Virus record (IMG/VR): IMGVR_UViG_3300044633_000899 | Span: 232,331 to 296,330 of that record | Strand: one strand, 5' to 3' | Length of the DNA stretch: 64,000 nt | Part shown: positions 1 to 64,000 of the stretch, one piece after another | Position numbering within the stretch: the first letter of the stretch is position 1 | Layout of the letters: the number at the start of each line of letters is the position of its first letter | Notes under the pieces: model-generated | Seen by the model: the letters and a program-made list of their open reading frames with translations, nothing else | Told to the model about the DNA's origin: nothing | The model's database searches: none | Translations under genes and position numbers: made by a program

Positions 1-1
1 T

Positions 2-529
2 ATCGGTAATACATCAACAACATTATTTAGACCATACGGAAATGTTTTGGTTGACGGAGCATTAAGTGTAACAACAATCTCAGCAACAACATATCAAAAC
101 TTACCAGTTAGTGGTTTAACAGAAGGATCAAACATAAGTTTAACAAACAATAGTGGAAACTATACTGTGGCCGTTACTGGTATTACAAACCCAATCAATA
201 GTTATTTTAGTGCTGGTAGTGGAACAACAGTAAACTGGGATGTTTCGGGTCAAAGTACCAATTACGAAATTACTTTAACTGGTACAACAACATTAAATTT
301 AACAAACGTTAGAAATGGTGATTTCGGAACTATCATAATTAGACAAGACGGTGTTGGTGGAAGGACATTAACTTTGGGAACAATAAATGGACCATTAGGA
401 ACACATATAGTTGCGAATGGTGGTGGTGGTTCTATAATATTAACATCAAATGCTAGTGCTATTGATGTTCTAACATTCACATATAATGGTTCAATAATGT
501 TTTGGACAGTTGGAAATGATTACACCTAA
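2..529 (+). CDS. C-terminal part of a tail-fibre/virion structural protein (5' truncated by window edge)
   Basis: Frame is open from base 2 (IGNTSTTLFRPYGNVLVDG...), so the TTG at 47 is not the real start. Thr/Gly/Asn-rich beta-type sequence ending in a TIIIRQDGVGGRTLT motif typical of phage fibre C-termini. Confidence 0.55.
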   Translation: MGNTSTTLFRPYGNVLVDGALSVTTISATTYQNLPVSGLTEGSNISLTNNSGNYTVAVTGITNPINSYFSAGSGTTVNWDVSGQSTNYEITLTGTTTLNLTNVRNGDFGTIIIRQDGVGGRTLTLGTINGPLGTHIVANGGGGSIILTSNASAIDVLTFTYNGSIMFWTVGNDYT

Positions 530-539
530 AAACTAAAAT

Positions 540-1847
540 ATGAGTAGACAACAATTTACGGCAAGAAATAATATTGGTAGTGTGTTAACATTTCAAAAGA
601 GTGGTGCGACCGCGTCTTTTGATCCTTTTGTTTCATTTAGTAGTGGTTCACGACGTGTTTCTTGGAAATTAGATAATGGTACAAATGTTACTCAAACCGC
701 AGGTAATGGTATTACTTATACTGGATTTACTTCAGATACTGGAATTAGGACAATACAAATGAAAGGTAATAGTTTTAGGGATATAAACTTTTTTAGATTA
801 GATAATGATAATTTATATGGTCATTTAGATCTAACCCAATTATCAGAGTTGAGTAATGTTTTTAGGGTGGATGGTAATATAAATTTAACCGGTATTACAC
901 ACGCGCCGTCATCACAAAATTTCTTACAATACCAAGCTAATAATTGTAAACTGACAGGAAATTTAGATTTAACACCATTATCTGGGTTAGGTGGTAGCTT
1001 TCAGGTTTCTAGTAATATAAATTTAACCGGTATTACACACGCGCCGTCATCACAAAATTTCTCACAATACATTGCTAATAATTGTAACCTAACCGGAAAT
1101 TTAGATTTAACACCATTGTCTGGGTTAGGTGGTGGGTTTTGGTTATATACAAACCCAAAATTAACTGGAATAACACACACACAATCATCACAAATTTTTA
1201 GTAATTATTACGCACAGTTTTGTAATCTAATAGGAATTTTAGATTTAACACCATTGTCTGGATTAGGTGGTGATATTAGAATTAATTCTAATACTGGTTT
1301 AACCAATGTAAACTTTACTATAAGTACACAAAACATAACAGCGTTAGCCTTGGACGGGTGTGACATAACGGGAGAAATAGATTTATCACCATTAACAAAA
1401 TTAGGCGCATCAAGCAGTGGTGTCACATTTAGTTGGGTGAGTTTACATACAAACCCAAACTTAACTAGTGTTATTTTCCCAAATACCAATCAGTTTTTTA
1501 AAAATGGTGTAGGGGGTGCCGAAGTGGTTAGCGTTTTTAGGTTATATGGTTGTAACTTAGATTACGTTGACTTTACCCCACTATCAGGTGCAACATTAGT
1601 GTCTGGTACAACACAAGGAAGACCAAGAATATCATTACGAGATAACAATATGTTAGCAGCAGATGTTAACCATATATTAGTTGATTTCAGTGGAAACACA
1701 ACATATAACCCAACAGGGTGGTCAAATGTAAATTTAAATATTGGAGGAACAAACGATCCCCCAGACTCATTTTCGGGTGGATATGATGGTTTAGCTGCAA
1801 TAAGTTTTTTAACGGGTTCACCGTATAATTGGATAATAACAACGTAA
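540..1847 (+). CDS. Leucine-rich-repeat-like beta-solenoid protein with 46-aa repeats, probable virion/receptor-binding accessory protein
   Basis: Repeated LxGxLDLTPLSGLGGxFxxxxNxNLTGITH units; lies directly after a fibre-like gene. Confidence 0.55.
   Translation: MSRQQFTARNNIGSVLTFQKSGATASFDPFVSFSSGSRRVSWKLDNGTNVTQTAGNGITYTGFTSDTGIRTIQMKGNSFRDINFFRLDNDNLYGHLDLTQLSELSNVFRVDGNINLTGITHAPSSQNFLQYQANNCKLTGNLDLTPLSGLGGSFQVSSNINLTGITHAPSSQNFSQYIANNCNLTGNLDLTPLSGLGGGFWLYTNPKLTGITHTQSSQIFSNYYAQFCNLIGILDLTPLSGLGGDIRINSNTGLTNVNFTISTQNITALALDGCDITGEIDLSPLTKLGASSSGVTFSWVSLHTNPNLTSVIFPNTNQFFKNGVGGAEVVSVFRLYGCNLDYVDFTPLSGATLVSGTTQGRPRISLRDNNMLAADVNHILVDFSGNTTYNPTGWSNVNLNIGGTNDPPDSFSGGYDGLAAISFLTGSPYNWIITT
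813..1395 (+). repeat. 138-bp (46-codon) intragenic tandem repeat, about 4-5 units
   Basis: taatataaatttaaccggtattacacacgcgccgtcatcacaaaatttct occurs at 875 and 1013 (period 138); atttagatttaacaccatt recurs at the same period. Confidence 0.85.
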
Positions 1848-1854
1848 TAAACAT

Positions 1855-1883
1855 TTGACAATTATTAATTAATATCGTATGTT
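1855..1883 (+). promoter_or_regulatory. sigma70-like promoter TTGACA-N17-TATGTT upstream of DNA polymerase
   Basis: Exact 17-nt spacing; the same TTGAC[AT]-N17-TATnTT pattern precedes the SSB and RecA-like genes. Confidence 0.65.
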
Positions 1884-1900
1884 TTTATTGTAAAGGTAAA

Positions 1901-1920
1901 TGTCGTTAGAACACACGGCA
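1901..1920 (+). promoter_or_regulatory. 5' UTR hairpin TGTCGT-TAGAACAC-ACGGCA, candidate translational operator of the polymerase gene
   Basis: 6-bp stem (one G-U pair) with an 8-nt loop; a GC-rich island in an AT-rich leader, 26 nt before the ATG. Confidence 0.4.
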
Positions 1921-1946
1921 GCGAATAAACCAAATAAAAACATATT

Positions 1947-4886
1947 ATGATATCAGCAGAAGAAATTAAATCCTTCCTAGAAGGGAATGATCCAGAAGAA
2001 CACATAGTCGCAATTGAGTTTGATTACCAAAAGGACTGTATATATAAAATCAAAGAAATCCCAGATAAGGGAAAATCTATCGTTAAAGATAGTTTAATAG
2101 CATTCGCTTGGGTTGGTGACCTACGTGGGTTAAATTTTTACCAAGGTTCAAAAGCATTACAAAAAGAAGCAATGTCCAAATATGGTATTGTTATTGATAA
2201 ATTACGAACCGATGGAAACGAACAATTAGAAAAAGGTTTAACATTCTTAGTTAAATCAATGAAAGGTTATAGATCATTAACACAATTCTTTAAAGATGGT
2301 GGTATTGATCCGTGGGGTGAAAAAGCAAAAGATAAATTCATAATGTTAACCCCCACAGAACAATTCCTAGTATCAAAAGAAAAAAGATTGTTTAAAGGTT
2401 TTGAGGATTATAACACTGTTACCAGACTTGTATTTGACCTTGAGACAACCTCTTTAGAACCAAAAGATGGTAGGATATTTATGATTGGTATCAAAACCAA
2501 TAAAGGATACAGAAAGGTTATTGAGTGTACAAACGATGATGAAGAAAGAAAAGGTATTACCGAATTTTTTAAAATCATTGACGAATTAAAACCATCAATA
2601 ATATCTGGTTACAATTCATTTAACTTTGACTGGAAATGGATTTATGAAAGATGTGAAATCTTAAACATTGACATAAAAAGAATCGCAAAAACATTAAACA
2701 GTCAACGTCCAATATCACAAAAAGATTCAATGTTAAAATTGGGTAACGAAGTTGAGAGGTTTGTTCAAACTCAAATGTGGGGTTATAACAATATTGATAT
2801 TATCCATTCTGTACGTAGAGCACAAGCAATTAATTCATCAATAAAAGAAGCGGGTCTTAAATACATAACAAAACATATTAACGCAGAAGCAAAAGATCGT
2901 GTGTATATTGATCATAATAAAATTGGGTCAATGTATAGAGATAAGGAAGAACATTGGTTAAATATTGAGAATGGTAATTATAAAAAGATTGGTGTTGACC
3001 CAAAGATTGATGAGATTTGTGAACGAAGAAACGATATCTATATTAAAACAACAGGTGATGATATTGTTGAGAGATACCTTGACGATGACCTTGAAGAAAC
3101 GTTATTAGTTGACGAACAGTTTAATCAAGGATCATTTCTATTAGCGTCATTACTTCCAACAACTTATGAGAGAGTATCAACAATGGGTACTGCGACAATC
3201 TGGAAATTGGTAATGTTGGCGTGGTCATATAAAAATGGTTTGGCAATTCCTGCGAAAAAAGAAAAACGAAACTTTGTTGGTGGATTGTCACGATTGTTAA
3301 AGGTGGGTTACTCAAGAGACGTTTTAAAATTAGACTACTCGTCACTTTACCCATCAATCCAACTTACACACGATGTGTTTCCAGAATCAGATATAACTGG
3401 TGTTATGAAAGGTTTATTATCTTACTTTAGGGATACTCGTATTATGTATAAGAATTTATCCGCCGAATGGAAATCAAAAGATGTTAAAATATCACAGAAG
3501 TATGATAATTTCCAATTACCTGTAAAAATATTTATTAATTCACTTTTTGGTGCGTTATCAGCACCACAAGTATTTCCGTGGGGTGATATGGACAGAGGTG
3601 AAATGATAACCTGTACCGGTCGTCAGTATTTAAGAATGATGATAAATTTTTTTACAGAAAGGGGTTACAATGCGAGCGTGATGGACACTGACGGCATTAA
3701 TTTCTCTGTTCCAAGTGGTGTTGAAAATAGAAGGTATGTTGGTAAAGGTCTTAACTGGTTGGTGGAAGAAGGTAAAGAATATGTTGGGGCTGACGCTGAT
3801 GTTGCGGAATTTAACGATATGTGTATGAGGGGAACGATGGGCCTCGATACTGACGGGAGTTGGCCAGCATGTATTAATCTTGCTCGTAAAAATTATGCGT
3901 TATTAACAGATAAAGGTAAAGTCAAGTTAACGGGTAACTCAATTAAGTCCAAAAAAATGCCAAAATATATTGAGGTGTTTTTAGATAAAGGAATTAAAAT
4001 GTTATTAAATGGTTATGGTCAAGATTTTGTTGAGTGGTATTATGATTATTTACATAGAATTTTTGACCAAGATATCCCCCTAATGGAAATTGCGAATAAA
4101 GCCAAGATTAAACAAAGTGTTGGTGATTACATTAAAAGAAGTAAAACAACAACCAAATCTGGTGCGTTAATGTCAAGACAAGCACATATGGAGTTGGCGA
4201 TTTTAGAGAACTTAAACGTCAATCTCGGTGATGTCATCTATTATGTAAACAACGGAACAAAGGCAACACACGGAGATGTACAAAAAGTTAATAAACCAAA
4301 GGCGGGTTGGAACGATGAACAAATAAAATTATTTTTTTCCGATTCTACAACATCTAAAGTTACTTACAAAGAAAAAGAAAGTTTCCTGCTTGAAAATGGT
4401 TGGGAAAAGTCTTGGTCAGAAGATAATTGGGTACGTAGTAATTCTAAAAATAAAGAGGCAAATACTGGTATACCAACAGATACCGCTTATAAAGTTGCTA
4501 ATTCAGATTCCGTTATCCAATTAAATTGTTATAGAATTGACCCCCAGGAATTAGAGAGTAACCCTAATCTAAGAGGTGAATATAATGTTCAAAGGGCAAT
4601 CGCAACATTTAATAAAAGGGTTGAACCATTATTGGTATGTTTTAAAGAAGAAGTTAGAAATGGATTGTTAGTTAAAAATCCAGAAGAAAGACCTTACTTT
4701 ACAAAAGATCAGTGTGAACTAATCAATGGCGTTCCTTTTGATGATGAAGATCAGGATAAATTGGAGGACGTTATGGAAATGTCAGACGATGAGGTTGTGT
4801 TTTGGGAAAAGGTTGGTGTTTCACCATATCATATGTATGATAACATTGACCCATATATGGTCAAATTCATACCTCAAGAAGTTTAA
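1947..4886 (+). CDS. polB: Family B DNA polymerase with 3'-5' exonuclease
   Basis: ExoI FDLETT, region A LDYSSLYPSI, region B KIFINSLFG, region C MDTDG. Confidence 0.95.
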   Translation: MISAEEIKSFLEGNDPEEHIVAIEFDYQKDCIYKIKEIPDKGKSIVKDSLIAFAWVGDLRGLNFYQGSKALQKEAMSKYGIVIDKLRTDGNEQLEKGLTFLVKSMKGYRSLTQFFKDGGIDPWGEKAKDKFIMLTPTEQFLVSKEKRLFKGFEDYNTVTRLVFDLETTSLEPKDGRIFMIGIKTNKGYRKVIECTNDDEERKGITEFFKIIDELKPSIISGYNSFNFDWKWIYERCEILNIDIKRIAKTLNSQRPISQKDSMLKLGNEVERFVQTQMWGYNNIDIIHSVRRAQAINSSIKEAGLKYITKHINAEAKDRVYIDHNKIGSMYRDKEEHWLNIENGNYKKIGVDPKIDEICERRNDIYIKTTGDDIVERYLDDDLEETLLVDEQFNQGSFLLASLLPTTYERVSTMGTATIWKLVMLAWSYKNGLAIPAKKEKRNFVGGLSRLLKVGYSRDVLKLDYSSLYPSIQLTHDVFPESDITGVMKGLLSYFRDTRIMYKNLSAEWKSKDVKISQKYDNFQLPVKIFINSLFGALSAPQVFPWGDMDRGEMITCTGRQYLRMMINFFTERGYNASVMDTDGINFSVPSGVENRRYVGKGLNWLVEEGKEYVGADADVAEFNDMCMRGTMGLDTDGSWPACINLARKNYALLTDKGKVKLTGNSIKSKKMPKYIEVFLDKGIKMLLNGYGQDFVEWYYDYLHRIFDQDIPLMEIANKAKIKQSVGDYIKRSKTTTKSGALMSRQAHMELAILENLNVNLGDVIYYVNNGTKATHGDVQKVNKPKAGWNDEQIKLFFSDSTTSKVTYKEKESFLLENGWEKSWSEDNWVRSNSKNKEANTGIPTDTAYKVANSDSVIQLNCYRIDPQELESNPNLRGEYNVQRAIATFNKRVEPLLVCFKEEVRNGLLVKNPEERPYFTKDQCELINGVPFDDEDQDKLEDVMEMSDDEVVFWEKVGVSPYHMYDNIDPYMVKFIPQEV

Positions 4887-5260
4887 TTAAATTTAACACC
4901 ATCACTTGCGATAACATACCAATTACCTTCAAGAAACTGGAACTGAACACAGGCACCCTTCTCTAAAAGAAGTTCGTCCCATTCTTCATCTATAGAACCA
5001 ACATCAGTTTTAATTAAAACATTTGTTAGTGATTTAATTGTTATTTTATTTGTTTTTCCCGATTTTAAAGTAACTTCAGAATATTCAACGTCTTTAACAA
5101 TTAAAAATGACTCATCGTTAATTATGTAATTATCAACAGAAATTATTTTTTGTATTTCCGTTGGTTTTTCAACAACTACTTTTGGTTCAACAACCGTTTG
5201 TGTGTGATATCTAACAACATTTTTTCGTTGTGTGATATTTTCTACTCTTAATCCACCCAT
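4883..5260 (-). CDS. Hypothetical protein, probably structural (beta-rich)
   Basis: 125-aa ORF co-oriented and abutting the neck gene; its stop overlaps the polymerase stop. Confidence 0.7.
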   Translation of the reverse strand: MGGLRVENITQRKNVVRYHTQTVVEPKVVVEKPTEIQKIISVDNYIINDESFLIVKDVEYSEVTLKSGKTNKITIKSLTNVLIKTDVGSIDEEWDELLLEKGACVQFQFLEGNWYVIASDGVKFN

Positions 5261-6387
5261 TATATTACGTATATTTGTCTTGGCATCGCCCTAAATTTTA
5301 GGGATTTATTTAAATTTTCAGCAAGTAATGCTTCTCTTTCAATTACTTTGTCTGGTTTCAATCTTGTTAATCTTCCTTCAGCACCAATTAACTCATCAAT
5401 TAATTTTGTTTTTTCATCTTTCGCTTCAGTTGCAAGTGATGTGTAATCCATTGTTAAGTCACCGTCTGGTGTTTTTAAGTTACCACTGAATTTTCCACGT
5501 ACTCTAGAAAGTGTTTCTTTACAGTAAGCAATAAACCATCGTCTAACCCAAATTTGAGAGGGGTTATTTAAGTCCACCCAACTCATTTTATCAAATGGTA
5601 CATCAGAAGGTAATTTAATAATGTCTGGGTTGTCTTTTAAACATTTGTCTCTATCGGCAGGACCAACATCATAATACCAATACCAGACCTTTCCTTTTGT
5701 TAGTGTTCCATTACCAAAGTCAAATTTACCACCAGGTGTGTTCATTAAGTGTATCGCTTTTTTACCATCGGGTAACGCTGTTACTCTATATGTTAAATCA
5801 CCTGCGATAATTCTTCTTTGTATGTTTATTTCTTGCATTCTTAATAACATATCAAACGCCGGCATCATAAAATAACTTCCGGCCATATTACCCATTTGTG
5901 CAAGACCTCCGCCACCACCAAGACCACCTCCGGCACCTAACGCACCAAAAGACCAAGGGTCAAACATTGTATTATTTAATGTCGCTGGGGTAAACCATAG
6001 TAATTCGTTTAATTCACGATTGGCAGGTATTTCATATATTTGTTGGTTTGGTGCTAATTGAATGTAGTCTTTTTTTAAGACACTCTCACCGCCTGCTTGT
6101 AACCCAACAATTTTTGAGTAAGCATAAGTATATCTTGTTTCATAATCTAAACTTCTTGTCGTAAACGCTTTTGATAAAGATTGTGTGTCTAAGTTTAAAT
6201 TGTTTAATGCAGTCCATTGTGACTCAATTAACCAATCTTGTACATATTGTGAATATTCATCAATTGAGAACTCTAAAAGTGTATCCATTTGTTCGTCCTC
6301 TAACTCAACACTTCTCTGTGGAGCACCTAATAAATGTCTAACTTTTTTATATAAGTTACTTCTTTCTGGTTCGTCAATTATTCCCAT
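5260..6387 (-). CDS. Neck/head-completion protein (T4 gp13-like)
   Basis: N-terminal LLGAPQRSVELEDEQMD pattern and C-terminal coiled coil as in gp13-type neck proteins; TATTTAT motif upstream at 6401-6407. Confidence 0.65.
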   Translation of the reverse strand: MGIIDEPERSNLYKKVRHLLGAPQRSVELEDEQMDTLLEFSIDEYSQYVQDWLIESQWTALNNLNLDTQSLSKAFTTRSLDYETRYTYAYSKIVGLQAGGESVLKKDYIQLAPNQQIYEIPANRELNELLWFTPATLNNTMFDPWSFGALGAGGGLGGGGGLAQMGNMAGSYFMMPAFDMLLRMQEINIQRRIIAGDLTYRVTALPDGKKAIHLMNTPGGKFDFGNGTLTKGKVWYWYYDVGPADRDKCLKDNPDIIKLPSDVPFDKMSWVDLNNPSQIWVRRWFIAYCKETLSRVRGKFSGNLKTPDGDLTMDYTSLATEAKDEKTKLIDELIGAEGRLTRLKPDKVIEREALLAENLNKSLKFRAMPRQIYVI

Positions 6388-6423
6388 AGTGATTTTTTAT
6401 ATAAATATCAACAAGTTTAAATT

Positions 6424-6870
6424 TTAACCGATTACCATTAATTTTGGGTTGTAGTTTCTAACTGGGTTTGCGTCACTTATGTTAAACGTTTTGTCTAACC
6501 ACACTTTTATAATTGATTCTGTTTGTTCTGGTGTTAATTTAAAAAAATTTTCTAACACCATCCAAAATTCAGAATTGTTAATAAACATTTTTTTTGTCAA
6601 TAGATTAAAAACTATCAAATTGTCATTTGGTTTTTTGCGAAACAACATTAAATTAGATGATGTTTTACTTATAACCGTTTCTAAATCGTTATACAAATTT
6701 AAAAACTCAAACGGATTGTTGTCAAACCCTTTTGATATGATTGTGTCAATACTATTAAAATATATTAATTTATTCCACCCCTCATTTTTAATCTTATTTT
6801 GGATGATTTCTTTTTCACTTAAAGATTCATTTAATCTTTTGTACTGACTTTCGGATATAATAATTTTCAT
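6424..6870 (-). CDS. Variable-tail family protein, divergent member
   Basis: MKIIISESQYK leader; PFEFLNLYNDL matches the family motif PMDFLNLFNDL; WLD..FN motif followed by a tail of the same length ending IG. Confidence 0.85.
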   Translation of the reverse strand: MKIIISESQYKRLNESLSEKEIIQNKIKNEGWNKLIYFNSIDTIISKGFDNNPFEFLNLYNDLETVISKTSSNLMLFRKKPNDNLIVFNLLTKKMFINNSEFWMVLENFFKLTPEQTESIIKVWLDKTFNISDANPVRNYNPKLMVIG

Positions 6871-6874
6871 ATTG

Positions 6875-6881
6875 ATAAATA
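6875..6881 (-). promoter_or_regulatory. TATTTAT motif, putative late promoter (representative copy; about 22 copies upstream of genes)
   Basis: Coding-strand TATTTAT at 6401, 6875, 7346, 7832, 9391, 9875, 10346 (minus) and 12149, 13773, 15616, 21049, 23028, 35179, 38178, 41494, 46346, 47862, 48988, 51303, 51990, 52422, 61599 (plus), about 4-40 nt before start codons, mainly of structural genes. Confidence 0.7.
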
Positions 6882-6891
6882 TTCTATTTTT

Positions 6892-7341
6892 TCAATTTGT
6901 AGACCTCATCCAATTGTCATCAACACCAATTATCAATGGTATGACATCCCTTAAATTGTGGGTCAACCATTTCTGTATAAGTTTCTGTATATTAGTGTAG
7001 TTAAGACCAAAGTTACCTTCCAAAACTGACCAAATTTCATTATAATTAATATAAACCTCATCACTTTCTCTATCGTGAATGATAAAATTATGACCTTTTT
7101 TAAAACGATATAATGTCCAATATTCTTCTTCTTCACTCTGAACCGATTCCAGATCATTAAATAAGTTTAAGAAATCCATTGGTTCTTTAATGTCAAAAAT
7201 TTCAAGAGTTTTATCCAAGGACCCAACAATCTTTGTTACAGATTCAAAACCAACCTTTTTTATTAAACCCAATAATTTTTCTTTTAAAGAAACGTTTTCT
7301 TTAATTAGTTTGTATTGACTTTCGGTGATGATAATTTTCAT
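6892..7341 (-). CDS. Variable-tail family protein
   Basis: 149 aa, family core PMDFLNLFNDLESVQSEE; ends in the second repeat copy read as WMRSTN*. Confidence 0.9.
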   Translation of the reverse strand: MKIIITESQYKLIKENVSLKEKLLGLIKKVGFESVTKIVGSLDKTLEIFDIKEPMDFLNLFNDLESVQSEEEEYWTLYRFKKGHNFIIHDRESDEVYINYNEIWSVLEGNFGLNYTNIQKLIQKWLTHNLRDVIPLIIGVDDNWMRSTN

Positions 7342-7377
7342 ATTGATAAATATTCTAATTTTTTTAAATTGTAGATA

Positions 7378-7827
7378 TCATTCAATTTTTCCAATTACTT
7401 CCGTGCTGTTTGCGTAGATTCTGACTCCCCTTAAATTGTAGACCTCACCCAACCATATCTCTATAATTTTCTGTCTTTCAGAAAATTTAAGACCAAATTT
7501 ATCTTCCAATACTGACCAAATTTCATCAGAATTGATATAAACAGAATCATTTTTTCTATCGTAAACCATAAAGTTATGACCTTTTCTATAACGATACAAT
7601 GTCCAATTTTCATCTTCCTCACTCTGAACCGATTCCAAATCATTAAATAAATTTAAGAAATCCATCGGTTCTTTGACATCAAAGATTTCAAATGTTTTAT
7701 CCAAAGATCCAACAATCTTTGTTACAGATTTAAAACCAACTTTTTTTATTAAACCCAACAATTTTTCCTTTAAAGAAACGTTTTCTTTGATTAGTTTGTA
7801 TTGACTTTCGGATATAATAATTTTCAT
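7378..7827 (-). CDS. Variable-tail family protein
   Basis: 149 aa, family core; WLGEVYNLRGVR plus unique tail IYANSTEVIGKIE*. Confidence 0.9.
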   Translation of the reverse strand: MKIIISESQYKLIKENVSLKEKLLGLIKKVGFKSVTKIVGSLDKTFEIFDVKEPMDFLNLFNDLESVQSEEDENWTLYRYRKGHNFMVYDRKNDSVYINSDEIWSVLEDKFGLKFSERQKIIEIWLGEVYNLRGVRIYANSTEVIGKIE

Positions 7828-7862
7828 ATTGATAAATATTCTAATTTTTTAAATTGTAGACC

Positions 7863-9386
7863 TCATCCAGTAAAGAAATCCATTGGCATAAATACAAATT
7901 TAGGTGTGACTCCCCTTAAATTGTAGACCTCATCCAACCACCTCTCTGTAAGTTTTTGTATTTCAGAGTAGTTAAGACCAAATTTATCTTCCAAAACTGA
8001 CCAAATTTCATCATAATTGATATAAACATAATCCTTTTTTCTATCGTAAATCATTATATTATGATCTTTTTTATAACGAAATAATATCCAATTTTCTTTT
8101 TCTTCAGATTGGGTACCTTTCAAATCATTAAATAGATGTAAGAAATCCATCGGTTCTTTAATGTCAAAAATTTTAAATAAATTATCCAAGGATCCAACAA
8201 TTTTTGTTACAGATTCAAAACCAACTTTTTTGATTAAACCCAATAATTTTTCTTTTAAAGATATTGATTCATTTAATGGTTTTTTATTATCCTCTTTTTT
8301 TGTTTTTGAGATATATAAATCATTAACAAATTCCCAATTAACACAATTCCAAAAGTTTTTAATATATTCGTCACGTTTATTTTGATATTTTAAATAATAC
8401 GCGTGTTCCCAGACATCCAACCCCAACAATGGATAACCACCATCTTTAATGATATTCATTAATGGATTATCTTGATTTGGTGTGGACATAATTTTAAGTC
8501 TATTTGTTTTTGTTAAGACAAGCCAAACCCAACCAGAACCAAATCTATCTTTTGCAATTTGGTTAAACTCATCTTTCATCTTTTTTATATTACCATATTG
8601 TTTGGTAATTTTATCAAAAATTTCACCCTTTGGTATTTGTTTCTTTGGTGACAACATCTTCCAAAACAAAGCGTGGTTAAAAGCACCCCCAGCGTTGTTT
8701 CGTACTTTCTCATCAAATTTACTAATTGATTTTATAATATCTTCTAATTCAAGATCTTTATGTTTTTTTTCAGATAAAGCATCATTTAATTTTTTAACAT
8801 AACCTTTATAATGTTTGTTGTAATGAATATCCATCGTTTTTGGATCAACAAATTGTTTTAATGCGGAATATGAATATGGTAATTTTTCAATACCAATTTT
8901 TTTCATTTCCATAATAAACTCTTCTTTGATGTTTTCTTTTTCCGTTAAGAGAATTTGTTCTGAGATAAGATTAATTTTATTAACTATTTTTTCTGAACAC
9001 TCAAAAACCAATTGATTATAATCTGGGTATTCTTTTTCAAACATTTTTATTAATCTACCAGCAAAAGCGTTTGCCTCATCTTCATTTTGACCACCAATAT
9101 CTGGTCCTCGTTCTCTACCTAAAGAAAAACGTTGGTGTGCGTGAACCCACTCGTGAGCCAAGGTTCTCATAATGTCACGATTTAATCTATTTTTTGATAA
9201 AATTTTTAATGTACCGTCCATACTCTGACTACCAGTTGACATTTGACCCATTTTATCACCCAAAAACAAAATTGTTAAATCTTGATTAACAGGATAATGA
9301 TTACCTAAAAACTTGATAAAATCATTGTACATTTTTTTATCGTTAGCATCAAGTCCAGAATCATTATGTTTAATTGTGATTTTCAT
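7863..9386 (-). CDS. sodA: Tripartite fusion: HExxH zincin-like domain + Mn-type (Fe/Mn family) superoxide dismutase + variable-tail family domain
   Basis: TLAHEWVH...EDEANAFAG (aa ~75-110); SOD motifs LPYSYSAL, HYNKH, NNAGGAFNH, FGSGWVWL, NQDNP, DVWEHAYY (GG and NQD point to the Mn type); the last ~135 aa are a variable-tail domain. Confidence 0.9.
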   Translation of the reverse strand: MKITIKHNDSGLDANDKKMYNDFIKFLGNHYPVNQDLTILFLGDKMGQMSTGSQSMDGTLKILSKNRLNRDIMRTLAHEWVHAHQRFSLGRERGPDIGGQNEDEANAFAGRLIKMFEKEYPDYNQLVFECSEKIVNKINLISEQILLTEKENIKEEFIMEMKKIGIEKLPYSYSALKQFVDPKTMDIHYNKHYKGYVKKLNDALSEKKHKDLELEDIIKSISKFDEKVRNNAGGAFNHALFWKMLSPKKQIPKGEIFDKITKQYGNIKKMKDEFNQIAKDRFGSGWVWLVLTKTNRLKIMSTPNQDNPLMNIIKDGGYPLLGLDVWEHAYYLKYQNKRDEYIKNFWNCVNWEFVNDLYISKTKKEDNKKPLNESISLKEKLLGLIKKVGFESVTKIVGSLDNLFKIFDIKEPMDFLHLFNDLKGTQSEEKENWILFRYKKDHNIMIYDRKKDYVYINYDEIWSVLEDKFGLNYSEIQKLTERWLDEVYNLRGVTPKFVFMPMDFFTG

Positions 9387-9423
9387 AATTATAAATATCT
9401 AATGATTGTAAAATATAGTTTTA

Positions 9424-9870
9424 TTAAATCATAGATATCATCCAATCCCAATTCTGAAAGTTCTCAAAAACCCAAGTCGGTCTGGTTCTCTTTAAATTGT
9501 AGGTATCATCCAACCAATCCTTAATAAGGTTACTTATATCATAATAGTTTGTTAAATGTTTCTGTTCTAAAACTGACCAAATGTCACCATAATTGATATA
9601 AACAGCATCACTTCTTCTGTCGTGAATCATAATGTTATAACCTTTTTTATAACGATATAATGTCCAAGATGGTCTTTCCTCACTCTGAATTACATCCAAT
9701 TCATTAAATAAATTTAAGAAATCCATCGGTTCTTTGATATCCAAAATTTCAAGTGTTTTATCCAAGGATCCAACAATTTTTGTTGTGGACTTAAAACCAA
9801 TTTTTTTAACTAAACCTAGTAATTTTTCTTTAATCGATTTATATTGATTTTCGGTTATAATAATTTTCAT
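9424..9870 (-). CDS. Variable-tail family protein
   Basis: 148 aa, family core; WLDDTYNLKRTR plus unique tail ending WMISMI*. Confidence 0.9.
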   Translation of the reverse strand: MKIIITENQYKSIKEKLLGLVKKIGFKSTTKIVGSLDKTLEILDIKEPMDFLNLFNELDVIQSEERPSWTLYRYKKGYNIMIHDRRSDAVYINYGDIWSVLEQKHLTNYYDISNLIKDWLDDTYNLKRTRPTWVFENFQNWDWMISMI

Positions 9871-9891
9871 ATTGATAAATATTTCACTTTT

Positions 9892-10341
9892 TTAAATTGT
9901 GGTGTTGTGTATACCAACAATATGGTTATACGTTGTGATTCCCTTTAAATCATAGACCTCATCCAACCACGTTTCTACAAGGGTTGTAATGTCACCAAAG
10001 TTAATATCAAAATTATCTTCCAAAATTGTCCATATTTCGTCATAATTAATGAAAACATATTTAATTTTTCTATCGTAAATCATAAAATTATGACCTTTTT
10101 TATATCTATACAATACCCAATTTGGTTCTTCTTCACTCTGAACAACATCCAAATCATTAAATAAGTTCAAGAAATCCATTGGTTCTTTAATATCAAAGAT
10201 ATCAAAAGTTTTATCCAAAGACCCAACAACTCTTATCGTTGATTCAAATCCAACCTTTTTGATTAAACTCAATAATTTTTCTTTTAAAGAAACGTTTTCT
10301 TTGATTAGTTTGTATTGACTTTCGGTTATTATTATTCGCAT
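9892..10341 (-). CDS. Variable-tail family protein
   Basis: 149 aa, family core; WLDEVYDLKGIT plus unique tail TYNHIVGIHNTTI*. Confidence 0.9.
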   Translation of the reverse strand: MRIIITESQYKLIKENVSLKEKLLSLIKKVGFESTIRVVGSLDKTFDIFDIKEPMDFLNLFNDLDVVQSEEEPNWVLYRYKKGHNFMIYDRKIKYVFINYDEIWTILEDNFDINFGDITTLVETWLDEVYDLKGITTYNHIVGIHNTTI

Positions 10342-10352
10342 AATAATAAATA

Positions 10353-12110
10353 TTACATTTTTTGATTAATTGATTTTAAAATTTCTTCAACGGTATCACC
10401 AGGGTCTGAACTAACATCACCCATAACAGTACCAATTATTTTTTTCTTATTGTTTAATATGTCATAAATAGCACCCTCAATTGTGTTGATAAACAAAGGA
10501 TAATAAACCAATACATTATTTTTTTGACCATATCTGTACGCCCTATCTTCGGCTTGTGCGTGTTCCGCTGGGACAAAAGATAAGTCATTCATTATTACCG
10601 CTTCAGCCTTTGTTAGTGTTAAACCAACCCCCGCCGCTTTTAGATTTCCAACAAATACTTTTATCTTGTCGTTTTCTTGAAACTGGTCAACAGCATATTG
10701 TCTTTGTGTTTTATTACAACTACCATCCAAATAGACAGATTGTTTACCGAAGTGATTATGAATCATTTGTAACGTTTCCGTAAAGTTTGTAAAAATAATA
10801 ACTTTCTTATCTTGATCAATTATATTTTGGGCAAATTCAATTGTTTCTTTAACCTTTTCATTAGCAATCAATTTTCTAATTTGCATAAGTTTTGAAAATT
10901 GTACCGTTAACGACGACGACCCTTCTTCTTTATCCAACCACACATAATATTCACCCATAAGGTCTTTATACTCTTTTGATGTTGTTTTTAAATAAATTGG
11001 TGTTATTATCTTATCTGGTAAATCTAAAACCTCATCTTTTAACCTACGAAGAATTTGACCCGAAGTTCTTTCCCTTAGTTCTTCCAAGTTTGATGCACCA
11101 TTAACATTCCAAACCTTTCTATTGCCAGCCCTAAATTGATAACCTTCACAATAACGAATAGCATATGCCATCCAGTTTTGTGCAACAGGACTTTCAATCA
11201 AGTTTAATAAATTATAATAATTGATTGGTCTGTTTGTCATTGGTGTTCCCGTTAATAACCACAAATATTTGGCCTTTTTTGTAAAACTATTAATTATTTT
11301 TGTTCTGGCCGCCTGACTATTACTTACCATATGTGCCTCATCCAATATGATCAAATCAAAATTAATTTGACCTATAACCGAATCGTGGGGGTTTTTAATG
11401 TCATAAAAATTTTTTAAGATGTCATAATTAACAATTACAATGTCGTGTTCCGTTGAGAATTTTTTACCTTCCGCAATAAAAACAGATTTATCTGAATATA
11501 TTGCAATCTCTCGTTGCCAATTTATTTTAAGAGACGCGGGACAAACAACTAAAATCTTTTTCGCTTTGGTCTCAAGTGCTGCAATAATTGTGGAGCATGA
11601 CTTGCCAACGCCCATGTCATCCGCCAAAATAAACCTTTTTGACCCCACCAATTTCTCAATCGCTTCTTTTTGATGTGGTAATGGGGGTCTGTTGTCATAC
11701 TTTGAGTAATCAACCTCAACCTTTTCAATTGTATGTGATTTTATTAATGATGATTTTGGAATCCAAAATTCGGATAATTGATCCTTCTCAAAGAACTTAC
11801 CCCAAATATGGTAGGACTTATCTTTTTCAACTAATAATTTCTCAATGTAAATTTGTTTTGGTGTTTCAAGAAAATACCTTTCTTTAGCGAATTTTTCAGC
11901 AAAATACGTATCAAGGTCAACCCACTTTCTAGCGACTTTTGGGTTCGTACTATAATAATTTACAATATATTCCGCTTGAGTTCTAGTTGGGTAAAACTTT
12001 TTATTTGTTTGTTTTTTGACTTTCATATATAATATATGATTGTTCGCACCATCATATGTGTCCAATAATTCTAAAGCCTTATGTTCTATTAGTTGTTTTT
12101 GATTTTCCAA
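10353..12110 (-). CDS. SNF2-family (SWI2/SNF2) helicase/ATPase
   Basis: ILADDMGVGKS, LIILDEAH, LTGTP, QAEDRAYRYGQ motifs. Confidence 0.92.
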   Translation of the reverse strand: MENQKQLIEHKALELLDTYDGANNHILYMKVKKQTNKKFYPTRTQAEYIVNYYSTNPKVARKWVDLDTYFAEKFAKERYFLETPKQIYIEKLLVEKDKSYHIWGKFFEKDQLSEFWIPKSSLIKSHTIEKVEVDYSKYDNRPPLPHQKEAIEKLVGSKRFILADDMGVGKSCSTIIAALETKAKKILVVCPASLKINWQREIAIYSDKSVFIAEGKKFSTEHDIVIVNYDILKNFYDIKNPHDSVIGQINFDLIILDEAHMVSNSQAARTKIINSFTKKAKYLWLLTGTPMTNRPINYYNLLNLIESPVAQNWMAYAIRYCEGYQFRAGNRKVWNVNGASNLEELRERTSGQILRRLKDEVLDLPDKIITPIYLKTTSKEYKDLMGEYYVWLDKEEGSSSLTVQFSKLMQIRKLIANEKVKETIEFAQNIIDQDKKVIIFTNFTETLQMIHNHFGKQSVYLDGSCNKTQRQYAVDQFQENDKIKVFVGNLKAAGVGLTLTKAEAVIMNDLSFVPAEHAQAEDRAYRYGQKNNVLVYYPLFINTIEGAIYDILNNKKKIIGTVMGDVSSDPGDTVEEILKSINQKM

Positions 12111-12174
12111 AATTACCCGTTAATAAATAAAAATAATTATAAATTTGATATTTATAAATACAAAACAATTTAAA

Positions 12175-12690
12175 ATGAATACACCAAGAGTTCCAATAAC
12201 AAGATTAGGTAAGTTTTTTGGCTCAAATGATTTTGATTTAGAGGTCTCACTTTCCGAGGAATGGTTGATTGGCGATATGAATTACACTTGTGTGTTGTAC
12301 CGTGTTGATAAAACCAAAACCAAAACTGACGATGTTTACGGTGAAACGGTACCTGATGGTATTAAGTTTTTACCCCCAGTTGAGTTTAACGCACAGGTTA
12401 CAATTGCGTCACCAGAAAATAAACTTATGGGTTCAACAAAATTAGATCAACTTGAACCTGGTAATATAACTGTTTCGGTATTTTTAAAGACTTTGGACGA
12501 TCTTAATATTGATATTGAGTTTGGTGATTATATTGGGTATTACGACACAGAAAGTTTTGTAAGATATTATACCGTTGTTAACGATGGTCGTATAACGTCT
12601 GATACAAAACATACATATAAAGGATATCGTCCTTTTTATAGAACAATAACTGGAGCACCTGTTGGTCCTAACGAATTTAGGGGTTTATAA
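12175..12690 (+). CDS. Head-closure/neck protein (T4 gp14-like)
   Basis: YRVD...DDVYGE pattern; the ATG at 12175 is preferred because the TTG at 12145 lies upstream of the TATTTAT motif. Confidence 0.55.
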   Translation: MNTPRVPITRLGKFFGSNDFDLEVSLSEEWLIGDMNYTCVLYRVDKTKTKTDDVYGETVPDGIKFLPPVEFNAQVTIASPENKLMGSTKLDQLEPGNITVSVFLKTLDDLNIDIEFGDYIGYYDTESFVRYYTVVNDGRITSDTKHTYKGYRPFYRTITGAPVGPNEFRGL

Positions 12691-12693
12691 TTT

Positions 12694-13734
12694 ATGGCAC
12701 TACCAAAAAAAATAAAAAAAGATATTAATCTAATAGAGAGTAAAACTTTATTACCTAGACGGCATGAGATGGCAGATATGATTTCACAAGATGGAACGTA
12801 TTTACCCAAATCATTATTACATTCCGATTTAGATAGGGGGTTTATGGATTTTGTTCGTGACGATTTAAAATGTGTTGTTGATGGAAAAATAATACCAACA
12901 ATTGATGTGTTGATAACAACTCAAAACTGGGCACAATTTACGGAAACTTGGGATTTTCAAAACATTGATAAAAACGCGGAACCACCATTTATTGGTATTG
13001 TTAGATCACCAGAAGTAACGTTTGGTAATAACCCATCAATTATGTTGTCAAATATTCCAAATAGAAGACAATATTTCTATATGAAAGTACCGACTTGGGA
13101 CGGTCAAAGAAATGGTTACGATATATATAAAATACCTCAACCAATACCTGTTGACATCAAATATACCGTTATTATCGTTTGTAATAGAATGCGTGAATTA
13201 AATAAATTAAACCAAATTATTATTACAAAATTCGCATCAAAACAAGCGTATCATATTATTAAGGGTCATTATATTCCTATTATTATGGGGAATATTTCCG
13301 ACGAATCAAGTATGGATTTGGAAAAAAGAAAGGTTTATTTACAAAAATACGAATTTACGTTACAAGGGTTTTTGATGGATGAAGATGAATTTGAGATAAC
13401 CCCAGCGATTACAAGAACGTTTCAGATTTATGAAACCGACACTAAAATAAAAACTAGAAAACCAAAAAAACAAATTCCTGAAATACCACAAACGTATACT
13501 GAAAAATATTCTATTGGTAATGTTGTATCTGTTTATAAGTTTAATTACACAACAAATCTTAAATTATCATCAAATCAAAACATCACTCAATTTGAGGTGT
13601 ATATTAATGATGATTTTTACGGTAATGATTTAACGGAAATACAAATAAATACTGGTGATGAATTAAGAATCACCGTAACAAAGGATAATATTGGTCAGGT
13701 TTCTGAGATTGTGTTTTTACAAGAGATTATTTAA
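12694..13734 (+). CDS. Tail terminator/completion protein (gp15-like)
   Basis: Position after the neck gene and before the sheath; PIPVDIKYTVIIV...LNQIII pattern typical of tail-completion proteins. Confidence 0.5.
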   Translation: MALPKKIKKDINLIESKTLLPRRHEMADMISQDGTYLPKSLLHSDLDRGFMDFVRDDLKCVVDGKIIPTIDVLITTQNWAQFTETWDFQNIDKNAEPPFIGIVRSPEVTFGNNPSIMLSNIPNRRQYFYMKVPTWDGQRNGYDIYKIPQPIPVDIKYTVIIVCNRMRELNKLNQIIITKFASKQAYHIIKGHYIPIIMGNISDESSMDLEKRKVYLQKYEFTLQGFLMDEDEFEITPAITRTFQIYETDTKIKTRKPKKQIPEIPQTYTEKYSIGNVVSVYKFNYTTNLKLSSNQNITQFEVYINDDFYGNDLTEIQINTGDELRITVTKDNIGQVSEIVFLQEII

Positions 13735-13794
13735 TATTTTTTATTAAAAAATCGTTTTTTTTTTTTTTGATATATTTATAATAAAAAACATATT

Positions 13795-14211
13795 ATGAAA
13801 AAAATTTTAAGACTAACAGAAAACGATTTAACCCGTATCGTTAAACGAGTTATTCGTGAACAAGATGGTGAATCACATAATAAAATATCAGATGAAGATT
13901 TTGATTCTTTTTTAGATGTTTTATCACAATATGAATCAGGTGACATTACTTGGGATGACTTTTTAGAAAAAAGTGAAGCTATTGGTTCAAAATATGTGGT
14001 TGGACCAAAACCAAAATCAAACGTTTTTATTGGGTTGTCTAATCAAGTTGAAGAGTTTAATCAAAAGTTGTCAAACCATTATGATGACCTAATTAGAAAT
14101 TCTACGTTATTTGGTAATATTTATGATGCTTACGAATCTGGTGAATTAACTAACGATGAAGGGTTCACTCTATTGAAAATGATCCGTACGGTAGAATATA
14201 ACGACCGTTAA
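13795..14211 (+). CDS. Acidic protein with LTExDLxRIVxRVIxE leader, putative internal head protein
   Basis: MKKILRLTENDLTRIVKRVIREQ N-terminus shared with 47881 and 52024; own TATTTAT motif at 13773. Confidence 0.75.
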   Translation: MKKILRLTENDLTRIVKRVIREQDGESHNKISDEDFDSFLDVLSQYESGDITWDDFLEKSEAIGSKYVVGPKPKSNVFIGLSNQVEEFNQKLSNHYDDLIRNSTLFGNIYDAYESGELTNDEGFTLLKMIRTVEYNDR

Positions 14212-14326
14212 TGTTTAAAATCGTCCGATAAAGGTGATCCTATTGAAGTAATTAAAGAAGTTTCAGAACGAAGTGAAAGGGGTTTACAGTAAATTTTTAT
14301 AAAGTAATCACTAATGTTATCATATT

Positions 14327-15256
14327 TTAAAAATTTAATAGTTTCAATGTATGGTTAACATTGTTCCCATTAAGATATGTTGTGTAATATTGTCTTGCGT
14401 TTTTTGTTATAAATTTTAAAAATTCTAAATCATCTTTTACATTTAAAAATTTTTTTTCAATTAGTTTAGCGTGTTTTTCTAAACCTAACCTATCAGTTGA
14501 TAGTCCATTATGTCTTGGTATGTCGTCTGGTCTATCAACTGATATATAGTGATAATTTGGTATGAGTTTTGGGTTCAATTCACTTAGATATTCAAACCTT
14601 AAAAAAGGTATACCTAAACACATATATTCAATGTCTCTATAACATAATTCCCCAACTCCAGCTACTGATAGTCCAATTTTATATTTTATAATATCGTCAA
14701 AATAATTTGGAACTGGTTGAAACCCTTCAACATATTTTTTATCAAAAAATTGGGTTATTGGTCTTTCACTTACAGTACCCCTAAAGCACATCTTATCAAT
14801 ATAAGATTTAAATGTTTCTCTTTTTTCATAAAACATTTCATAATCAAAGACATCTTGAGGAAAATAAATCCAAGGACTATATTTTTCAATACTATCACCA
14901 ACATGTTGTTTTAGATAATTATAATTAAATTGTGACAATAAAACTTTTTTTAAAAACGGATTATTATGTTCATTTAAAATTGCTGTAGATAATCTATCTG
15001 AAACTGATAAAACATAAAATTCACCAGTATCATCAAATTCAATCACATATTCACATTCGTGTAATACGAAATATTTTGAGTTACCTTTTTTTAATTTTAT
15101 TGGAAACTGATGTGAATTTGCAAATTCAAAAAACCTATTTTCCACAACAACAAAACGTTTTTTTAATTCATCTGTTAATTTATCCCAAAATAAATTATAG
15201 TTTCTATAGTATCTTGTGTTTTCATTACACGGATTGTGTACGATAATTTTTCTCAT
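14327..15256 (-). CDS. Putative glycosyltransferase (GT-B-like C-terminal domain)
   Basis: CFRG followed by KYKIGLSVAGVGELCYRDIEYMCLGIPFL, resembling the nucleotide-sugar-binding segment of GT-B-type enzymes. Confidence 0.5.
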   Translation of the reverse strand: MRKIIVHNPCNENTRYYRNYNLFWDKLTDELKKRFVVVENRFFEFANSHQFPIKLKKGNSKYFVLHECEYVIEFDDTGEFYVLSVSDRLSTAILNEHNNPFLKKVLLSQFNYNYLKQHVGDSIEKYSPWIYFPQDVFDYEMFYEKRETFKSYIDKMCFRGTVSERPITQFFDKKYVEGFQPVPNYFDDIIKYKIGLSVAGVGELCYRDIEYMCLGIPFLRFEYLSELNPKLIPNYHYISVDRPDDIPRHNGLSTDRLGLEKHAKLIEKKFLNVKDDLEFLKFITKNARQYYTTYLNGNNVNHTLKLLNF

Positions 15257-15371
15257 AATTATATATTATTATGAATTTATTTTAAAAAAAAATATAGTGA
15301 TTTTTAATTATAAAATAAATAATACTTATTATGAAAGTCATTCCATAATAATACGAAAACGTTAAAAATTT

Positions 15372-15536
15372 TTAATCATCCCCGTAAATATCTCTTTTTT
15401 CCTTACATTTTTCAATTATTAGACTCTCAAGAAATTTATACATTTTAATCCCTCGTTTATCACAATATTTCTTTAAAACATCGTGAACGTCCTTATCAAT
15501 CTTTAAATTTTTAATTTTTTTTTCGTTTGGTTCCAT
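15372..15536 (-). CDS. 54-aa ribbon-helix-helix-like DNA-binding protein (absent from ORF track)
   Basis: Translates MEPNEKKIKNLKIDKDVHDVLKKYCDKRGIKMYKFLESLIIEKCKEKRDIYGDD*, a beta-alpha-alpha pattern of CopG/MetJ type. Confidence 0.75.
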   Translation of the reverse strand: MEPNEKKIKNLKIDKDVHDVLKKYCDKRGIKMYKFLESLIIEKCKEKRDIYGDD

Positions 15537-15656
15537 AAGTAGAAAAAAGGTAGAAAAAAAACCTACCTATCTATAAATACTTTTAAGTATGTAAAGTTTT
15601 TGATAAAAACGTGAATATTTATTAATAAAATAAAATTATAAATAAAATTAAAATCT

Positions 15657-18600
15657 ATGGCAACTAACAGTAAAATATTTGTATCACCAGGTGTTTATAC
15701 TTCAGAAGTGGATTTAAGTTTTGTCGCGCAGAGTGTTGGTGTTACAACACTTGGTATTGCGGGGGAAACTTTAAAAGGTCCGGCTTTTGAACCAATTTTC
15801 ATTAAAAACTTTGACGAATTCCAAAATTATTTTGGGGGTACGTCACCGGAAAAATTTGTTAATACACAAATTCCGAAATATGAAGCGTCGTACATCGCAA
15901 AAGCGTATCTACAACAATCTAATCAATTATTTGTAACTAGAATCCTTGGATTATCTGGTTATGATGCGGGACCATCTTGGTCAATTGTAACTAAAGCAAA
16001 CGTTGATCCAACAACCGTTGATTTTATGTGTGAAAGTGGTCAAACGATTGATTGTGAATTTGTTTGTCAAGAACCAAGTGGTAACACGTTTAGTTTTGGA
16101 TTTGTCGGTTGTACAAATTCGTCTGAAACAATTGAATATTCTGAAACTTCATTACCAATTCAAATTGAAAGTATGTTGACCACACAATATGAAACATTTA
16201 ATGGGTCTGTATCAACATTGGATGCAAACATTAGAAGTTTGATTAGTGGTGTTATGGCCGAACCATCAACATCAGCAGATACTATTAGTTATTTCGGTTC
16301 AATTTGGGGTGACGATTATAGTACTTTATCAACATTGTTTACAAACGAAAATAATGTGTTTAATGTTCCCTCACCATCAAGTGAGTTAACAGACTACACA
16401 TCACCATTTAACGATCCTTGGTATTACGCTCAATTTGAAAACATTGGTAATGGTTTATACTCAGGTTTTTCATTCTTCTTATATGTTGACGAATTATCTG
16501 AAATTATACCAGTAACAACAACAACAACAACGTTACCACCAACTCCAACTCCAACACCAGATCCGTGTAATCCAACACCAACTACAACAACAACGACAAC
16601 AACACAACCAGAGGTTATTACTTGTTATTCAGGTAATGTTGTTGGTAAAATTTATTACTATTCAGGTATTTCTTATACGGAATATGATAATTTAGTTGTT
16701 GGAACATTAAGATCTAGAGGTATCGCAACATACGCTGACGGTAATAATCCAGTATTTGAGGTTTCAGCAACAACAAATGTTACTTTAAATATGGGTGGTC
16801 AGTATAGTCCTGTTCTTAAAGATCCGTATATGCCGTTTGCGATAAATGTAACAAATAACACTGGTACTAACTTTGTTTTTGAAGCGTCATTTTCTCAATC
16901 CGATTCACAATATATTGCTAAAGTATTTGGTGGTACAAATTTTGGGAAACCAAGAACCTCAACACCATTGTTTTTAGAAGAGAATTTCCAATCAATATTA
17001 AATTACGGATGGAAAAAAGGTTATATTAGAGGTTTAAGTTCTGATTTAATTGCGTTGGATTCGGCTCAAAGTAACGATTCATCATCAATTGGTTGGTATT
17101 TAGATAAATATCAAACACCATCTTCACCTTGGGTTGTTTCTGAATTAAGAGGTAATAAAACATTTAACCTATTTAAATTCTATACAATATCTGATGGTAA
17201 TTCAGCAAACAGCGAGGTTAAAGTTTCATTTATTAATATGTCATTCAATAACAGAACTTTTGATGTTTTAGTTAGAGATTATTATGATGTTGACGCAAAT
17301 CCAGTTGTACTTGAGAAATTTACAAACTGTACAATGGATCCGTCACAAAATAATTTTATCGCGAAAAAAATCGGTACACTAGATGGTGAATACCAGTTAA
17401 ATTCAAAATATATAATGGTTGAAATGAATGAGGACGCACCTACAGATGCTTTACCTTGTGGTTTTGATGGTTATGTGTTTAGAGAATACGCTGACGCTAA
17501 ATCACCATTCCCAGTTTATAAAACAAAATATGATTTCCCTGGTGAGGTTGTTTATAACCCCCCATTTGGTTTCTCAAGCGGAAATGACGATGCAATAATT
17601 TCTGGTGGTGATAATGTTAGAAAAACATATTTAGGATTTTCTAATAACATCGGATTTGATACTAGTTTCTTTGAATATAAAGGAAAAAGAACCCCTGTAT
17701 CTTCATGCGATTTAGAGGGTGGTGAATGGTCTTACAAGACACGAGGTTTCCATATGGATAAATTCGCTAGTGGTATAACAGTTTCAAACGGATTTACAAC
17801 AAGTGGATCACCAAAATATTACGTTGGTGATGCAGCATTTTCATCTGAACCAACAAGTATTGAAAGTCCTTATTATAGATTATTCTCAAGAAAATTCACA
17901 ATGCTTGTTGGTGGTGGATTTGACGGATGGGATATTTATAGAGAACATAGAACAAATAGTGATCGTTTCGTTTTAGGTCGTGCAGGATTCCTAAATGGTG
18001 CGTGTGTTTCTGATAGATATCCGAACGCTAAAGGTTGGGGTGCATTTAAACAAATCGCCGTTGGTGATGGTACTGTTGACTACGCAAACACTGATTACTA
18101 CGCTTATTTATTGGGTATTAGAACATTTGCAAATCCAGAAGCGGTTAATATAAACGTATTTGTATCACCAGGTATTGATTATGTGAATAATAGTGACTTA
18201 GTTGAAGCTACGATTGATATGGTTGAGAATGAAAGAGCCGATTCATTATATATCACAACAACACCAGATTATAATATGTTTGTTGCGTCAACAACAGAAG
18301 GTGATAATTTTATCTACCCACAAGAAGCGGTTGATAATTTAGAGGAAACTGGAATTGATTCAAACTATACTGCAACATATTACCCTTGGGTGTTAACTAG
18401 AGATAGTGTTAATAACACACAAGTTTATATACCAGCAACGGCTGAGGTTACAAAAAACCTAGCGTTAACTGATAATATCGCATTCCCTTGGTTCGCGGCC
18501 GCTGGATATACTCGTGGTATTGTAAATTCTGTTAAGGCTCGTAAAAAGTTAACACAAGAAGACAGAGACGTTCTATATACTGGTAGACTTAATCCAATTG

Positions 18601-18980
18601 CAACATTCGCTGACGTGGGTACTGTAATTTGGGGTAATAAAACATTACAAGTTAGAGAATCAGCACTTGATAGAATTAACGTTAGAAGATTGTTATTACA
18701 AGCACGTAAATTAATATCTGCGGTTTCTGTAAGGTTGTTATTTGACCAAAACGATGAACAAGTTAGACAAGACTTCTTGAACGCTGTTAATCCAATTTTG
18801 GATGCGATTAGAAGAGATAGAGGTTTATATGACTTTAGAGTTGAGGTATCAAGTGATACTGCTGATTTAGATAGAAATCAATTGACGGGGAAGGTGTATA
18901 TCAAGCCAACTAGATCGCTAGAATATATCGATATTACATTCTATATCACACCTACTGGTGCGTCGTTTGACAACATTTAA
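15657..18980 (+). CDS. Contractile tail sheath protein (gp18-like) with large insertions
   Basis: N-terminal SPGVYTSEVDLS; C-terminal WFAAAGYTRG, LNPIATF, VIWGNKTLQ, RINVRRLL, YIKPTRSLEYIDITF. Confidence 0.93.
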   Translation: MATNSKIFVSPGVYTSEVDLSFVAQSVGVTTLGIAGETLKGPAFEPIFIKNFDEFQNYFGGTSPEKFVNTQIPKYEASYIAKAYLQQSNQLFVTRILGLSGYDAGPSWSIVTKANVDPTTVDFMCESGQTIDCEFVCQEPSGNTFSFGFVGCTNSSETIEYSETSLPIQIESMLTTQYETFNGSVSTLDANIRSLISGVMAEPSTSADTISYFGSIWGDDYSTLSTLFTNENNVFNVPSPSSELTDYTSPFNDPWYYAQFENIGNGLYSGFSFFLYVDELSEIIPVTTTTTTLPPTPTPTPDPCNPTPTTTTTTTTQPEVITCYSGNVVGKIYYYSGISYTEYDNLVVGTLRSRGIATYADGNNPVFEVSATTNVTLNMGGQYSPVLKDPYMPFAINVTNNTGTNFVFEASFSQSDSQYIAKVFGGTNFGKPRTSTPLFLEENFQSILNYGWKKGYIRGLSSDLIALDSAQSNDSSSIGWYLDKYQTPSSPWVVSELRGNKTFNLFKFYTISDGNSANSEVKVSFINMSFNNRTFDVLVRDYYDVDANPVVLEKFTNCTMDPSQNNFIAKKIGTLDGEYQLNSKYIMVEMNEDAPTDALPCGFDGYVFREYADAKSPFPVYKTKYDFPGEVVYNPPFGFSSGNDDAIISGGDNVRKTYLGFSNNIGFDTSFFEYKGKRTPVSSCDLEGGEWSYKTRGFHMDKFASGITVSNGFTTSGSPKYYVGDAAFSSEPTSIESPYYRLFSRKFTMLVGGGFDGWDIYREHRTNSDRFVLGRAGFLNGACVSDRYPNAKGWGAFKQIAVGDGTVDYANTDYYAYLLGIRTFANPEAVNINVFVSPGIDYVNNSDLVEATIDMVENERADSLYITTTPDYNMFVASTTEGDNFIYPQEAVDNLEETGIDSNYTATYYPWVLTRDSVNNTQVYIPATAEVTKNLALTDNIAFPWFAAAGYTRGIVNSVKARKKLTQEDRDVLYTGRLNPIATFADVGTVIWGNKTLQVRESALDRINVRRLLLQARKLISAVSVRLLFDQNDEQVRQDFLNAVNPILDAIRRDRGLYDFRVEVSSDTADLDRNQLTGKVYIKPTRSLEYIDITFYITPTGASFDNI

Positions 18981-19008
18981 TAAGAATAAAATAAAAAAAT
19001 AAGATAAG

Positions 19009-19040
19009 ATCCTCCAAGTAATTTGGGGGATTTTGTTTTT
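19009..19040 (+). terminator. Rho-independent terminator after the sheath gene
   Basis: ATCCTCCAA-gtaat-TTGGGGGAT hairpin followed by a T-rich run. Confidence 0.75.
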
Positions 19041-19066
19041 GATATATAAGTTTTTTTTAAAAAAAT

Positions 19067-19097
19067 GTTGTTGGTTAAATAAAAAATTATAACTTTG
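19067..19097 (+). promoter_or_regulatory. Bacteroidota-type promoter GTTG-N19-TAACTTTG
   Basis: Matches the -33 TTG / -7 TAnnTTTG consensus, 30 nt upstream of the HAD gene. Confidence 0.45.
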
Positions 19098-19127
19098 TCA
19101 AGTAAATAAAGAAATATATTAACAGAG

Positions 19128-19922
19128 ATGATAGACGAGAAGCCAAACCCAACTATGAAATATTACGCATTTGATTGGGATGATAATATTATGTTTATGC
19201 CAACAAAGATTTATCTTAAAGATGAAGATGGAAATAGTGTTGGTATGTCAACAGAGGACTTTGCTGAACACAGGACTGAAATTGGTGTAACACCTTTTAA
19301 GTGTGGTGATAGTATTATTGTAGGTTTTGATGACAATCCGTTCAGAGACTTTAAAGTTAGTGGTGACGAACACTTCTTACGTGACGCAATGAAAGCAACA
19401 ATAGGTCCAGCGTGGAATGATTTTGTGGAAGCGGTTAATAATGGTTCTGTTTTTGCAATAATAACAGCAAGAGGTCACACACCAGCGGTATTAAAAGAAA
19501 CCATATATCGTTTAATCACATCAAACAAACACGGATTAAAGTCCAATAAACTTATTAAAGTTTTAAAAAAATATAGAGAATTGGCTGATGAGGGTTTACT
19601 TTCCGATGACGAACTAATTAGATCCTATTTAGATTTGTGTAGGTTTCATCCAGTATCATTTGGTGATGGTTCCGCAATAAATCCAGAACAAGGTAAAATT
19701 GACGCTATGGAAATATTTGTTAGATACGTAATGTTGTTATCACATAGACTACAGAAAAAAGCGTTTATGAAAAATAAAATTAGTAACTATTTTACACCAA
19801 ACATCGGGTTCTCAGATGATGACATTAGAAACGTAGATAAAATAAAAACACATTTTAGTAAGAAGAAAGATAATATCTTACAAACTTATTTAACATCAGA
19901 AGGTAATAAGAAAAAGTATTAA
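19128..19922 (+). CDS. HAD-superfamily phosphatase/nucleotidase-like protein
   Basis: YAFDWDD (DxD motif I), IITARGH (motif II), GFSDDD (motif IV). Confidence 0.75.
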   Translation: MIDEKPNPTMKYYAFDWDDNIMFMPTKIYLKDEDGNSVGMSTEDFAEHRTEIGVTPFKCGDSIIVGFDDNPFRDFKVSGDEHFLRDAMKATIGPAWNDFVEAVNNGSVFAIITARGHTPAVLKETIYRLITSNKHGLKSNKLIKVLKKYRELADEGLLSDDELIRSYLDLCRFHPVSFGDGSAINPEQGKIDAMEIFVRYVMLLSHRLQKKAFMKNKISNYFTPNIGFSDDDIRNVDKIKTHFSKKKDNILQTYLTSEGNKKKY

Positions 19923-20030
19923 GTTATTATTAATAATATATGTTATATAATAAATAATATTAATAATTAAGTTATATAAGTTAAGTTATATATAAGTTAT
20001 TAAGTAAGTTATATTAATATATATAATTTC
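19921..20030. repeat. Low-complexity AT-rich tract with six AAGTTA units
   Basis: About 110 bp, almost entirely lacking C; AAGTTA at 19921, 19969, 19978, 19983, 19994, 20006. Confidence 0.75.
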
Positions 20031-20130
20031 AAAATAACTGAAAGTAAATAGAAAAATTTTTATTTGTTAAAATAACCGAGTAAACTATTTAAAATTTCAT
20101 ATTTCATTATTACATTTTTAATAAAAAATT

Positions 20131-20895
20131 ATGGAACAAGATTTAATTACTCACGGTCAAATGGATTTTAATTTACCACACGATGTGGTACCATTACCGT
20201 CTGGTGGTATTTTTTATAAATCAAAAAAGAAAAATGTTAAAGTTGGTTATTTAACCGCATCAGACGAAAACATATTAGTCAATATTGATGGTGCCAAAAC
20301 AATTAAAGAATCAATAATTATTCCGTTATTAAGAAATAAACTTTATGAACGAGAAATTAGACCTGAAGAATTATTGGAGGGTGATGTTGAGGCGATACTA
20401 TTGTTTTTAAGAAATACTTCTTTTGGCCCAGAATATAATATTATTGTTACAGATCCAAAAACAAGTAAACGTTTTGAAACATCAATTATGTTAGATGAAT
20501 TAAATATCGTCAAACCGGTGTTTCAACCAGATGAAAATGGATTGTTTAGTGTTACATTACCAGTTTCAAACACACAAGTAAAACTAAAGTTATTAAGTTT
20601 AACAGACACAATGGAAATTGATAATATTGTTAATTTATACCCAACAGGATATAATGCACCAATAGTTACAACGAGGTTGTCAAAAATGATTGTTGAGTTA
20701 AATGGTAGTACAGATGGTAATCAAATATCAACATTTGTGCAAACAATGCCGATTAGAGACTCAAAATTCATCAGATCGTTTATGAAAGAAAATGAACCTA
20801 AATTAGATCTTAAAAAAACAGTAATAGCCCCGTCTGGAGAAAAAGTTGATGTTGAAATCAACTTTGGGGTGGAATTTTTTCGGCCTTTCTTCTAA
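20131..20895 (+). CDS. Tail/baseplate hub assembly chaperone (gp26-like)
   Basis: VVPLPSGGIFY, LTASDENIL, GDVEAILLFLR, EINFGVEFF motifs; lies just upstream of the tape measure. Confidence 0.7.
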   Translation: MEQDLITHGQMDFNLPHDVVPLPSGGIFYKSKKKNVKVGYLTASDENILVNIDGAKTIKESIIIPLLRNKLYEREIRPEELLEGDVEAILLFLRNTSFGPEYNIIVTDPKTSKRFETSIMLDELNIVKPVFQPDENGLFSVTLPVSNTQVKLKLLSLTDTMEIDNIVNLYPTGYNAPIVTTRLSKMIVELNGSTDGNQISTFVQTMPIRDSKFIRSFMKENEPKLDLKKTVIAPSGEKVDVEINFGVEFFRPFF

Positions 20896-21043
20896 GTACT
20901 CACAACATATGTTAGATGAATTTTTCTATTTGTCTAAATCCTTACATATGCAATATAGTGAATTTCTAAAAGTCCCAACTTACGCTCGTAAGTATTTAAT
21001 ACAAAAAATGATTGACGACGTGAACCCAAATAAAATTGGGTGA
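20846..21043 (+). CDS. Small tail-chaperone partner (gp51-like), possibly a frameshift extension of the upstream gene
   Basis: MLDEFFYLSKSLHMQYSEFLKVPTYARKYLI; overlaps the upstream ORF in the +1 frame across GAATTTTTTC. Confidence 0.6.
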   Translation: MMLKSTLGWNFFGLSSKYSQHMLDEFFYLSKSLHMQYSEFLKVPTYARKYLIQKMIDDVNPNKIG

Positions 21044-21069
21044 TAAAGTATTTATAATATAAAATACTA

Positions 21070-22992
21070 ATGGACATTCAAGCCCTTGCTGCAAAAATTT
21101 TTGGTAAGCCGTGGAACACGTTTTCAAAGGAAGAAAAATCATACGCAGAAAAACTCTATAGTGCCGGTCAAAGTTCTGTAACATCATCAGATTCAGGTGG
21201 GACAACTTCAGAGGACGGGCCATTATCACTAGGTGGTGCTTTTAACGAAGGAATAACCTCCGCAGCATTAATAGGTAAATCTATAACTGAAATAGATGGT
21301 CACGTCAACGAACTAATTAACAAGGCCCAACAATTTGGTAATTCAATGGGTATCGGTAGAGCAAGAGCCTCCGAACTGAGAACAACGATTGCCGATACCG
21401 TACCAGAGTTAATGAAACTTGGTGTTACCCAAGATGAAGCATTAAGTAACATTACGGCCATTCCTGCGGCGCTTAAAACAAACACAATCCTTGCTAGTGA
21501 GACCATTGTAGAATTAGGTGCAACAGCTAAACTTACGGATCATAATATTGGTGCATTAGTTACGAGTTTCCAAGGTGTTGGTGTTCAATTGTCTGACGTT
21601 GGTACTCAGATGTCAAAAGCCGCAAGTTATGCAAAAAGTATTGGTGTTAATGTTAAAGAAGTAACAAATGGGGTTGTAACTAATTTAAAAAATCTAAATC
21701 TTTTTAATTTTGAAAATGGAGTCCAAGGATTAGCGAAAATGGTCGCAAACTCTGCAATAATGGGTGTTAATATGGACAAAGTATTAGCTAAAGCGGAAAC
21801 TTTATTAAACCCTGAATCAGCAATTGAATTTTCGTCGGCACTACAACGACTTGGCGTTACATCAAGTGAACTTTTAGACCCGTTAAATGCAATGGATTTA
21901 GCAATGAACAATCCTGAAAGATTGGCTGGTGAGATGACAAAGGTAGCACAACAATTTACAAGATTAAAAGCGGACGGTACTGGATTTGAGATTCTACCAG
22001 GTGCTAAACTTCAGTTAAGAGAAGTTGCTGGTGCTATGGGGATGACTGCGGACGAACTTGCTGGTATGGCAATTAAGTCATCAGAATTTGATATGAAATT
22101 AAAACAGATTAAATTCCCAAGTTTTGCCGCTAGTGAGGAAGACAAAACGTTAATTGCTAATATGTCACAAATGAAAGACGGTAAAGCGGTTATACAAATG
22201 ATGAATGATAAAACTGGTGAAATGGATTCCGTTGACGTTGAAAAATTAACAATAGACCAACTTGAGGAATTACGAAAAGATCAAACAAACCAAAATAAAA
22301 CAGCAGAACAATTAGCGGCAGAACAATTAACGGCACTAGAAACCATCGCATTCAACACTGCAGGTGGTGCTAAAGCCGCAGGTTACGGTGTTGCTAGCAT
22401 GCCAGCTATTCAAAGATTAGCAGACCTTAATTTAGGTACTCGTGAAGCCGCAGCAAAAAACATATACGGGGCACCAAAATCCAGTGGTATAAGAACGGAG
22501 GGTCAAAAATTAACTGGTGGTTTAGAAGAGAGTGTTGTAAAATTAGGAACAGAGGGAATCACATCTAGTTCTGTTAAGGACGTAGCGCAAAGTTTGGTGG
22601 ATATTATGCCCAAACTTACAGATTTGCTTGGAACCATTAAAGACCAAGGCGTGTTAGCACTTAAAAACACTAAAAAGGATATTGTTGAAAACGCACAAAA
22701 AACCTATGCTAATATTGGTGGTGTGTCAGAAGTTAAACCTAGTGTTATGACTAATAATATTGACCCTTCAATTTCTACAGGAAATTTAAACCAAATACAA
22801 ACAAACAATGTTAACTTTGAAAATAGAACAACAGTTGATTTAACAAATTCTGACGGTTCACTAAAAAATTTAACAGAAAGTCAAAAAGATGAAATAGTAA
22901 AAATACTAACGGATAAATTCCAAAACAACGCAGAAATGAAGAAAATTATTTATGATGTTGTCACTAAATATAATCCTAATCAAAACCAGTAA
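21070..22992 (+). CDS. Tape measure protein-like
   Basis: Ala/Leu-rich helical 640-aa protein following the tail chaperones and preceding the baseplate genes. Confidence 0.7.
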   Translation: MDIQALAAKIFGKPWNTFSKEEKSYAEKLYSAGQSSVTSSDSGGTTSEDGPLSLGGAFNEGITSAALIGKSITEIDGHVNELINKAQQFGNSMGIGRARASELRTTIADTVPELMKLGVTQDEALSNITAIPAALKTNTILASETIVELGATAKLTDHNIGALVTSFQGVGVQLSDVGTQMSKAASYAKSIGVNVKEVTNGVVTNLKNLNLFNFENGVQGLAKMVANSAIMGVNMDKVLAKAETLLNPESAIEFSSALQRLGVTSSELLDPLNAMDLAMNNPERLAGEMTKVAQQFTRLKADGTGFEILPGAKLQLREVAGAMGMTADELAGMAIKSSEFDMKLKQIKFPSFAASEEDKTLIANMSQMKDGKAVIQMMNDKTGEMDSVDVEKLTIDQLEELRKDQTNQNKTAEQLAAEQLTALETIAFNTAGGAKAAGYGVASMPAIQRLADLNLGTREAAAKNIYGAPKSSGIRTEGQKLTGGLEESVVKLGTEGITSSSVKDVAQSLVDIMPKLTDLLGTIKDQGVLALKNTKKDIVENAQKTYANIGGVSEVKPSVMTNNIDPSISTGNLNQIQTNNVNFENRTTVDLTNSDGSLKNLTESQKDEIVKILTDKFQNNAEMKKIIYDVVTKYNPNQNQ

Positions 22993-23049
22993 TCAAAAAT
23001 AACATCATAAAAAAACAATAAAAATTGTATTTATTAATAAAATACAAGA

Positions 23050-26000
23050 ATGGCCGAAAGCGTTTTATCATTTGTTAATTCATCAAGTTTTAGAAATCAA
23101 CTAATTTCTAGAAACTTAAAACCATATTCGGTTTCAGGTACGTTTTCCGGGCCAACAACAAACATTAATTACGAAACAAATTTAACTGTTAGTAGTGTTA
23201 TTGATTCCCCAGACACATTAATATCAACAAATACTTTTGCAAATACATTATATCCGTTAAATGAGTTTGGACCTGAAGGTGGGTTCAATGGCAAATATTC
23301 GTTACCAGGAGCACCATATCCTGTAGATTCAAATTCTGGGCCATACAATCCAAACGACACAAATCTTGATTTAATAAATGAATTTTTTATTGATGCGGCA
23401 TATATTCAAAACATATATGGGCCAGAAGGTGGATATAGTGATTTAGTTGTGATAACAGACGTTGTAGGAGGTCCAAAACTATATAAACCATACTGGGATC
23501 CGTCAGCATTTGTTACCTCAACATATAGTACGTATGATTTAGTCTTTAATAATAATCCGACAGGTTCAAACGGACCATTGTCACAAGATACATATTTAGC
23601 GAAGATTGGTGCACAACAATTAAAAAGTGCGTTTGACGAGAGAATTGCCGAACAAGTTAGAAAAAACACAATCGGTCGTATAAATTTGGATTCATTACAA
23701 GATCCATTTAGTGCGTCATTAGTTGCTACTGGTAAAGAACCGTTTATTGAAAAAAATTGGACAATTACACAACCAGAAAACCCAATTGCCGCAGCCGCGT
23801 CTTTCGCGTTAAGAATGTCTGGAACATATTTTCCTGTTTCAACAATTCCTGGTGATTATTTTAATGATACTAATATTCAATCACCATTACTTGAAAAAGC
23901 ACTAAACGTTGGTAACGCTTTAACTGGTGGTTTGTTAGGGCCAATCTTAGATGTTTATAGAAATCCATCTGAAACATTTGTTGCAAACACTGGTAATGGT
24001 CAACGGTCAATTCTATTTTCAACATTAGATTATAATAAATACAGACCAAAATATTCAAGGGGAATACTACAAAGTATAACAACTGGTATTGATCGTTTAT
24101 TAGATTCTGACAAACCAAATACTGGTGGGTATTACGTTGGAAGTCCGAACGCGGAACCATCACAAATAAGTTCCCCAGCAAACCAAATTCCAATTGGTCC
24201 TAACGGAAGACAAATAAACACAATTGTTTATGGTCCACAAGAGTTGGGTATACTATATGAAGGTAATGAAAACAGAATAGTAAACGGCCTAAAAGGTAAA
24301 TCACTTAATGATGGTGGTGGTATTTCAGGACAATTTGTTTGGACATCACCCAAATACAAAGATAATGCAGGATTTAAACAAGGTGTTGGTGGTAAAACAA
24401 CAACATTAGATGTTGGTTTTGAATCAATTAGTGCCGACTACGAACGATACCAATCAACCGAAATTCCATTTAAAGAGGGGTCAATATTAGACCAAACTCA
24501 AAGATTGATAGATTCGGCGGATAAAGTTACAGGCCAATCAAGATTAAAACACGTCGGAAATGCGATTAATCAAGTATCAAAAGTGTTTAATGATGGTTAT
24601 AAAGAATTAACAAAAGGTTCTCAAGTTTTATCATATAAAAATGATTCAGATGGTACTGAAGAAGGGCTTGAATATTGTCGTGTATTCACTAAAGACACAC
24701 CATATTACACATATGGTGATTTACAAAAAACAGATGGTATTACAGAAGAAGGTCGTAAGTTTTCTCACTCTGTGTTTGATAAAACATACAATTTAAATAT
24801 TGCACCATTAAAAATACCAGGATCAACAAATATTGTTGATAATAAAGTAAAAAAATATATGTTCTCAATTGAGAATTTGGCTTGGAGAACATCCGACAGA
24901 CCAGGGTATACGTATGATGACTTACCTGTTTGTGAAAGAGGTGCGAATGGTGGTCGTGTAATGTGGTTTCCACCATATGATTTAACTTTTTCAGACGAAA
25001 GTTCACCAACATTTAACCAAACATCGTTTTTGGGTAGACCAGAACCGATATATACATACAAAAACACAACAAGAAAGGGTTCCATTAGTTGGAAAATAAT
25101 TGTGGATCATCCAGCAGTTATGAATACAATCGTTCAAAAACAATTAAAAAATGTTGACCCAATAAAATTAAACTCAATGATGGACTCGTTTTTTGCGGGT
25201 TGTTTAAAATATGATTTATATGAGTTGGGGATTAAATTTAACACAATACCAACTAAAGATTTATTTACTTACCAACAAATATTAAATAACCCTAGATTAA
25301 CATCCGAAGAATTGGGTCAAGTGGCGTTAGAATTACCAAAAGACCAACAATCTGGCGGTGGAACTAAAGGTGACGCAAACGCAGTTGTTGATAATACACC
25401 TCAAGTTGCCGAAACAAAAGAAGACACCTCAAATGAATTACAATCTGTTGACTTAACTAAATTTGTTGGTTATGGATTTTATTTTGACAACGATTGTCCG
25501 GAATGTAAAAATAGTACATCAATTACTGCTAGTCAACCATATGATTCGTGGTATTCTCAATATGTTGGTAGAGAATCGGTATATCAATCTACAGCACCAA
25601 TAAAGGTTTATATTGACAACGGAACAACAGAATTTTCTAAAGATGGTATTGGTGAATTTTTTACACAAGTTGTAAAAGGAAATTATGATGTTATTAATAA
25701 TGATTTAATAAAACAACTTGGTGATATTTTATCAAAAGGTGGTAATGTTACAATTGATTTACAAGGATCCGCTTCAGCGGTTGCTTCAACAGGATATAAT
25801 GAAAAATTATCAAAACGAAGAATTGACTCGGTAAAAAAATGGTTAAAAACAAAACAAGATGTGAATGGTGTTTCTTTTAACGATTATATCACTAATAATA
25901 AAATAAAAATTACTGAAGATCCCAGAGGTGAAGAAATTTCAATACCAAAAACAAGCACAAAGGACAGTGAAACACAAACAGTTGTTAACACAGACAATAC

Positions 26001-28143
26001 ACAAGGTATATTATCAACAAATGTAAATTGTAACTCAAACGTACAAGAAAAAGTAGGAAATACGTTTAAAACAACAGTAAACGCTGAGATTTACTCAATA
26101 CCCGCGATGGCATGTAGACGTGTTGTTATTAAAAATATTACAGCGCAACAACCACCAGAAAAAACACCAGATGTGGTTGGTGGTGGTAGTCAAACTACAA
26201 CAACAACAACAATAAATGTTGCGGAGGTTAAAACAAAAGTTAGTGATACTATTAAACCAACACCAAACACAACAATTGAACAAAAGATAAAAGATGGTAT
26301 ATCTAAAAAAGTATTACGCCATTTATTTTCAGAATGTGATTATTTTGAGGTTATTAAAGAAAGTGACCCAATGGTTTATCAATCAATTAAGGATAAAATA
26401 AAACATTTTAATCCAGCGTTTCACTCAATGACACCAGAAGGTTTAAATTCACGTTTAACGTTTTTAAATCAATGTGTTAGACCAGGACAAACAATTCCAA
26501 TCATTGGTGCTGACGGTAGACCAAAATATAATGACGCATTAAACACATCATTTGGTGCACCACCAATTTTAGTTTTAAGGGTTGGTGACTTTTACCATAG
26601 TAAGATAGTACCAAATAGTTTATCGTTTTCTTATGATGATGCGAAATACGATTTAAATCCTGAAGGTATTGGTGTACAACCAATGATTGTTAAAGTATCA
26701 ATGAGTTTTGATTTTATTGGTGGTCACGGTTTAAAAGAACCTGTTGAAGAATTACAAAATGCACTATCATTTAATTTTTATGCAAATACTGAGATTTATG
26801 ACGAGAGAGCAACAGCAACAGAAGATGTTAGTGAGAGAGATAAATATGTTGTTGAAAAAATATTATCAAATCAACCACCAGTAAAAATAAATCAAGTACA
26901 AAACCAAATACCAAAAAGGGGTGGTAGTACAATTGGGAATATAGTTAGCGCTACTGAAATAGATTATACAAGTAGTTTAAACAATTTCTGGAAAAAAACT
27001 GTTGAGTACATTGATTCGGTTATTGATACAACAAACACGTTGGTTAAAACAACCAATATTGGTATTGTGTATTCATTATTTAACGATAGAGATTATACAA
27101 CAGGAACTTATGATGAGTACGGAACAGGTGGAACAATAACAATTTACGGAAAACCAAAAACTATTGAAGAAAAATTAGACAAACTTTACGAACGAGTTTT
27201 AGATGATATATCTAGTGACAACGATAGTAATAGTTTTATGAACCAAATTCAATTAAATTCAAATAACATAACAAAAAAAGACATACGTGAAATTGGTGAT
27301 AGACTTAAAACTTATGTTTCAACAATGAAAGATAGTTTTATTACGAATGTTAGTAACAATGTTAGTAAATTGGTTCTATTACAACAAGATTATGTACAGT
27401 ATGTTAGACAATATAATTTATTGTTAACAAAAACTGATGGGTCTATGAATTCAAATAATATACCGAATATATATAATTTATCTGGTGATAATTTAAATTT
27501 AATAACAAACGTTTATACAACAATAAAAAACAAACATATAGAATTTTTTGATAACCCTAACGGTATTATTAAAGGTGTTAGCAAAACAACTGGTGTGCAA
27601 TTTTATGGATTAACACTAGAACCAACCGTAAATGAAATTAACATCTATGATAATAAAACTTCAACATTTAAAGATGAGGGTTTTCGTGGGGATAGTGGTC
27701 TTGGTGAAATACAAGACGCAAAAGTCGCTTTTGCTTGGGAAACAGCATCTAACCCAGCCGACAATAGATTTTATCAAGTTATGGCACAAGTGTTTAATAA
27801 TACAACATTAACCAACGAATTAACAACACAATTACTAAACAGTAATGTATATAGTGATAAATCAAAGGTTGAGACCGCAATTAACCAAGCGATTACATAT
27901 TGGACAGATAGGAATTTTTATACTGAATATTGTAATAAAAGATTTTCAGATGAAATAAAAAAGGCACAAGAATATACAACATTAATTGAATCACCAATTG
28001 ACGATAGTGTAAAATATGTTGTAGATTACACATTTACAACTGAGGGAACACAAGATCAAAAAACAAGAATTAATAACATTTATTCAACAAATAACATTAA
28101 CACGAAAACAAATACGTTTGATGGTAAAATAAAATTTAATTAA
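23050..28143 (+). CDS. Large baseplate protein with two tube-initiator-like domains and an OmpA-like insertion
   Basis: MWFPPYDLTFSDES...GRPEPIYTYKNTTRKGSISWKIIVDH and PPILVLRVGDFY...PMIVKVSMSFDFIGG; OmpA-like YNEKLSKRRIDSV...RGEE...CRRV between them. Confidence 0.6.
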   Translation: MAESVLSFVNSSSFRNQLISRNLKPYSVSGTFSGPTTNINYETNLTVSSVIDSPDTLISTNTFANTLYPLNEFGPEGGFNGKYSLPGAPYPVDSNSGPYNPNDTNLDLINEFFIDAAYIQNIYGPEGGYSDLVVITDVVGGPKLYKPYWDPSAFVTSTYSTYDLVFNNNPTGSNGPLSQDTYLAKIGAQQLKSAFDERIAEQVRKNTIGRINLDSLQDPFSASLVATGKEPFIEKNWTITQPENPIAAAASFALRMSGTYFPVSTIPGDYFNDTNIQSPLLEKALNVGNALTGGLLGPILDVYRNPSETFVANTGNGQRSILFSTLDYNKYRPKYSRGILQSITTGIDRLLDSDKPNTGGYYVGSPNAEPSQISSPANQIPIGPNGRQINTIVYGPQELGILYEGNENRIVNGLKGKSLNDGGGISGQFVWTSPKYKDNAGFKQGVGGKTTTLDVGFESISADYERYQSTEIPFKEGSILDQTQRLIDSADKVTGQSRLKHVGNAINQVSKVFNDGYKELTKGSQVLSYKNDSDGTEEGLEYCRVFTKDTPYYTYGDLQKTDGITEEGRKFSHSVFDKTYNLNIAPLKIPGSTNIVDNKVKKYMFSIENLAWRTSDRPGYTYDDLPVCERGANGGRVMWFPPYDLTFSDESSPTFNQTSFLGRPEPIYTYKNTTRKGSISWKIIVDHPAVMNTIVQKQLKNVDPIKLNSMMDSFFAGCLKYDLYELGIKFNTIPTKDLFTYQQILNNPRLTSEELGQVALELPKDQQSGGGTKGDANAVVDNTPQVAETKEDTSNELQSVDLTKFVGYGFYFDNDCPECKNSTSITASQPYDSWYSQYVGRESVYQSTAPIKVYIDNGTTEFSKDGIGEFFTQVVKGNYDVINNDLIKQLGDILSKGGNVTIDLQGSASAVASTGYNEKLSKRRIDSVKKWLKTKQDVNGVSFNDYITNNKIKITEDPRGEEISIPKTSTKDSETQTVVNTDNTQGILSTNVNCNSNVQEKVGNTFKTTVNAEIYSIPAMACRRVVIKNITAQQPPEKTPDVVGGGSQTTTTTTINVAEVKTKVSDTIKPTPNTTIEQKIKDGISKKVLRHLFSECDYFEVIKESDPMVYQSIKDKIKHFNPAFHSMTPEGLNSRLTFLNQCVRPGQTIPIIGADGRPKYNDALNTSFGAPPILVLRVGDFYHSKIVPNSLSFSYDDAKYDLNPEGIGVQPMIVKVSMSFDFIGGHGLKEPVEELQNALSFNFYANTEIYDERATATEDVSERDKYVVEKILSNQPPVKINQVQNQIPKRGGSTIGNIVSATEIDYTSSLNNFWKKTVEYIDSVIDTTNTLVKTTNIGIVYSLFNDRDYTTGTYDEYGTGGTITIYGKPKTIEEKLDKLYERVLDDISSDNDSNSFMNQIQLNSNNITKKDIREIGDRLKTYVSTMKDSFITNVSNNVSKLVLLQQDYVQYVRQYNLLLTKTDGSMNSNNIPNIYNLSGDNLNLITNVYTTIKNKHIEFFDNPNGIIKGVSKTTGVQFYGLTLEPTVNEINIYDNKTSTFKDEGFRGDSGLGEIQDAKVAFAWETASNPADNRFYQVMAQVFNNTTLTNELTTQLLNSNVYSDKSKVETAINQAITYWTDRNFYTEYCNKRFSDEIKKAQEYTTLIESPIDDSVKYVVDYTFTTEGTQDQKTRINNIYSTNNINTKTNTFDGKIKFN

Positions 28144-28145
28144 TT

Positions 28146-28469
28146 ATGAATTTACAATATTTTAACCGATATAATCAATTTTTATCAAATGGTGTACAAC
28201 AAGTTGTTCCGTACATTAACCTACCATCAAAAGCGACGGATAAAACGTTTATATACCGTGCCGGACTATCTAGACTAGATAAGATCTCATTTCAATTTTA
28301 TGGAACACCATTCTTTGGGTGGTTAATCCAACAAGCAAACCCCCAATATTCTGGGTCTGAATGGAGCATACCAGACGGTGCTATCTTGACAATTCCATTT
28401 CCTTTACTAACTTCATTACAAGATTACAATAACGAATTAAACAACCACTTCTTCTATTATGGTAGATAA
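28146..28469 (+). CDS. LysM-like baseplate wedge protein (gp53/tail X-like)
   Basis: RLDKISFQFYGTPFFGWLIQQANP...IPDGAILTIPF. Confidence 0.75.
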   Translation: MNLQYFNRYNQFLSNGVQQVVPYINLPSKATDKTFIYRAGLSRLDKISFQFYGTPFFGWLIQQANPQYSGSEWSIPDGAILTIPFPLLTSLQDYNNELNNHFFYYGR

Positions 28470-31400
28470 CGGAGAAAATATATTAGTAGAATTTGATTAT
28501 GACAACGTATCGCTTATTGACCCAAACAAAGTTATTGATAATGACGGTAAAGTAAAAGATAGGTTAGTCAAACAAGAAAATTTGGTAATGTATGCCAACC
28601 TTGAATGTAGTGTTGTACCAAGAACCAAACTGGCGATTGGTGCGGCATTAAACGATAATGTACGAACAATATCTGTTGGTAAAATAAATTTCCTAAATCC
28701 AGGGTTTAAAACATTTTTGGACAATAACTGGTCTGATGAAATAACAGGTAAAGGAACGATTAAAGGTGTTGGTGTTAACCAACCAAAATTAAACGCGGTG
28801 AAAAACCCCCAAAAATCGGACGATTATTATATAACACAATCAACATATTCAAATGGAACTCCAGGTGCTGTTGACAATGGATTATTGGGTATTAAAACAA
28901 TTGATGTATCAATTGACAGTAGTTTTTACCCCCAAATTACAATAACATTAGAGGACGTTAAAGGTCGTGCTTTATTTGAGGGTGGAAATAGTTCACCATA
29001 CGCTGCGTTCTACCAATTACCCTACCCAATTTTTTATTTAACACTAAAGGGTTATTACGGTAAGGCGGTTAGAATGCCATTAATGTTACAAACATTTAAT
29101 TCTGTTTTTGACGGAACAACAGGTAATTTTAAAGTTACATTAAAATTATTTGGTTATAAATATGGTATTATGTCCTATGTAAATTGGGGACATATGTTAG
29201 CCGTTCCACATATGTATAATTCGTTTGTAAGTACAAATCAAGTATCACAAGGTAATCAACAAACTGGGGGTGAAAACGTAAAACCAATTGTTGTATCTAG
29301 GGGGTATCAGAAAATGAAAGAATTATATTCAGAATATAAATCAAAAGGTTTAATTGACGATGATTTCCCAGAATACAATTTATTTCAATTGAAAAGTAAA
29401 TTAGATAAATTTATTACGAATATATTAGAAAAATTTACAAAAGAAAACTTAGGACCATTAACTGAGTTAGACAATTATGCAACAATATTGACTGAACTAC
29501 AAAATAGAGTTTTCTTTAACGGGAAATCGTGGTTTGCAACATATTTGGACGAAAAAGAACCATTAGTTTTACTGGATGGAACTAAAGTATATGGTTTTAG
29601 GAAAGAATTTAACACACCACAAAAAAAAATAACAGCACTCACAGAACTAGGTGGGATTATAATAGAATTTAAACAAAAGTTAGATAATAATAGTGTTTGT
29701 GGGACAAACGGAAAATATATTGTTGGTGGTAAAGAAACTAGAGCACAAGTACCACTTAATGTTAGTGTAGATAATGTTATTAAAACAATAACAACCAACG
29801 ATGTTGATTTTAATAAATCAGCCCAAGAAACTTTTAAAAAGACAACGATATCTGATTTGGCATTAGTTGAATACATCGCAACAAAAACTCGTGATATTAA
29901 CGCTAATAAAAATTATTATATTTTTGATGGTAAATCAAATTTTAATGATATTTGTAATCAAGCGGCAAAAGATTTAAAATCTTTAAGAACTGAAATTGAA
30001 AAACAAATTGGTGACAATTTATCAGATCAATTAGCAAGAAAAGATAGTGGTATTGGGTTTAAACCAACAATAAGAAACATATTAGCGGTTTTCTTTGCAC
30101 AAGGTGAAGCGTTTTTAAGGTTAATGGATGATGTTCACCACTCGGCTTGGGACGTTAGAGATAATCCATATCGTAAAGCGTCAGTTTTTACCTCATCAAC
30201 AGCACAAAGTGTTGATGTTAAGAACTCACAAGAACAAGGAGAACCTATATACCCTTGGCCACAAATAATTATTGAAAATCAAACAGGTGAGGGTGAGAAA
30301 TTTGAATGTAAATACCCTGGTGATCCTAAAATATCAGCAATAACAAAGGCGTATATTCCAGAGTTATGGCCAGAAGTTGAGTTTGTTGAAGAATTTATTA
30401 AAGGTTTTATTGAAAGGGAGGAAACACAACCAGATTTAGGTGATACAAATAATAGTGAACAACAACCGAATAGATTAAGTTTAAATGCGTTAGACTTCCC
30501 GATATCAAACGAGGTTTTCCAAAATAAAGAAGAGGTTAAATTTTATTATGAAATTTACGAGAGGATTATGGTTAACACTTTTTTTTCAAAACTAAGTCGT
30601 ATTGATGGATACCAATCTAGTGTTTATTTGGTTGAATCTGAAAACGAAAAAATTAACGCATTAAAAAGTTTGGGTGTTGATAGTCCATTTTTAATTAAAA
30701 AACTAAAACAATATTTAATTGAAGGTGATAATTTTTTAACTTTTTTACGACATATATCAAATCAGGGTGAAGGTGAAAGTTGGCAAAAATTTATTAGAGG
30801 TGAGTTTGTTACACCGTATATTAAAAATAATACTGATGTACCATACCAATTGTTTAATAAAAATATATTAACAAATCCAACATCACAACCAAATGTGTCG
30901 GCAACACAACAAGCGAAAATTGAGGATTATATAAATGTGAAAACGTATAGTAATCAATATGATTTTACTGATATGTATCCAATTACGAATTTAGATTGGT
31001 GTAAAAACTATTTGGCAAATGGTAAATCAACAAATGGTGTCAATGATATTTTTAATACGAATAAAACGTTAGTATATAGTACAACACATAAAAACATAAC
31101 AAATTTTAGTGATACGGATAACGAAGATACTAAACGACCGATAACAAATTTTAACTACACTTCCGAAATTTTTAATCAGACACTCAACACGAATTTAAAA
31201 GAATTTTATGAAAATAGAAAAATTGAAGAACAATTTATTACCGAAGGAAACGTTTATTATAGTGGGTATAATGGTTATTTAACTCAAAACCAAACAACAT
31301 CAATGTTAAACACACCATATTTTATCAACGCGATACAAGATGGTGTATTTAATTTTAGGTTTAACGTGAAAGAAACCAGTCCATATAAAGCGGCAGCGTT

Positions 31401-34400
31401 TTTATTTATAAACAGTTTACCAGTTGCAACATTAAAAGAAAAATTTAAAACAAAAGATTCTGTAAATGATCTTGATTATATTGTGTCAACATTGAAAAAA
31501 TTTGGCGGTGTTCACAAGTTACCATATGTTTGGATATTAAAATACGGATCAATTTGGCATAGATATAAAGTTTGGAATAGAGAAGGTAAAGATATCTTAA
31601 ATAACGCTTGGAAAGACTTTAACTATTTAGGTAATTTTGATCCAGTAAATTCTGCATCAACAAAAACATATTCACTCAATATTAATAACACAACCAGAGA
31701 TATAACATTAACAAATAATTTAGGTACTGGAACATACACGACATACATTAATACTGGGTTTTACCCCAAGTTAATTGACGATATGAATGTGTTTTTACAG
31801 GGTTTAAAGTTGTTTAGTGGTGCAACACAAATAAATGGTACTTGTAGTGTGTTTGATAACACAATGGTTGTATCAACATTAAGTGATAATAATTTAACAG
31901 TTGGTCAAATAATTTCAGGACCAAACGTTGATATTGGTACGACAATAACAGGACAATTAAGTGGTACAACTGGTGGTGTTGGTATTTATACCGTATCACC
32001 ATCACAAAACACAACAACAACAATTAATGGTACTTGTAGTGTTTTAGATTCAACAATGGAAATCACCGATATAACTGGTGGTACATTAAACATTGGTGAT
32101 ATTATCGCAGGACCAAATATAATACCTGGAACAAAAATTACTGGTCAAATAGTAGAAACATCAAACCCAAATTTGGTATATACGATTAACAACAATCAAA
32201 ATTTAAGTGGTGAGGTATTCTTTGTCTCAAATCCAACTGATTTTTTTGTAACTAATGTATCATCAATTGGATATAGTCAAACAGATATTCAAACACTAAT
32301 TAACGACAAACAAATTGTATTAACGACAAACACTAACTCAAAGATATTAAAACCACTAGGTTTTGACCCAAATAATCCATCAAGATTATTAAATTTAACA
32401 CCTTGGTCTGTATTATCAAAAGTAAAAAATAAAGAAGAATATTATGTTATACCTTCATTCGGCACAACAAAAAACCAGATAAATAATGAATGTTTTAAAA
32501 ACAATAAACTAAAGATAGAACTTACTGGTAATACAGCAATGTTTAATGGATCAACGAGGTTGTTTTGGGGTGCACCAAACTACGGGTATTTTGATAATAA
32601 TAAATTAACAATACCAACACCCGATTCATATTTAAAACAAATTTTTAACGATAAAACAATACAAGAAAACTTCTCCATTAATGGGGATGTAACAAAATAC
32701 TCAAAAATCTCAGAAATATTTACAACATTTGAAACTGAGGTTTTGGATTATCTGGAAGAGGAATTTTTAAATTTTAGTAAGTCAATTTATGATTATAAAA
32801 CATTAATTCCTGGTCAAGAAGACGAGGAAACTGAAACCGATATCGCAATTAAAAATTTCCAATATCTAATGCGTTTAATTTTAAAAATTGAAAAACCAAC
32901 ATCACTTGAAACTGAAGGTTTGATAGATGAGGTTATTACAAAACAAAACGCAACCTTTGGTTCATATTTTAATAAATTAATGACATATGATTGTGTTTTA
33001 AAATTAGGTAATCCAACAATGTTTGATAAAAAATTGTTTTATACATTCTCAACTAAATTTATTCAAGATCCAATAACATTTAATGGTTACAGTCAAGGGA
33101 TTGGAGATGTATTACCAACAACAAACGGAACAATATCATTAGCACAATCAAAACAAATTAATCCCCAAACGTGGAAAGATTTAGAATATTATGTTGGGTT
33201 TTCGGAAATACCAAAATTAAAATATACAGACAACGGATCCTATATCACAGATTTCTTTGTTGATTTAAATGTTGAGTTTACACAAAAAAACGTAAAAGCG
33301 TTTGCACCAATTATAAAACTGTATGCAACACAAAAACTACAAGACCCAACTATTGACGCATCAAAATTTTATGGTGCGATGAATCTATATTTGGACAATT
33401 GTGAATTATATTTAAAAAATGTTATTGATGATTTAATGACGGGTATTAGAAATGAGTTACCAGATATTACAATAAATAGAGAAGATTTGAGTGCGAAGGC
33501 ACCATTAACAGGTGACCAGAGTAGAGATGAACTTTGGGATTCATTTAAGTCACTAAACGACACTTGGATTTCAGGTAGTGATTTTAAAACAAAAACATTA
33601 TTTGAGGATATTTTATTATTTGACAGAGCATGTAGAGACGTTGGTCAAAAAGTGTTGGTTGATATTTTTATGGTTAAAGATATGATTGAGGGTGGTCAAC
33701 CAAAAAGTAGTATGGAAAACATCATTAAATCCATTATTCAACCCTATTTCAGCATGTTTCCATTACCGGCCTATAGTAATTTCTACAACGCACAAGACGC
33801 GGTTAAAAACGCAACACCAAGTCCAGAAGGATCAACAGAGTTTGCCAACTCAATTTGGGGTACGTTTTTAAATGTTGATTATAGAAACACTTCACCAAAA
33901 TATTTGTGTTATTATAGAAATGTACCTAGCAATCATTTAGCGATGAATGATAATGCTGATTGTAAATTTAGGGATGATGCTTTTGATTTACGAAGAGCAA
34001 GTGATAATCCATTATTGGAAAATCAATTAAATAAAACAGACTGGGATAAATCAAATAAAGTTTGTGGTTTTAATGTTGATTTTAGTAATCAAAACCAACA
34101 GATATTTACACAATTTAATTTACAACAAAGTGTTGGTAAACCAACCGCGGAATCATTACAAATGATTAATCAAATGGCAAACACCACAAGAAATAGAAGT
34201 ACTGGTGTTCAAAACCCATCACTATATAATATCTATAAAAACAGAAGTTATGAATGTACTATAGATATGATGGGTAACGCACTGATGCAACCTATGATGT
34301 ACTTTAATCTAAGAAACGTACCAATGTTTAGTGGTCCATATATGATACAAAAGATTTCACATAGTATTAGTGAGGGTGAATTTAAAACTAGTGTTACAGG

Positions 34401-35160
34401 AACTAGACAACCATTTTATGATCTACCAAAGGTTGATAATTTTATCCAATCGATTAATATAAATTTAATTAGTAAATTAAAAGAACAATTACAGAAAAAA
34501 GAAGCCGAAGATAGAAAATCAACAACAAATGTTATAACACAAATAAATAACGTTGTTTCAACCGCATTAGAAAAAGATGTTTTAACAACAAACCAAGACT
34601 GTGGTAATAATTTAAAACCTATTTACCAAAATTACACAACGATTGACGCACCAGAGTTAAAAACAATAAGTGCGCAAGTTTTAAACCAATTAATAATAAC
34701 TAAAGTTAGATCTTTTGGATATGAGGCAAACACACAAAGAGATTTTGATATTAGACAATTATTATTTAATTTAATTTATTTAGATTCGGGTAGTGGCAAT
34801 TCTTTTAAGGGTTATGAAAACAACTTATCATCAATATCATTAGATGAAACTTATGGTCCAGCATTTGTTAATTACGTTGATAAAAAATATTTTTGTGTTA
34901 ATAGAGGCAATATTAAAAATACGCCAATGGTTAGATTTACGAGTTTGGATAAATTTATGGAGTTTGCGGTTGCTAGGGCTAACAATCTTTTATCGGCATA
35001 CACATCTAATAAAACCCCAGAAAACATTGTTAAATTATACATCACCTCTTGGCCGGTCAACAGAGATTCTAGTGTTTATGATAAATTAATAGAAGAAGAT
35101 AGGAAAAAAATGGTTGATAGAGTTTTTGTTGGTGATAATCTTTTTGCGTCACAGAATTAA
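28459..35160 (+). CDS. Baseplate hub protein (gp27/VgrG-like) with multiple insertions
   Basis: N-terminal LLGIKTIDV...PQITITLEDVKG and C-terminal CTIDMMGN...GPYMIQKISHSISEGEFKTSVTG barrels; follows the LysM gene. Confidence 0.65.
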   Translation: MVDNGENILVEFDYDNVSLIDPNKVIDNDGKVKDRLVKQENLVMYANLECSVVPRTKLAIGAALNDNVRTISVGKINFLNPGFKTFLDNNWSDEITGKGTIKGVGVNQPKLNAVKNPQKSDDYYITQSTYSNGTPGAVDNGLLGIKTIDVSIDSSFYPQITITLEDVKGRALFEGGNSSPYAAFYQLPYPIFYLTLKGYYGKAVRMPLMLQTFNSVFDGTTGNFKVTLKLFGYKYGIMSYVNWGHMLAVPHMYNSFVSTNQVSQGNQQTGGENVKPIVVSRGYQKMKELYSEYKSKGLIDDDFPEYNLFQLKSKLDKFITNILEKFTKENLGPLTELDNYATILTELQNRVFFNGKSWFATYLDEKEPLVLLDGTKVYGFRKEFNTPQKKITALTELGGIIIEFKQKLDNNSVCGTNGKYIVGGKETRAQVPLNVSVDNVIKTITTNDVDFNKSAQETFKKTTISDLALVEYIATKTRDINANKNYYIFDGKSNFNDICNQAAKDLKSLRTEIEKQIGDNLSDQLARKDSGIGFKPTIRNILAVFFAQGEAFLRLMDDVHHSAWDVRDNPYRKASVFTSSTAQSVDVKNSQEQGEPIYPWPQIIIENQTGEGEKFECKYPGDPKISAITKAYIPELWPEVEFVEEFIKGFIEREETQPDLGDTNNSEQQPNRLSLNALDFPISNEVFQNKEEVKFYYEIYERIMVNTFFSKLSRIDGYQSSVYLVESENEKINALKSLGVDSPFLIKKLKQYLIEGDNFLTFLRHISNQGEGESWQKFIRGEFVTPYIKNNTDVPYQLFNKNILTNPTSQPNVSATQQAKIEDYINVKTYSNQYDFTDMYPITNLDWCKNYLANGKSTNGVNDIFNTNKTLVYSTTHKNITNFSDTDNEDTKRPITNFNYTSEIFNQTLNTNLKEFYENRKIEEQFITEGNVYYSGYNGYLTQNQTTSMLNTPYFINAIQDGVFNFRFNVKETSPYKAAAFLFINSLPVATLKEKFKTKDSVNDLDYIVSTLKKFGGVHKLPYVWILKYGSIWHRYKVWNREGKDILNNAWKDFNYLGNFDPVNSASTKTYSLNINNTTRDITLTNNLGTGTYTTYINTGFYPKLIDDMNVFLQGLKLFSGATQINGTCSVFDNTMVVSTLSDNNLTVGQIISGPNVDIGTTITGQLSGTTGGVGIYTVSPSQNTTTTINGTCSVLDSTMEITDITGGTLNIGDIIAGPNIIPGTKITGQIVETSNPNLVYTINNNQNLSGEVFFVSNPTDFFVTNVSSIGYSQTDIQTLINDKQIVLTTNTNSKILKPLGFDPNNPSRLLNLTPWSVLSKVKNKEEYYVIPSFGTTKNQINNECFKNNKLKIELTGNTAMFNGSTRLFWGAPNYGYFDNNKLTIPTPDSYLKQIFNDKTIQENFSINGDVTKYSKISEIFTTFETEVLDYLEEEFLNFSKSIYDYKTLIPGQEDEETETDIAIKNFQYLMRLILKIEKPTSLETEGLIDEVITKQNATFGSYFNKLMTYDCVLKLGNPTMFDKKLFYTFSTKFIQDPITFNGYSQGIGDVLPTTNGTISLAQSKQINPQTWKDLEYYVGFSEIPKLKYTDNGSYITDFFVDLNVEFTQKNVKAFAPIIKLYATQKLQDPTIDASKFYGAMNLYLDNCELYLKNVIDDLMTGIRNELPDITINREDLSAKAPLTGDQSRDELWDSFKSLNDTWISGSDFKTKTLFEDILLFDRACRDVGQKVLVDIFMVKDMIEGGQPKSSMENIIKSIIQPYFSMFPLPAYSNFYNAQDAVKNATPSPEGSTEFANSIWGTFLNVDYRNTSPKYLCYYRNVPSNHLAMNDNADCKFRDDAFDLRRASDNPLLENQLNKTDWDKSNKVCGFNVDFSNQNQQIFTQFNLQQSVGKPTAESLQMINQMANTTRNRSTGVQNPSLYNIYKNRSYECTIDMMGNALMQPMMYFNLRNVPMFSGPYMIQKISHSISEGEFKTSVTGTRQPFYDLPKVDNFIQSININLISKLKEQLQKKEAEDRKSTTNVITQINNVVSTALEKDVLTTNQDCGNNLKPIYQNYTTIDAPELKTISAQVLNQLIITKVRSFGYEANTQRDFDIRQLLFNLIYLDSGSGNSFKGYENNLSSISLDETYGPAFVNYVDKKYFCVNRGNIKNTPMVRFTSLDKFMEFAVARANNLLSAYTSNKTPENIVKLYITSWPVNRDSSVYDKLIEEDRKKMVDRVFVGDNLFASQN

Positions 35161-35202
35161 TTTTATTGATTACTGGTATATTTATAATAAAAACAAATAA
35201 CT

Positions 35203-35427
35203 ATGAGTACAAATTTAATATTAGACAATTTTTTAGGTAAAAACGCTAAAACGTCAGAGAAAGATCTTGGTAATGGAACAAAACAAGTTTGTGATTTAAC
35301 AAACGGTGAATGTTATGTTGTTAGAGAAAAAGATGGGTTAATTGAAAGAGTTGACAACACAATGAAAACAAATAAAAAAATCCAGGTTGAAACTAAAACT
35401 GGAATAAAACAACTTTTAAACGATTAA
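35203..35427 (+). CDS. Hypothetical protein
   Basis: 74-aa ORF with TATTTAT upstream (35179), coupled to the next gene. Confidence 0.7.
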   Translation: MSTNLILDNFLGKNAKTSEKDLGNGTKQVCDLTNGECYVVREKDGLIERVDNTMKTNKKIQVETKTGIKQLLND

Positions 35428-35428
35428 T

Positions 35429-36100
35429 ATGTCTATTGATAAAAAAATATTAGAAGAAATTGCAAGGTTTAATAATATAAATAATTATATTTTAGAACAA
35501 GAAGATCCGAATATGATACCACCTGCGGATCCTAACGCAATGCCGCCTGCTGACCCGAATATGATGCCACCGGCCGACCCTAACGCGATGCCACCTGCTG
35601 ACCCAAATGCCGCACCACCAGCCGATCCGAACGCACCACCAGCAGCACCAACACCAATTGATGTTGAAGCAGACAAAGACGTTGAAGTTATTGGTGATGA
35701 TGAAAATGAAGAATTAGAAATAACTGATCTTGTTGATTCACAAAAAAGTATTGGTGAGAAACAAGACGAATATTTTGATAATTTATTTGCACAAATAAAA
35801 GGTCTTGAAGAAAAATTATCGGCAATGGATCAATTAGTTTCAAAGATAGATAACTTAGAAACAAACATTGAGAAAATGAGACCTAAAACACCACAAGAAA
35901 AACTTGAATTAAGAAGTTTGGATTCTGGACCATTTAATCAAAAACTATCAGATTTTTTCACAGACAAACAAGAAGACTTTGAAAAAACTGGAAAAGAATA
36001 TGTATTAACAACAGATGATGTTGAACAATATTCTGGAAACCAAATTAAAGACTCATTCACCGATTACGAAGACAATGAGGAAGACACTGAAATGATGTAA
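35429..36100 (+). CDS. Acidic coiled-coil protein with PPADPN repeats, possible scaffold/internal head protein
   Basis: Five PPADPN[AM]x units after a leader ending YILE|Q; acidic coiled-coil C-terminal half. Confidence 0.6.
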   Translation: MSIDKKILEEIARFNNINNYILEQEDPNMIPPADPNAMPPADPNMMPPADPNAMPPADPNAAPPADPNAPPAAPTPIDVEADKDVEVIGDDENEELEITDLVDSQKSIGEKQDEYFDNLFAQIKGLEEKLSAMDQLVSKIDNLETNIEKMRPKTPQEKLELRSLDSGPFNQKLSDFFTDKQEDFEKTGKEYVLTTDDVEQYSGNQIKDSFTDYEDNEEDTEMM

Positions 36101-36101
36101 C

Positions 36102-36139
36102 AAATAAGGTCGGAAAAAAAAACGACCTTATTTTTTTTT
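36102..36139 (+). terminator. Rho-independent terminator
   Basis: AAATAAGGTCG...CGACCTTATTT hairpin plus T-run. Confidence 0.8.
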
Positions 36140-36146
36140 AAACATA

Positions 36147-36175
36147 TTGACTACGACAATTATTTATCTTATATT
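36147..36175 (+). promoter_or_regulatory. sigma70-like promoter TTGACT-N17-TATATT upstream of SSB
   Basis: Exact 17-nt spacing, directly after a terminator. Confidence 0.65.
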
Positions 36176-36207
36176 TTCTATTGTAAACTTTTAAATTATA
36201 TACACAT

Positions 36208-37074
36208 ATGGCGACAAACAATGTTTTAGATGCAGTTTTGGCACAGTACGAAAACGCAAAACAAGGTGGTTCTTCTTCCACCTCAAAATTTTCACAAGAA
36301 GACAGAATGAAAAAGTATTTTGCTGCAATACTTAAAGATAACGAAAAACAAGGACAAAAAAGGATTCGTATCCTACCAACACCTGACGGTTCATCACCAT
36401 TTAAAGAAGTGTGGTTTCACGAAATCCAAGTTGATGGTAAATGGCAAAAATTTTACGACCCAGCAAAAAACGATAACGAAAGATCTCCATTAAGTGAGGT
36501 TTACGAAGAGTTAATGTCAACTGGAAAAGAATCCGACAAAGAATTGGCAAAACAATACAAACCTCGTAAGTTTTATATTGTTAAAGTTATTGACCGCGAC
36601 AACGAACAAGACGGAGTTAAGTTTTGGAGATTTAAACACAATTACAAACAAGAAGGAATTTTTGATAAAATTATTCCAATCTATAAGGCTAAAGGTGATG
36701 TTGCTGATGCGGAAAAAGGTAGAGACCTTATCCTTGAATTAACAAAAGCAAAAACACCAAAAGGGGCTTTTTATACCGTAATACAAACGGTAATGTATGA
36801 TGATCCATCACCAGTACACGATGAGGCAGATACAATGTCCGAATGGGTTAATGATGAATTAACTTGGGAAGATGTTTACTCTAAAAAACCAACAGAATAC
36901 TTGGAGTCAATCGCCAGAGGTGAAACACCAAGATGGGATACAGACGCTGGTAAATATGTGTATTCAGATACGTCAGAAGGCGAAATCACAATGGGTGGTT
37001 CTAAAACAACAACAGAACCAACATATGTAGATCCACAAGTCAACGAAGAAGTTGATGAAGAATTACCATTCTAA
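36208..37074 (+). CDS. Single-stranded DNA-binding protein (T4 gp32-like)
   Basis: RIRILP...PFKEVWFH, GRDLILEL and an acidic C-terminal tail ending EELPF. Confidence 0.85.
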   Translation: MATNNVLDAVLAQYENAKQGGSSSTSKFSQEDRMKKYFAAILKDNEKQGQKRIRILPTPDGSSPFKEVWFHEIQVDGKWQKFYDPAKNDNERSPLSEVYEELMSTGKESDKELAKQYKPRKFYIVKVIDRDNEQDGVKFWRFKHNYKQEGIFDKIIPIYKAKGDVADAEKGRDLILELTKAKTPKGAFYTVIQTVMYDDPSPVHDEADTMSEWVNDELTWEDVYSKKPTEYLESIARGETPRWDTDAGKYVYSDTSEGEITMGGSKTTTEPTYVDPQVNEEVDEELPF

Positions 37075-37093
37075 TTAAAATTTTAAAAAAATT

Positions 37094-37137
37094 ATATGGG
37101 TATATTGCTTGACAATGTACCCATATTTTATTATCTT
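37094..37137 (+). terminator. 14-bp hairpin terminator overlapping a TTGACA-N17-TATCTT promoter
   Basis: ATATGGGTATATTG-cttga-CAATGTACCCATAT plus T-rich run; TTGACA at 37109, TATCTT at 37132. Confidence 0.7.
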
Positions 37138-37151
37138 TAAATAAAAACATT

Positions 37152-38138
37152 ATGGCATTAAGGAAAAAAGAATTTAAATTTGAGGATATTAAATCAAAAT
37201 TCTCTAGCAAAACAAAATATAAACCAGAAGCGTTCTATAATTGTGGAGAAGCATTTATGGAAGCGTGCGGATTACCAGGTCCTGTAATGGGGGGTATATC
37301 GATGCTCTTGGGTCACAGCAACGCGTCAAAAACCACAGCAATGATTTTGGCTGCTGCGGATGCGCAAAAAAAAGGACATTTACCTGTGTTTATTATCAGT
37401 GAAAAAAAATGGAATTGGGACCACGCCGTAGAGTTAGGACTACAAGCGACAAAGAATGAAGAAGGTGAATGGGAGGGAATGTTTATATTTAATGATTCTT
37501 TTGACTATCTAGAACAAGCAACCGACTTTATGAATGAAATTTTAGATGCTCAAGAAAAGGGGGATATACCATATAGTATTGTATTTTGTTTTGACTCAAT
37601 CGGATCCATCCCATGTCAAATGACATACGAAGGAAAGGGTGGAGGCATGCATACAGCAAAAGTATTAGCAGATAAAGTTGGGATGGGACTACACTCAAGA
37701 ATTTCAAAATCAAAAAAAGAAGATTACCCATATTATAATACATTGATCGTGGTTAATCAGCCTTGGGTTCTTCTTCCGGACAACCCGTTCGGCCAGCCTG
37801 AAATCAAAAGTAAAGGTGGTGAGGCAATTTGGTTAGCTAGTAGTTTAATATTTCTTTTTGGAAATCAAAAAAAATCAGGTATTAACCATATTGACGCAAC
37901 AAAAAATGGTAGAAAAATTTCATTCGCAATACGAACCAAAATATCAATACTTAAAAATCACGTTAACGGATTAGGTTATAAAGATTCAAAAATTATTGCC
38001 GTTCATAATGGTTATATCTCAGACACAAAAGAATCGTTAGATAAATACAAAAAAGAATTTTCAGATTATTGGGCAACTAAAATGGGTGGTAATGATTTTT
38101 CATTGGAAGAATCAAAAGAACCTGATTTTGAAGATTAA
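37152..38138 (+). CDS. uvsX: RecA/UvsX-like recombinase
   Basis: P-loop region GHSNASKT, Walker B IVFCFDSIGS, LIVVNQ, GGEAIW...; adjacent to SSB. Confidence 0.85.
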   Translation: MALRKKEFKFEDIKSKFSSKTKYKPEAFYNCGEAFMEACGLPGPVMGGISMLLGHSNASKTTAMILAAADAQKKGHLPVFIISEKKWNWDHAVELGLQATKNEEGEWEGMFIFNDSFDYLEQATDFMNEILDAQEKGDIPYSIVFCFDSIGSIPCQMTYEGKGGGMHTAKVLADKVGMGLHSRISKSKKEDYPYYNTLIVVNQPWVLLPDNPFGQPEIKSKGGEAIWLASSLIFLFGNQKKSGINHIDATKNGRKISFAIRTKISILKNHVNGLGYKDSKIIAVHNGYISDTKESLDKYKKEFSDYWATKMGGNDFSLEESKEPDFED

Positions 38139-38190
38139 AAAAAATGTTTAAAATAACATTTTTAAAAAAAAACTAGATATTTATTAATAT

Positions 38191-38352
38191 ATGGGAAGAG
38201 TTAAAGTTGATACAGATAAAAAAAAGAAAAGTATTTCGGTTGCAATGGAACCAGAGGTTCTTGATTATATTAGAAACAAACATATCAATCTTTCTTCCCT
38301 AGTTAATAAACTATTGAAAGATTATATTAAAAATGGAAACAAAGATTTGTAA
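38191..38352 (+). CDS. 53-aa ribbon-helix-helix-like protein (absent from ORF track)
   Basis: MGRVKVDTDKKKKSISVAMEPEVLDYIRNKHINLSSLVNKLLKDYIKNGNKDL*; TATTTAT at 38178; overlaps the HNH start by 20 nt. Confidence 0.75.
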   Translation: MGRVKVDTDKKKKSISVAMEPEVLDYIRNKHINLSSLVNKLLKDYIKNGNKDL

Positions 38353-39004
38353 CAAGTGTAAAATTGAAAAAGAACTAATAGAATTTTATAAATCAAAATC
38401 AAGTAAAGATGGTTATAATGGGTGGTGTAAAATTTGCCTTAATGAAAAAAATAATAAATGGCGTGAGAATAATAGGGATATTGTAAATCAGTGTTCTAAA
38501 AATTGGTATCAAAATAATAAAGATAAAAAATCTGAATATTTTGAAAAATATCGTTTAGAAACACCAGAAAAACTTAAAGAGACAGGAAGGAAGTATCGTG
38601 AAAAAAACAAAGAGATTATAAAACAAAAAAAGAAAATTTATAATGAAAATTATAAACAAAAAAGAAACGAACTTCGTAGAGAAAAATTAAAAACGGATAT
38701 TTTATTCAAACTCGTGAACAGCGTCAGATCTCGGTTAAGAAAATATCTAAAAACAAAAAACATAACCAAAAAAAACACAACTTTTGAAATTGTAGGTTGT
38801 ACACCCCAGGAATTAAAAGAACATTTAGAAAAACAATTTGTTGACGGAATGGGGTGGGAAAACAGATTTGAGTGGCATATTGATCATATTATACCATTAT
38901 CATCTGCTAAAACTGAGGAAGAATTATATCAGTTATGTCATTATACTAACCTACAACCACTTTGGGCTATTGACAATCTCAAAAAAAGTAACAATATTTT
39001 ATAA
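38333..39004 (+). CDS. Free-standing HNH homing endonuclease with N-terminal Cys4 zinc finger
   Basis: KICNKC...WCKIC; basic helical linker; WHIDHIIPLS...HYTNLQPLWAIDNLKKSN. Confidence 0.88.
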   Translation: METKICNKCKIEKELIEFYKSKSSKDGYNGWCKICLNEKNNKWRENNRDIVNQCSKNWYQNNKDKKSEYFEKYRLETPEKLKETGRKYREKNKEIIKQKKKIYNENYKQKRNELRREKLKTDILFKLVNSVRSRLRKYLKTKNITKKNTTFEIVGCTPQELKEHLEKQFVDGMGWENRFEWHIDHIIPLSSAKTEEELYQLCHYTNLQPLWAIDNLKKSNNIL

Positions 39005-39014
39005 AAAAAAACAA

Positions 39015-40028
39015 ATGAACGATAAATTAAAAGTAATTTCACTATTTTCCGGATACGGAACACAAGAATTGGCATTAAAGTATATTGGTGTGGATTATGA
39101 TGTTATTGCAAACTGTGATAACTTTAAGGCGGCCAACGAATGTTATGACGCACTACACACAACACAAAATGGTAACTTGGGTGATATTAGACAAGTAAAT
39201 GAGAACACTTTTCCCAATTCTGATCTATTAACATACTCTTTTCCTTGTCAGTCAATTTCTATTTCCGGTAAACAAGAAGGAATTAAAGAAGGTACAAGAA
39301 GTGGGTTATTGTATGAGGTTGAAAGACTTTTGTCTGTTAATAGACCAAAGGTTTTATTAATGGAAAACGTTAAGAACCTAGTTTCAAAGAACCACTATGA
39401 AGCGTTTAAAAAACACATTTATTTCTTACGAGGACTTGGGTATTCATCTTACTGGAGATTATTAAATGGTGCTGATTTCGGTTGCCCCCAGAATAGAGAG
39501 AGGGTTTTTATGATTTCAGTATTACACGGTAATCCAAATGAGGTTAAAGAAAAGATGATGAATGTTGATCGTTATAAAAAACCGAGAGTACCAATGTTGT
39601 CATTTATTGATAGTAATATTGATGAGTCTTTGTTTGTTGATTGTCCGTTCACCTTACACGAAGCAAAACAAAATACTGTTTGTAAATTGGTTGCAAGGAG
39701 AGATGATATTAACTATGATCAAATGAGACGTATTTATTCGTTGGATGCTTGTTCACCTTGTTTAACAACCAGTGGGTCACCACAAATTATGACACCAGAT
39801 GATAGGGTACGAACACTTACTGCTAGAGAGGGTTATAGATTTATGGGTGTTAAAGATTCTGATATTGACGTTATGTTAACAACATCGTTATCAACTAGGG
39901 CTCACATTTCATTGGCCGGTAATTCTATTTGTGTTCCAGTTATGGAAGCGATATTTAGTGAGTTTTTTGCGGATTACATTGTAGGTTCTACGGTGTCAAA
40001 TCCCCTTAATGAAACAACAAATGTCTAA
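39015..40028 (+). CDS. DNA (cytosine-5)-methyltransferase
   Basis: LFSGYG (I), FPCQ (IV), MENV (VI), QNRERVF (VIII), LAGNS (X); the ATG at 39015 is preferred over the TTG at 38838 inside the HNH gene. Confidence 0.93.
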   Translation: MNDKLKVISLFSGYGTQELALKYIGVDYDVIANCDNFKAANECYDALHTTQNGNLGDIRQVNENTFPNSDLLTYSFPCQSISISGKQEGIKEGTRSGLLYEVERLLSVNRPKVLLMENVKNLVSKNHYEAFKKHIYFLRGLGYSSYWRLLNGADFGCPQNRERVFMISVLHGNPNEVKEKMMNVDRYKKPRVPMLSFIDSNIDESLFVDCPFTLHEAKQNTVCKLVARRDDINYDQMRRIYSLDACSPCLTTSGSPQIMTPDDRVRTLTAREGYRFMGVKDSDIDVMLTTSLSTRAHISLAGNSICVPVMEAIFSEFFADYIVGSTVSNPLNETTNV

Positions 40029-41037
40029 GACCTTATTGGTTGATGGTAATAACCTACTGAAGATCGGAATACATGGTGTTAAAGACTTTTTTAATAATGG
40101 TGAACACGTTGGTGGTATTTGGCATTTTATTAATACGTTAAGAAAGTTCTTAGAAGATAACAATTATAACAAGATTGTTGTTTGTTGGGACAGTGAAACT
40201 GGATCCTCAGAGAGACGTTCGTTTTACCCCAAATACAAACTTAATCGGAAACAAAAGGGTGAAGGTGATCAAGACATTGAACATTCCTTTACACGTCAGA
40301 AAAACAGGGTAAAAGAATACCTTGAGGAAATGTTTGTTAGGCAGTTAGAGGTTGAAAATTCTGAAGCGGATGATTTAATCGCTTATTATTGTCAGATATC
40401 CCAGGATGAAGAAAAGACAATATTTTCATCTGATAGAGATTTGACACAATTAATATCTGATAAGGTGAGAATTTATTCACCACAACAAAAAAGATATTAT
40501 AATAATGGTGATAAGATTAAAATATATGAGGCCGAAATTCCCCACTATAACGTTAAGACCTATAAGATATTAACTGGTGATAGTTCAGATAATATTGATG
40601 GTATTTTTTATTTAGGTGAAAAAACATTTCTTAAATTTTTTCCTGAGATACTTGACACAGAAGTAAATTATACCGATATTTTAATAAAGGCCGAAGAATT
40701 ATTAAAGGAAAAAAAGAATTCCACTTTACAAAACCTTTTAAGTGGAAGAACTAAGGATGGTATATTTGGAAATGAGTTCTTTGTTGTAAATGAGAAATTG
40801 GTGGATTTGGATAACCCATTAATTTCAGAGGAGGGGAAAGAATTGGTTAAGTTGTATTATTCCGAAACGTTGGATCCAGATGGTAGAGGACATAGAAACT
40901 TAATTAGGATGATGATGGACGACGGATTCTTCAAGTATTTACCCAAAGGTGATGACGCTTGGGTTGGGTTTTTAAAACCATTTTTAAAGTTATCAAGAAA
41001 AGAAAAAACAAATTTTAGAAACAGAACAAAAAAGTAA
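40009..41037 (+). CDS. 5'-3' exonuclease / flap nuclease (T4 RNase H-like)
   Basis: LLVDGNN, EADDLIA, SSDRDLTQL, LTGDSSDNIDG. Confidence 0.9.
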   Translation: MKQQMSKTLLVDGNNLLKIGIHGVKDFFNNGEHVGGIWHFINTLRKFLEDNNYNKIVVCWDSETGSSERRSFYPKYKLNRKQKGEGDQDIEHSFTRQKNRVKEYLEEMFVRQLEVENSEADDLIAYYCQISQDEEKTIFSSDRDLTQLISDKVRIYSPQQKRYYNNGDKIKIYEAEIPHYNVKTYKILTGDSSDNIDGIFYLGEKTFLKFFPEILDTEVNYTDILIKAEELLKEKKNSTLQNLLSGRTKDGIFGNEFFVVNEKLVDLDNPLISEEGKELVKLYYSETLDPDGRGHRNLIRMMMDDGFFKYLPKGDDAWVGFLKPFLKLSRKEKTNFRNRTKK

Positions 41038-41040
41038 AAA

Positions 41041-41484
41041 ATGAGAGAGCAAGATGCAACAAAAATAGAATTTTTGTTAACGTGTAACGATAACATTGTC
41101 GTACAACGATTTTTTAATGTTAAGGGTTATAATAAAACTGCCCACAAATCAGAAGAGTTTTATGATTATATTAGAATGTTTTGTAATGATTTGCAAAATA
41201 ATTTAAAAATGCGAACTGTCGTATATATGTTGGAAAACAAATATGAGATTGGGGAAAATCCTGACGTGTTAAATACGTCAATAACAGAGGGTGATGAAAA
41301 TTTTAATTTATTTATTAAGGTGGATAATATGACAATTTGTCATAGAGTTTTTGATGCTAAAGTATACCCACCAAAGGTAAGATATACCGTAGACCTACGC
41401 CCAAGGCTAAAAACAATACTTACTGAGTTAACTGACATTTTTTCAGGTAAAAATTTTAATTATATCTATCCACAATTTATCTAA
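41041..41484 (+). CDS. Hypothetical protein
   Basis: 147-aa ORF tightly packed in the replication operon; no recognised motif. Confidence 0.75.
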   Translation: MREQDATKIEFLLTCNDNIVVQRFFNVKGYNKTAHKSEEFYDYIRMFCNDLQNNLKMRTVVYMLENKYEIGENPDVLNTSITEGDENFNLFIKVDNMTICHRVFDAKVYPPKVRYTVDLRPRLKTILTELTDIFSGKNFNYIYPQFI

Positions 41485-41523
41485 TATTAGTAGTATTTAT
41501 CATTACTAACAGAAAGAAAAACT

Positions 41524-42900
41524 ATGGCGACAAACAAAAACTTTGAATATCTTGGAAACAATTTCCAAATCCAGTTACTTAACCAAATCGTATTAGATAA
41601 GGAGTTTTCACATTCAATTGTGGAGGTGATTGAAAACAACTATTTTGAAAACAAATACTTTAAAATCATTATACAAATGATTAAAGAGTATCATAAAAAA
41701 TATGATCACACACCATCATTTGACACACTAGAACAGGTGGCTAAGTCTGAATTACAACAAGAAACGGCGATTAAAGTTGTTCTTGACACAATTAAGAAAA
41801 TTAAGAACGCGCCAATTGAGGGTGCCGATTTTGTACAAGAAAAAGCGTTGAAATTTTGTAAACAACAAGAGTTACAACGTGTTATGAAACAAGCACAAAA
41901 GATTATTGATGGTGGTGAGTTTGAAAACTATGATACCCTAGAGGAAATGGTTAGAGAAGCGTTGATGGTTGGGTCAAAAGATACAACAACAATGGACGTT
42001 TTTTCAAATCTAGATCAAGTGTTAGATGAAGATTATAGACACCCAATACCAATGGGAATACCTGGTATTGATAGACTATTAAAAGGTGGTTTAGCAAAAG
42101 GTGAATTGGGGGTTATCTTGGCACCAACAGGTGTGGGTAAATCAACAATCTTAACAAAGATTGCTAATCATGCGTATAACCTTGGATTTAATGTCTTACA
42201 AATATTCTTTGAAGACAACCCTAAAGTAATCCAGAGAAAACATTTCACACTTTGGACTAAGATTCATCCTGATGAATTATCAGAAAAAAAAGATGAGGTA
42301 ATGACTAAAGTTAGGGATATTGAAAAAACAATGTCAAACACATTAGATTTAAAAAAATTACCATCTGACACTAAAACAATGTCACAAATAAAAAACGAGA
42401 TTCGTAAAATGATTGGTGACGGTATTAAAGTGGATATGGTTGTATTAGATTATATTGACTGTGTTTTACCAGATAAAAACTTAGGTGACGAATGGAAAAG
42501 TGAAGGGTCCGTAATGAGAGGTTTTGAGGCTATGTGTCACGAATTAAATCTTGTGGGGTGGACAGCAACCCAAGGAAATCGATCAAGTATTTCATCACAA
42601 GTTGTTACAACAGACCAAATGGGTGGTTCAATTAAGAAAGCACAAGTAGGTCACGTTATTATATCTATAGCGAAATCGTTACAACAAAAAGAGATGAAGT
42701 TAGCAACAATCGCAATTACCAAATCCAGAATCGGAGATGATGGTGTTGTATTTGAAAATTGTAAATTTGATAATAGTATGATTGAAATTGATACAGAATC
42801 AACAACAACATTCCTTGGTATTGAAGAACAAAAAGAAGAACGCCAACGACAAAGAGTTAAGGAATTGTTGGAAAGAAGAAAAGAAAGAGAAGGTAAATAA
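41524..42900 (+). CDS. dnaB: Replicative DnaB/gp41-like helicase
   Basis: [30 protein letters not shown] arginine finger. Confidence 0.9.
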
Positions 42901-42923
42901 TAAAAATAATTAAAATAAAGAAT

Positions 42924-43871
42924 ATGGAAAAAATATTAGTAAATAACCCCAACCGATTTGTGATTTTCCCAATTGAACATAATGACATTTGGGATTATTA
43001 TAAACAACATCAAGCGGCTTTCTGGACGGCAGAAGAAGTTGATTTGACAAATGACATTAGAGACTGGGAAGGCTTAACTGAAAATGAAAAATATTTCATT
43101 AAAAATGTGTTATCATTTTTTGCAGCGTCTGATGGGATTGTTAATGAGAATTTAGCGGAAAACTTTTATAGAGAGGTACAATACCCTGAAGCAAAATTCT
43201 TTTATGGATTTCAGTTGGCAATGGAAAACATTCATTCATTAATGTATTCATTGTTAATTGATACGTACATTACAGATCAAAAAGAAAAGGATGAATGTTT
43301 TAATGCAATTGATAGATTACCAGCGGTACAAAAAAAGGCAAAATGGGCTTTAGAATGGATTGAAAACGCGTCGTTCGCGGAACGTTTAGTTGCGTTTGCT
43401 GCAGTTGAAGGTATATTCTTCTCAGGTTCGTTCTGTTCTATCTTCTGGTTAAAATCTAGGGGTATTATGCAGGGGTTATGTAATGCTAACACATTGATTT
43501 TTAAAGATGAAAATCTACATTGTGATTTTGCTATCCATTTGTTGAATAATCACTTAGAAAATAAACCATCAGAAGACCGAATTAAAGAAATACTATTATC
43601 GGCACTTGAGATTGAAAAAGAATTTATAACAGAATCATTATCGGTATCGTTAATTGGGATGAACTCAAACTTAATGAAACAATACCTTGAGTTTGTTGTT
43701 GACGGATTACTACTTAAATTTGGTTGTAGTAAACACTTCAATGTTGAACAACCGTTTAAATTTATGGAACAAATTGCTCTTGAAACAAAAGGTAATTTCT
43801 TTGAATCAAGAACAATGGAATATCAAAAAGCCAAATTAAATGAAACAATAACATTCACGGAGGATTTTTAA
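42924..43871 (+). CDS. nrdB: Class Ia ribonucleotide reductase beta subunit
   Basis: [41 protein letters not shown]. Confidence 0.96.
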
Positions 43872-43881
43872 AATATAATTT

Positions 43882-46299
43882 ATGTCACTAAAAATAATTA
43901 AACGAGATGGGGAGATCGTATCATTTAATCCCCAAAAAATATACAACAGAATTAAAAAATCCGCTAAAGGGTTAAATGTTAACTCTGATGAAATCTTTAT
44001 TAAAGTAATTACATCTGTACCAACAGAAGGTGAAGTAACAACAAAGGAGTTGGACAAGTTGGTATATGAGATTGCTGCGGCGTATACAGGTAGTCACCAC
44101 GACTACTCAAGGTTAGCGGCAACGGTTGCAATATCATCATATCACAAAGAAACAAACCCTAGTTTTACACAAACAATGTTTGAACTTTATGAAGAAGGTA
44201 TTATTAACGATATACTAATTGAAACAATTAAAGAGTATGGTGAAGAAAATATTGACGCAATAATTGAACACGAAAACGATTATAACTTTGATTATTTTGC
44301 TTGGAGATCGTTACAAGAAATGTATTTATTAAAAAAATCAAACGGTAAAACGATTGAAAGACCTCAACATATGTATATGCGTGTTGCATTGTGGACAACC
44401 AATACTTTTGAAGAGGCTGTTGATTATTATAAATCATTGTCAAAACAATTAATTTCCAAAGCAACACCAATTATGATTAATTCTGGAACAAAAGTTCCTC
44501 AATTAGCATCGTGTGTATTACATTATAATAATGCGGATTCAAGACAAGGTCTTTTGGATACATTGACAGATATCTCAACGTTTTCATCTGATGCCGCGGG
44601 GATTGGATTAGCAATGTCTAATATCCGAAGTAAAGAAAGTAGAATATCAACATCTGGTGGTTATGCTGGTGGTTTATTGAAATACCTTAAAATTGTTAAT
44701 GAATCATTAAGATTTTTTAACCAACAAGGTCGTAGACCAGGATCCGCGGCAATTTATTTAGAACCTTGGCATAAGGACATTATTGATTTATTGGAAATCA
44801 AGAAAAACACAGGAGCTGAAGAACTAAGAGCCCGTGATCTATTCACAGCGCTTTGGATACCAGATAATTTTATGGAAGCGGTTAAGAACAATGGTGACTG
44901 GTATTTATTTTGTCCAAGTGATATTATTAAATCTGGGTTAAAACCACTACAAGATACTTATGGTGATGAATATGAAACAAACTATAATAAGGCGGTTAGT
45001 TTAGGTTTAGGTAAAAAAGTTAAGGCACAAGATATATGGTCAAAAATCATTGAATCACAAGTTGAAACTGGTGTTCCTTATTTATGTGCTAAGGATAGTG
45101 CTAATAAAAAAACCAACCATCAAAACATTGGGGTTCTTAAACAATCCAACCTCTGCTCCGAAATTTTCCAAACGACGGATGAGGCAACCACCGCGATTTG
45201 CAGTCTATCATCAATAGTTATAAAGAATTTTATACAAGGGGGTAAATTTAATCACGAGTTATTATTCCAAGAGGTTAGAAAGGTTGTGAGATCGTTAAAT
45301 AAAGTAATTGATATAAACAACTACTCAACAGAAAAGGGTAGAAAGGGTGGTCTAGAACAACGAGCAATTGCTATTGGTGTACAAGGACTTGCGGATGTTT
45401 TTTACTTAATGGATTATATCTTCACATCAGAAGAAGCAAAACGACTTAATAAAGAAATATTTGAAACGATATACTATGGTGCGATTTACGAAAGTAATCA
45501 ACTATGTATTGAGGGTAAATATAAACCATATGACTATTTTGATGGGTCACCGATGTCACAAGGTGTGTTTCAATTTGATATGTGGGGGTTAAATGAGGGT
45601 AGTTTATTTTGGGATTGGTCAACATTAAAAGAAAACGTTATTAAACACGGTATTTGTAACTCACTATTTACTGCTCAGATGCCAGTAGCCTCGTCGGCAA
45701 AAATTACCGGTTCATATGAAATGACAGAACCAGCACATTCCGCAATATTTAATAGACGTGTTGTTGGGGGTGAAATTACGATTGTTAACAAGTATTTAAT
45801 TAATGATTTTGAAAAAATTGGAATATGGTGTGAGGATTTAAAGAATGAAATTATTATGAACGAAGGTTCAGTCCAAAATATCAATTTTAATAATTACCTT
45901 GATCCAGAAGATAAAAATTATATTAAAAAGGTAAAAAGAATTGAACATCTAATACCAAAATATAAAACAATCTGGGAGATATCACAAAAACAACTTATTG
46001 ATATGGCAACAGATAGAGCGCCTTTTATTGATCAATCACAATCAATGAATATCTATATGGCAGACCCAACACTATCAAAAATCACATCATCACATTTTCA
46101 TTCTTGGGAAAGTGGTTTAAAAACATTGTGTTATTATGTTAGAACAAAGGCTATCTCAACTGGGGCGAAACATTTGGCTGTAGACATTACAAAAAGAGAA
46201 ACACCAAAACAGGAACAACCAAAAATAAATTATACAAATATTAATTTACCACCAAAACCCGAAAATTCTGACTTTGAATGTTTTGGATGTTCATCATAA
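43882..46299 (+). CDS. nrdA: Class Ia ribonucleotide reductase alpha subunit with ATP cone
   Basis: N-terminal ATP cone (IIKRDG), QLASC, SNLCSEI, MPVASS, YYVR, C-terminal CFGC. Confidence 0.96.
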   Translation: MSLKIIKRDGEIVSFNPQKIYNRIKKSAKGLNVNSDEIFIKVITSVPTEGEVTTKELDKLVYEIAAAYTGSHHDYSRLAATVAISSYHKETNPSFTQTMFELYEEGIINDILIETIKEYGEENIDAIIEHENDYNFDYFAWRSLQEMYLLKKSNGKTIERPQHMYMRVALWTTNTFEEAVDYYKSLSKQLISKATPIMINSGTKVPQLASCVLHYNNADSRQGLLDTLTDISTFSSDAAGIGLAMSNIRSKESRISTSGGYAGGLLKYLKIVNESLRFFNQQGRRPGSAAIYLEPWHKDIIDLLEIKKNTGAEELRARDLFTALWIPDNFMEAVKNNGDWYLFCPSDIIKSGLKPLQDTYGDEYETNYNKAVSLGLGKKVKAQDIWSKIIESQVETGVPYLCAKDSANKKTNHQNIGVLKQSNLCSEIFQTTDEATTAICSLSSIVIKNFIQGGKFNHELLFQEVRKVVRSLNKVIDINNYSTEKGRKGGLEQRAIAIGVQGLADVFYLMDYIFTSEEAKRLNKEIFETIYYGAIYESNQLCIEGKYKPYDYFDGSPMSQGVFQFDMWGLNEGSLFWDWSTLKENVIKHGICNSLFTAQMPVASSAKITGSYEMTEPAHSAIFNRRVVGGEITIVNKYLINDFEKIGIWCEDLKNEIIMNEGSVQNINFNNYLDPEDKNYIKKVKRIEHLIPKYKTIWEISQKQLIDMATDRAPFIDQSQSMNIYMADPTLSKITSSHFHSWESGLKTLCYYVRTKAISTGAKHLAVDITKRETPKQEQPKINYTNINLPPKPENSDFECFGCSS

Positions 46300-46304
46300 A
46301 ATAT

Positions 46305-46333
46305 AAAAAACCACTAATTAGTGGTTTTTTTTT
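46305..46333. terminator. Palindromic (bidirectional-type) terminator
   Basis: AAAAAACCACTAATTAGTGGTTTTTT is a perfect palindrome. Confidence 0.75.
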
Positions 46334-46364
46334 GTTATAACGATATATTTATAAATAAAAAATT

Positions 46365-47051
46365 ATGAAATTAATTATTACAGAAGAAGAAAAAAATAGA
46401 ATACTTGGTATGCACCAATCGGCAACCTCAAGACAGTATTTAAAGGAAAATACGGGATATGATAGTTCTGGTGGTGCGCCAATAAATGATGGGTCTGGTG
46501 CTTATAATTATTTTATGGGTTTAATAAAAAAAACTGGAAAATTAGATAAAAACACTGCTTGGCTCGGTAAAACGACATATTGGATTGTAACACAACCTTG
46601 GCAAGAAGGAACCGGTACCATTCCTGGAAATTTTGCTTATTTAACAATGAGAGGAATTGTGAAGAGAAATGGTCTTTATTTTGACGTTTCAAATGATAAT
46701 GAATCTATCACAACATTCAAGTTAGGAAAAACAAATGCTGATTCATTTTTGATTGCCGAAACAGCAAATGAAGTTGAAAATTGGTTACCAAACACACAAA
46801 CATTAAAATCACTAGGTGCGGGAACTCCAGGTGGAAATATGGGACTTGTAGGTGGTTTAACAAATTTTAAATCAATGGTTAAAAATTTACCTAATAAGGA
46901 CCTTTTATTAAAAAATTATGTTAATGCGTCAGCTCAACCTAATTTTAAAAATGCAGTACCACAAGATCAGATGGATTTATACACAACATCCGCAACATCC
47001 GTTAAACCAGCAACATCCGTTAAACCAGCAACACCAACAAAACCACAATAA
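46365..47051 (+). CDS. Protein with ITEEEK..RILGMH leader and C-terminal ATPTKP tag
   Basis: Leader shared with 47058; ends SATSVKPATSVKPATPTKPQ*. Confidence 0.75.
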   Translation: MKLIITEEEKNRILGMHQSATSRQYLKENTGYDSSGGAPINDGSGAYNYFMGLIKKTGKLDKNTAWLGKTTYWIVTQPWQEGTGTIPGNFAYLTMRGIVKRNGLYFDVSNDNESITTFKLGKTNADSFLIAETANEVENWLPNTQTLKSLGAGTPGGNMGLVGGLTNFKSMVKNLPNKDLLLKNYVNASAQPNFKNAVPQDQMDLYTTSATSVKPATSVKPATPTKPQ

Positions 47052-47057
47052 AAAATA

Positions 47058-47846
47058 ATGAAAAAATTCTTAATAACAGAAGAAGAAAAATCAAGAATAC
47101 TTGGTATGCACAAAAGTGCAATTGCTAGAGAATTTTTAGGTGAACAAGGAACTCCAGCAGTACCAACAGGTACACAACCAGCACAACAACCAGCAACTCC
47201 AGTAGTCGCGCCGGTAGCCGCAGGAACACAACCAGCACAACAACCGAATCCAACATTGGATCGTTTAAATCAACTTATGGGTACGTCATTACCTCAAAAC
47301 GCAAGAAACGAAGACGTAATTAATGCGTATAAAACATATTTGGGTACAGATATTAATGGTATGGTTGGTAAAACGATTGTTGTGTTTAAAAACGCAAACA
47401 CAGCAAACCCAACAATTTTAGGTTCTACAATTGCTTCTGAATTTATTATTGGATCATTATACTTTAATGGTACTAATACAACCTGGGTTTGGAAAACACC
47501 AATTAAAACTAACTTTAATGAAAGTGACCAAGAGAATAATTACACCGTTACAGATGGCGTTAACGCAATAAGAAAGGGTGTAAGTTTATTCACATTACAA
47601 GGTGGTGCAGTTACAGACTTACAAAACATTGGTTTAGTAAAACAAAGACTAACACCACTTGTTGGTACTTTTGGTATGGTAGCAAAAAATCAGACACCAT
47701 ACTCAAGTTGGGTAACTAAAGCGAACCCACAAAATACAGACACAGGATTTTTTACTATAACACCATTTATTGCCGGCACTGGATCACAATTATCATCAAC
47801 GATTACACCGATTGCGGCAACACCAGCAACACCAACAAAACCATAA
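47058..47846 (+). CDS. Protein with ITEEEK..RILGMH leader, Pro/Gln-rich linker and C-terminal ATPTKP tag
   Basis: Leader shared with 46365; GTQPAQQP twice; ends ATPATPTKP*. Confidence 0.75.
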   Translation: MKKFLITEEEKSRILGMHKSAIAREFLGEQGTPAVPTGTQPAQQPATPVVAPVAAGTQPAQQPNPTLDRLNQLMGTSLPQNARNEDVINAYKTYLGTDINGMVGKTIVVFKNANTANPTILGSTIASEFIIGSLYFNGTNTTWVWKTPIKTNFNESDQENNYTVTDGVNAIRKGVSLFTLQGGAVTDLQNIGLVKQRLTPLVGTFGMVAKNQTPYSSWVTKANPQNTDTGFFTITPFIAGTGSQLSSTITPIAATPATPTKP

Positions 47847-47880
47847 AAATAAACAATAATATATTTATAAATAAAAAACA

Positions 47881-48375
47881 ATGAAAAAAATAATTAGATT
47901 AACAGAATCAGATCTTACAAGAATTGTAAGACGTGTGATTAAAGAACAAGGTGTTAGAACTCTTGTACCATTAACAATTTCGGTACCATTTAGAAAAGAC
48001 TCAACAGGTCAAATGGTTTTTGACCCAAATTATCAAGTTAAAATTTTTGCAAAGAATGGTGAAGGGACAGAACAAACTAGTTTGGAAAACTACACAAAAA
48101 TTGTAGGTCTCCAAATAACAAGTGAGTATTTTGTGAATCCAGTTACTAAAAAAGATGCTGCAGGAAATATCGTAGGTTCTTTCTCAATCGGAAATCAAAA
48201 AAACCTTGGAACTTACTTGAAAAACCAAGTAGGAAAAACAACACCTTTTTCGGATCAAAGTATTTCAATAACTATAGGTCAAGTACCTTCTGGTTCAACA
48301 ATAGTATACGGTGGTGGAACAAAATTTGTAATGTACGACACTGGTGCTAAAGTAGCAACACCAACAAAACCATAA
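47881..48375 (+). CDS. Protein with LTExDLxRIV leader and C-terminal ATPTKP tag
   Basis: MKKIIRLTESDLTRIVRRVIKEQ; ends KVATPTKP*. Confidence 0.75.
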   Translation: MKKIIRLTESDLTRIVRRVIKEQGVRTLVPLTISVPFRKDSTGQMVFDPNYQVKIFAKNGEGTEQTSLENYTKIVGLQITSEYFVNPVTKKDAAGNIVGSFSIGNQKNLGTYLKNQVGKTTPFSDQSISITIGQVPSGSTIVYGGGTKFVMYDTGAKVATPTKP

Positions 48376-48379
48376 TAAA

Positions 48380-48405
48380 AAAAACCCATCTTTTGATGGG
48401 TTTTT
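48380..48405. terminator. Bidirectional terminator between convergent genes
   Basis: AAAAACCCATC-tttt-GATGGGTTTTT. Confidence 0.85.
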
Positions 48406-48409
48406 CATT

Positions 48410-48826
48410 TTAAGAACCTTTTACAATTATAAAGTCTGAGAATTTGGTTAACTCAATAAAATTATCTGTGTTTGAAAACCAAGTTACTTGTTCGTTATCA
48501 ATATCGGTATTAATAACCATCCAGATGTTATATTCGTCAATTAAAAACTTAACTAAGATAACACCATCTTTATCATCAAAGGTAATTTCACCCTCACTCA
48601 AAACAATGTTGTTTTTGATGTGTGTGAATGACTTGTTTGTTAAATCAATGTTATATGTACTATTAACTTTTCTATATTCATAAACTAAACTGTCGTCATT
48701 AATAAGATTAAAAACACTGGTGTCATAACCATATGTGTCAATAACACCTGACACCTCAATTTTAATAACTTGTGAATTAACAGAAGTTGTAAATAACAGA
48801 CATAAAATAAAAATAATTGTTTTCAT
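48410..48826 (-). CDS. Exported beta-rich protein with Sec signal peptide
   Basis: MKTIIFILCLLFTTSVNS|Q signal peptide with Gln at +1; TATCTTTG (-7 type) motif upstream at 48856-48863. Confidence 0.7.
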   Translation of the reverse strand: MKTIIFILCLLFTTSVNSQVIKIEVSGVIDTYGYDTSVFNLINDDSLVYEYRKVNSTYNIDLTNKSFTHIKNNIVLSEGEITFDDKDGVILVKFLIDEYNIWMVINTDIDNEQVTWFSNTDNFIELTKFSDFIIVKGS

Positions 48827-48999
48827 AATGTTTGGGTTTTAAATTATTAATACATCAAAGATATATATATTACTAAAACAAACGTAAATTTTAACATTTT
48901 TTAACAATTTGTCTTTTATATAAATATTTGAGAATGTTCCAGAACACAACAACATCTTTTTTCTTTATATAAAACAACCAACCATTATATTTATTAAAT

Positions 49000-49458
49000 A
49001 TGGCAAATGGTGTAACATATGGGATAAATTTTCCTTTTAGAGATTCTTTTAATGGACGTTATTTAGATTTATCTGACACTACGGATGAAGAAATTAGAAC
49101 TGATTTGGTGCATTTATTATTATCCAGAAAAGGAACAAGATATTTTTTACCAGACTTTGGTACGAGATTATATGAATATATTTTTGAACCATTAGACGGG
49201 CCAACGTTTGCTGATGTTGAGTCTGAAATTAGGGATTCTGTTGAAAAATACATACCTGGGATTCAGATTTTAAATATTGAAATTAAAGATGCTTCTGAGG
49301 GTGAAGAAAATAAAGGTACATTTATTAATTCACAAGGTGAACGAGAATATACGGTACAAGGTATTGGTGAAAAAGAACATACGGCAAGAATAAAAATAAA
49401 TTATAGGGTAACAAATCAAGCGTTTGAAAGTACAGATTTTGTTATTATTAATATTTAA
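49000..49458 (+). CDS. Baseplate wedge protein gp25-like (GPW/gp25)
   Basis: LLLSRKGTRYFLPDFGTRLYEYIFEP...IRDSVEKYIP. Confidence 0.88.
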   Translation: MANGVTYGINFPFRDSFNGRYLDLSDTTDEEIRTDLVHLLLSRKGTRYFLPDFGTRLYEYIFEPLDGPTFADVESEIRDSVEKYIPGIQILNIEIKDASEGEENKGTFINSQGEREYTVQGIGEKEHTARIKINYRVTNQAFESTDFVIINI

Positions 49459-49463
49459 TAATT

Positions 49464-51302
49464 ATGGCAGAGAAAAAGATTTCATATACGGCTAGGGATT
49501 TCCAAACGATTAGAACGGAATTAATAAATTTTACACGAACGTATTATCCAGATTTAATCCAGAACTTTAATGATGCTGGTGTTTTTTCTGTTTTAATGGA
49601 TTTGAACGCGGCGGTAACTGATAATCTACAATTCCAAATAGATAGAAGTATTCAAGAAACGGTATTACAATACGCACAACAAAAATCATCAATTTATAAC
49701 ATAGCAAGAACATACGGATTAAAAATCCCTGGTCAACGACCTTCTGTTGCGTTAACTGATTTCTCAATTACGGTACCAGCGTTTGGTGATAAAGAAGATT
49801 TAAGATATTGTGGTATATTAAGACGAGGATCGCAAGTATCTGGTGCTGGACAACCATTTGAAACTGTTTATGATATTGATTTTGCATCACCATTAAATGG
49901 TGAGGGTTCACCAAATAGACTTAAAATACCAAATTTTGATTCAAACGGTAAAATTTTAAATTATACAATAACAAAAAGAGAGGTTGTTGTTAATGGGACA
50001 ACAAAGGTATTTAAGAGAGTTATTACACCAAATGATGTAAAACCTTATTTTGAATTATTCTTACCAGAAAAAAATGTTTTGGGAATAACAAGTGTTTTAT
50101 TAAAAGATGGTACACAATATACAACAATACCTGAACCACAAGAATTTCTTGGGTTGGATAACAGATGGTATGAAGTTAAAGCGTTGGCCGAAGATAGAGT
50201 GTTCATTGAGGACCCAACAAAGGTATCAGACCAACCTGGTGTTAAAGTAGGTAAATATATCACAACTAACACTAAATTCATTAGTGAATACACACCAGAA
50301 GGTTATCTAAAAATGACATTTGGTGGTGGTAATGTTTCGGCTGAAGAACAATTAAGAGAATTTACAAGAACTGGTAATTCATTTGATTTAAACAAATACT
50401 CAAACAATCTAGCACTAGGTGCTGCGTTAAAGTCAAACTCTACTTTATTTATTCAATATAGAATTGGTGGTGGACAATCAACAAACCTTGGATCAAATGT
50501 GATTACACAGATTGGTACGGTTTCGTTTTTTGTTAATGGACCATCAGAAACGATTAATAAAAGTGTTATTAATACATTAAGATGTAATAACGTGACAGCA
50601 GCAATAGGAGGGGCGAACGCACCAACAACTGAAGACGTAAGACAAATGGTTTCATTTAATTTTGCGGCACAAAACAGAGCGGTAACAATTAATGATTATG
50701 AATCAATAATAAAAACAATGCCATCACAATTTGGTGCACCAGCAAAAGTTGCGATAACTGAAGAAAACAATAAGATAAAAGTTAAAATGTTATCTTATGA
50801 TAGTAATGGTAATTTAACTGATACAATATCAAACACACTAAAAAGTAATTTATCAAATTATTTATCAAACTATAGAATGATAAATGATTATATCTCAATT
50901 GAGAGTGCAAACCCAATTGATCTATCTGTTGATGTTGATGTTGTATTAGACGCGACACAAAACCAAGGTGCTATCATATCAAAATTAATTAATATTGTAA
51001 CAACATTCTTTAGTCCAACAAATAGACAATTAGGACAAAACGTTAACGTATCTGAATTAAGAAGAATTATCCAGAACGAAAATGGAATTGTGAGTATTTC
51101 GGATTTAAGGTTTTTTAATAAGGTTGGGGGTCAGTATTCTTCATATCAGACATCACAAAGGTATTCCGATTTATCAACAAAACAAATTGAATTAATTAAT
51201 GATACGATATTTGCGGAACCAACACAGACTTATCAAGTTAGGTTTCCGAATAAGGATATTAATGTTAGGGTAATAAACTTAAAAACTGTGAATTTTTCAT
51301 AA
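49464..51302 (+). CDS. Baseplate wedge protein gp6/J-like
   Basis: RDFQTIR, FIQYRIGGGQSTN, AAIGGANA, QNRAVTINDY. Confidence 0.88.
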   Translation: MAEKKISYTARDFQTIRTELINFTRTYYPDLIQNFNDAGVFSVLMDLNAAVTDNLQFQIDRSIQETVLQYAQQKSSIYNIARTYGLKIPGQRPSVALTDFSITVPAFGDKEDLRYCGILRRGSQVSGAGQPFETVYDIDFASPLNGEGSPNRLKIPNFDSNGKILNYTITKREVVVNGTTKVFKRVITPNDVKPYFELFLPEKNVLGITSVLLKDGTQYTTIPEPQEFLGLDNRWYEVKALAEDRVFIEDPTKVSDQPGVKVGKYITTNTKFISEYTPEGYLKMTFGGGNVSAEEQLREFTRTGNSFDLNKYSNNLALGAALKSNSTLFIQYRIGGGQSTNLGSNVITQIGTVSFFVNGPSETINKSVINTLRCNNVTAAIGGANAPTTEDVRQMVSFNFAAQNRAVTINDYESIIKTMPSQFGAPAKVAITEENNKIKVKMLSYDSNGNLTDTISNTLKSNLSNYLSNYRMINDYISIESANPIDLSVDVDVVLDATQNQGAIISKLINIVTTFFSPTNRQLGQNVNVSELRRIIQNENGIVSISDLRFFNKVGGQYSSYQTSQRYSDLSTKQIELINDTIFAEPTQTYQVRFPNKDINVRVINLKTVNFS

Positions 51303-51313
51303 TATTTATTGAT

Positions 51314-51832
51314 ATGAAAATAATTATAACCGAAAATCAATACAAGTTAATTAAAGAAAACATTTCTTTAAAAGAAAAATTAAAGGACTTAATCAAAAAG
51401 GTTGGTTTTGAATCAATGGTAAGAGTTGTTGGATCCTTGGATAAAACGTTTGAAATCTTTGATGTCAAAGAACCGATGGATTTCTTAAATTTATTTAATG
51501 ATTTGGAATCGGTTCAGAGTGAAGAACGTGAAGATTGGACGTTATATCGTTATAAAAAAGGACATAATTTTATAGTTTACAATAGAAAAAATGATTATGT
51601 TCATATCAATTATGATGAAATTTGGTCAGTTTTAGAAGACAATTTTGGACTTAACTACTCTGAAACACAGAAACTTACAAAGAGATGGTTGGATGAGGTC
51701 TACAATTTAAGGGGAGTCACACCTTATATTTTTGACTTAACATCAACAGGGTTAAGGTTGGATGAGGTCTACAATTTAAGGGGAGTCACACCTCGCGAAA
51801 ATATATCGTTCGATATGTCTCGGATTGGATGA
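51314..51832 (+). CDS. Variable-tail family protein with duplicated tail unit
   Basis: 172 aa; family core; ...WLDEVYNLRGVT-PYIFDLTSTGLR-LDEVYNLRGVT-PRENISFDMSR-IG*. Confidence 0.9.
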   Translation: MKIIITENQYKLIKENISLKEKLKDLIKKVGFESMVRVVGSLDKTFEIFDVKEPMDFLNLFNDLESVQSEEREDWTLYRYKKGHNFIVYNRKNDYVHINYDEIWSVLEDNFGLNYSETQKLTKRWLDEVYNLRGVTPYIFDLTSTGLRLDEVYNLRGVTPRENISFDMSRIG

Positions 51833-51856
51833 GGTCTACAATTTAAGGGGAGTCAC
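51687..51856 (+). repeat. CRISPR-like repeat-spacer mini-array inside and beyond a CDS (3 x 34 bp; 35- and 33-nt unrelated spacers)
   Basis: GGTTGGATGAGGTCTACAATTTAAGGGGAGTCAC at 51687-51720 and 51756-51789 (identical) and 51823-51856 (1 mismatch); no cas genes in the window. Confidence 0.92.
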
Positions 51857-52023
51857 CGTCTATTGTAATATTTCCACAAAAAAGACATTTTTGTGAAACA
51901 ACACCAATCTTTTACTTTTTCACAAACAAGATTATTCTTTGAAAATAGGAAATAAACTTAAAAAGTGTAAATTTTTCATAACATCAATATATTTATATTG
52001 TAAATAATAAATAAAAAAAAACG

Positions 52024-52326
52024 ATGAAAAAAACAGTTAGATTAACAGAAAGAGATTTAACAAGAATTGTTAAAAGAGTAATTAAAGAAGGTAGTGAAAA
52101 CATTGAAGATTTACGACACGAAAGATTAGACCTACTAAAAAGAATTAAAAGATTTGCAAACAAATCTTATAATTTAGAAAACACGGTAGATATTGATTTA
52201 GAAAACACGGTAGATATGGATGATGACGATATGTATGGTGTTGGTGAATGTGTTGAAACTGCAGACGAACTGCTCAAAGCCTTGAAAAGAATTGGTGAAG
52301 ATCACGATATTAACGATTTTGAATAA
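52024..52326 (+). CDS. Acidic protein with LTExDLxRIV leader
   Basis: MKKTVRLTERDLTRIVKRVIKEG; internal 24-bp duplication (LENTVDID/LENTVDMD). Confidence 0.75.
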   Translation: MKKTVRLTERDLTRIVKRVIKEGSENIEDLRHERLDLLKRIKRFANKSYNLENTVDIDLENTVDMDDDDMYGVGECVETADELLKALKRIGEDHDINDFE

Positions 52327-52337
52327 ATTTTAAATTA

Positions 52338-52368
52338 AAAAAACCCCAATCTCAAGTTGGGGTTTTTT
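52338..52368 (+). terminator. Rho-independent terminator
   Basis: AAAAAACCCCAA-tctcaag-TTGGGGTTTTTT. Confidence 0.85.
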
Positions 52369-52445
52369 ATTTCTTTTACTTTTTCACAAACAAGATTATT
52401 CTTTGAAAATAGGAAATAAACTATTTATCAAAAAAGAAGGAATTA

Positions 52446-55400
52446 ATGCCCAAGTCATATAGAATAAGAACCGAGATTGGTCAAGACAAGTATGTTAATG
52501 TTAAATTAGAACAAGATTTTGACCAATTAGAAATATTATCACTTAAAATAAACGAATCCGATATATACACTAGAGTTTGTTCGGATTATGGTGTTATTGT
52601 TGGTCGTGTTTTGGTTAATGGTGGGTTTGGAGTACCAAACGCAAAAGTATCGGTTTTTATACCGTTATCAGATGAGGATGAGTTAAACCCATTGATTTCT
52701 GAATTATACCCATATAAAAATTTAACTGATTTAAATGAAGATGGTTATAGATATAATTTATTACCAAAAGACCCCTCTTATACAACACACGCAGCAACGG
52801 GAACGTTTCCAACAAGGGATGAGGTTTTGTTAGAACAATCGTACATTGAGGTGTATGATAAATATTATAAATTTACGGTTAAAACAAATGAAAGTGGTGA
52901 CTATATGATATTTGGTGTACCAACAGGAACACAAACAATTGTAATGGATGTTGACTTATCCGATATCGGATGCTTTTCATTAACACCACAAGATTTAATT
53001 GACTCTGGTGTTGCCAACCCATCACAAGTTAACGGAAACACATTTAAAACCTCAACAAATTTAAACGAGTTACCACAAATTAAAACTTTAAATACGATTA
53101 CTGAAATCGCACCATTTTGGGGTGATGCTGATATTTGTCAATTTGGTATAAATCGTCTTGATTTTGACTTAACCGCCGAGGCAAATATCAAAATTGAACC
53201 AACCGCTATTTTTATGGGATCAATAATAACAACAGCGGATGATGATGCTTTAAAAACAAATTGTAAACCAAAAAACAATACTGGTAATTTATGTGAATTA
53301 ATATCTGGACCAGGTCAAATATTATCAATTAGACAAACAATATTTCCTGATAGTCAAAATTTACCGGTTTTAGAAGAGTATAAATTTGAACAAAATGGTA
53401 AAGTAATTGATGGTGACGGATCGTTTTTAACTAAAGTACCAATGAATTTGGATTATATTATTACAAATGAATTTGGACAACAAGTTTTATCAAACGACAT
53501 AACAAAAGGAATACCAACAAAAGGAAAATATAGATTCAAGTTTAAATTTGAAAATGAACAAGGATTACAAAATGAGTTTTTACGAGCAAATTTTCTTGTC
53601 CCAAATATAAAAGAACACGGATGGACATCATCATCTAACGACCCATTTGACCCAACTACAGCGGTACCTTTAATAATTACGTTACCAGTTGGTACATTAA
53701 CTGGAACGACAACAATAACACAAACAGGGGGGTTGTTATTTGAAAATACTATAAATTCATCTAATTTTTCCGTTGTCATAAATGGTCAACCATATTTTGG
53801 TGACACTGGTGTAATACCAGTAATTGCTGGTGACATAGTTCAGATAATCTCAAATCCAATTGATGATACACAATTACAAGATATAATCTTTAAATCGTTA
53901 CCTCAAGGTTATTTTGATGTCTTGAGATCGTATACGTTTAGTTTAGATTGGGATGATTATGCCGATACTCAATCAGCAATTGATTGTGAAGACACTTTTT
54001 ATGAGTTTCACTACAATAAAGTATATACGACATCGATGTTTCTTGACCGATACAAAAATGGTTTAGGTAGGGCAAAACACCTTGGAATTAAAGAAATTGA
54101 TAATAGAACTTGTAAGACAACAGTAAATACATTCCCTGTTAATGATGCTATAAGAAATTTTGATTTTATATTTTTTGTTTTTAATATATTAATAACAATA
54201 TTAACATTTCCGATACTAACGTTATTATTTGTGGCCCATCTAATTTCATTTATGTGGCCAATATTAAAATATGTTTTAATATTTTTAGGGATATATTTAA
54301 CTTATACTGCTGGTGTTGCATTGGTTGAGTCAATACAAAGTGGTATACAAACAATAAACACAGGCATTGCGGCGGTAACGAATGCTGGGTTAGCCCTTGA
54401 TTTTGTTAGGTTAATTTTATACACTGTTTATACCATTGGTGTGGCAGCATTTAAACTTGCAATGGCACTTGCGTTTTTAGCCTTTGCTGTTGTTGCGGCA
54501 CTACGAATTAAAGGTTTCCCAAGAATTGGGTTACCAATGTTATCTTACCCCGAATGTACAAGTTGTGATTGTAAATGTGGTAACGCAGAAATGGATGACG
54601 ACTTTGATGAAACGTCAATACAAAGTCAAATAGACGCAAACAATAACAATAATACAACTATAGCACAATCAAATTCATTTTTAGCACCTATAAATTTATC
54701 TGAAACATATGTTGTTGATCACCCTAACTTTGAAAATAGACCAGGGTTTGACGTAGACCAAAATAGTAAAGGTTGGTTCAACGACACAAGTACTGGGGGT
54801 TCTACAGATTATAACTATAGGTCACTTTTAAATCGTTTTTATGATCAAGAAATAACTGCTGAGGTTGTTGCACAATCATCAATTGACTTTAGAAGACTTT
54901 TTTCTGGGTGGGACGATTTGTCAACAACTAATAATCCTATGTATAAATCACCAGAGTTCTTCTTATTTGGTGCAGAAAAAGTTAGTGGTTCTAATAATGA
55001 TAAACGTTGGTTCGCAAAACCAACGAAACAGACATACCCACAAAGGTTAAATGAATTTAATACGAGGGATAAATACTTCAACGGAGTAAACCAAATAACA
55101 ACAACGATTAATCCATCTTTAGGTTCACAACAATTTAATGATCAACCATTAGTGTTACTAGTAAAAAAAGGGACTACCAATAATTTAGGGGTTGGTGAAA
55201 TATTTTCTTTTGTTGACCCAAAAAAATCTAATGGTCAGATAAATATTACTGGTGCAACATTAAACCAATTTGGTTTAAATTCTGTAACTGGGACAACAAT
55301 AACTGGAATCACAAGTTACCCTATAACATATGCACACCCATCAAATCCATCTGTGGGGTTAACAGCAAATATACAAATCGTACAAACAGGTAATACCGAA

Positions 55401-57884
55401 AATCAAGTACAATTTTTACCAGACATTGAGTACTTCCAAATTATTACAGGAATGACTGTTGGTGATTATGAAAACATATCCGAATCTATTAATGTTAACA
55501 CGACATTATATCATAGCACATATCTTAAACATAAAATATCATATTCTGTTTATAATAATAATGGAAATACATTATCAACACCCCCAACAACAATAACAAC
55601 TGAAGATAGTTTTGGTGATGTTGTAACAAAACAAGTTAATAATTATACCGCGATAGAAACTATTGCTGATTATAGTTCAGAATATGAAATAATTGTTGTT
55701 GTTCGTGGTGTTGACCCATATACACAGAAACAAATAATAAAATACGATTTATCAAAGATATTCGGTTATTCAACAACAAATCCAAACACCGTTATTGAAG
55801 GTCAGTACTACATAAACTGGCCTATCCAGTCTGGATCAATAGCACCTAAAACACATAATACTATTGATAATAATACAACAACTAATTTGTATTTTAATTC
55901 TTTAACCTTTACTCCGTCTGTTGATTATAGTGGTTTTACATCTAATAATCCATATTATTATATTTCTACTGATGATAATACTATGTTACCTTACACACTT
56001 GGTGGCCAAAATTACCAACCAGTTAATAACGCAAACCCACTTTCGTTTTTCACATCACCTGGAACACAATATTCTGTGACATTAAACCCATCAAGAATTT
56101 TACCATTACCACCATCTAATATACCATATTATATTGGGGGTGGTTCGTTTATTGGTATAAATACAAATATAAGCACTAGTGATTTGTATATTAATAATGT
56201 TACTGATTCCGAAGTTGGTTGGCCGTTTAGTAATAATAATTTACTACGATATACAATGTATTCTGCCGCATATTACAGATACACAAATACTGGGGAATTA
56301 CTAGGGGTAAACTTCTCAAATCGTAATAATATTGTTATGCGAAGTGATAGGTTACCAACATCTTCTTGTGTTGAAGACGGGTTCAATAACAGAACTGGAT
56401 ATGCTTTACATCAGAACAATAATTTTTGTTATTATAAAACAGATGGACAGACATCAAACCCAACACAAGGTGTTGCTTCTGACCTTCCTTCTGGAGAAGG
56501 TTTTGACAACGAACTTATTGGTTTGACACAAACTTTAAATTGTGATAATATGGTTTCGTTAAACTGTTATAGTGGAACTGGAACAAACGTTGGGGTCCTA
56601 CCACAAGGAGATTGTGATGTTCCAGACAATAGGGTTGTAAATGGGTGTTTTTGTTTATTAAATAAACGATATTTATTTGAATATGGTGATGACGCAAAAC
56701 TATTCTTAGAATGGAAAACTAGGTTTACAATAACGTTTGCGACGTGTAGAGGTGTGTTCGCACAAACTTTTCAAAATAATTGGGTAAATGGTGTTTTATA
56801 TATGTTTACATTTAATAAAACAGCAACATACCCAATAAATAACCCCAATGACCCAACCTATAATTATTGTTCAGACGTAATTGTTTATAATGATATAAAC
56901 AATGGGTTTTATTATAGATCGTCACCTTGGGATGGTAATGACTTTATAGGTAAAAACAGCCCAACAATACCAACAACTTGGCCGTCAGTGTTAGTTAATG
57001 ATTACCCAGGTACTGGTTATAACACAAAACAAATTCAATTCCCAACGACAATTGTTGATATGGGTCCTAGAGAAAAATTTATATCTGAAATCTGTAATAA
57101 TAATAATTTTAATAGTTATTACGTTGATAACATAAAATCAACGTCATACCAAGATCTATCTGATGTTATTCAGATTGGATTTTTATCTAGATTACTAAAC
57201 GATAATTTTAGACAAGCAATATTACCAATATCAAACCCTGCTGGTGATAATACTGAAGGTAAGGGTATAATCCAATTCTTTAATAGCACTAGACAAGCAG
57301 ATAGAATTGATGGTGATTTTGCACAAATGTTCTCGATAAATTCTGAATGGAAAATATCACCATTTTTAAGTGAAAACTACCCAAATCCGGATTCTATATT
57401 TTTTGGAAATGACACACAATCAGATCAAAGACCGGTTTTTGGTGTTTTTTATGAAGTACCACAAATTAATAATTCATATAGAAAAAACTTAACACCTGGA
57501 CTTGAAACCTTAAACTACTCACCACTATTACAATATTACTACGGATACCCAAAAACACAAGAAGTACCATTCTATAAATGGACAATTGAATCACAATCTG
57601 GTAATATTTTTGGTAATGAAAATAATAATTGGGACACAACCGGACCTTTCTATAAGAGAGGGTATCAAGATTTAGATTTTACAAATAATAACGAGTACTA
57701 CCAAACATCTACAACACAATTAGGATATTTAACAAATTTTGATCTAAATGGAGATCCTCAACCATTACAAAATAATTCTGGTAGTTACGTTGTTGGCGCA
57801 CCATTTCATTTTTATTTTGGTTTAAATAATGGTAAAACAGCAATTGATAAATTTGTTAAATTATATGTAAACACTGAGGAATAA
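52446..57884 (+). CDS. Large virion/baseplate protein with an N-terminal carboxypeptidase-regulatory-like beta-sandwich and a multi-helix hydrophobic segment
   Basis: GVPNAKVSVF...TNESGDYMIFGVPTGTQTIVMD; hydrophobic stretch at aa ~570-690; lies in the baseplate cluster. Confidence 0.55.
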   Translation: MPKSYRIRTEIGQDKYVNVKLEQDFDQLEILSLKINESDIYTRVCSDYGVIVGRVLVNGGFGVPNAKVSVFIPLSDEDELNPLISELYPYKNLTDLNEDGYRYNLLPKDPSYTTHAATGTFPTRDEVLLEQSYIEVYDKYYKFTVKTNESGDYMIFGVPTGTQTIVMDVDLSDIGCFSLTPQDLIDSGVANPSQVNGNTFKTSTNLNELPQIKTLNTITEIAPFWGDADICQFGINRLDFDLTAEANIKIEPTAIFMGSIITTADDDALKTNCKPKNNTGNLCELISGPGQILSIRQTIFPDSQNLPVLEEYKFEQNGKVIDGDGSFLTKVPMNLDYIITNEFGQQVLSNDITKGIPTKGKYRFKFKFENEQGLQNEFLRANFLVPNIKEHGWTSSSNDPFDPTTAVPLIITLPVGTLTGTTTITQTGGLLFENTINSSNFSVVINGQPYFGDTGVIPVIAGDIVQIISNPIDDTQLQDIIFKSLPQGYFDVLRSYTFSLDWDDYADTQSAIDCEDTFYEFHYNKVYTTSMFLDRYKNGLGRAKHLGIKEIDNRTCKTTVNTFPVNDAIRNFDFIFFVFNILITILTFPILTLLFVAHLISFMWPILKYVLIFLGIYLTYTAGVALVESIQSGIQTINTGIAAVTNAGLALDFVRLILYTVYTIGVAAFKLAMALAFLAFAVVAALRIKGFPRIGLPMLSYPECTSCDCKCGNAEMDDDFDETSIQSQIDANNNNNTTIAQSNSFLAPINLSETYVVDHPNFENRPGFDVDQNSKGWFNDTSTGGSTDYNYRSLLNRFYDQEITAEVVAQSSIDFRRLFSGWDDLSTTNNPMYKSPEFFLFGAEKVSGSNNDKRWFAKPTKQTYPQRLNEFNTRDKYFNGVNQITTTINPSLGSQQFNDQPLVLLVKKGTTNNLGVGEIFSFVDPKKSNGQINITGATLNQFGLNSVTGTTITGITSYPITYAHPSNPSVGLTANIQIVQTGNTENQVQFLPDIEYFQIITGMTVGDYENISESINVNTTLYHSTYLKHKISYSVYNNNGNTLSTPPTTITTEDSFGDVVTKQVNNYTAIETIADYSSEYEIIVVVRGVDPYTQKQIIKYDLSKIFGYSTTNPNTVIEGQYYINWPIQSGSIAPKTHNTIDNNTTTNLYFNSLTFTPSVDYSGFTSNNPYYYISTDDNTMLPYTLGGQNYQPVNNANPLSFFTSPGTQYSVTLNPSRILPLPPSNIPYYIGGGSFIGINTNISTSDLYINNVTDSEVGWPFSNNNLLRYTMYSAAYYRYTNTGELLGVNFSNRNNIVMRSDRLPTSSCVEDGFNNRTGYALHQNNNFCYYKTDGQTSNPTQGVASDLPSGEGFDNELIGLTQTLNCDNMVSLNCYSGTGTNVGVLPQGDCDVPDNRVVNGCFCLLNKRYLFEYGDDAKLFLEWKTRFTITFATCRGVFAQTFQNNWVNGVLYMFTFNKTATYPINNPNDPTYNYCSDVIVYNDINNGFYYRSSPWDGNDFIGKNSPTIPTTWPSVLVNDYPGTGYNTKQIQFPTTIVDMGPREKFISEICNNNNFNSYYVDNIKSTSYQDLSDVIQIGFLSRLLNDNFRQAILPISNPAGDNTEGKGIIQFFNSTRQADRIDGDFAQMFSINSEWKISPFLSENYPNPDSIFFGNDTQSDQRPVFGVFYEVPQINNSYRKNLTPGLETLNYSPLLQYYYGYPKTQEVPFYKWTIESQSGNIFGNENNNWDTTGPFYKRGYQDLDFTNNNEYYQTSTTQLGYLTNFDLNGDPQPLQNNSGSYVVGAPFHFYFGLNNGKTAIDKFVKLYVNTEE

Positions 57885-59623
57885 TGGGTATAGACAACAC
57901 AACAACAATTGTTTTAGGTAGTGAAAGATTTAAATCATCACAGAACCAAAGTATTTCTTTAAACGTCCCATTAGAACAGACACATAAAGAATCGGTTGAG
58001 TATGATAGAAATGTTGATTTAAATCTACAAATAGTTTTTGATCAAGAACGTCAATCGTCAACGGTTTTTAGACCAACTTGTAAGTACACTTTTATATTCC
58101 AAAATGAATTTAGTGGAACAACAACATACAAACCATATAAAGATAATTTATTTTATACAAATAGTATTAACAATAAAATATCACAAATAACTGGATCAAC
58201 AAATAATCCGTGGGATGGCAATCCACAATATTTTGAATTTGATTTATTTAGAAATGATAATAATACTTTAGGTTATACACAACCACCAAACAACCACATT
58301 AACTTTATAAACAAAAGTGCGACAACCTATAATTGGTCACATTACATAACATATGCGTTTGAGAGCGATTACGATAAACAACTATATGCTATTGACCCCC
58401 AAACACAAGCATCGTGGTATTGGTTAGCAAATGAGGGTATTCCATTTTATATTAAGTTTGGTACTGATTTAAACGGGAATGAAATATCGTTTCAAACACC
58501 GATGAAACACGGATTAAATGTTGGTGAATTTGTTAAATTACCTTTTAATTATAATGGTGTTGATATTTTTCAGGTAAGTAGTTTGGGTGACGTTGGTTAT
58601 GGTAGTGACGTTTATATTTTTAATATTGATAACATTGGGTATACTGGCACAACGTTTCAAACGGGTAATGTTGGTAATTTCAAACGAATAATCAATGATA
58701 CAAATACTGGTGAAACAACTTCTAAGTATTACGTTAGATTACATAAAGTATTAACAAACTCAGAATGTGCCGTATTAACTAAGGCTGGTTTTGAATTAAA
58801 TAATTTTAGTACTAAAACAAAATTAGAAAAGGCTGTCTTAACACCCAATAACACTGAAAGAACTTCAATTAAAGATGGTAATCAAAGTTATACATTATCA
58901 TTTAATTGTGATATAGATATTAATCCATTATTGGATAACCAAAAAAGACCAATTAGTGAATTATATTTTACAACAATTTGGAGAGGTTATTTTGGTTGGA
59001 CAAAAGATTTAAAACAAGGTTTTGATTTTAACGTACCATTAATTAATGGGTTAACAAATCCTTGGTGGGATCAAACAAACCCCCTCTCATCAACTGGTGT
59101 TTTGCAATCATCGTATAATTCAAATACACAACCACCAATAGGTCCATTTTATTATAATGAATTATTAACGATTGGTGATATTATTGATGGAGCGTATTGT
59201 GAATGGAATGATTATGATCAAATTGAACGTGTTATATCTGAAACGAATCATAAAATAACATTTAACGTTAGTCATTTTAATGTTCCTTCATTAATGTTAT
59301 CAACAAATCCATTAGGTTACTATTATAGACCGCACTCACCATTAAAAATTAGGGCGTTCTCGGATTATATTGAGGAAGCACCAGCGAGTGGTGTTATTGG
59401 GATTCCTAATTATGCGTTTTATTCAAATTTATCAAATAGTTTTAGATGGCGAGATATGTATCCATATGGATATATTGATACTGCTGATATTGGTGTTGAT
59501 TATCCGTTTTTAAACAGTAAACATTATCCGTATGATAATTATATTTTTAGGTTATACCCAGAGGGTATTGGACTACAAAACATAAGTGAAATTGAAATAC
59601 CAACAACAGATGAGTGTGAATAA
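57884..59623 (+). CDS. Putative virion structural protein
   Basis: 579 aa, Asn/Thr/Gly/aromatic-rich, translationally coupled in the structural operon. Confidence 0.6.
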   Translation: MGIDNTTTIVLGSERFKSSQNQSISLNVPLEQTHKESVEYDRNVDLNLQIVFDQERQSSTVFRPTCKYTFIFQNEFSGTTTYKPYKDNLFYTNSINNKISQITGSTNNPWDGNPQYFEFDLFRNDNNTLGYTQPPNNHINFINKSATTYNWSHYITYAFESDYDKQLYAIDPQTQASWYWLANEGIPFYIKFGTDLNGNEISFQTPMKHGLNVGEFVKLPFNYNGVDIFQVSSLGDVGYGSDVYIFNIDNIGYTGTTFQTGNVGNFKRIINDTNTGETTSKYYVRLHKVLTNSECAVLTKAGFELNNFSTKTKLEKAVLTPNNTERTSIKDGNQSYTLSFNCDIDINPLLDNQKRPISELYFTTIWRGYFGWTKDLKQGFDFNVPLINGLTNPWWDQTNPLSSTGVLQSSYNSNTQPPIGPFYYNELLTIGDIIDGAYCEWNDYDQIERVISETNHKITFNVSHFNVPSLMLSTNPLGYYYRPHSPLKIRAFSDYIEEAPASGVIGIPNYAFYSNLSNSFRWRDMYPYGYIDTADIGVDYPFLNSKHYPYDNYIFRLYPEGIGLQNISEIEIPTTDECE

Positions 59624-60422
59624 ATTTAAAATAGTGTTACCAGATAACGATCAGTTCGTAAATGTCCCTGTTGAGATGAAATGGGATTTTACTGGACGTG
59701 ACGATAGTATCGCTGAGTATCAAGAAAAAATGGTTAAAGAAATTATTGGTTTGGCCAATGATTTTGAAACAATTCGGTTTTCACACAATGAGTTCCAAAA
59801 CCAAACAACTGAAATTAATTATGAGTTTCAGTTTTATGACAATACTTTACCAATAAGTGCGACAACTGTAACACCATTAAATTGGGGTGTTACATATTTA
59901 AATAAGGGTTTTACACCATCTAATGTTTATTATTTTGTTAAACCATTCACAAAATCATTTTTTAAATTGGATTTTTATGATACACCACAAGATAAAACAC
60001 AAACATTATATTTCACAATTATATTACCCGTACAACAAGGCCAATTCCAAACGGGGATTTCAATTTCACCTTTATTACCACCAGTTGATATTAGAAAACC
60101 AAAATTTAATTTGGATTTTATTGGTGATAAGGAAGGTTTTTTTATTTATTGGTTAAGAAAAAGAGATTTCATTGATATATCTGAATTTTATATGTCGGCA
60201 AAATTTTTTAATGGTAGAACTGGCGTTTATTCAGTGATGACAAACACACCACAACCATTAATAACACCCAATAAATTCACATTTCAAGGGGAAAATTACT
60301 TTTACTATAAACTAAATTTAGATTATAACACAAACACATATGAGGTATTCTCAACAACAACAAACAATAGAGTTGGTGATACCACAAACCCAATAACTTG
60401 GTACGAATATATTAACCCATAA
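59610..60422 (+). CDS. Putative virion structural protein
   Basis: The ATG at 59610 (MSVNKFKI) overlaps the upstream gene end; coupled to the next gene. Confidence 0.6.
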   Translation: MSVNKFKIVLPDNDQFVNVPVEMKWDFTGRDDSIAEYQEKMVKEIIGLANDFETIRFSHNEFQNQTTEINYEFQFYDNTLPISATTVTPLNWGVTYLNKGFTPSNVYYFVKPFTKSFFKLDFYDTPQDKTQTLYFTIILPVQQGQFQTGISISPLLPPVDIRKPKFNLDFIGDKEGFFIYWLRKRDFIDISEFYMSAKFFNGRTGVYSVMTNTPQPLITPNKFTFQGENYFYYKLNLDYNTNTYEVFSTTTNNRVGDTTNPITWYEYINP

Positions 60423-61597
60423 TGGAAGAACAAAAATATTATTTTAAGATATCACCCGAAAATATTAAATCGGACTTAACCACAGTAACATATACCGCTG
60501 GAACTGAAGTGTACTATGATGTTGATCTTTGTTGTTTAGTTACAGCAACAACAGAAAACACCATAACAGGAACTACTGGTTTATATTTGGATATGAGAGA
60601 TATTTTATCTGGTGGAACAAATGGAACGTCAATTTTAACTGGATTAACTATACCAATTTTATTCACACAAACTGCGATTGATTTTGGTTATTATTCGGTA
60701 TTTGACGGTGCTATACTACAAAAAGACGTTATAAATAATTTTGTATTTACTGCTAACACATCAAATCCTTATACTTACATATTCTATAATACATCAGATG
60801 TTGAGATGGTTAAATTTTTAGGTTTAATCACATACACTTTGAGTTGGGGTGACGGATCACCAGAAATTACATTAACAACACCTGGACCAATAAACCATAC
60901 ATACCCGTCATCAGATAGTGATTACACTATAACAATGAAAGCAAACTCACCCTGGGGTATATCTTTAGTACAAAAAACAATAACAGTACCATTTACTGGT
61001 ACAACAATAGCAAACCCAAACGGTGTTGCAACATTTACACCAACTGGTGGTAATTGGAGTGGTACACCCATAAGTTATGACTATATATTCACTGGTGATT
61101 CTAACACAAATTTGGTTGATTTTTATAGTAGTAATTACACTCAAGTACCGTTTTTAGTTAGTGGATATACTGAATCATCAATCAACGATTTATCACAATA
61201 TGGGCCAAAATATAATTTACTTGGTGGTAAATTCAAAATTGGTGTTGAAGTTACGGGAACAACAGGATGTGTTGGTACTGTTTGGGGTCCAGATGTGACA
61301 AATGTATACACAGCATACACGATAAATAACATTGACTATTTTGATTTTGAGGATTATACCTTATATGTTACATATTCGTCTGGTTTAACACAAAACGATC
61401 TTGTTATGTCGGCAATAACTAAAAATGAGGGATTAATTAATGTTATTGATCAACCTGAAGTTCAGACAAATGTTTTTATTGAAAGAGGGAAACAAGGTGT
61501 TTTAGAATATATAGAAAGGATTGGTGAGATTGATAACGTTGGTGATTTGGAAAAATATGGTTATGGGTTTTTTAATGTAAAAAAAGATACAGCATAA
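60422..61597 (+). CDS. Putative virion protein with a PKD-like domain
   Basis: YTLSWGDGSPE...INHTYP...YTITM is the PKD/Ig-like pattern. Confidence 0.6.
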   Translation: MEEQKYYFKISPENIKSDLTTVTYTAGTEVYYDVDLCCLVTATTENTITGTTGLYLDMRDILSGGTNGTSILTGLTIPILFTQTAIDFGYYSVFDGAILQKDVINNFVFTANTSNPYTYIFYNTSDVEMVKFLGLITYTLSWGDGSPEITLTTPGPINHTYPSSDSDYTITMKANSPWGISLVQKTITVPFTGTTIANPNGVATFTPTGGNWSGTPISYDYIFTGDSNTNLVDFYSSNYTQVPFLVSGYTESSINDLSQYGPKYNLLGGKFKIGVEVTGTTGCVGTVWGPDVTNVYTAYTINNIDYFDFEDYTLYVTYSSGLTQNDLVMSAITKNEGLINVIDQPEVQTNVFIERGKQGVLEYIERIGEIDNVGDLEKYGYGFFNVKKDTA

Positions 61598-61642
61598 CTA
61601 TTTATTACTAAGAAGGATAAACAAAATTTTAAATATTAAAAG

Positions 61643-62548
61643 ATGTCAGTTGGCAATTACGGAACAATAAGAAGTGCGGATGTTAGTCCGGATGATGTTG
61701 AGATTATATTAAATTACACATCAAGTCGTGATGTGACAGATAATTTTGTATTAACAAAGTTGGATGCCAAATCAATATTAAAACCTTATTTTCATAATTC
61801 AGAAACTGGTGGGTCAAATAATGAAATTATTGGTGGTCTATATAATTTAAAACTACCGGCTGACGTGTTTAACAAGTTAGGTATCTACACATTATATATT
61901 AAACCAGCGGAAATAAGAACAACAATAACTGATTGTGGTGTTTTATCCGCATTACCGAACGTTAAAGGAATTGTAGTTGATTTAAACAATGTTCCATCAC
62001 AATTTAGAAATAAATTTGTCAATCAAGGACTTGTTGGTTTTAGAGTTGAATATTTAAATTCAGACGGAACAAAGATACCAAATTTTTTCAGAGTAATAAC
62101 GTCATCATTTTATTGTGAACCAGTTGTTCAGAATTTAACTAATACGTCACAAAAGTCTATTAGATATATCTATGTTGAAGGTGCGTCAAACTTATTATTT
62201 TGTACATTATCACCATCCTCATCACCAACTAACAAACCAAACGCAACACCATTTATTGGCCAACCAAATCAAAATATAATAATTTCTAATACATACTTTA
62301 ACCCAATAACCACTGAGATTGAAATTGTAGATCAGGATATTTCAACATTAGCGATTGCGTTATACGGAAATCAGACCAAATCTATGGATGATGGTATCTA
62401 CACAATTTACGATAGTAATAACAATATTTACAAACAATACAACTTATACGAAATTAAAGACCAATTTAATGACTTGTTATATGAAGTTAGACAAGACAGG
62501 GGTAATAACATTGATTTTAGTAAAGCGTTTAACAATATAACGGGATAA
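61643..62548 (+). CDS. Putative virion structural protein
   Basis: 301 aa with TATTTAT upstream (61599); beta-rich. Confidence 0.6.
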   Translation: MSVGNYGTIRSADVSPDDVEIILNYTSSRDVTDNFVLTKLDAKSILKPYFHNSETGGSNNEIIGGLYNLKLPADVFNKLGIYTLYIKPAEIRTTITDCGVLSALPNVKGIVVDLNNVPSQFRNKFVNQGLVGFRVEYLNSDGTKIPNFFRVITSSFYCEPVVQNLTNTSQKSIRYIYVEGASNLLFCTLSPSSSPTNKPNATPFIGQPNQNIIISNTYFNPITTEIEIVDQDISTLAIALYGNQTKSMDDGIYTIYDSNNNIYKQYNLYEIKDQFNDLLYEVRQDRGNNIDFSKAFNNITG

Positions 62549-64000
62549 TGGCATTAAAAAAATATACATGCCCACCACAAACACCATCGGGAAGTGGGAC
62601 TTTTTCTGACAACTTAGTTGGTTTCCAATTAGTTGATGGGGGAGGTTTTACACAAGGAAATTTTGAATTTACAGAAAACTTAACAGAAAAACAAAATAGA
62701 ACATTCAATATTGGTTCTTTTTCTGACCCAATAAATTTGGATAGTTTAAAAATAACGAGTGTTGACGAATCTAGATTATTACAAGCAAAAAACTTCAGAG
62801 TTTTCCCAAATTTTGATTTATCACAAGTAACAAATTTTACGTTATATGGGTCGTTAGTAAAACGAATTTCAGTGTCTGTTACAAACATTATAAATTATTT
62901 TCCAGGTGGGTTAGAAATTATTACAACAAAACCTGACTTCACAAAAACGGAGACGGCAAAAAACATTGTTTACGATCCAATTGAGAATGAAACTTATTTT
63001 CAAATTCCATTAAATGCGATTAGAAATCCTTTTGGTGTTGATTACTCAAAAAATGCTACAAGAAATTTAGAAGTTAGTGAGTTAAAAGTTTCGCAATTAA
63101 GAAATTTTACACTAAATTATGATAAATACGCGGTTTTTGTTAATGGTAATAATTACATAATAAATACTTTTGAACCAACAACATCAACCTCACAAACATT
63201 AAATATGTATGTTGAGGGAAATCCATTTTCTGGTGAATCAATAACGTACACATCAATATTAATACGACCAACAGACTATTATGTTAGTAAAGTTTTTAAC
63301 GAAGAGTTTGATGAGGTTGAAAAGTTTTTACTAAATAGAAGTTCAGTACCACAATATACCGCAACATTTAATGTTACAAAAGAAAATGATGATGGTACGT
63401 TTTATTTAACAACTGAAAATATAACATTTCCTAAAAATGGTTTTTGGAATTTGGATATTAGTTCAGTTTCATTTGACAAATATTTAACACAATTAAATAC
63501 TTTTGCAGCAAGTTTAGATACTTTCAGAACAAATTTGGTATCTAGATTTTTAACAACTGGTGCTTTTAAAGATTTTGATACTGATGATCAAAAAATGGAA
63601 AAAATCTTACAAATTTATGGTAGGAGTTTTGATGAATCAATGAAATTTATATTGGCATTACCAAATATGAATAACGTTCATTATATTGTTAAAAATGATA
63701 TACCATCACAATTATTAAAAAACTTAGCACAAACATTAGGGTGGAAAACAAATATCTCACCAATAACCGAAGAACAATTATTGGATTCAGTTTTTAATAA
63801 TGGTTCTAACAATTTTTCTGGTGTTGGTATTGGTCAAACCCCAGAAGAGTTAAATTACCAATACTATAGAAATCTAATATTAAATTCGGCTTACTTATTC
63901 AAGTCAAAAGGAACCCGTAAATCTATTGAAATATTATTACGATTAATTGGTGCTCCAGAAATGTTAGTTGAATTTAATGAATACATTTATATTGCTGACC
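62548..64000 (+). CDS. Baseplate wedge protein (gp7/P2 gpI-like), 3' truncated, absent from ORF track
   Basis: ATG overlaps the upstream TAA; frame open to the window end (MALKKYTCPPQ...); contains LLKNLAQTLGW and LFKSKGTRKSIEILLRLIG, the KGT motif of gpI/gp7-type wedges. Confidence 0.7.
   Translation, partial: MALKKYTCPPQTPSGSGTFSDNLVGFQLVDGGGFTQGNFEFTENLTEKQNRTFNIGSFSDPINLDSLKITSVDESRLLQAKNFRVFPNFDLSQVTNFTLYGSLVKRISVSVTNIINYFPGGLEIITTKPDFTKTETAKNIVYDPIENETYFQIPLNAIRNPFGVDYSKNATRNLEVSELKVSQLRNFTLNYDKYAVFVNGNNYIINTFEPTTSTSQTLNMYVEGNPFSGESITYTSILIRPTDYYVSKVFNEEFDEVEKFLLNRSSVPQYTATFNVTKENDDGTFYLTTENITFPKNGFWNLDISSVSFDKYLTQLNTFAASLDTFRTNLVSRFLTTGAFKDFDTDDQKMEKILQIYGRSFDESMKFILALPNMNNVHYIVKNDIPSQLLKNLAQTLGWKTNISPITEEQLLDSVFNNGSNNFSGVGIGQTPEELNYQYYRNLILNSAYLFKSKGTRKSIEILLRLIGAPEMLVEFNEYIYIAD

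What the first reader, a model, noticed from the sequence alone, without database searches (positions are those of the whole stretch)
6424..52326. A family of N-terminal leaders ending in [IL]-x-E on at least 12 proteins: candidate capsid-targeting cargo system
Seen: type A MKIII[TS]E[SN]QYK..[IL]xE (6870, 7341, 7827, 9870, 10341, 51314); type B MKK..RLTExDLTRIVxRVIxE (13795, 47881, 52024); type C MK..ITEEEKxRILGMH.....LxE (46365, 47058); and MSIDKKILEEIARF...ILE (35429). Apart from the type A family, sequences after the leader are unrelated. The genes sit in several separate insertion sites, nearly all behind TATTTAT. Established: T4 internal proteins carry a short N-terminal capsid-targeting sequence removed by prohead protease gp21 after Glu in (I/L)-x-E. 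Inference: modular leaders route diverse, swappable payloads into the head for co-ejection with DNA, e.g. anti-defence proteins.
Basis: partly seen in the sequence, partly recalled or inferred. Interest (0 to 1): 0.8.

Follow-up and report, generated by a model that had tools for sequence, protein, structure and literature searches.

The report
Swappable N-terminal leaders on phage proteins
A roughly 300-kb lake-water phage distantly related to T4 puts a few interchangeable short leader peptides, each ending in Ile/Leu-x-Glu, on many unrelated small late proteins, most likely as tickets into the capsid that its T4-type head protease then removes; one leader-bearing gene family also runs directly into CRISPR-like repeat-spacer arrays.

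Summary
All 12 proteins sit at the stated coordinates. A generic leader pattern hits 12 ORFs in this 64-kb window and none in 1.05 Mb from 80 other T4-like phages.

Leaders B, C and A are true modules:
- One payload family carries B, C or a third leader in different phages.
- A 30-position profile of leader B finds 7,410 protein clusters, almost always at residues 1-28.
- Codons vary while the residues stay invariant.
- AlphaFold2 shows leader B as a detached low-confidence helix in front of a confident beta-sandwich.

The same genome lineage encodes a T4 gp21-type S77 prohead protease. Its major capsid protein has a processing site (…LINE|A) that aligns with T4 gp23 (…LTE|A). The leader genes share the ATATTTAT motif with head and tail genes.

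The capsid-targeting reading is therefore the best explanation, but it is unproven (about 0.45). No virion or cleavage data exist, many payloads are acidic or membrane-like, and internal leader copies occur.

New here: the type A genes end inside CRISPR-like arrays. These have a 36-nt repeat, 29-33-nt unique spacers and gene-proximal turnover. No cas gene, host array or target was found.

The parts
6424..6870 (-). Type A protein, the divergent paralog (148 aa). Leader MKIIISESQYKRLNE. Its 3' repeat is degenerate.
6892..7341 (-). Type A protein (149 aa). It ends WMRSTN*, read from a truncated repeat copy at 6892-6912.
   Evidence: AF2 model
7378..7827 (-). Type A protein (149 aa). Its 3' end holds a repeat (7418-7453), a 32-nt spacer and a truncated repeat (7364-7384).
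7863..9386 (-). 507-aa fusion: N-terminal HExxH region, Fe/Mn superoxide dismutase, then a type A domain without the leader (junction …KPLNESISLKEKLL…). Its 3' end holds an exact repeat (7903-7938), a 32-nt spacer and a truncated repeat (7849-7869).
9424..9870 (-). Type A protein (148 aa, 6-residue deletion in the leader helix). Degenerate repeat at 9492-9512.
9892..10341 (-). Type A protein (149 aa, MRIIITESQYK). Repeat with 2 mismatches at 9945-9965.
13795..14211 (+). Type B leader (residues 1-22) on an acidic 138-aa protein. ATATTTAT at 13772-13779.
35429..36100 (+). Type D leader (MSIDKKILEEIARF…ILE), PPADPN repeats and an acidic domain. The gene is conserved at the same position in a 161-kb relative, where the leader ends ITE.
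46365..47051 (+). Type C leader (residues 1-29, …SRQYLKE) on a basic 228-aa protein with a C-terminal …TPTKPQ tail.
47058..47846 (+). Type C leader on a basic 262-aa protein with a C-terminal …TPTKP tail.
47881..48375 (+). Type B leader on a basic 164-aa beta-sandwich protein with a …TPTKP tail. Homologues of this payload carry B, C or a third leader.
51314..51832 (+). Type A protein (172 aa). Its reading frame runs through the first two repeats of the array and stops in the third.
51688..51859 (+). CRISPR-like array. It has three 36-nt repeats (the third is degenerate at its 3' end) and two spacers of 33 and 31 nt. An AT-rich hairpin follows.
   Evidence: sister array with 6 repeats at L020:6737-7101
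52024..52326 (+). Type B leader on an acidic 100-aa protein. The whole gene is missing in the near-identical contig L007.
51302..51309 (+). Example of the ATATTTAT promoter-like motif, here 4 nt before the ATG. The same motif precedes the other leader genes (6875-6882, 7346-7353, 7832-7839, 9875-9882, 10346-10353, 13772-13779, 46345-46352, 47861-47868, 51989-51996). It also precedes the neck (6401-6408), sheath (15615-15622) and baseplate (48987-48994) genes.
   Evidence: the same motif precedes the protease, scaffold and core genes in L017

Best explanation
The window is the last 64 kb of a 296-kb contig of a lake-water jumbo myovirus. The phage is distantly related to T4 and probably infects Flavobacteriia.

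It carries many small genes behind a shared ATATTTAT motif that head and tail genes also use. Their products start with one of a few interchangeable 15-35-residue modules. Each module is a short hydrophobic strand (MK-h-h-x-h), then T/S-E, then an amphipathic helix that ends in [IL]-x-E.

Most likely these modules are prohead-targeting propeptides. They would dock the nascent protein to the scaffolding core during head assembly. The phage's T4 gp21-type S77 protease would then cut them off after the Glu, leaving the varied payloads inside the capsid to be ejected with the DNA.

Shown here:
- modularity of the leaders;
- selection on the peptide rather than the DNA;
- structural independence of leader B from its payload;
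- a promoter-like motif shared with morphogenesis genes;
- presence of the protease and of a conserved I-x-E|A processing site in the capsid protein.

Inferred, not shown: docking, cleavage, packaging, ejection and any anti-defence role.

The type A subfamily has a second identity. Its last 12 codons are the first repeat of a CRISPR-like array, so these genes also occupy the leader side of the arrays.
For: - Phage type: the sheath, Phage_T4_gp13, gp25/gp6-like baseplate, UvsX, SSB and polB genes mark a distant T4 relative.
- Head module: loci of the same lineage (L017, L119, L120) and L122 from the source contig itself hold terminase, T4-type portal, Peptidase_S77 (32% identical to T4 gp21, E 1e-20), scaffold and Gp23 capsid protein.
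- Processing site: the capsid propeptide …SFLINE|ATGEG aligns with T4 gp23 …SFLTE|AEIGG, with the Glu-Ala columns invariant.
- T4 precedent: the T4 internal proteins read here are MKTYQEFIAE|A and …TITE|A. Their capsid-targeting role and hypervariable payloads are described in PMC3012670.
- Swapping: one payload family carries leader B, leader C or a third leader, and B+C chimeras exist. The type A leader sits on at least 7 payloads unrelated to the type A domain.
- Scale: a leader B profile hits 7,410 clusters at 50% identity, at residues 1-28 in nearly all of the best 150.
- Conservation: L7, T8, E9, D11, L12, R14, I15 and E22 are invariant while codons vary (L as CTA/TTA/CTT, R as AGA/CGT/CGA/CGG). 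Conservation stops right after I20-x-E22.
- Structure: in the AF2 model, leader residues 1-27 have pLDDT 45-63 and form an isolated helix, while the payload is above 90.
- Expression signal: ATATTTAT precedes leader genes as well as neck, sheath, baseplate, protease and scaffold genes.
- Variable loci: cassettes are present or absent between strains.
Against: - There are no virion proteomics, no cleavage data and no cultured relative. GenBank phages hold neither the type B protein 47881 nor the type A protein 51314.
- The leaders are longer and much more conserved than the 10-residue T4 signal, and show no significant similarity to it.
- [IL]xE is common in Lys/Glu/Ile-rich helices: 8 of 35 other ORFs have one early.
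- Leader B marks thousands of payloads and 13 genes within 20 kb of one contig.
- Many payloads are strongly acidic (pI 4-5). Some have membrane-like hydrophobic stretches. One is QueF-like and one is a GNAT. These are odd cargo for a DNA-filled head.
- 13 of the best 145 hits carry a second, internal leader.
- In type A the leader is predicted to be continuous with the first helix of the domain (pLDDT about 75). Leaderless type A genes exist.
- 80 other T4-like phages with the same kind of head module have no such leaders near it.
- The protease gene itself was read on sister contigs, not on the part of the source contig that I hold.
Confidence: 0.45

Rival explanations
1. The leaders are uncleaved docking or oligomerisation helices. 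They would tether varied small domains to some shared phage structure other than the capsid interior, for example the outer capsid or tail surface, or an intracellular assembly.
For: - The best-modelled payload is a beta-sandwich with a flexible Pro-rich tail, the kind of domain phages often display outside.
- Internal leader copies sit between domains like linkers.
- The leader is extremely conserved, as expected for a fixed binding partner.
- An M23 peptidase carries a C-type leader.
Against: - The fold match of the payload is not significant (best E 0.02).
- Conservation ends sharply at [IL]xE, the specificity of the phage's own protease.
- No partner has been identified.
Confidence: 0.2
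2. The shared N-termini are by-products of cassette shuffling. Promoter-plus-start segments would serve as recombination sites for swapping genes, and the peptide itself would have no role.
For: - The leaders lie exactly at cassette borders behind a shared promoter-like motif.
- Metagenome contigs break or switch at the leader sequences, and depth spikes there.
- Whole cassettes come and go between strains.
Against: - Eight residues are invariant although their codons differ: 29% of identical residues use different codons.
- Internal copies lie far from any promoter.
- 7,410 clusters keep the peptide.
- The type D leader changes ILE to ITE but keeps the motif.
Confidence: 0.08
3. The leaders are regulatory tags for late small proteins, such as a degron, a chaperone or protease recognition signal, or a translation-start enhancer in a host that lacks Shine-Dalgarno pairing. 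On this view they have nothing to do with the virion.
For: - ATATTTAT lies only 4 nt from the ATG of the type A genes, suggesting leaderless or near-leaderless mRNAs.
- The A-rich first codons (AAA AAA ATT) are invariant.
- A ClpB-like AAA+ protein is encoded near leader genes in L003.
Against: - Conservation extends 22-35 residues with synonymous variation.
- Internal copies cannot act at translation start.
- Several different leader types serve the same payload.
Confidence: 0.1
4. For the type A genes only: they are the leader-side partners of phage-borne CRISPR-like arrays, for instance an anti-CRISPR or repeat-RNA partner, or a decoy for spacer integration. On this view they are not ordinary cargo, and their hypervariable C-termini are simply translated spacers.
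For: - The 36-nt repeat is exact in up to 6 copies, with unique 29-33-nt spacers.
- The first repeat is the codons LDEVYNLRGVTP. The recurrent endings WMRSTI* and …IG* are the next repeat read in the other two frames.
- Gene-proximal spacers differ while distal ones are shared (L014 against L034 and L011; L017 against L019).
- The last repeat is degenerate.
- Spacer lengths show no multiple-of-three pattern.
- Type A read depth is about tenfold the flanks.
- Precedents exist: phage mini-arrays and repeat mimics, often next to anti-CRISPR genes (PMC10651486 and PMC6858448).
Against: - No cas family appeared in the listed Pfam and PADLOC hits for 66 large ORFs of the lineage; each list shows only its top 25 families.
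- No array with this repeat was found in 185,579 species genomes; the only hit is a phage fragment.
- There is no Rfam repeat family match, and the repeat is unstructured.
- None of 47 spacers matches 1.74 Mb of held phage DNA, and two tested spacers have no target in IMG/VR.
- Unequal recombination between paralogs could stack single units into arrays without any Cas1-Cas2.
Confidence: 0.5

Closest known systems
T4 internal proteins (IPI, IPII, IPIII, Alt) with their capsid-targeting sequence, removed by the gp21 prohead protease
   Same: - N-terminal signal that starts MK and ends (I/L)-x-E.
- Unrelated, fast-changing payloads in variable loci.
- A T4-type S77 protease and an (I/L)-x-E|A site in the capsid protein are present in the same phage.
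   Different: - The leaders are 15-35 residues rather than 10-19, and come in at least six sequence types.
- They are much more conserved and have no significant similarity to MKTYQEFIAE.
- They contain two [IL]xE motifs.
- They sometimes occur again inside the protein.
- There are thousands of payload families, many of them acidic.
- Packaging and cleavage are untested.
Ejection and inner-body proteins of giant phages (phiKZ, 201phi2-1, SPN3US), processed by their prohead protease
   Same: A large genome, many head proteins and paralog families, and propeptides cut at x-x-E motifs by a T4 gp21-related protease (papers listed: PMC5694885, PMC7411985, PMC10052503).
   Different: As far as I know (my own knowledge), those phages use S/A/G-x-E sites and have no single portable leader shared by unrelated proteins. 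The phage here is T4-like and was not compared with those phages directly.
Cargo-loading peptides of encapsulins and the phage P1 Dar packaging system
   Same: A short portable peptide, or an N-terminal region, directs unrelated proteins into an HK97-fold shell (my own knowledge; P1 papers listed).
   Different: Encapsulin signals are usually C-terminal and are not cleaved. P1 needs the helper proteins DarA and Hdf. No sequence relation was tested or seen.
Virus-borne mini-CRISPR arrays and solitary repeat units (RNA anti-CRISPRs)
   Same: Short repeat-spacer arrays, and repeat-spacer-partial-repeat units, without cas genes in a viral genome, close behind a promoter (PMC6858448 and PMC10651486).
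   Different: - The first repeat lies inside the coding end of a multi-copy protein gene.
- There are at least a dozen units per genome.
- No host array with this repeat, no target and no known repeat family were found.

Membership tests
T4-type capsid-targeting (internal protein) system | The phage builds a T4-type prohead with a gp21 (Peptidase S77) maturation protease. | tested here: met
   Peptidase_S77 hit with E 4e-22, and 32% identity to T4 gp21 including the LNHP and SSRG(V/L)GS segments, in L017, L119 and L120. The Gp23 capsid gene of the same module is on the source contig (L122)..
T4-type capsid-targeting (internal protein) system | The protease cuts after Glu in (L/I)-x-E, as seen in the capsid protein propeptide. 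| tested here: inconclusive
   The site is conserved in alignment: …LINE|A against T4 …LTE|A. Actual cleavage cannot be shown from sequence.
T4-type capsid-targeting (internal protein) system | A short N-terminal leader that ends in (L/I)-x-E, on otherwise unrelated proteins. | tested here: met
   12 of 12 proteins. Payloads are unrelated. I20-x-E22 is present in 95-100% of 114 leader B proteins.
T4-type capsid-targeting (internal protein) system | Sequence relation to the T4 leader MKTYQEFIAE. | tested here: not met
   Only MK and the [IL]xE motif are shared when read by eye.
T4-type capsid-targeting (internal protein) system | The leader is necessary and sufficient for encapsidation and is absent from the mature virion protein. 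| not testable with these tools
   This needs virion mass spectrometry and fusion experiments. No cultured relative was found in GenBank phages.
CRISPR array | Three or more near-identical direct repeats of 23-55 nt, separated by unique spacers of similar length. | tested here: met
   The repeat is 36 nt and the spacers 29-33 nt. There are 3 repeats in the window and up to 6 in L020, with 33 unique spacers between full repeats across the fetched loci.
CRISPR array | Polarised spacer turnover at a leader end, and a degenerate terminal repeat. | tested here: met
   Gene-proximal spacers differ and distal ones are shared. The last repeat has 3-5 mismatches.
CRISPR array | Associated cas genes, or a host system with the same repeat. 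| tested here: not met
   No cas family was listed for 66 large ORFs of the lineage; each list shows only its top 25 families. There is no host array in GTDB species genomes or JGI metagenome contigs. More than half of the 296-kb genome was not read.
CRISPR array | Spacers match foreign DNA (protospacers). | tested here: not met
   No match in 1.74 Mb of held phage DNA at up to about 6 mismatches. Two spacers have no target in IMG/VR, and there is no match in GenBank phages.
CRISPR array | The repeat belongs to a described repeat family. | tested here: not met
   No Rfam match at the gathering threshold or at E up to 10. The repeat folds less well than shuffled sequence.

The most novel reading that the evidence does not exclude
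The phage may own a cas-less (or not yet seen cas) adaptive repeat-spacer system of a new layout.
- It has a dozen or more dispersed mini-arrays.
- Each array is seeded in the last 12 codons of a fast-evolving 130-residue protein that itself carries a prohead-targeting leader.
- The phage could therefore inject, together with its DNA, a protein that works with or against repeat RNAs.
- The arrays could serve inter-phage warfare, or act as decoys that soak up the host's spacer-integration machinery.

Together with a leader code that sorts thousands of unknown proteins into capsids, this would be a new toolkit of phage counter-defence.
Probability: 0.2. Interest if true: 0.9.

Novelty: new variant of a known kind. 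Interest (0 to 1): 0.75.

Why it matters
If the leaders are capsid tickets, a 22-residue profile alone lists thousands of candidate injected proteins in uncultivated phages. That would be a direct catalogue of first-minute host-takeover and anti-defence factors, and a portable tag for loading proteins into T4-like heads.

None of five leader motifs, searched as literal strings, appears in 8.4 million papers and preprints. No Pfam or PHROG family covers the leader proteins.

The coupling of one leader family to repeat-spacer arrays inside coding sequence raises three questions: how CRISPR-like arrays arise, whom they serve when a virus carries them, and whether a packaged protein partners with them.

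Tried and rejected
Function of the leader proteins:
- Pfam and PHROGs on all leader proteins found only the SOD domains of the fusion.
- Protein Atlas on a type A protein found only unnamed viral clusters.
- Foldseek against the PDB, for the type A model and for the type B payload model, gave no significant match.
- Profile searches of the PDB with type A, payload and leader B profiles found nothing. This includes no ribbon-helix-helix protein, which I had considered for the strand-helix leader.

Relatives in GenBank:
- tblastn of type A and type B proteins against GenBank phages gave no match.
- Megablast of the sheath region gave no match.

Finding the head module:
- The Flavobacterium phage immuto capsid protein used as bait returned only immuto-like phages.
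- Walking upstream on the source contig found only fibre-like genes.
- The module was finally reached by scanning the array-bearing loci with Pfam.

The arrays:
- A search of the held sequence for a tracrRNA-like anti-repeat gave nothing convincing.
- Two scans of genome contigs for a host array found only a phage fragment binned with a Flavobacterium MAG.
- One metagenome scan found two more phage contigs.
- A resemblance of the repeat to Bacteroidota type VI-B repeats rests on my memory only. The missing hairpin speaks against it, so I dropped it.

Other:
- The idea that the shared …TPTKP ends are DNA repeats was rejected, because a relative keeps the peptide with synonymous changes.
- Reads laid from a metatranscriptome run showed that relatives of the 47058 gene occur in RNA contigs. 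They gave no transcript ends.

Full report
**What the window is.** The window is the last 64 kb of a 296,330-bp JGI contig, which is also held in IMG/VR. The contig comes from lake water and recurs in more than 20 lake metagenomes. G+C content is about 30%.

The gene content marks a distant T4 relative: a tail sheath, a Phage_T4_gp13 neck protein, gp25- and gp6-like baseplate proteins, a hub protein, a family B DNA polymerase, gp32-like SSB, UvsX, a DnaB-like helicase and ribonucleotide reductase. Nothing close exists among GenBank phages. A Flavobacteriia host is hinted at by SprB-repeat proteins encoded downstream on near-identical contigs, and by a fragment binned with a Flavobacterium MAG.

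- Each leader carries at least two [IL]xE motifs in residues 3-36. That is 12 of 12, against 8 of 35 other ORFs.
- Payloads behind leaders B, C and D are unrelated.
- A generic leader pattern finds 12 ORFs here and none in 1.05 Mb from 80 other T4-like phages.
- TATTTAT precedes 10 of the 12 genes. It also precedes the neck, sheath and baseplate genes here, and the protease, scaffold and core genes in the head module. I read it as the late or morphogenetic promoter. That reading is an inference.

**The leaders are modules.**
- Homologues of the 47881 payload carry leader B, leader C (P0003, on a syntenic 161-kb relative) or a third leader (P0004, P0005). B+C chimeras also exist.
- The type A leader sits on at least seven payloads unrelated to the type A domain, one of them in the source genome.
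- A further type, MK.LIKKILKEE, appears in related contigs.
- A 30-position profile of leader B finds 7,410 clusters (representatives at 50% identity) at E up to 1e-3, and 630 at 1e-10. The match is at residues 1-28 in nearly all of the best 150.
- Among 13 copies, eight residues are invariant while their codons vary. In 114 proteins, conservation ends sharply after I20-x-E22. Selection therefore acts on the peptide.
- In the AF2 model, leader B is a detached low-confidence helix (pLDDT 45-63) in front of a confident beta-sandwich (above 90). The C-terminal …TPTKP tail is disordered.
- No paper or preprint in the library contains any of five leader motifs searched as literal strings.

Scanning the large ORFs of array-bearing sister contigs revealed the head module. 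Its order is terminase, T4-type portal (with an intein), a 238-aa protein, a type A gene with its array, a 155-aa protein, Peptidase_S77, a 71-aa protein, a 510-aa acidic scaffold and the Gp23 capsid protein.
- The capsid gene and the end of the scaffold gene are on the source contig itself (L122).
- The protease is 32% identical to T4 gp21.
- The capsid propeptide ends …SFLINE|ATGEG, aligned with T4 gp23 …SFLTE|AEIGG. That T4 gp23 is cut there is established knowledge, not tested here.
- T4's own internal proteins read MKTYQEFIAE|A and …TITE|A. Their targeting role and diverse payloads are described in PMC3012670.

**What remains unproven, and what argues against.**
- Nothing shows entry into the head or cleavage.
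- The leaders are longer and far more conserved than the T4 signal, and are not detectably related to it.
- One 20-kb stretch of another phage has 13 leader B genes.
- Most payloads in the window are acidic. Only the 46-48 kb trio is basic.
- Some leader B proteins have membrane-like stretches or a second, internal leader. One is QueF-like.
- The type A leader is predicted to be continuous with the first helix of its domain, and leaderless type A genes exist.

I therefore put the capsid-targeting explanation at about 0.45. An uncleaved docking helix comes next (0.2). A regulatory tag (0.1) and recombination scars (0.08) follow, the last being weakened.

**An unexpected second layer: repeat-spacer arrays at the type A genes.** The odd, recurrent C-terminal endings of type A homologues (WMRSTI, …IG) led to a DNA alignment that shows a 36-nt repeat.
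- In frame 1 the repeat encodes the conserved end of the domain (LDEVYNLRGVTP). The next copy, read in the other two frames, gives those endings.
- In the window there is a three-repeat array at 51688-51859.
- There are also two repeat-spacer-truncated-repeat units (7903-7938 and 7418-7453, minus strand), plus decayed remnants.
- Sister contigs have up to six exact repeats with unique 29-33-nt spacers.
- Gene-proximal spacers differ while distal ones are shared, and the terminal repeat is degenerate.
- Spacer lengths ignore the reading frame, so this is a DNA or RNA-level element, not a protein repeat.
- Type A sequence has about tenfold the read depth of its flanks. At least 12 copies are seen in the parts of the genome that I hold.
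- The type A genes do look coding: divergence at codon position 3 exceeds position 1, which exceeds position 2, and fusions exist to SOD and to other domains.

What is missing for a CRISPR assignment:
- no cas family was listed among 66 large ORFs, and each list shows only its top 25 families;
- no host array was found in 185,579 species genomes or in JGI contigs;
- there is no Rfam repeat family match;
- the repeat has no hairpin;
- no protospacer was found.

More than half of the genome was not read. Phage mini-arrays and repeat mimics are known (PMC6858448, PMC10651486). An array whose first repeat is the coding end of a multi-copy gene is, as far as I can tell, not described.

**Verdict.** Its interpretation is plausible and now rests on the demonstrated presence of the T4-type maturation machinery, but it still needs virion proteomics. 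I rate the novelty as a new variant of a known kind, and the interest at 0.75.

Noticed in passing
window 51688-51859 (+); 7903-7938, 7849-7869, 7418-7453, 7364-7384 (-); L020:6737-7101: CRISPR-like repeat-spacer arrays start inside the 3' end of every type A gene. The repeat is 36 nt and the spacers 29-33 nt. No cas gene, host array or target was found.
   Followed up: yes
window 47021-47051, 47817-47846, 48346-48375; homologues P0001, P0003, P0019, P0020, P0030: Three basic leader proteins and many metagenome relatives end in the same C-terminal tail, …(A/T)TPTKP. A relative keeps the peptide with synonymous changes, and the tail is disordered in the model. It may be a second portable signal.
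   Followed up: partly
window 7863-9386 (-): A 507-aa fusion of an N-terminal HExxH (zincin-like) region, a complete Fe/Mn superoxide dismutase and a type A domain. The junction keeps an L-N-E motif.
   Followed up: partly
window 6871-6882, 7342-7353, 7828-7839, 9871-9882, 51302-51313: ATATTTAT lies only 4 nt before the ATG of the type A genes. Their mRNAs may therefore be leaderless or nearly so.
   Followed up: no
window 52024-52326 and 51272-51950; L007; runs X1, X3: Cassette polymorphism. The type B gene at 52024 is missing in a near-identical contig. Some lake populations join 51154/51271 to 51933/51951, skipping the type A gene and its array.
   Followed up: partly
L137 and L138 (metagenome contigs); P0004, P0005: Two further leader types on small proteins: MK.LIKKILKEE…, one of them on a type A-like domain, and MKNTLAENLLRFGVKNLSESD….
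   Followed up: partly
L004 (50-kb contig), whole locus: Another phage has at least 13 leader B genes, plus A- and C-like leaders, within 20 kb. One C-type leader is on an M23 peptidase.
   Followed up: partly
window 48410-48826 (-): A 138-aa protein with a classical signal peptide (MKTIIFILCLLFTTSVNSQ…) sits on the opposite strand between leader genes and baseplate genes. A 138-aa gene sits at the same position in L001, and a similar signal-peptide protein (146 aa) in L003.
   Followed up: no
L017:1772-4735: The T4-type portal gene of this lineage is interrupted by an intein with an HNH endonuclease-like insert.
   Followed up: no
L015:4660-7258 and 3493-4293 (source contig 19.7-34.4 kb): Three tandem paralogous genes, at least one of them a C5 cytosine methyltransferase, and a sigma-70-like factor are encoded elsewhere in the same genome.
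   Followed up: no
window 38333-40028: An endonuclease VII/HNH-like ORF (38333-39004) overlaps a TTG-started 396-aa ORF (38838-40028), whose true start is probably further downstream.
   Followed up: no

What the first reader, a model, noticed from the sequence alone, without database searches (positions are those of the whole stretch)
7863..9386. Zincin protease-SOD-variable-tail polyprotein
Seen: an HEWVH...EDEANAFA domain (the HExxH plus ExxANxFA pattern of ImmA/IrrE-type metallopeptidases), a complete Mn-type SOD, then a variable-tail domain. The linkers contain LISE|Q, NIKE and PLNE|S, matching the [IL]-x-E ends of the leaders elsewhere. The 3' part of its tail domain is near-identical to the inverted copy at 51.6-51.7 kb up to the repeat end (GTCACACCT) and unrelated after it. 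Inference: a virion-packaged polyprotein cut by the prohead protease, delivering SOD into the capsid or host (oxidative/photo-protection), and a gene that recently captured a family member.
Basis: partly seen in the sequence, partly recalled or inferred. Interest (0 to 1): 0.7.

Follow-up and report, generated by a model that had tools for sequence, protein, structure and literature searches.

The report
Phage zincin-SOD fusion ending in CRISPR-like array
A freshwater jumbo phage carries an intact gene that fuses a small zinc-protease-like domain, a complete manganese superoxide dismutase and one copy of a multicopy phage domain, and the gene's "variable tail" is the read-through of a small CRISPR-like repeat-spacer array that begins inside its last 13 codons.

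Summary
The ORF at 7863-9386 (-) is real, intact and supported in independent lake metagenomes. It encodes 507 aa in three parts. The first is a zincin-fold domain with conserved HExxH and a Glu 20 residues downstream. The second is a complete Mn-type SOD. The third is one copy of a ~20-member paralog family of this 296-kb T4-like phage, whose host is probably a Flavobacterium.

The zincin-SOD core is widespread in related phages, always between an SNF2 helicase gene and the gp13 neck gene. Its C-terminal module is swapped repeatedly at a conserved KKxLNE(S) joint.

The main new result concerns the tail. The family domain's last 36 nt is the first direct repeat of a CRISPR-like mini-array. Spacers are 28-33 nt, the terminal repeat is degenerate, and turnover occurs at the gene-proximal spacer. 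This genome holds about eight to ten such arrays, and relatives have up to 6 repeats per array. No cas gene was found in the phage. The "variable tail" is translated spacer.

A T4-type protease is present, a late-promoter-like motif precedes the gene, and conserved L/I-x-E sites cluster in both linkers. It is unproven, and the protein lacks the N-terminal leader seen on about 30 other ORFs.

The parts
7863..9386 (-). Whole ORF (P0001, 507 aa): zincin domain, Mn-SOD, family domain, translated spacer
   Evidence: both junctions tiled by contigs of independent runs
9387..9402 (-). Late-promoter-like motif GATATTTATAATT directly upstream of the ATG (TATTTAT at -11)
   Evidence: The same motif lies upstream of the protease, neck, terminase-like, portal, sheath and capsid genes, but not the DNA polymerase, RNR or UvsX-like genes.
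9003..9386 (-). N-terminal zincin-fold domain, residues 1-128. HEWVH is at 9141-9155 and EDEANAFA at 9060-9083.
   Evidence: AF2 pLDDT is about 90. VIA-align Z is 9.8 to YbeY, 9.3 to an M30 peptidase, 9.0 to ERAP1 and 8.6 to Wss1. H78, E79, H82, E102 and N106 are kept in 70-71 of 71 homologs. A standalone 129-aa form exists in other phages.
8892..9002 (-). Linker 1, residues 129-165. It is a low-confidence long helix with four L/I-x-E sites (E143, E149, E155, E160), followed by M161-K-K, which looks like a relic SOD start.
   Evidence: pLDDT is 47-55. Sites 141-143 are kept in 69 of 71 homologs and 158-160 in 71 of 71.
8319..8891 (-). Fe/Mn superoxide dismutase, Mn-type, residues 166-356. Metal ligands are H188, H238, D324 and H328.
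   Evidence: Pfam, fold Z 21, PDB Mn-SODs at E 2e-62
8262..8318 (-). Linker 2, residues 357-375, with KKPLNE|S (E373 at 8268-8270). This is the conserved joint where C-terminal modules are exchanged.
   Evidence: [LIV]xE[SNTG] is present in 99 of 99 extended homologs, 14-19 residues after NWEFV. pLDDT is below 50 for 364-375.
7902..8261 (-). Family domain, residues 376-495, of unknown fold and function. It is one of about 20 paralogs in the genome.
   Evidence: AF2 pLDDT 80-95; no fold match
7903..7938 (-). Direct repeat 1 of the mini-array, 36 nt: GTTGGATGAGGTCTACAATTTAAGGGGAGTCACACC. It also codes for (W)LDEVYNLRGVT(P).
7872..7902 (-). Single 31-nt spacer, translated as the variable tail (P)KFVFMPMDFF
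   Evidence: In IMG/VR it was found only at the same array of three relatives.
7836..7871 (-). Degenerate terminal repeat. It holds the gene's stop codon (7863-7865) and runs into the next gene's promoter-like motif.
   Evidence: Terminal repeats average 6.3 mismatches against 0.5 for inner repeats.
6424..7827 (-). Three standalone family paralogs downstream (6424-6870, 6892-7341, 7378-7827). Repeat copies lie at 7418-7453, 7351-7386 and 6879-6914.
9424..10341 (-). Two standalone family paralogs upstream (9424-9870, 9892-10341). Repeat copies lie at 9479-9514, 9411-9446 and 9932-9967.
51314..51859 (+). Family paralog (172 aa) whose 3' end is an array of three repeats and two spacers. The repeats are at 51688-51723, 51757-51792 and 51824-51859.
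   Evidence: An identical array is present in IMG/VR locus L017.
5260..6387 (-). gp13-like neck protein gene. It is the conserved downstream neighbour of the SOD gene in relatives.
10353..12110 (-). SNF2-family helicase gene, the conserved upstream neighbour

Best explanation
SHOWN. The gene encodes one intact 507-aa protein built from three modules of separate origin: a minimal HExxH zincin, a complete Mn-type superoxide dismutase, and one copy of a multicopy phage domain. The zincin also exists as a free 129-aa gene in other phages.

The zincin-SOD core is an old, conserved gene of a clade of aquatic T4-like jumbo phages. It sits between the SNF2 helicase and gp13 neck genes. Downstream of a conserved KKxLNE(S) joint, the C-terminal module is exchanged often. 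Five states occur: none, three unrelated modules, or the family domain.

In this phage the partner is a family copy taken by recombination from the flanking tandem paralogs. That copy brings its own 3' end with it, and this end is a CRISPR-like mini-array. The last 36 nt of the domain are repeat 1, then come a 31-nt spacer and a degenerate terminal repeat that holds the stop codon. The variable tail is therefore translated spacer.

INFERRED.
- The gene is transcribed late, from the motif it shares with head, neck and terminase genes.
- The SOD removes superoxide late in infection.
- The mRNA's 3' end doubles as a pre-crRNA-like transcript. It would engage a host CRISPR system with 36-nt repeats, of the Flavobacterium II-C/VI-B kind, either as a decoy or to load phage-chosen guides. 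Host Cas1-Cas2 would renew the gene-proximal spacer.
- Cutting at the linker L/I-x-E sites by the T4-type prohead protease is possible. I put it at about 0.35.
For: Anatomy.

Real fusion.

Synteny.

Module swapping:
- The core tree needs 25 changes of module type.
- P0001+P0002 are nested among rows with other modules.
- Identical cores carry different modules.
- Relatives L095-L097 have the same tail copy and spacer as a free gene, and a different copy fused to the SOD.

Array:
- 23 repeat-like matches in the genome, including one 4-mismatch outlier, with 59-69 nt spacing.
- 49 arrays of 2-6 repeats in this genome plus IMG/VR loci.
- 69 spacers, 45 of them unique; 68 are 28-33 nt with mode 31, plus one 23-nt outlier.
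- Periods are not multiples of three.
- The tail endings WMRSTI* and ..G* are the same DNA repeat read in the other two frames.
- Terminal repeats are degenerate.
- In two independent cases, arrays with near-identical or identical upstream DNA (107-120 of 120 nt) share their distal spacers and differ in the proximal one.
- Another lineage has its own repeat variant in both copies.
- One spacer matches Flavobacteriaceae dihydrolipoyl dehydrogenase at 27 of 30 positions, with a chance expectation of about 0.001.
- The repeat is 21-23 of 36 identical to the 36-nt repeats of F. columnare and F. branchiophilum (PMC5395568, Table 4). Only 2-4 of 100,000 shuffles reach that.

The family ORF is coding: there is an excess of third-position changes and the AF2 pLDDT is 87.6.

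Late motif.
Against: - No cas gene was found in the phage. Cas1 and Cas2 are absent, and there was no Cas hit among about 26 large ORFs.
- No bacterial genome among 185,579 species holds the 22-nt repeat core, apart from a 1.8-kb contig in a Flavobacterium MAG. No repeat match was found in 401 Flavobacteriaceae genomes.
- The repeat has no stable hairpin and no Rfam match.
- Two spacers scanned against IMG/VR found no protospacer.
- No RNA run holds the locus, so transcription and processing have not been observed.
- SOD activity, metal specificity and zincin activity are inferred from sequence only.
Confidence: 0.62

Rival explanations
1. The product is a polyprotein incorporated into the prohead and cut by the T4-type prohead protease after L/I-x-E in both linkers. 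This would free the zincin, the SOD and the tail domain inside the capsid, for protection there or for delivery into the host.
For: - A Peptidase_S77 protease and a gp23-type capsid protein are present, and the capsid protein has FLINE|A where T4 gp23 is cut (the T4 alignment is from knowledge).
- gp21 cuts after L/I-X-E, and propeptides of giant phages carry redundant sites (PMC9026906).
- Four sites lie in the 20-residue linker 1, where 0.28 are expected. There are none in the 140-residue zincin and one in the SOD.
- The 158-160 site is kept in 71 of 71 homologs, and a linker 2 site in 99 of 99.
- Both linkers have low pLDDT.
- The gene carries the late-type motif and sits next to the neck gene.
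Against: - The N-terminus has no CTS-like leader. Residues 3-8 are a strand of the zincin fold. About 30 other ORFs of this genome carry conspicuous conserved leaders.
- The zincin occurs as a free gene among nucleotide-metabolism genes in other phages.
- K/E/L/I-rich helices give L/I-x-E by composition alone.
- M161-K-K can be a relic start codon.
- There are no virion protein data.
Confidence: 0.35
2. The repeat-spacer structure is not CRISPR-related. It would be a by-product of recombination or slippage at the 3' ends of a fast-duplicating gene family, or a protein-level C-terminal repeat.
For: There are no cas genes and no cognate host array, hairpin or Rfam match. Repeat 1 codes for a conserved part of the protein.
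Against: - 36-nt repeats that are perfect across loci and across phages lie next to unrelated spacers of tightly ruled length (28-33 nt).
- Periods of 65-69 nt break the reading frame, so the repeat is not at protein level.
- Terminal repeats are degenerate, and turnover is at the proximal spacer.
- One spacer derives from a host gene.
Confidence: 0.2
3. The zincin domain is the active protease of the system. It would process its own fusion, or the leader-bearing proteins, at the L/I-x-E sites.
For: The HExxH and Glu are conserved, and the fold resembles minimal self-processing zincins such as Wss1 and the minigluzincins.
Against: No specificity can be inferred. The free 129-aa form occurs in phages without the fusion. 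The genome already has the canonical protease for that motif.
Confidence: 0.08

Closest known systems
Orphan and mini CRISPR arrays on viruses (Sulfolobales virus mini-arrays, PMC6858448; arrays of huge phages; solitary repeat units or RNA anti-CRISPRs, PMC10651486)
   Same: They are short repeat-spacer arrays carried by a virus without an adaptation module, presumed to use or disturb host Cas proteins. Repeats are 36 nt and spacers about 30 nt, as in the Flavobacterium II-C and VI-B loci. The VI-B locus lacks cas1/cas2 and acquires spacers in trans, including from the host genome (PMC8092290).
   Different: Repeat 1 lies inside the coding 3' end of a conserved multicopy protein gene, so the gene acts as the leader and each new spacer rewrites the protein's C-terminus. 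There are about eight to ten arrays per genome. No matching host repeat has been found, and identity to known Flavobacterium repeats is only 21-23 of 36.
T4 internal proteins and capsid targeting sequences with gp21 processing
   Same: The phage has a T4-type protease and capsid protein, and L/I-x-E sites sit at module borders. Many small ORFs have a conserved N-terminal leader ending in I/L-x-E and otherwise unrelated bodies.
   Different: The fusion has no N-terminal leader, and its sites lie between internal modules. The leaders here are 15-22 residues, not 10. Nothing has been shown at the protein level.
Phage- and virus-encoded superoxide dismutases (Fe/Mn SODs of jumbo phages such as PA5oct relatives; virion Cu,Zn-SODs of giant viruses, from knowledge)
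   Same: A virus carries a complete SOD as an auxiliary enzyme.
   Different: Here the SOD is always fused behind a zincin domain and usually ahead of an exchangeable third module. No cultured phage in the collection shares the fusion.
Minimal zincins (YbeY, Wss1/SprT, minigluzincins, ImmA/IrrE M78)
   Same: An alpha/beta zincin fold of about 125 residues, with HExxH on the active-site helix and a downstream Glu in an ExxAN context.
   Different: No family model reaches its threshold. The structural scores do not single out M78: CapP gives Z 5.7 against 8.6-9.8 for the others.

Membership tests
Fe/Mn superoxide dismutase | Both Pfam domains (Sod_Fe_N, Sod_Fe_C) score above the curated cut-off | tested here: met
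   78.8 and 135.9 bits against cut-offs of 27 and 20.9
Fe/Mn superoxide dismutase | Four metal ligands (His, His, Asp, His) are present | tested here: met
   H188, H238, D324 and H328 are at least 90% conserved, and they align to a solved Mn-SOD
Fe/Mn superoxide dismutase | Mn rather than Fe specificity | tested here: inconclusive
   The best solved matches are Mn or cambialistic SODs (E 2e-62), against Fe-SODs at about 1e-45. The metal cannot be read from sequence with certainty.
Zincin / gluzincin metallopeptidase fold | HExxH plus a third ligand Glu about 20 residues downstream, on a zincin fold | tested here: met
   H78, E79, H82 and E102 are kept in 70-71 of 71 homologs. Z is 7-10 to many zincins over residues 1-120.
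ImmA/IrrE (Peptidase_M78, PF06114) | A match to the family model at its threshold | tested here: not met
   P0001 gives no hit. Twelve of 42 homologs give sub-threshold hits (best E 0.007), no better than SprT-like or DUF6055.
ImmA/IrrE (Peptidase_M78, PF06114) | HExxH ... ExxANxFA signature | tested here: met
   HEWVH and EDEANAFA are present and conserved. The Atlas lists an IrrE-like cluster at rank 8. The motif alone does not define the family.
Substrate of a T4-type prohead protease (packaged, processed protein) | A gp21-type protease is encoded, and L/I-x-E sites lie in exposed segments | tested here: met
   PF03420 scores 78.9 bits. Conserved sites lie in both low-pLDDT linkers.
Substrate of a T4-type prohead protease (packaged, processed protein) | An N-terminal capsid-targeting leader | tested here: not met
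   The N-terminus is part of the zincin fold. The leader motif of about 30 other ORFs is absent.
Substrate of a T4-type prohead protease (packaged, processed protein) | Presence in virions with E-cleaved termini | not testable with these tools
   The phage is uncultured and no proteome exists.
CRISPR array | Identical direct repeats of 23-55 nt separated by unique spacers of uniform length | tested here: met
   The repeat is 36 nt. Of 69 spacers, 45 are unique and 68 are 28-33 nt. Arrays hold 2-6 repeats.
CRISPR array | Polarised spacer turnover and a degenerate terminal repeat | tested here: met
   In two independent cases only the proximal spacer differs. Mismatches average 1.6 for first, 0.5 for inner and 6.3 for last repeats.
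CRISPR array | Spacers derived from foreign or host DNA | tested here: inconclusive
   One spacer matches the Flavobacteriaceae lpd gene at 27 of 30 positions. Two others have no protospacer in IMG/VR. Most were not tested.
CRISPR array | Cognate cas genes in the element or host, with a matching repeat | tested here: not met
   There is no Cas1 or Cas2 and no Cas among the large ORFs. The repeat is absent from bacterial genomes. Resemblance to Flavobacterium repeats is only 21-23 of 36.
CRISPR array | Transcription and processing into crRNAs | not testable with these tools
   All runs that hold the locus are DNA.

The most novel reading that the evidence does not exclude
A multicopy phage gene family is both a protein-coding gene and the leader plus first repeat of active CRISPR arrays. 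A cas-less T4-like jumbo phage would then keep about eight to ten self-renewing arrays that exploit its Flavobacterium host's adaptation and effector proteins. Each spacer acquisition would rewrite the C-terminus of the encoded protein, including that of the zincin-SOD fusion.
Probability: 0.45. Interest if true: 0.88.

Novelty: new variant of a known kind. Interest (0 to 1): 0.72.

Why it matters
There are three reasons.

First, the work defines a conserved zincin-MnSOD gene in an abundant clade of uncultured aquatic jumbo phages. The gene has a hot spot where third modules are exchanged.

Second, it corrects a tempting protein-level reading. The "variable tail" is DNA-level repeat-spacer structure, not a protein feature.

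Third, if the arrays are functional, they would be a case where a protein gene serves as the CRISPR leader and first repeat, repeated many times in a phage that has no cas genes. That bears directly on how phages hijack or jam host CRISPR systems, possibly the RNA-targeting VI-B systems of Flavobacteria. It is testable with small-RNA sequencing and lake time series.

The L/I-x-E linkers and the leader families also make this phage a good test of how far T4's targeting-and-cleavage logic reaches.

Tried and rejected
- Rfam on the array region found only chance matches.
- Folding the repeat as RNA gave no hairpin better than shuffles.
- An N-domain profile against PDB sequences found nothing at E < 0.1.
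- Fold searches of the family domain gave no informative match. PDB gave Z < 5. BFVD and AlphaFold DB clusters gave only uncharacterised proteins, with the best E at 2e-5. The Atlas gave only unnamed viral clusters.
- PHROGs and Pfam gave nothing for the C-terminal modules of relatives. The Atlas gave only unnamed viral clusters, including a free 342-aa form of the commonest module.
- Megablast of 20 kb of the window against cultured phages found no match.
- The repeat sequence was not found in the literature.
- The cas search covered Cas1 and Cas2 models on the genome, and Pfam or NCBIfam on about 26 large ORFs. Nothing was found, but the search was not exhaustive.
- Host repeat search: an exact 22-mer across 185,579 species, and BLAST of a six-repeat array against 401 Flavobacteriaceae genomes. 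No array was found.
- RNA runs: none holds the locus.
- Complex prediction and the search of protein representatives were not used, because no claim here depends on them.
Full report
CONTEXT. The window is the last 64 kb of a 296,330-bp IMG/VR virus record that CheckV rates complete. The phage is T4-like. It has a gp20 portal, a gp21-type prohead protease (Peptidase_S77), a gp23 capsid protein, a tail sheath, a baseplate wedge, a family-B DNA polymerase, a DnaB-like helicase, a UvsX-like recombinase and a ribonucleotide reductase. ORFs with SprB repeats and a type-9-secretion sorting domain point to Bacteroidota. The only bacterial record that shares the repeat described below is a small contig in a Flavobacterium MAG, which points to a Flavobacterium-like host. 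Runs that hold the locus are lake-water metagenomes. No cultured phage is close.

The ORF at 7863-9386 (-) is open for 507 codons.

- Residues 1-128 fold with high confidence into a zincin domain. Structural matches with Z 7-10 are all zincins: YbeY, an M30 peptidase, M1 aminopeptidases, Wss1, collagenases and minigluzincins. H78, E79, H82, E102 and N106 are kept in 70-71 of 71 homologs.
- Residues 166-356 are a full Fe/Mn SOD with all four ligands. Its best solved matches are Mn enzymes.
- Residues 376-495 belong to a family with about 20 members in this genome. Five of them flank the gene in tandem.
- The match to 51.5-51.7 kb is 205 nt at 88% and stops at 7902.
- Contigs from three independent lake runs cover both junctions without a difference.

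THE CORE GENE AND ITS CHANGING THIRD MODULE. A search of 5.8 billion proteins gave 2,732 relatives. All of the 120 examined share residues 1-365. After that point there are five states:

- nothing (about 360 aa);
- one of three unrelated modules of about 340 aa, one with a PD-(D/E)xK-like motif;
- one or two family domains.

The neighbours are constant: SNF2 helicase, this gene, gp13 neck protein, a small ORF, then the DNA polymerase on the other strand. In relatives no paralogs flank the gene. Every extended form has [LIV]-x-E-[SNTG] 14-19 residues after the SOD's NWEFV motif (99 of 99), while the short forms end before it.

On a maximum-likelihood tree of the core, the module types need 25 changes, where 5 is the minimum. 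Identical cores can carry different modules. P0001 with its 88% relative P0002 lies inside a clade that carries other modules, away from the main group of family-domain fusions. In three close relatives the same family copy, with the same tail, is a free gene just downstream of the SOD gene, and the SOD is fused to the copy that is free in our window. The mechanism is recombination among tandem paralogs.

The zincin alone also exists as a free 129-aa gene (50-60% identity) in other large phages, in a different neighbourhood and without an SOD.

THE VARIABLE TAIL IS A REPEAT-SPACER ARRAY. The 36 nt that code for (W)LDEVYNLRGVT(P) recur 67 nt downstream. The gene's TGA lies within that second, degenerate copy. 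The paralog at 51314-51832 has three copies with a period of 67-69 nt.

- Genome-wide there are 23 repeat-like matches, including one 4-mismatch outlier, spaced 59-69 nt, at the 3' ends of family genes.
- The recurrent tail endings WMRSTI* and ..G* are the same DNA read in the other two frames. The periods are not multiples of three. The conservation is therefore in the DNA.
- A scan of IMG/VR found 40 loci, with arrays of up to six perfect repeats.
- Over 49 arrays there are 69 spacers, 45 of them unique. Sixty-eight are 28-33 nt with mode 31, and one outlier is 23 nt.
- First, inner and last repeats differ from the consensus by 1.6, 0.5 and 6.3 positions on average.
- In two independent sets of arrays with near-identical or identical upstream DNA (107-120 of 120 nt), the distal spacers are shared and only the gene-proximal spacer differs.
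- A separate lineage of SOD-family fusions has its own repeat variant, and that variant is the same in both of its copies.
- One spacer matches the dihydrolipoyl dehydrogenase gene of several Flavobacteriaceae (27 of 30 positions; about 0.001 expected by chance).
- The repeat is 21-23 of 36 identical, in either orientation, to the 36-nt repeats of F. columnare CRISPR-2 and F. branchiophilum CRISPR-5 (PMC5395568). It is only 11-13 of 36 identical to other Flavobacterium repeat types. Just 2-4 of 100,000 shuffles reach 21.
- F. columnare has II-C and VI-B loci with 36-bp repeats, and the VI-B locus gains spacers in trans, including from the host genome (PMC8092290).

These points meet the structural definition of a CRISPR array.

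What is missing is a partner. There is no Cas1 or Cas2, no recognisable Cas in about 26 large ORFs, no host array with this repeat, no hairpin, no Rfam match and no RNA data.

The upstream ORF is nevertheless a real gene. It shows an excess of third-position changes among paralogs. It gives a confident AF2 model, and that fold has no informative match.

THE POLYPROTEIN IDEA. T4 gp21 cuts after L/I-X-E, and a 10-residue leader targets internal proteins to the prohead (PMC9026906).

Points in favour:

- This phage has the protease, and its capsid protein has FLINE|A at the expected place.
- P0001 has ten L/I-x-E sites. Four lie in the 20-residue linker 1, where 0.28 are expected at the proteome rate of 0.0139 per residue. 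None lies in the zincin and one in the SOD.
- The site at 158-160 is kept in 71 of 71 homologs. It precedes M161-K-K-I, which looks like the start of a once-separate SOD gene.
- The motif (G/T)ATATTTATA lies upstream of the protease, neck, terminase-like, portal, sheath and capsid genes, but not the DNA polymerase, RNR or UvsX-like genes. It lies 11 nt before the ATG of P0001 and of each flanking paralog. That suggests late expression.

Points against:

- The N-terminus is a strand of the zincin fold and lacks the conserved leaders, such as MKIIITESQYKLIKE and MKKIIRLTESDLTRIVKRVIKE. These head about 30 otherwise unrelated ORFs of this genome.
- Linker 1 is a K/E/L/I-rich helix, where such motifs arise by composition.
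- The free zincin gene of other phages sits among nucleotide-metabolism genes.

I rate processing at about 0.35.

VERDICT. The protein is a genuine late-type zincin-MnSOD enzyme with an exchangeable third module. Its variable tail is the translated spacer of a CRISPR-like mini-array that uses the family gene as its leader. This is a new variant of virus-borne orphan arrays. Its function, as a decoy for or a hijack of a host CRISPR system, remains to be shown.

Noticed in passing
whole genome; in the window e.g. 13795-14211, 46365-47051, 47058-47846, 47881-48375, 52024-52326: About 30 ORFs with unrelated bodies share conserved N-terminal leaders that end in I/L-x-E: MKKIIRLTESDLTRIVKRVIKE, MKIIITESQYKLIKEN and MKxFLITEEEKSRILGMH. 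DNA differences within the leaders are largely synonymous. They resemble long T4-style capsid targeting sequences and may mark a large set of packaged proteins.
   Followed up: partly
whole genome; window 9387-9402, 6388-6410 and upstream of each paralog: The motif (G/T)ATATTTATA is enriched about 10-fold upstream of genes. It sits 20-47 nt before the head, neck, terminase and sheath genes, but only 11-13 nt before 46 mostly small ORFs. This suggests a late promoter giving nearly leaderless mRNAs.
   Followed up: partly
window 51908-51958 and 52372-52422: Two perfect 51-nt direct repeats flank the 100-aa leader-bearing ORF at 52024-52326 (D9). They are unexplained and may mark a cassette boundary.
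   Followed up: no
window 802-1410 (ORF 540-1847): Five tandem 138-nt (46-codon) repeats lie inside a 435-aa ORF (D3/D4). The genome also encodes an 899-aa leucine-rich-repeat protein (L060).
   Followed up: no
L056 (genome 162873-165968): The T4-type portal gene carries an intein (Intein_splicing, E 2e-16) ahead of the Portal_T4 domain.
   Followed up: no
window 23050-28143, 28459-35160, 52446-57884: Three giant ORFs (1697, 2233 and 1812 aa) have no Pfam match at E < 0.001.
   Followed up: no
L062, L064 (genome 1739-4105, 149152-151404): The phage has an ORF with SprB repeats and a Por secretion C-terminal sorting domain, and a ClpB-like double AAA+ ATPase. The first supports a Bacteroidota host.
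   Followed up: no
L066 (genome 30782-31879) and L067 (genome 100424-101947): Two further fusions place a family domain at the C-terminus of other, unannotated N-terminal parts of 365 and 507 aa. The first is followed by a three-repeat array.
   Followed up: partly
relatives: unnamed locus; L098: In one relative the SNF2 helicase is 956 aa with a faint LAGLIDADG hit, possibly an intein or homing-endonuclease insertion. In another phage the thymidylate synthase gene is split by a NUMOD-type endonuclease gene.
   Followed up: no
window 51314-51832: In this paralog the second repeat is in frame, so the protein carries the peptide LDEVYNLRGVTP twice, 23 residues apart.
   Followed up: yes

What the first reader, a model, noticed from the sequence alone, without database searches (positions are those of the whole stretch)
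46365..48375. Three unrelated leader-bearing proteins share a C-terminal ATPTKP tag
Seen: ...PATPTKPQ*, ...PATPTKP*, ...VATPTKP*, with 19 identical bases (AGCAACACCAACAAAACCA, ending at 47045, 47843 and 48372). The central domains show no similarity and two different leader types are used. Inference: cassettes built as leader + payload + tag. The tag is either a second sorting/ejection or modification signal, or the DNA is a recombination anchor for payload swapping, paralleling the repeat-bounded tails of the other family.
Basis: partly seen in the sequence, partly recalled or inferred. Interest (0 to 1): 0.7.

Follow-up and report, generated by a model that had tools for sequence, protein, structure and literature searches.

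The report
Shared C-terminal tail on phage cassettes
Three unrelated small proteins of an uncultivated T4-like giant phage of Bacteroidota carry the same N-terminal leader type and end in the same six residues (ATPTKP), and related phages show this tail is a conserved protein motif on freely swapped gene cassettes whose reader is still unknown.

Summary
Three adjacent ORFs (46365-47051, 47058-47846, 47881-48375) end in ATPTKP(Q), with a 19-nt exact match in all three (0 expected by chance). Their central domains show no sequence or profile similarity.

The window is the end of a 296-kb T4-like jumbo phage genome with a gp21-type prohead protease and a gp23-like capsid protein. Related viral contigs carry the same locus (RNR | cassettes | convergent 138-aa exported-protein gene | gp25/gp6) with different numbers and kinds of cassettes. 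Payloads are replaced between a constant leader and a constant tail, and one payload occurs behind four different leaders.

- **Spread:** at least 13 BLAST-unlinked payload clusters carry the tail.
- **Selection:** tail codons drift only synonymously.
- **Lineage:** the motif follows the genome, not the payload (TPTKP, TPQKP, PVKKP, QKPGAKQ, PTQK) and is uniform within an array.

The tail is therefore a protein-level motif (consensus P-x-K-P at the C-terminus) and not only a DNA anchor, although it is also the 3' homology edge of the swaps.

Leaders end in L/I-x-E, the T4 prohead-protease motif, which suggests T4 internal-protein-like packaging. The only genomic candidate is the always-adjacent 138-aa exported protein (complex prediction: weak support). 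I rate this a new variant of a known kind, of moderately high interest.

The parts
46305..46330 (.). Bidirectional stem-loop terminator after the RNR large-subunit gene; upstream border of the cassette array
   Evidence: 11-pair stem followed by a T run, on both strands
46344..46352 (+). Promoter-like motif TATATTTAT 13 nt upstream of the first cassette
   Evidence: 26 of 46 genome copies lie within 45 nt upstream of same-strand gene starts, including the gp25-like baseplate wedge gene and many leader genes
46365..47051 (+). Cassette 1 (P0001, 228 aa): leader A (aa 1-28, ends YLKE), alpha/beta payload, disordered tail with 18-nt repeats (46992-47045), tail codons ATPTKP 47028-47045, then Q and stop
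47058..47846 (+). Cassette 2 (P0002, 262 aa): leader A (aa 1-30, ends FLGE), Pro/Thr/Ala/Gln-rich linker (aa 31-65), payload, tail codons ATPTKP 47826-47843; probably co-transcribed with cassette 1
47860..47868 (+). Second copy of the TATATTTAT promoter-like motif, 13 nt upstream of cassette 3
47881..48375 (+). Cassette 3 (P0003, 164 aa): leader B (aa 1-23, ends VIKE), beta-sandwich payload (aa 30-153, pLDDT >90), disordered tail, tail codons ATPTKP 48355-48372
48379..48406 (.). Stem-loop terminator shared by the array and the convergent 138-aa gene
   Evidence: conserved in relatives (downstream sequences)
48410..48826 (-). 138-aa protein with a Sec signal peptide and invariant Gln after the predicted cleavage site (VNS|Q). 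It is always encoded convergently next to the tailed cassette(s), also where the flanks differ. Candidate reader of the tail.
   Evidence: linkage in 19+ loci, down to 32% identity; complex with P0003: weak support, 0.52 against best control 0.00; no Pfam or PHROG hit

Best explanation
The three genes form a hyperplastic array of modular cassettes in an uncultivated T4-like jumbo phage that probably infects Bacteroidota. Each cassette encodes three parts:

1. A 23-30-residue amphipathic N-terminal leader that ends in L/I-x-E. This is most likely a prohead (capsid)-targeting propeptide removed by the phage's gp21-type protease, as in the T4 internal proteins. INFERRED.
2. A globular payload unrelated to its neighbours. 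SHOWN.
3. A disordered Thr/Pro-rich tail ending in P-x-K-P at the C-terminus (here ATPTKP). SHOWN.

The tail is a short linear protein motif kept by selection on the amino acids. SHOWN: only synonymous drift, and the motif is retained across 13 payload clusters and distant phages. Its variant follows the genome and is the same on every cassette of an array. The simplest reading is that all payloads of an array are addressed to one shared, co-evolving partner. INFERRED.

The best genomic candidate for that partner is the exported 138-aa protein encoded convergently beside the array. INFERRED, weak support.

Because leader and tail are the only sequences shared by cassettes, they are also the borders between which payloads are exchanged among strains. 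SHOWN as borders; whether crossovers occur there is NOT shown.
For: **Genome context**
- 296-kb virus record with a Peptidase_S77 (gp21) homologue at 78.9 bits and phrog_207 at E 7e-43, a gp23-like capsid protein at 213.8 bits, and a portal.
- The T4 protease cleaves after L/I-x-E, and T4 internal proteins share only a capsid targeting sequence on diverse payloads (PMC9026906, PMC3012670).
- 84 of 85 leader proteins have [LI]-x-E at the leader/payload border, against about 0.21 expected per protein.
- About 18-20 leader ORFs occur in the genome, and only these three carry the tail.

**Modularity**
- The same payload sits behind four leader types.
- The array differs in each relative, and every cassette ends in TPTKP.
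- Breakpoints fall at 46370/47030, 47949/48343 and 48357.

**Protein-level constraint**
- Codon table.
- Tail variants in the P0001 family are TPIKP, TPQKP, PVSKP and PVKKP.
- There are 13 payload clusters, and tails track the genome: L052 has 2x QKPGAKQ, L058 has 3x PTQK.
- The tail is predicted disordered.

**Partner candidate**
- Linkage of 138-like genes with tailed cassettes is conserved in changed flanks (L052, L056, L060, L074-76).
- Complex prediction scored 0.52 (runs 0.61/0.52/0.51) against a best control of 0.00. Contacts agreed in at least 87% and partner pLDDT was at least 79. The verdict was 'weak support'; that mark was reached by 58 of 80 solved complexes and 2 of 110 mismatches, and scores at or below 0.60 are more often wrong than right without a good prior.
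- Some leader proteins carry LysM or PG_binding_1 domains without a signal peptide, so at least some act at the cell wall, as virion-delivered proteins would.
Against: - No experiment or proteome exists. No isolate in the phage collection carries these proteins.
- Cleavage of the leader and packaging are inferred from a 3-residue motif that is itself part of the conserved leader, so the 84/85 count is not made of independent cases.
- The 138-aa protein is predicted to be exported while the cassettes have no signal peptide, so binding needs the cassettes to reach the periplasm.
- The complex score is weak, no interface was reported, and it cannot be said that the tail is in the interface.
- One 138-like gene (L071) sits beside a leader gene without the tail, and the PTQK arrays (L058, L059) show no 138-like gene on their short contigs.
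- All relatives are metagenomic and related, so tail/partner co-variation is not independent of phylogeny.
- Within this genome the three tails are DNA-identical (P about 1.6e-4 under codon usage), which also fits recent gene conversion.
Confidence: 0.5

Rival explanations
1. The tail matters as DNA only. The 18-19-nt block, with the leader at the other end, is a recombination anchor that lets payloads be exchanged, and the peptide is a by-product.
For: - Every swap, insertion or deletion between strains has a border at the tail or at a leader.
- The extra cassette in L008 is bounded by the tail on both sides.
- The three tails in this genome are identical in DNA beyond codon bias (P about 1.6e-4).
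- The tail sits in slippage-prone 9/18-nt repeats.
- T4-type phages shuffle modules through short conserved cassettes, the PeSLs (PMC2839356).
Against: - Synonymous sites in the tail drift at about the rate of the rest of the gene while the amino acids stay fixed.
- Other arrays carry tails that differ in DNA within one genome: L008 has ACT, ACT, ACC..CCT and ACA.
- Distant lineages changed the DNA completely but kept P-x-K-P at the very C-terminus.
- Homology must resume at the tail in any alignment, wherever the crossover was.
- 18 nt is short for homologous recombination (own knowledge).
Confidence: 0.15
2. The tail is a capsid-interior or DNA-contact peptide: a second head signal. It would work either like an encapsulin C-terminal cargo-loading peptide docking on the HK97-fold shell, or like an S/TPxK minor-groove motif that ties the protein to the AT-rich DNA so that it leaves with it.
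For: - A short conserved C-terminal peptide after a flexible linker on unrelated cargo is the encapsulin arrangement (PMC7925596).
- The phage has an HK97-fold gp23-like capsid protein.
- Leaders suggest head targeting.
- The tail often comes as 2-3 tandem xTPxKP units.
- The genome is 30% GC.
Against: - No similarity to known encapsulin peptide motifs, and no shell gene nearby.
- Only one Lys per unit, which is weak for DNA binding (own knowledge).
- It does not explain why the tail is restricted to cassettes next to the 138-aa gene while 15 or more other leader proteins lack it.
Confidence: 0.15
3. The tail is a modification or stability signal. It could be O-glycosylation or phosphorylation of the Thr in T-P-x-K, modification of the Lys, or a proline cap that protects a disordered end from carboxypeptidases.
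For: - Thr/Pro-rich and disordered.
- T-P-x-K resembles proline-directed kinase sites, and Thr/Pro-rich ends resemble O-glycosylated tails (own knowledge, not tested).
- The terminal Pro is almost invariant in the TPTKP, QKP and KKP groups.
Against: - No modifying enzyme was found linked to the array.
- The PTQK and QKPGAKQ variants end in K or Q, not P.
- It does not predict uniformity within an array or linkage to the 138-aa gene.
Confidence: 0.1
4. The tail has no function. It is a low-complexity linker remnant carried along by repeated duplication and recombination of cassettes.
For: - Pro/Thr/Ala-rich linkers are common in this protein family, for example after leaders.
- TPT occurs 75 times in the proteome.
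- The relatives are closely related.
Against: - The motif sits exactly at the C-terminus in 13 payload clusters.
- At least five inferred changes are all synonymous. Chance is about 0.29^5 = 0.002 by hand count of synonymous single-base changes, assuming independence.
- The motif persists in phages whose 138-like protein is only 32-38% identical.
Confidence: 0.1

Closest known systems
T4 internal proteins (IPI, IPII, IPIII, Alt) with their capsid targeting sequence, in the hypervariable IP locus of T-even phages
   Same: - A conserved short N-terminal leader on otherwise unrelated, fast-turning-over payloads.
- The leader ends in the L/I-x-E motif of a gp21-type prohead protease, which this phage encodes.
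- Gene content varies between strains.
   Different: - The leader is 23-30 residues, not 10, and comes in at least four related or swapped types.
- About 20 leader genes are scattered through the genome.
- A second conserved element at the C-terminus has no counterpart in T4 internal proteins (Alt is merely trimmed at its C-terminus).
- Packaging and cleavage have not been shown here.
Encapsulin cargo-loading (targeting) peptides
   Same: A short conserved C-terminal peptide after a flexible linker marks unrelated cargo proteins for one common HK97-fold-related destination.
   Different: - The motif is different.
- There is no encapsulin shell gene.
- The cassettes also carry an N-terminal leader.
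- The linked conserved gene is a small exported protein, not a shell.
[quoted passage not shown]
   Same: Short conserved elements flank non-essential ORFan genes in hyperplastic regions and coincide with insertion, deletion and replacement borders between close strains. Here, terminator plus promoter motifs flank the array.
   Different: - The conserved borders are inside the coding sequence (leader and tail) and are constrained as protein.
- The promoter motif is shared with a baseplate gene rather than being an early sigma-70 type.
Polymorphic toxin / CDI 'orphan' cassette arrays
   Same: A constant trafficking part, a variable part delimited by a short conserved peptide motif that doubles as recombination homology, and arrays of alternative modules.
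   Different: - The neighbouring gene does not vary with the payload, so it is not a cognate immunity gene.
- No toxin domain was detected.
- The conserved motif is at the extreme C-terminus.

Membership tests
T4-type internal (capsid-targeted) proteins | The phage encodes a gp21-type (Peptidase_S77) prohead protease and a gp23-type capsid | tested here: met
   PF03420 at 78.9 bits; phrog_207 at E 6.9e-43; PF07068 at 213.8 bits
T4-type internal (capsid-targeted) proteins | A conserved N-terminal leader on unrelated payloads, ending in the protease motif L/I-x-E | tested here: met
   Only the leaders align between families. 84 of 85 leader proteins have [LI]-x-E at the border. The motif is described in PMC9026906.
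T4-type internal (capsid-targeted) proteins | The protein is found inside the head, with the leader removed | not testable with these tools
   There is no isolate and no proteome. No related isolate is in the phage collection.
T4-type internal (capsid-targeted) proteins | Sequence similarity of the leader to the T4 capsid targeting sequence | not tested
   No T4 sequence was fetched. Pfam and PHROGs gave no family for the cassettes.
Encapsulin cargo with C-terminal targeting peptide | A short conserved C-terminal peptide after a disordered linker on unrelated cargo | tested here: met
Encapsulin cargo with C-terminal targeting peptide | An encapsulin shell gene in the same operon | tested here: not met
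   The neighbours are RNR, a 138-aa exported protein and gp25/gp6.
PeSL-mediated modular shuffling | A composite promoter plus stem-loop element at the borders of strain-specific insertions or replacements | tested here: inconclusive
   A terminator at 46305-46330 plus a promoter-like motif at 46344 flank the array, and one break lies at 46370. Most borders, however, are inside coding leaders and tails.
Bacteroidota T9SS cargo (C-terminal domain signal) | An N-terminal Sec signal peptide and a folded C-terminal domain of about 70-100 aa | tested here: not met
   The leaders are charged amphipathic helices, and the tail is 6-20 disordered residues.
Type IV pilins / pseudopilins | A class III signal peptide with a hydrophobic N-terminal helix, and a pilin fold | tested here: not met
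   The best fold hits are pilins but lie in the noise range: Z 6.7 and 6.4 for P0003, Z 3.4 or less for P0001, Foldseek TM about 0.3. The leader is not hydrophobic.
Polymorphic toxin cassette arrays | An adjacent immunity gene that varies with the variable domain | tested here: not met
   The 138-aa neighbour stays 83-99% identical while the adjacent payload changes.

The most novel reading that the evidence does not exclude
A two-address system in which virion-packaged proteins carry both a cleavable N-terminal capsid-targeting leader and a C-terminal P-x-K-P peptide. The peptide is read by a phage-encoded exported periplasmic protein (the 138-aa neighbour). Possible roles are a kin-specific superinfection-exclusion or sorting device that captures ejected proteins in the periplasm, with tail and reader co-evolving by lineage.
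Probability: 0.12. Interest if true: 0.85.

Novelty: new variant of a known kind. Interest (0 to 1): 0.62.

Why it matters
- **A rule for annotation.** Leader-plus-payload cassettes extend the T4 internal-protein principle to an uncultivated clade of Bacteroidota jumbo phages. They give a simple sequence rule (leader ending in L/I-x-E) for predicting which of many ORFan proteins are delivered with the virion.
- **A directly testable motif.** A second, C-terminal address shared by unrelated payloads, uniform within an array and varying by lineage, has not to my knowledge been described for phage proteins. It offers a peptide-partner pair to test, and if it is a sorting signal, a six-residue tag for loading foreign proteins.
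- **A clean natural example.** The locus shows payload exchange between fixed coding borders among closely related strains.

Tried and rejected
- **Family searches:** Pfam and PHROGs on the three proteins, four further payloads and the 138-aa protein gave nothing above threshold.
- **Isolate phages:** blastn and tblastn against isolate phages found no match for the locus or for P0002/P0003.
- **Fold searches on the P0003 model:** PDB, BFVD and AFDB clusters gave no hit with E <= 0.001 and TM < 0.4. VIA-align's best hits were archaeal pilins at Z 6.7 and 6.4, below the tool's noise level of 7-8.
- **Fold search on the P0001 model:** best Z was 3.4.
- **ESM Atlas:** the P0002 model is poor (pLDDT 0.37). 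The 138-aa protein gave only leads below 0.9, lipocalin-like or NlpE-like.
- **Rfam** on the region found nothing near the gathering scores.
- **T4 late promoter TATAAATA:** present upstream of cassettes 1 and 3 but not enriched genome-wide (137 seen, about 129 expected), so it was dropped as evidence. The longer TATATTTAT motif was used instead.
- **Sigma-70-type scan** found no excess over shuffles.
- **Diverged-paralogue idea:** not supported by phmmer, hhalign or the two models.
- **Complex prediction** of the 138-aa protein with P0003 gave only 'weak support'. I use it as a lead, not as evidence of binding.
Full report
**1. The observation**

The region holds three same-strand ORFs: 46365-47051 (P0001, 228 aa), 47058-47846 (P0002, 262 aa) and 47881-48375 (P0003, 164 aa). 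They end in PATPTKPQ, PATPTKP and VATPTKP. The 19-mer occurs exactly three times in the window, with none expected in shuffles. TPTKP occurs nowhere else in the proteome of the 296-kb genome. Given the peptide and genome codon usage, identical codons in all three copies have P about 1.6e-4.

phmmer finds only leader matches between the three proteins. Profile-profile comparison of the three families, built from 18, 10 and 11 homologues, again aligns only the leaders. That comparison also shows that leader 'A' (ITEEEKxRILGMH...YLxE) and leader 'B' (RLTESDLTRIVRRVIKE) are related variants of one leader (88-89% probability). The tail lies in micro-tandem repeats: 18-nt units giving ATSVKP-ATSVKP-ATPTKP in P0001, and 9-nt units giving ATP-ATP-TKP in P0002.

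**2. Where we are**

The window is the last 64 kb of a single-contig 296,330-bp virus record at 30% GC, which CheckV rates as complete. The record encodes:
- a gp21-type prohead protease (PF03420 at 78.9 bits; phrog_207 at E 7e-43);
- a gp23-like major capsid protein (213.8 bits);
- a portal;
- gp25/gp6-like baseplate wedge proteins.

The nearest isolates are only distant Flavobacterium myophages. Exported proteins of this phage and its relatives have Gln right after the predicted signal-peptide cleavage site. This is the Bacteroidetes 'Q-rule' (PMC5837995; sequences) and fits a Bacteroidota host.

The array lies between a stem-loop terminator after the RNR large-subunit gene (46305-46330) and a second terminator (48379-48406) shared with a convergent 138-aa gene (48410-48826). 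Cassettes 1 and 3 are each preceded at 13 nt by the motif TATATTTAT. Of the genome's 46 copies of this motif, 26 lie within 45 nt upstream of gene starts on the same strand, including the gp25-like gene and many leader genes. I read it as a phage promoter shared with a structural gene (inference). The T4 late consensus TATAAATA is also present but is not enriched in this AT-rich genome, so I do not use it.

**3. Relatives show modular cassettes**

A scan of viral contigs for A-T-P-T-K-P-stop, plus look-ups of homologues, recovered the syntenic locus in many related metagenomic phages.

| Locus | Cassettes, in order |
|---|---|
| window, L006 | A-P0001, A-P0002, B-P0003 |
| L008, L040 | A-P0001, A-P0002, D-P0003, B-new (185 aa) |
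| L014 | B-new (175 aa), A-P0002, B-P0003 |
| L022 | A-P0001, A-P0002, B-P0033 |
| L024, L026, L051 | A-P0002, B-new (146 aa) |
| L063, L065 | A-P0002 only |
| L001 (more distant) | A-P0003-like only |

Every one of these cassettes ends in TPTKP(Q). The P0003 payload occurs behind leader B, leader A (P0006, P0086), a third leader (MKNTLAENLLRFGVKNL; P0007, P0008) and a fourth (MNKSYSKLRHIQEAN; L008).

blastn of the window against the relatives places the homology breaks at the module borders:
- L014 breaks at 46371-47029, running from the gene start to the first base of the tail block.
- L022 breaks at 47950-48342, running from leader end to tail.
- L024 has the same payload break, plus a deletion between the two A leaders.
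- L008 has an extra cassette, with the tail present at both of its borders.

So 'leader + payload + tail' is a real unit of exchange.

**4. Protein tag or DNA anchor?**

- **Codons.** Across about 20 cassettes of the TPTKP group, the last five codons read ACA CCA AC[A/T/C] AAA CC[A/T]. Every difference is synonymous.
- **Rate.** The genes as a whole are 85-92% identical in DNA between these strains. The tail DNA therefore drifts at roughly the gene's rate, but only at silent sites.
- **Event count.** At least five independent changes are needed: one each in the P0001 and P0002 lineages and three in P0003. With 13 of 45 possible single-base changes silent, all five being silent has a chance of about 0.002. 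This is a hand calculation that assumes independence.
- **Within one genome.** Tails can differ in DNA within a genome, as in L008, so gene conversion is not what keeps the peptide. The triple DNA identity in this window is the exception among five arrays.
- **Further out.** The DNA changes completely but a C-terminal P-x-K-P stays: TPIKP, TPQKP, PVSKP and PVKKP in P0001 homologues; PVKKP and PTKKP in phages whose 138-like protein is only 32-38% identical; and a P-x-Q-K variant in another branch.
- **Payload diversity.** Clustering the tail-bearing proteins by payload gives 13 BLAST-unlinked clusters. Some may be distant relatives; for example, P0033 is borderline to the P0003 family.
- **Tail follows the genome.** The tail variant follows the genome, not the payload. 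Two unrelated payloads in L052 both end in QKPGAKQ, three in L058 end in PTQK, and homologous payloads in different genomes carry different tails.

This is what one expects of a peptide read by one partner per phage. The DNA-anchor idea survives only as a side effect. The tail is where homology resumes in every swap, but that would be seen wherever the crossover occurred, because the tail is the only sequence shared at 3' ends.

**5. What the leader suggests**

About 18-20 ORFs of this genome carry the leader, and only the three at this locus have the tail. In 84 of 85 leader proteins collected, an [LI]-x-E site marks the leader/payload border, mostly followed by Gln. Chance expectation is about 0.21 per protein, though these cases are not independent because the motif is part of the conserved leader.

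T4 gp21 cleaves after L/I-x-E. The T4 internal proteins are diverse payloads that share only a short capsid targeting sequence which brings them into the prohead core (PMC9026906, PMC3012670).

The AlphaFold models show the leader as a separate low-confidence helix, the payload as a compact domain and the tail as disordered. The P0003 model has pLDDT 83 overall and above 90 in the payload. The P0001 model has pLDDT 60.

Some leader proteins carry peptidoglycan-binding modules but no signal peptide: LysM in P0046 at 34.5 bits, and PG_binding_1 in a 593-aa protein of this genome at 48.9 bits. This fits proteins delivered by the virion to the cell envelope.

A large paralogous family with a similar MKIIITE... 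N-terminus has one copy between the portal and the prohead protease. All of this is circumstantial. Neither cleavage nor packaging has been shown.

**6. The conserved neighbour**

A 138-aa protein with a Sec signal peptide (invariant S-Q at the predicted cleavage site) is encoded convergently right after the last tailed cassette. This holds in the window and in every TPTKP-, QKP-, KKP- and PSKN-type locus examined. It also holds in loci with different flanks (L052, L056, L074-76) and in a distant phage with the third leader (L060). In L074, L075, L076 and L052 a leader gene on the other side of the 138-like gene lacks the tail, while the convergent one has it.

The neighbour stays 83-99% identical while the adjacent payload changes. 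It therefore cannot be a payload-specific partner such as an immunity protein. If it reads anything, it reads the constant parts.

A complex prediction of its mature part with P0003 (payload + tail) gave 'weak support':
- median score 0.52 (runs 0.61, 0.52, 0.51) against a best control of 0.00;
- contacts agreeing in at least 87%, with partner pLDDT at least 79;
- the pass mark was reached by 58 of 80 solved complexes and 2 of 110 mismatches, but passes at or below 0.60 are more often wrong than right unless the prior is good;
- no interface was reported.

Exceptions are L071, where the convergent leader gene has no tail, and the PTQK arrays L058 and L059, whose short contigs hold no 138-like gene. 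The 138-aa protein has no Pfam or PHROG family. Atlas leads (lipocalin-like, NlpE-like) score below the level that means anything.

**7. Payloads**

No payload has a recognisable family. The P0003 payload is a beta-sandwich. Its best structural neighbours are archaeal type IV pilins (Z 6.7 and 6.4), and P0001's are pseudopilins (Z 3.4 or less). Both lie within the tool's noise range, and the leaders are not hydrophobic pilin helices. I do not build on this.

**8. Verdict**

*Shown:*
- a modular leader-payload-tail architecture, with payload exchange between strains at this locus;
- a tail constrained as protein, uniform within arrays and varying by lineage;
- tight linkage to an exported 138-aa protein gene.

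*Inferred:*
- leaders are gp21-cleaved head-targeting propeptides, as in T4 internal proteins (about 0.5-0.6);
- the tail docks the payloads on one shared partner (about 0.45);
- that partner is the 138-aa protein (about 0.25).

*Rivals:* a DNA anchor only, a capsid- or DNA-contact peptide, a modification or stability signal, and a functionless remnant. These are set out with their tests in the Rival explanations section.

The finding is a new variant of a known kind: T4-type capsid-targeted cassettes, with an added C-terminal address that I have not seen described.

Noticed in passing
window 43882-46299; L008 6068-9780, L026 1457-5463, L051 7603-10271: The RNR large-subunit gene is intact in the window. 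In several close relatives it is split by an inserted 385-aa ORF (starts MRYYVYILLD, looks like a homing endonuclease), with the downstream part starting in an intein- or intron-like way. This is a strain-variable mobile insertion right next to the cassette array.
   Followed up: no
window 6424-7827, 9424-10341, 51314-51832; genome 166712-167158 and others: A large paralogous family (at least 12 copies, about 148 aa) starts MKIIITE[NS]QYKLIKEN. One copy lies between the portal and the prohead protease, and two are fused to longer proteins.
   Followed up: partly
window 13795-14211 and 52024-52326: Two further leader-B ORFs (138 and 100 aa) in the window lack the P-x-K-P tail. Both are preceded by the TATATTTAT motif.
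   Followed up: partly
genome 112660-114441 (L077): A 593-aa leader-bearing protein has a C-terminal PG_binding_1 domain (48.9 bits) and no signal peptide. A metagenomic leader-A protein (P0046) carries LysM.
   Followed up: partly
genome 162873-165968 (L087): The portal gene (1031 aa) has HNH-endonuclease matches at residues 229-412, ahead of the portal domain. This may be an inserted or fused homing endonuclease or intein.
   Followed up: no
L008 3942-4484 (minus strand): A chimeric leader: a fourth leader type (MNKSYSKLRHIQEAN...) is joined to the last residues of leader B (RVIKEQGVRT) in front of the P0003 payload. This places a recombination joint inside the leader.
   Followed up: partly
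window about 48856-48863 (minus strand), upstream of the 138-aa gene: TATCTTTG fits the Bacteroidota -7 promoter element TAnnTTTG (own knowledge). The exported neighbour may therefore be transcribed by host RNA polymerase, earlier than the cassettes.
   Followed up: no
L052 2941-3681 and 9606-11822: A related phage contig encodes a rhomboid-family protease and a ClpB-like AAA+ protein near its tailed cassettes.
   Followed up: no

What the first reader, a model, noticed from the sequence alone, without database searches (positions are those of the whole stretch)
51687..51896. Three-repeat array stores a silent, ready-made alternative C-terminus
Seen: R-S1-R-S2-R (periods 69 and 67). S1 reads through, and S2 shifts the frame so the protein stops in R3. 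Read in the coding frame of the repeat, R3 continues LDEVYNLRGVT-VYCNISTKKTFL* (TGA at 51894-51896): an untranslated tail of similar length, sharing NIS at the same offset as S2 (PRENIS/VYCNIS). Inference: deletion between repeats gives three alternative products (S1+S2, S2 only, S3 only), i.e. cassette-type phase variation. Unequal crossover between a terminal repeat and an internal repeat of another paralogue would build such an array without Cas1-Cas2. An 8-bp hairpin (51875-51895) overlaps the silent tail.
Basis: partly seen in the sequence, partly recalled or inferred. Interest (0 to 1): 0.9.

Follow-up and report, generated by a model that had tools for sequence, protein, structure and literature searches.

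The report
Phage CRISPR-like array fused to gene
The three repeats are a small CRISPR-type array, with repeats resembling those used by the RNA-cutting enzyme Cas13b, carried by a giant phage and fused to the end of a phage gene, so that each inserted spacer also becomes that protein's tail.

Summary
There are three copies of a 36-nt repeat (51688, 51757, 51824) with a 33-nt and a 31-nt spacer. The ORF 51314..51832 reads through spacer 1 and stops at a TGA in repeat 3.

The same repeat forms 1-6-unit arrays behind about 50 paralogues and orthologues of this gene in related ~300-kb freshwater phages. The 65 non-redundant spacers are unrelated to each other and mostly 29-33 nt long. New units appear at the gene-proximal end, and the last repeat is degenerate.

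The repeat has the type VI-B (Cas13b) repeat length and 5' end. It is 21-24/36 identical to two real Cas13b repeats, which is as close as those two are to each other.

It is the gene's original tail plus a conserved flank. Natural alleles with no spacer (S3 translated), with S2 only, and with five other spacers all exist.

Every spacer lacks stop codons in its first five codons, so spacers have been filtered as translated tails.

No cas gene, host repeat or protospacer was found. How spacers are acquired (host Cas1-Cas2?) and what the array does (decoy or guide for Cas13b?) are therefore inferred, not shown.

The parts
51314..51832 (+). ORF (172 aa), one member of a multicopy phage protein family of unknown function. 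Its last 46 codons are encoded by R1-S1-R2-S2 and the start of R3.
   Evidence: 1152 homologues. AF2 model has pLDDT ~90 for residues 11-140 and <50 for 142-172. No Pfam, PHROG, PADLOC, PDB or BFVD assignment.
51688..51723 (+). Repeat 1 (36 nt). It also encodes (W)LDEVYNLRGVTP, the end of the last helix and the linker of the protein.
   Evidence: Third-codon-position identity among 33 homologous genes is 0.94 in the repeat against 0.74 in the gene body.
51724..51756 (+). Spacer 1 (33 nt, keeps the reading frame). It is translated as YIFDLTSTGLR and is the newest unit, absent from allele L072.
   Evidence: No match elsewhere.
51757..51792 (+). Repeat 2, identical to repeat 1, translated in frame as LDEVYNLRGVTP.
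51793..51823 (+). Spacer 2 (31 nt, shifts the frame by +1). It is translated as RENISFDMSR. With one mismatch, it is the only spacer in alleles L072/L073.
   Evidence: (P0064).
51824..51859 (+). Terminal repeat (ATTGG...GTCACCGT). It contains the ORF's stop codon TGA at 51830-51832. Its 3' end is the form seen in the spacer-free allele.
51860..51907 (+). It is the original tail VYCNISTKKTFL* of the gene, with the hairpin at 51875-51895. It is not translated in this allele.
   Evidence: The same flank follows the terminal repeat in L054, L006/L032, L072/73, L074 and L075. It is translated in P0022.
6424..10341 (-). Tandem cluster of six paralogues (one fused to a superoxide dismutase). Each carries a repeat, one spacer and a truncated 23-nt terminal repeat, and some are degenerate. 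The best-preserved copy has R at 7938-7903, spacer at 7902-7872 and R' at 7871-7849.

Best explanation
The locus is a small CRISPR-type repeat-spacer array of the type VI-B (Cas13b) repeat family. It is carried by a ~296-kb T4-like jumbo phage that has no cas gene in the 64 kb examined.

The unusual feature is that the array has no non-coding leader. Its first repeat is the 3' end of a multicopy phage gene. Each spacer inserted next to the gene is therefore translated as the protein's C-terminal tail. Translation then ends in the next repeat, which has TGA and TAA in its two other frames, unless the spacer length is a multiple of 3 and translation reads on.

Shown here:
- the repeat-spacer architecture;
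- unrelated spacers of uniform size;
- addition at the gene-proximal end, with copying of the first repeat;
- a degenerate terminal repeat;
- alleles with 0, 1, 2 and 5 spacers at this one locus;
- sequence kinship of the repeat to Cas13b repeats;
- a protein-level filter on spacers (no stop in the first five codons).

Inferred:
- spacers are inserted by a Cas1-Cas2 integrase, probably the host's, acting in trans as described for Flavobacterium columnare VI-B arrays;
- arrays shrink, and spread between paralogues, by homologous recombination between repeats;
- the transcripts supply Cas13b-binding RNAs that either soak up host Cas13b (an RNA anti-CRISPR-like decoy) or arm it against competing phages.
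For: Architecture. 49 distinct arrays with 70 unique spacers lie behind homologues of this gene. Periods run from 59 to 71, mostly 65-68, and are not multiples of 3. The spacers are mutually unrelated: in-register identity is 27.6% against 27.2% for shuffles.

Polarity.
- The window array equals L072's plus one gene-proximal unit.
- L004 and L007 differ only in the first spacer.
- L011/L012 and L009/L025 share distal spacers.
- Proteins P0104, P0105 and P0107 form the same kind of series.

Local copying. Array-specific repeat variants are shared within arrays, and derived mutations sit in the proximal copies (L076, L080, L025, L167, L168).

Repeat family. The repeat is 36 nt with 5'-GTTG, and has 3'-CAAC in related arrays. 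It is 21-24/36 identical to the PspCas13b repeat (text hit) and to the Cas13b repeat in the pC13B vector. Those two are 22/36 identical to each other. Between 0 and 8 of 200,000 shuffles reach these values. RNAfold gives the same stem-loop topology as for the Psp repeat. The definition of VI-B repeats is taken from bioRxiv 10.1101/092577.

Spacer character.
- Spacers look like pieces of coding DNA from either strand: A equals T, and 3 spacer-strand combinations lack an open frame against about 12.6 expected.
- There are 0 stops in codons 2-6 of the repeat's frame against 23.4 +/- 4.5 in shuffles.
- This fits the AF2 strand at residues 136-140.

Precedents. VI-B arrays can acquire spacers in trans through II-C Cas1-Cas2 (PMC8092290). 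Excess repeat-bearing RNA sequesters Cas13b (PMC13187072). Phage arrays without cas genes are known (PMC7162821; PMC11656645).
Against: - No cas gene was found among about 40 window ORFs scanned.
- No bacterial array carries this repeat: a 24-mer scan of 185,579 species genomes hit only a 1.8-kb phage-like contig binned with a Flavobacterium MAG.
- No protospacer was found. I compared all spacers with ~680 kb of related phage DNA. I ran exact IMG/VR or metagenome scans for three spacers. I searched ten spacers against INPHARED. The one 20-nt partial match to a gp46-like gene is not supported by 80 homologues.
- The window's repeat ends in CACC, not CAAC. It folds weakly (-2.1 kcal/mol against -11.3 for the Psp repeat, no better than shuffles).
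- No Rfam family is hit.
- The reverse complement is almost as similar to Cas13b repeats (17-21/36), so the repeat's orientation rests mainly on the polarity of insertion.
- Many arrays end in a repeat cut after exactly 23 nt, with at least six different flanks. Simple duplication of a full repeat does not explain this.
Confidence: 0.7

Rival explanations
1. This is the reader's model: a Cas-independent cassette store. Unequal crossover between the terminal repeat of one paralogue and the internal repeat of another stacks alternative C-terminal tails. Deletion between repeats then switches which tail is expressed, giving phase variation of the protein.
For: - There are many paralogues with R-S-R' ends, some in tandem.
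- The phage encodes gp32, a UvsX/RecA-like protein and a gp46-like nuclease.
- Natural alleles express S2 alone or the 'S3' tail.
- All spacers are stop-free for five codons in the repeat's frame.
- One spacer is shared by two paralogues in one genome (L019 and window 6892..7341).
- The truncated 23-nt terminal repeats are easiest to explain by crossovers within the repeat core.
Against: - Recombination only shuffles existing sequence. It cannot create 65 unrelated spacers of mostly 29-33 nt.
- The window's S1 is absent from every other array found in the same genome or in relatives.
- Growth is polar and copies the local first repeat.
- The repeat is kin to Cas13b repeats.
- Tails are predicted to be disordered, and almost any sequence is tolerated after five residues.
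- Deletion is irreversible, so this is not phase variation.
Confidence: 0.13
2. The array is an ordinary protein-coding tandem duplication (a minisatellite) of the C-terminal peptide, made by replication slippage, with the inter-repeat parts having since diverged.
For: R2 is translated in frame as a second LDEVYNLRGVTP. Some homologues carry two or three in-frame copies (P0006, P0107).
Against: - About two thirds of the periods are not multiples of 3.
- Repeats are about 100% conserved while spacers are at random-level identity.
- Repeats are conserved in all three reading frames and at synonymous sites.
- Slippage would duplicate the spacer along with the repeat.
Confidence: 0.03
3. Another ruler-based insertion mechanism, encoded by the phage and unrelated to CRISPR, adds ~31-nt pieces at this gene end. 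One possibility is that the 148-aa protein itself, or a site-specific nuclease with fill-in synthesis, does this. On this view the resemblance to Cas13b repeats is convergent.
For: Every array found sits behind a copy of this gene. None stands alone or next to cas genes. There is no host repeat and no protospacer. The fold of the protein has no known relative.
Against: - The repeat matches Cas13b repeats in length, ends, loop and 21-24 of 36 bases.
- The protein has no nuclease or integrase signature and no invariant acidic cluster.
- No precedent is known to me.
Confidence: 0.1

Closest known systems
Type VI-B (Cas13b) CRISPR arrays of Bacteroidota, including the Flavobacterium columnare VI-B array that acquires spacers in trans through II-C Cas1-Cas2 (bioRxiv 10.1101/092577; PMC8092290)
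   Same: - The repeat is 36 nt with 5'-GUUG (and CAAC-3' in related arrays) and a U-rich centre.
- Spacers are about 30 nt and units are added at the transcription-proximal end.
- The last repeat is degenerate.
- The repeat is 21-24/36 identical to two Cas13b repeats.
   Different: - The array is on a phage with no cas13b nearby, and there are several arrays per genome.
- The 'leader' and first repeat are coding sequence.
- The window's repeat ends in CACC and folds weakly.
- The spacer mode is 31 nt rather than 30.
Virus-borne CRISPR mini-arrays and cas-less phage arrays that use host Cas proteins (reviewed in PMC11656645; huge phages in PMC7162821)
   Same: These are short arrays of 1-5 spacers on a viral genome without adaptation or interference genes. 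Spacer content varies between close relatives.
   Different: Described mini-arrays have repeats identical to the host's and spacers against related viruses. Neither could be shown here. Described ones are intergenic, whereas this one is fused to an ORF.
RNA anti-CRISPRs (Racrs, solitary repeat units; PMC10651486) and the Cas13b-sequestering extraneous crRNA (PMC13187072)
   Same: A phage-encoded copy of a CRISPR repeat could load or trap the host effector. The first repeat preceded by gene sequence would make exactly an 'extraneous crRNA'.
   Different: Racrs are solitary, intergenic and have their own promoter. The published survey masked ORFs and found candidates for every type except VI. 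Here the repeats form growing arrays inside mRNAs.
Non-canonical spacer integration creating new arrays at repeat-like genomic sites (recalled from the literature, not checked here)
   Same: A coding sequence that resembles a repeat becomes the seed of an array.
   Different: Here this would have to be recurrent, polar and maintained in many paralogues. It would also be filtered by translation.
Silent-cassette antigenic variation (pilE/pilS, vlsE) and shufflons
   Same: The C-terminal part of a protein varies, bounded by short repeats, with untranslated alternatives stored downstream.
   Different: Those cassettes are homologous variants moved by gene conversion or inversion. Here the pieces are unrelated, ruler-sized and added at one end, and the tail is disordered.

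Membership tests
CRISPR array (generic) | Three or more near-identical direct repeats of 23-47 nt, regularly interspaced by unique spacers of similar length | tested here: met
   The window has 3 x 36 nt with spacers of 33 and 31 nt. Across relatives there are 70 unique spacers, mostly 29-33 nt and mutually unrelated.
CRISPR array (generic) | Polarised growth: new spacers at one end, shared old spacers at the other, degenerate terminal repeat | tested here: met
   Seen in window vs L072, L004 vs L007, L011 vs L012, L009 vs L025 and P0104/5/7. Terminal repeats are altered or cut. Proximal copies share derived mutations.
CRISPR array (generic) | Spacers match foreign protospacers | tested here: inconclusive
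   No full match was found in ~680 kb of related phage DNA, in IMG/VR or metagenome exact scans of three spacers, or in INPHARED for ten spacers. The searches were far from exhaustive.
CRISPR array (generic) | Associated cas genes | tested here: not met
   No Cas family appears among about 40 window ORFs in Pfam or PADLOC. The other 232 kb of the genome was not examined. Orphan and viral arrays also lack cas genes.
CRISPR array (generic) | Non-coding AT-rich leader upstream of the first repeat | tested here: not met
   The sequence upstream of R1, and R1 itself, are the coding sequence of a conserved, confidently folded protein.
Type VI-B (Cas13b) direct repeat | 36 nt long, with spacers of about 30 nt | tested here: met
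   The repeat is 36 nt. Period modes are 67 and 66.
Type VI-B (Cas13b) direct repeat | Complementary ends 5'-GUUG ... CAAC-3' | tested here: inconclusive
   The window copies read GUUG...CACC (R3: AUUG...CCGU). Related arrays L080, L081, L085, L167 and L168 read GUUG...CAAC.
Type VI-B (Cas13b) direct repeat | Whole repeat folds into a hairpin with a U-rich open loop | tested here: inconclusive
   The predicted topology is the same as for the PspCas13b repeat. The energy is only -5.0 kcal/mol (CAAC form) or -2.1 kcal/mol (window form) against -11.3, and is no better than shuffles.
Type VI-B (Cas13b) direct repeat | Sequence similarity to known Cas13b repeats | tested here: met
   21-24/36 identical to two Cas13b repeats retrieved from papers. 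Those two are 22/36 identical to each other. 0-8 of 200,000 shuffles reach this. The reverse complement scores 17-21.
Type VI-B (Cas13b) direct repeat | Bound and processed by Cas13b | not testable with these tools
   This needs RNA-seq of infected cells or an in vitro assay.
RNA anti-CRISPR (Racr / solitary repeat unit) | Solitary, intergenic repeat copy with its own promoter that mimics the host's repeat | tested here: not met
   The repeats are in arrays and inside an ORF. The host repeat is unknown. A decoy role is still possible in function.
Silent-cassette phase or antigenic variation | Stored cassettes are homologous variants of the expressed segment and are reused | tested here: not met
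   The spacers are unrelated to each other and are very rarely shared between loci.

The most novel reading that the evidence does not exclude
A clade of freshwater jumbo phages has domesticated Cas13b-type CRISPR repeats as the coding 3' ends of a multicopy gene. During infection the host's adaptation machinery inserts spacers into phage DNA at these sites. The resulting mRNAs double as Cas13b-binding RNAs that disarm or redirect host type VI immunity. Each insertion also has to pass a translational filter, because it rewrites the protein's tail. This would be the first viral type VI repeat system and the first CRISPR array with a protein-coding leader and first repeat.
Probability: 0.4. Interest if true: 0.9.

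Novelty: new variant of a known kind. Interest (0 to 1): 0.78.

Why it matters
Phage-borne arrays and repeat decoys are known, but a published survey found none for type VI and deliberately masked ORFs (PMC10651486). If this reading is right, three things follow.
- CRISPR repeats can hide inside genes.
- Spacer integration can act as a generator of protein tails.
- Phages may counter or exploit RNA-targeting Cas13b immunity with their own arrays.

The locus also offers a natural experiment on dual coding. The same 67-bp units are under DNA- or RNA-level constraint (the repeat) and protein-level constraint (the first five codons of each spacer). It also argues for searching for viral repeat units inside ORFs, not only between them.

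Tried and rejected
- Rfam at gathering threshold (whole window) and at E<=10 (51300-52000) gave no CRISPR-DR or other family.
- A search for an anti-repeat (tracrRNA-like partner) in the window found none.
- Protospacer searches all failed:
  - local BLAST of all spacers;
  - a longest-exact-match test, which gave only a small excess over shuffles (12.36 vs 11.76 nt);
  - IMG/VR scans of L025 spacer 3 and of window S1 and S2, which returned only the arrays themselves;
  - a metagenome scan of S1, with 0 hits;
  - INPHARED with two five-spacer arrays, with chance-level hits only.
- The 20/31-nt match of one spacer to the phage's own gp46-like gene looked promising. None of 80 homologues continues the match, so I treat it as unexplained or chance.
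- Protein function: Pfam, PHROGs, PADLOC, PDB sequence search and Foldseek against PDB and BFVD gave nothing usable.
- Ideas considered and dropped for lack of any matching feature: a DGR, a shufflon, a ToxI-like type III antitoxin array, TIGR arrays, translational bypassing, and target-site duplication of a mini-element.
- The nearest cultured phage relatives are only ~23% identical in DNA polymerase (Salinibacter phages). The host stays unknown apart from a weak Flavobacterium MAG binning.

Full report
**1. The observation**

Reading 51000-52300 and the repeat finder confirm three copies of a 36-nt unit.
- R1 (51688-51723) and R2 (51757-51792) are identical: GTTGGATGAGGTCTACAATTTAAGGGGAGTCACACC.
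- R3 (51824-51859) differs at base 1 and bases 34-36.
- The spacers are 33 nt (51724-51756) and 31 nt (51793-51823), giving periods of 69 and 67.

ORF 51314..51832 (172 aa) reads R1 as (W)LDEVYNLRGVTP. It passes in frame through S1 and R2, is shifted by S2, and stops at TGA 51830-51832 in R3. The hairpin at 51875-51895 and the TGA at 51894-51896 are as described. The same array is present in three independent assemblies (L001-L003).

**2. Context**

The window is the last 64 kb of a 296,330-bp IMG/VR contig. The phage is T4-like in its replication and recombination genes and its tail genes:
- family B polymerase, SNF2 helicase, sheath, T4 baseplate protein;
- gp32, a RecA/UvsX-like protein, 5'-3' exonuclease, DnaB-like helicase;
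- ribonucleotide reductase and a gp46-like nuclease.

It has no close cultured relative. At least 303 IMG/VR contigs carry a relative of the gp46-like gene, so the wider clade is large.

The ORF lies between a baseplate-J-like gene and an 1812-aa gene. It belongs to a family with at least seven copies in the window. Six are in tandem at 6424-10341 on the minus strand, one of them fused to a Fe/Mn superoxide dismutase. The family has 1152 homologues in metagenomes.

AlphaFold gives a confident fold for residues 11-140 and a disordered tail from residue 142. Nothing in Pfam, PHROGs, PADLOC, PDB or BFVD names the fold.

**3. What the repeats are**

Scanning related loci changed the picture. The same 36-nt repeat forms arrays of one to six copies behind about 50 distinct copies of this gene. 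Periods are mostly 65-68 (overall range 59-71), and most are not multiples of three. The repeat is therefore kept in all three reading frames.

Its synonymous positions are much more conserved than those of the gene body (0.94 against 0.74). The 70 spacers (65 non-redundant) are no more alike than shuffled sequences and are mostly 29-33 nt long.

At the window's own locus, recognisable by the same flanks, there are six alleles:
- no spacer (L074);
- one spacer (L072/73, L006/32 and L075, three different spacers);
- two spacers (the window);
- five spacers (L054).

Only S2 is shared, between the window and L072. The flanking DNA of these alleles is 87-93% identical.

**4. Polarity and copying**

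The window array is L072's array plus one unit on the gene side. L004 and L007 differ only in the gene-proximal spacer. L011/L012 and L009/L025 share distal spacers. Proteins P0104, P0105 and P0107 form a series in which one unit is added proximally.

Repeat variants are array-specific: GTTGTTTGAGG in all copies of L076, and CACAAC in all copies of L080. Where copies differ, the derived changes are in the gene-proximal copies (L025, L167, L168). This is what duplication of the first repeat at each insertion would give.

**5. Kinship of the repeat**

Type VI-B repeats are defined by four features (bioRxiv 10.1101/092577):
- a length of 36 nt;
- complementary GUUG/CAAC ends;
- a U-rich loop;
- 30-nt spacers, with a spacer-then-repeat crRNA.

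The phage repeat is 36 nt and starts with GTTG. It ends in CAAC in several related arrays, though in CACC in the window. It is 21-24/36 identical to the PspCas13b repeat (confirmed by a text hit) and to the Cas13b repeat of the pC13B vector. Those two bona fide repeats are 22/36 identical to each other. Only 0-8 of 200,000 shuffles reach these values.

RNAfold gives the same stem, inner-stem and 8-nt-loop topology as for the Psp repeat, but much weaker. The window form is nearly unstructured. The reverse complement is almost as similar, as expected for a quasi-palindromic repeat. The orientation therefore rests on the insertion polarity.

**6. The coding twist**

In the frame set by the preceding repeat, none of the 65 spacers has a stop in codons 2-6. 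Shuffles give 23.4 +/- 4.5, and the other two frames have 25 and 26. From codon 7 on there is no avoidance (17 against 21). This holds for first and for internal spacers.

Every spacer has therefore once been the translated tail and survived a requirement for about five more residues. This fits the predicted strand at 136-140. It independently supports insertion next to the gene.

Spacers also look like pieces of coding DNA from either strand. A equals T, unlike the phage's coding strand, and fewer spacers than expected lack an open frame.

**7.

The sequence after R3 is not a spacer. It is the same in all alleles, carries the conserved hairpin, and directly follows the single repeat in the spacer-free allele L074, where it is translated (P0022...RGVTVYCNISTKKTFLW...). 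It is the gene's original tail, displaced by insertions.

Recombination between repeats could regenerate them. However, this is array contraction, not reversible phase variation.

**8. What is missing**

- No cas gene was found in the window.
- No bacterial array with this repeat was found among 185,579 species genomes. The only hit is a 1.8-kb phage-like contig binned in a Flavobacterium MAG.
- No protospacer was found.

The steps 'host Cas1-Cas2 inserts the spacers' and 'the RNA engages Cas13b' are inferences. They rest on the repeat's family and on precedents: acquisition in trans in F. columnare (PMC8092290), sequestration of Cas13b by an extraneous crRNA (PMC13187072), and cas-less phage arrays (PMC7162821; PMC11656645).

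One thing remains unexplained. Many arrays end in a repeat cut after exactly 23 nt (ACAATTTAA), followed by at least six different flanks, often just upstream of the next gene's ATG. Full-repeat duplication does not predict this.

**9. Verdict**

This is a real and unusual feature: a CRISPR-type, Cas13b-family repeat-spacer array fused to the 3' end of a multicopy jumbo-phage gene. It is hypervariable between relatives, and its spacers are filtered as translated tails.

It is best filed as a new variant of virus-borne cas-less CRISPR arrays. It is not a recombination-built cassette system. A published survey of viral repeat units found none for type VI and masked ORFs, which would explain why this has gone unnoticed.

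Noticed in passing
window 51908-51958 and 52372-52422 (ORF 52024..52326 between them): A perfect 51-nt direct repeat brackets a 100-aa ORF and a terminator-like hairpin (52338-52368). Orthologous loci L054, L072 and L074 have a single copy of the 51-mer and no ORF. This looks like a 464-bp gene cassette inserted with duplication of the intergenic segment.
   Followed up: partly
window 51875-51895; L072 2995-3016: The hairpin after the terminal repeat is conserved, but its loop is the exact reverse complement in alleles L072, L006 and L075 (AAGACAT vs ATGTCTT). This is a hairpin flip between close relatives.
   Followed up: no
window 7863..9386 (-): A 507-aa fusion protein. It has an N-terminal part with an HExxH-like motif, a Fe/Mn superoxide dismutase (Pfam E 6e-40), and a C-terminal copy of the paralogue domain with its own repeat, spacer and truncated repeat.
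   Followed up: partly
window 51269-51305 and 51948-51984: A 37-nt element (89% identical) precedes both the array-bearing gene and the inserted 100-aa gene. It may be a shared promoter or regulatory cassette.
   Followed up: no
L025 spacer 3 vs L049 225-244 (gp46-like gene of the window's own genome): The first 20 nt of one spacer match the phage's gp46-like nuclease gene exactly (BLAST E 9e-6). The last 11 nt do not, in this genome or in 80 homologues. It may be a chimeric spacer or chance.
   Followed up: yes
terminal repeats of many arrays, e.g. window 7871-7849 (-), L016, L018, L080: The last repeat is cut after exactly 23 nt (…ACAATTTAA), with at least six unrelated flanks. It often lies 5-25 nt upstream of the next gene's ATG. 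Full-repeat duplication does not explain this.
   Followed up: partly
N-termini of ORFs 51314.., 6424-10341 (-), and genes downstream of arrays in L009, L018, L081: The N-terminus MKIIITE[SN]QYK is shared with other small gene families (MKIIITEEQYN...). It may be a common targeting or processing signal, with [LI]xE motifs like those of T4 prohead-protease sites. This is speculative.
   Followed up: no
window 874-1271 and 35504-35635: There are in-frame tandem repeats inside ORFs: a 138-nt period x 2.9 in ORF 540..1847, and a 24/48-nt Pro/Ala/Asp-rich period in ORF 35429..36100.
   Followed up: no
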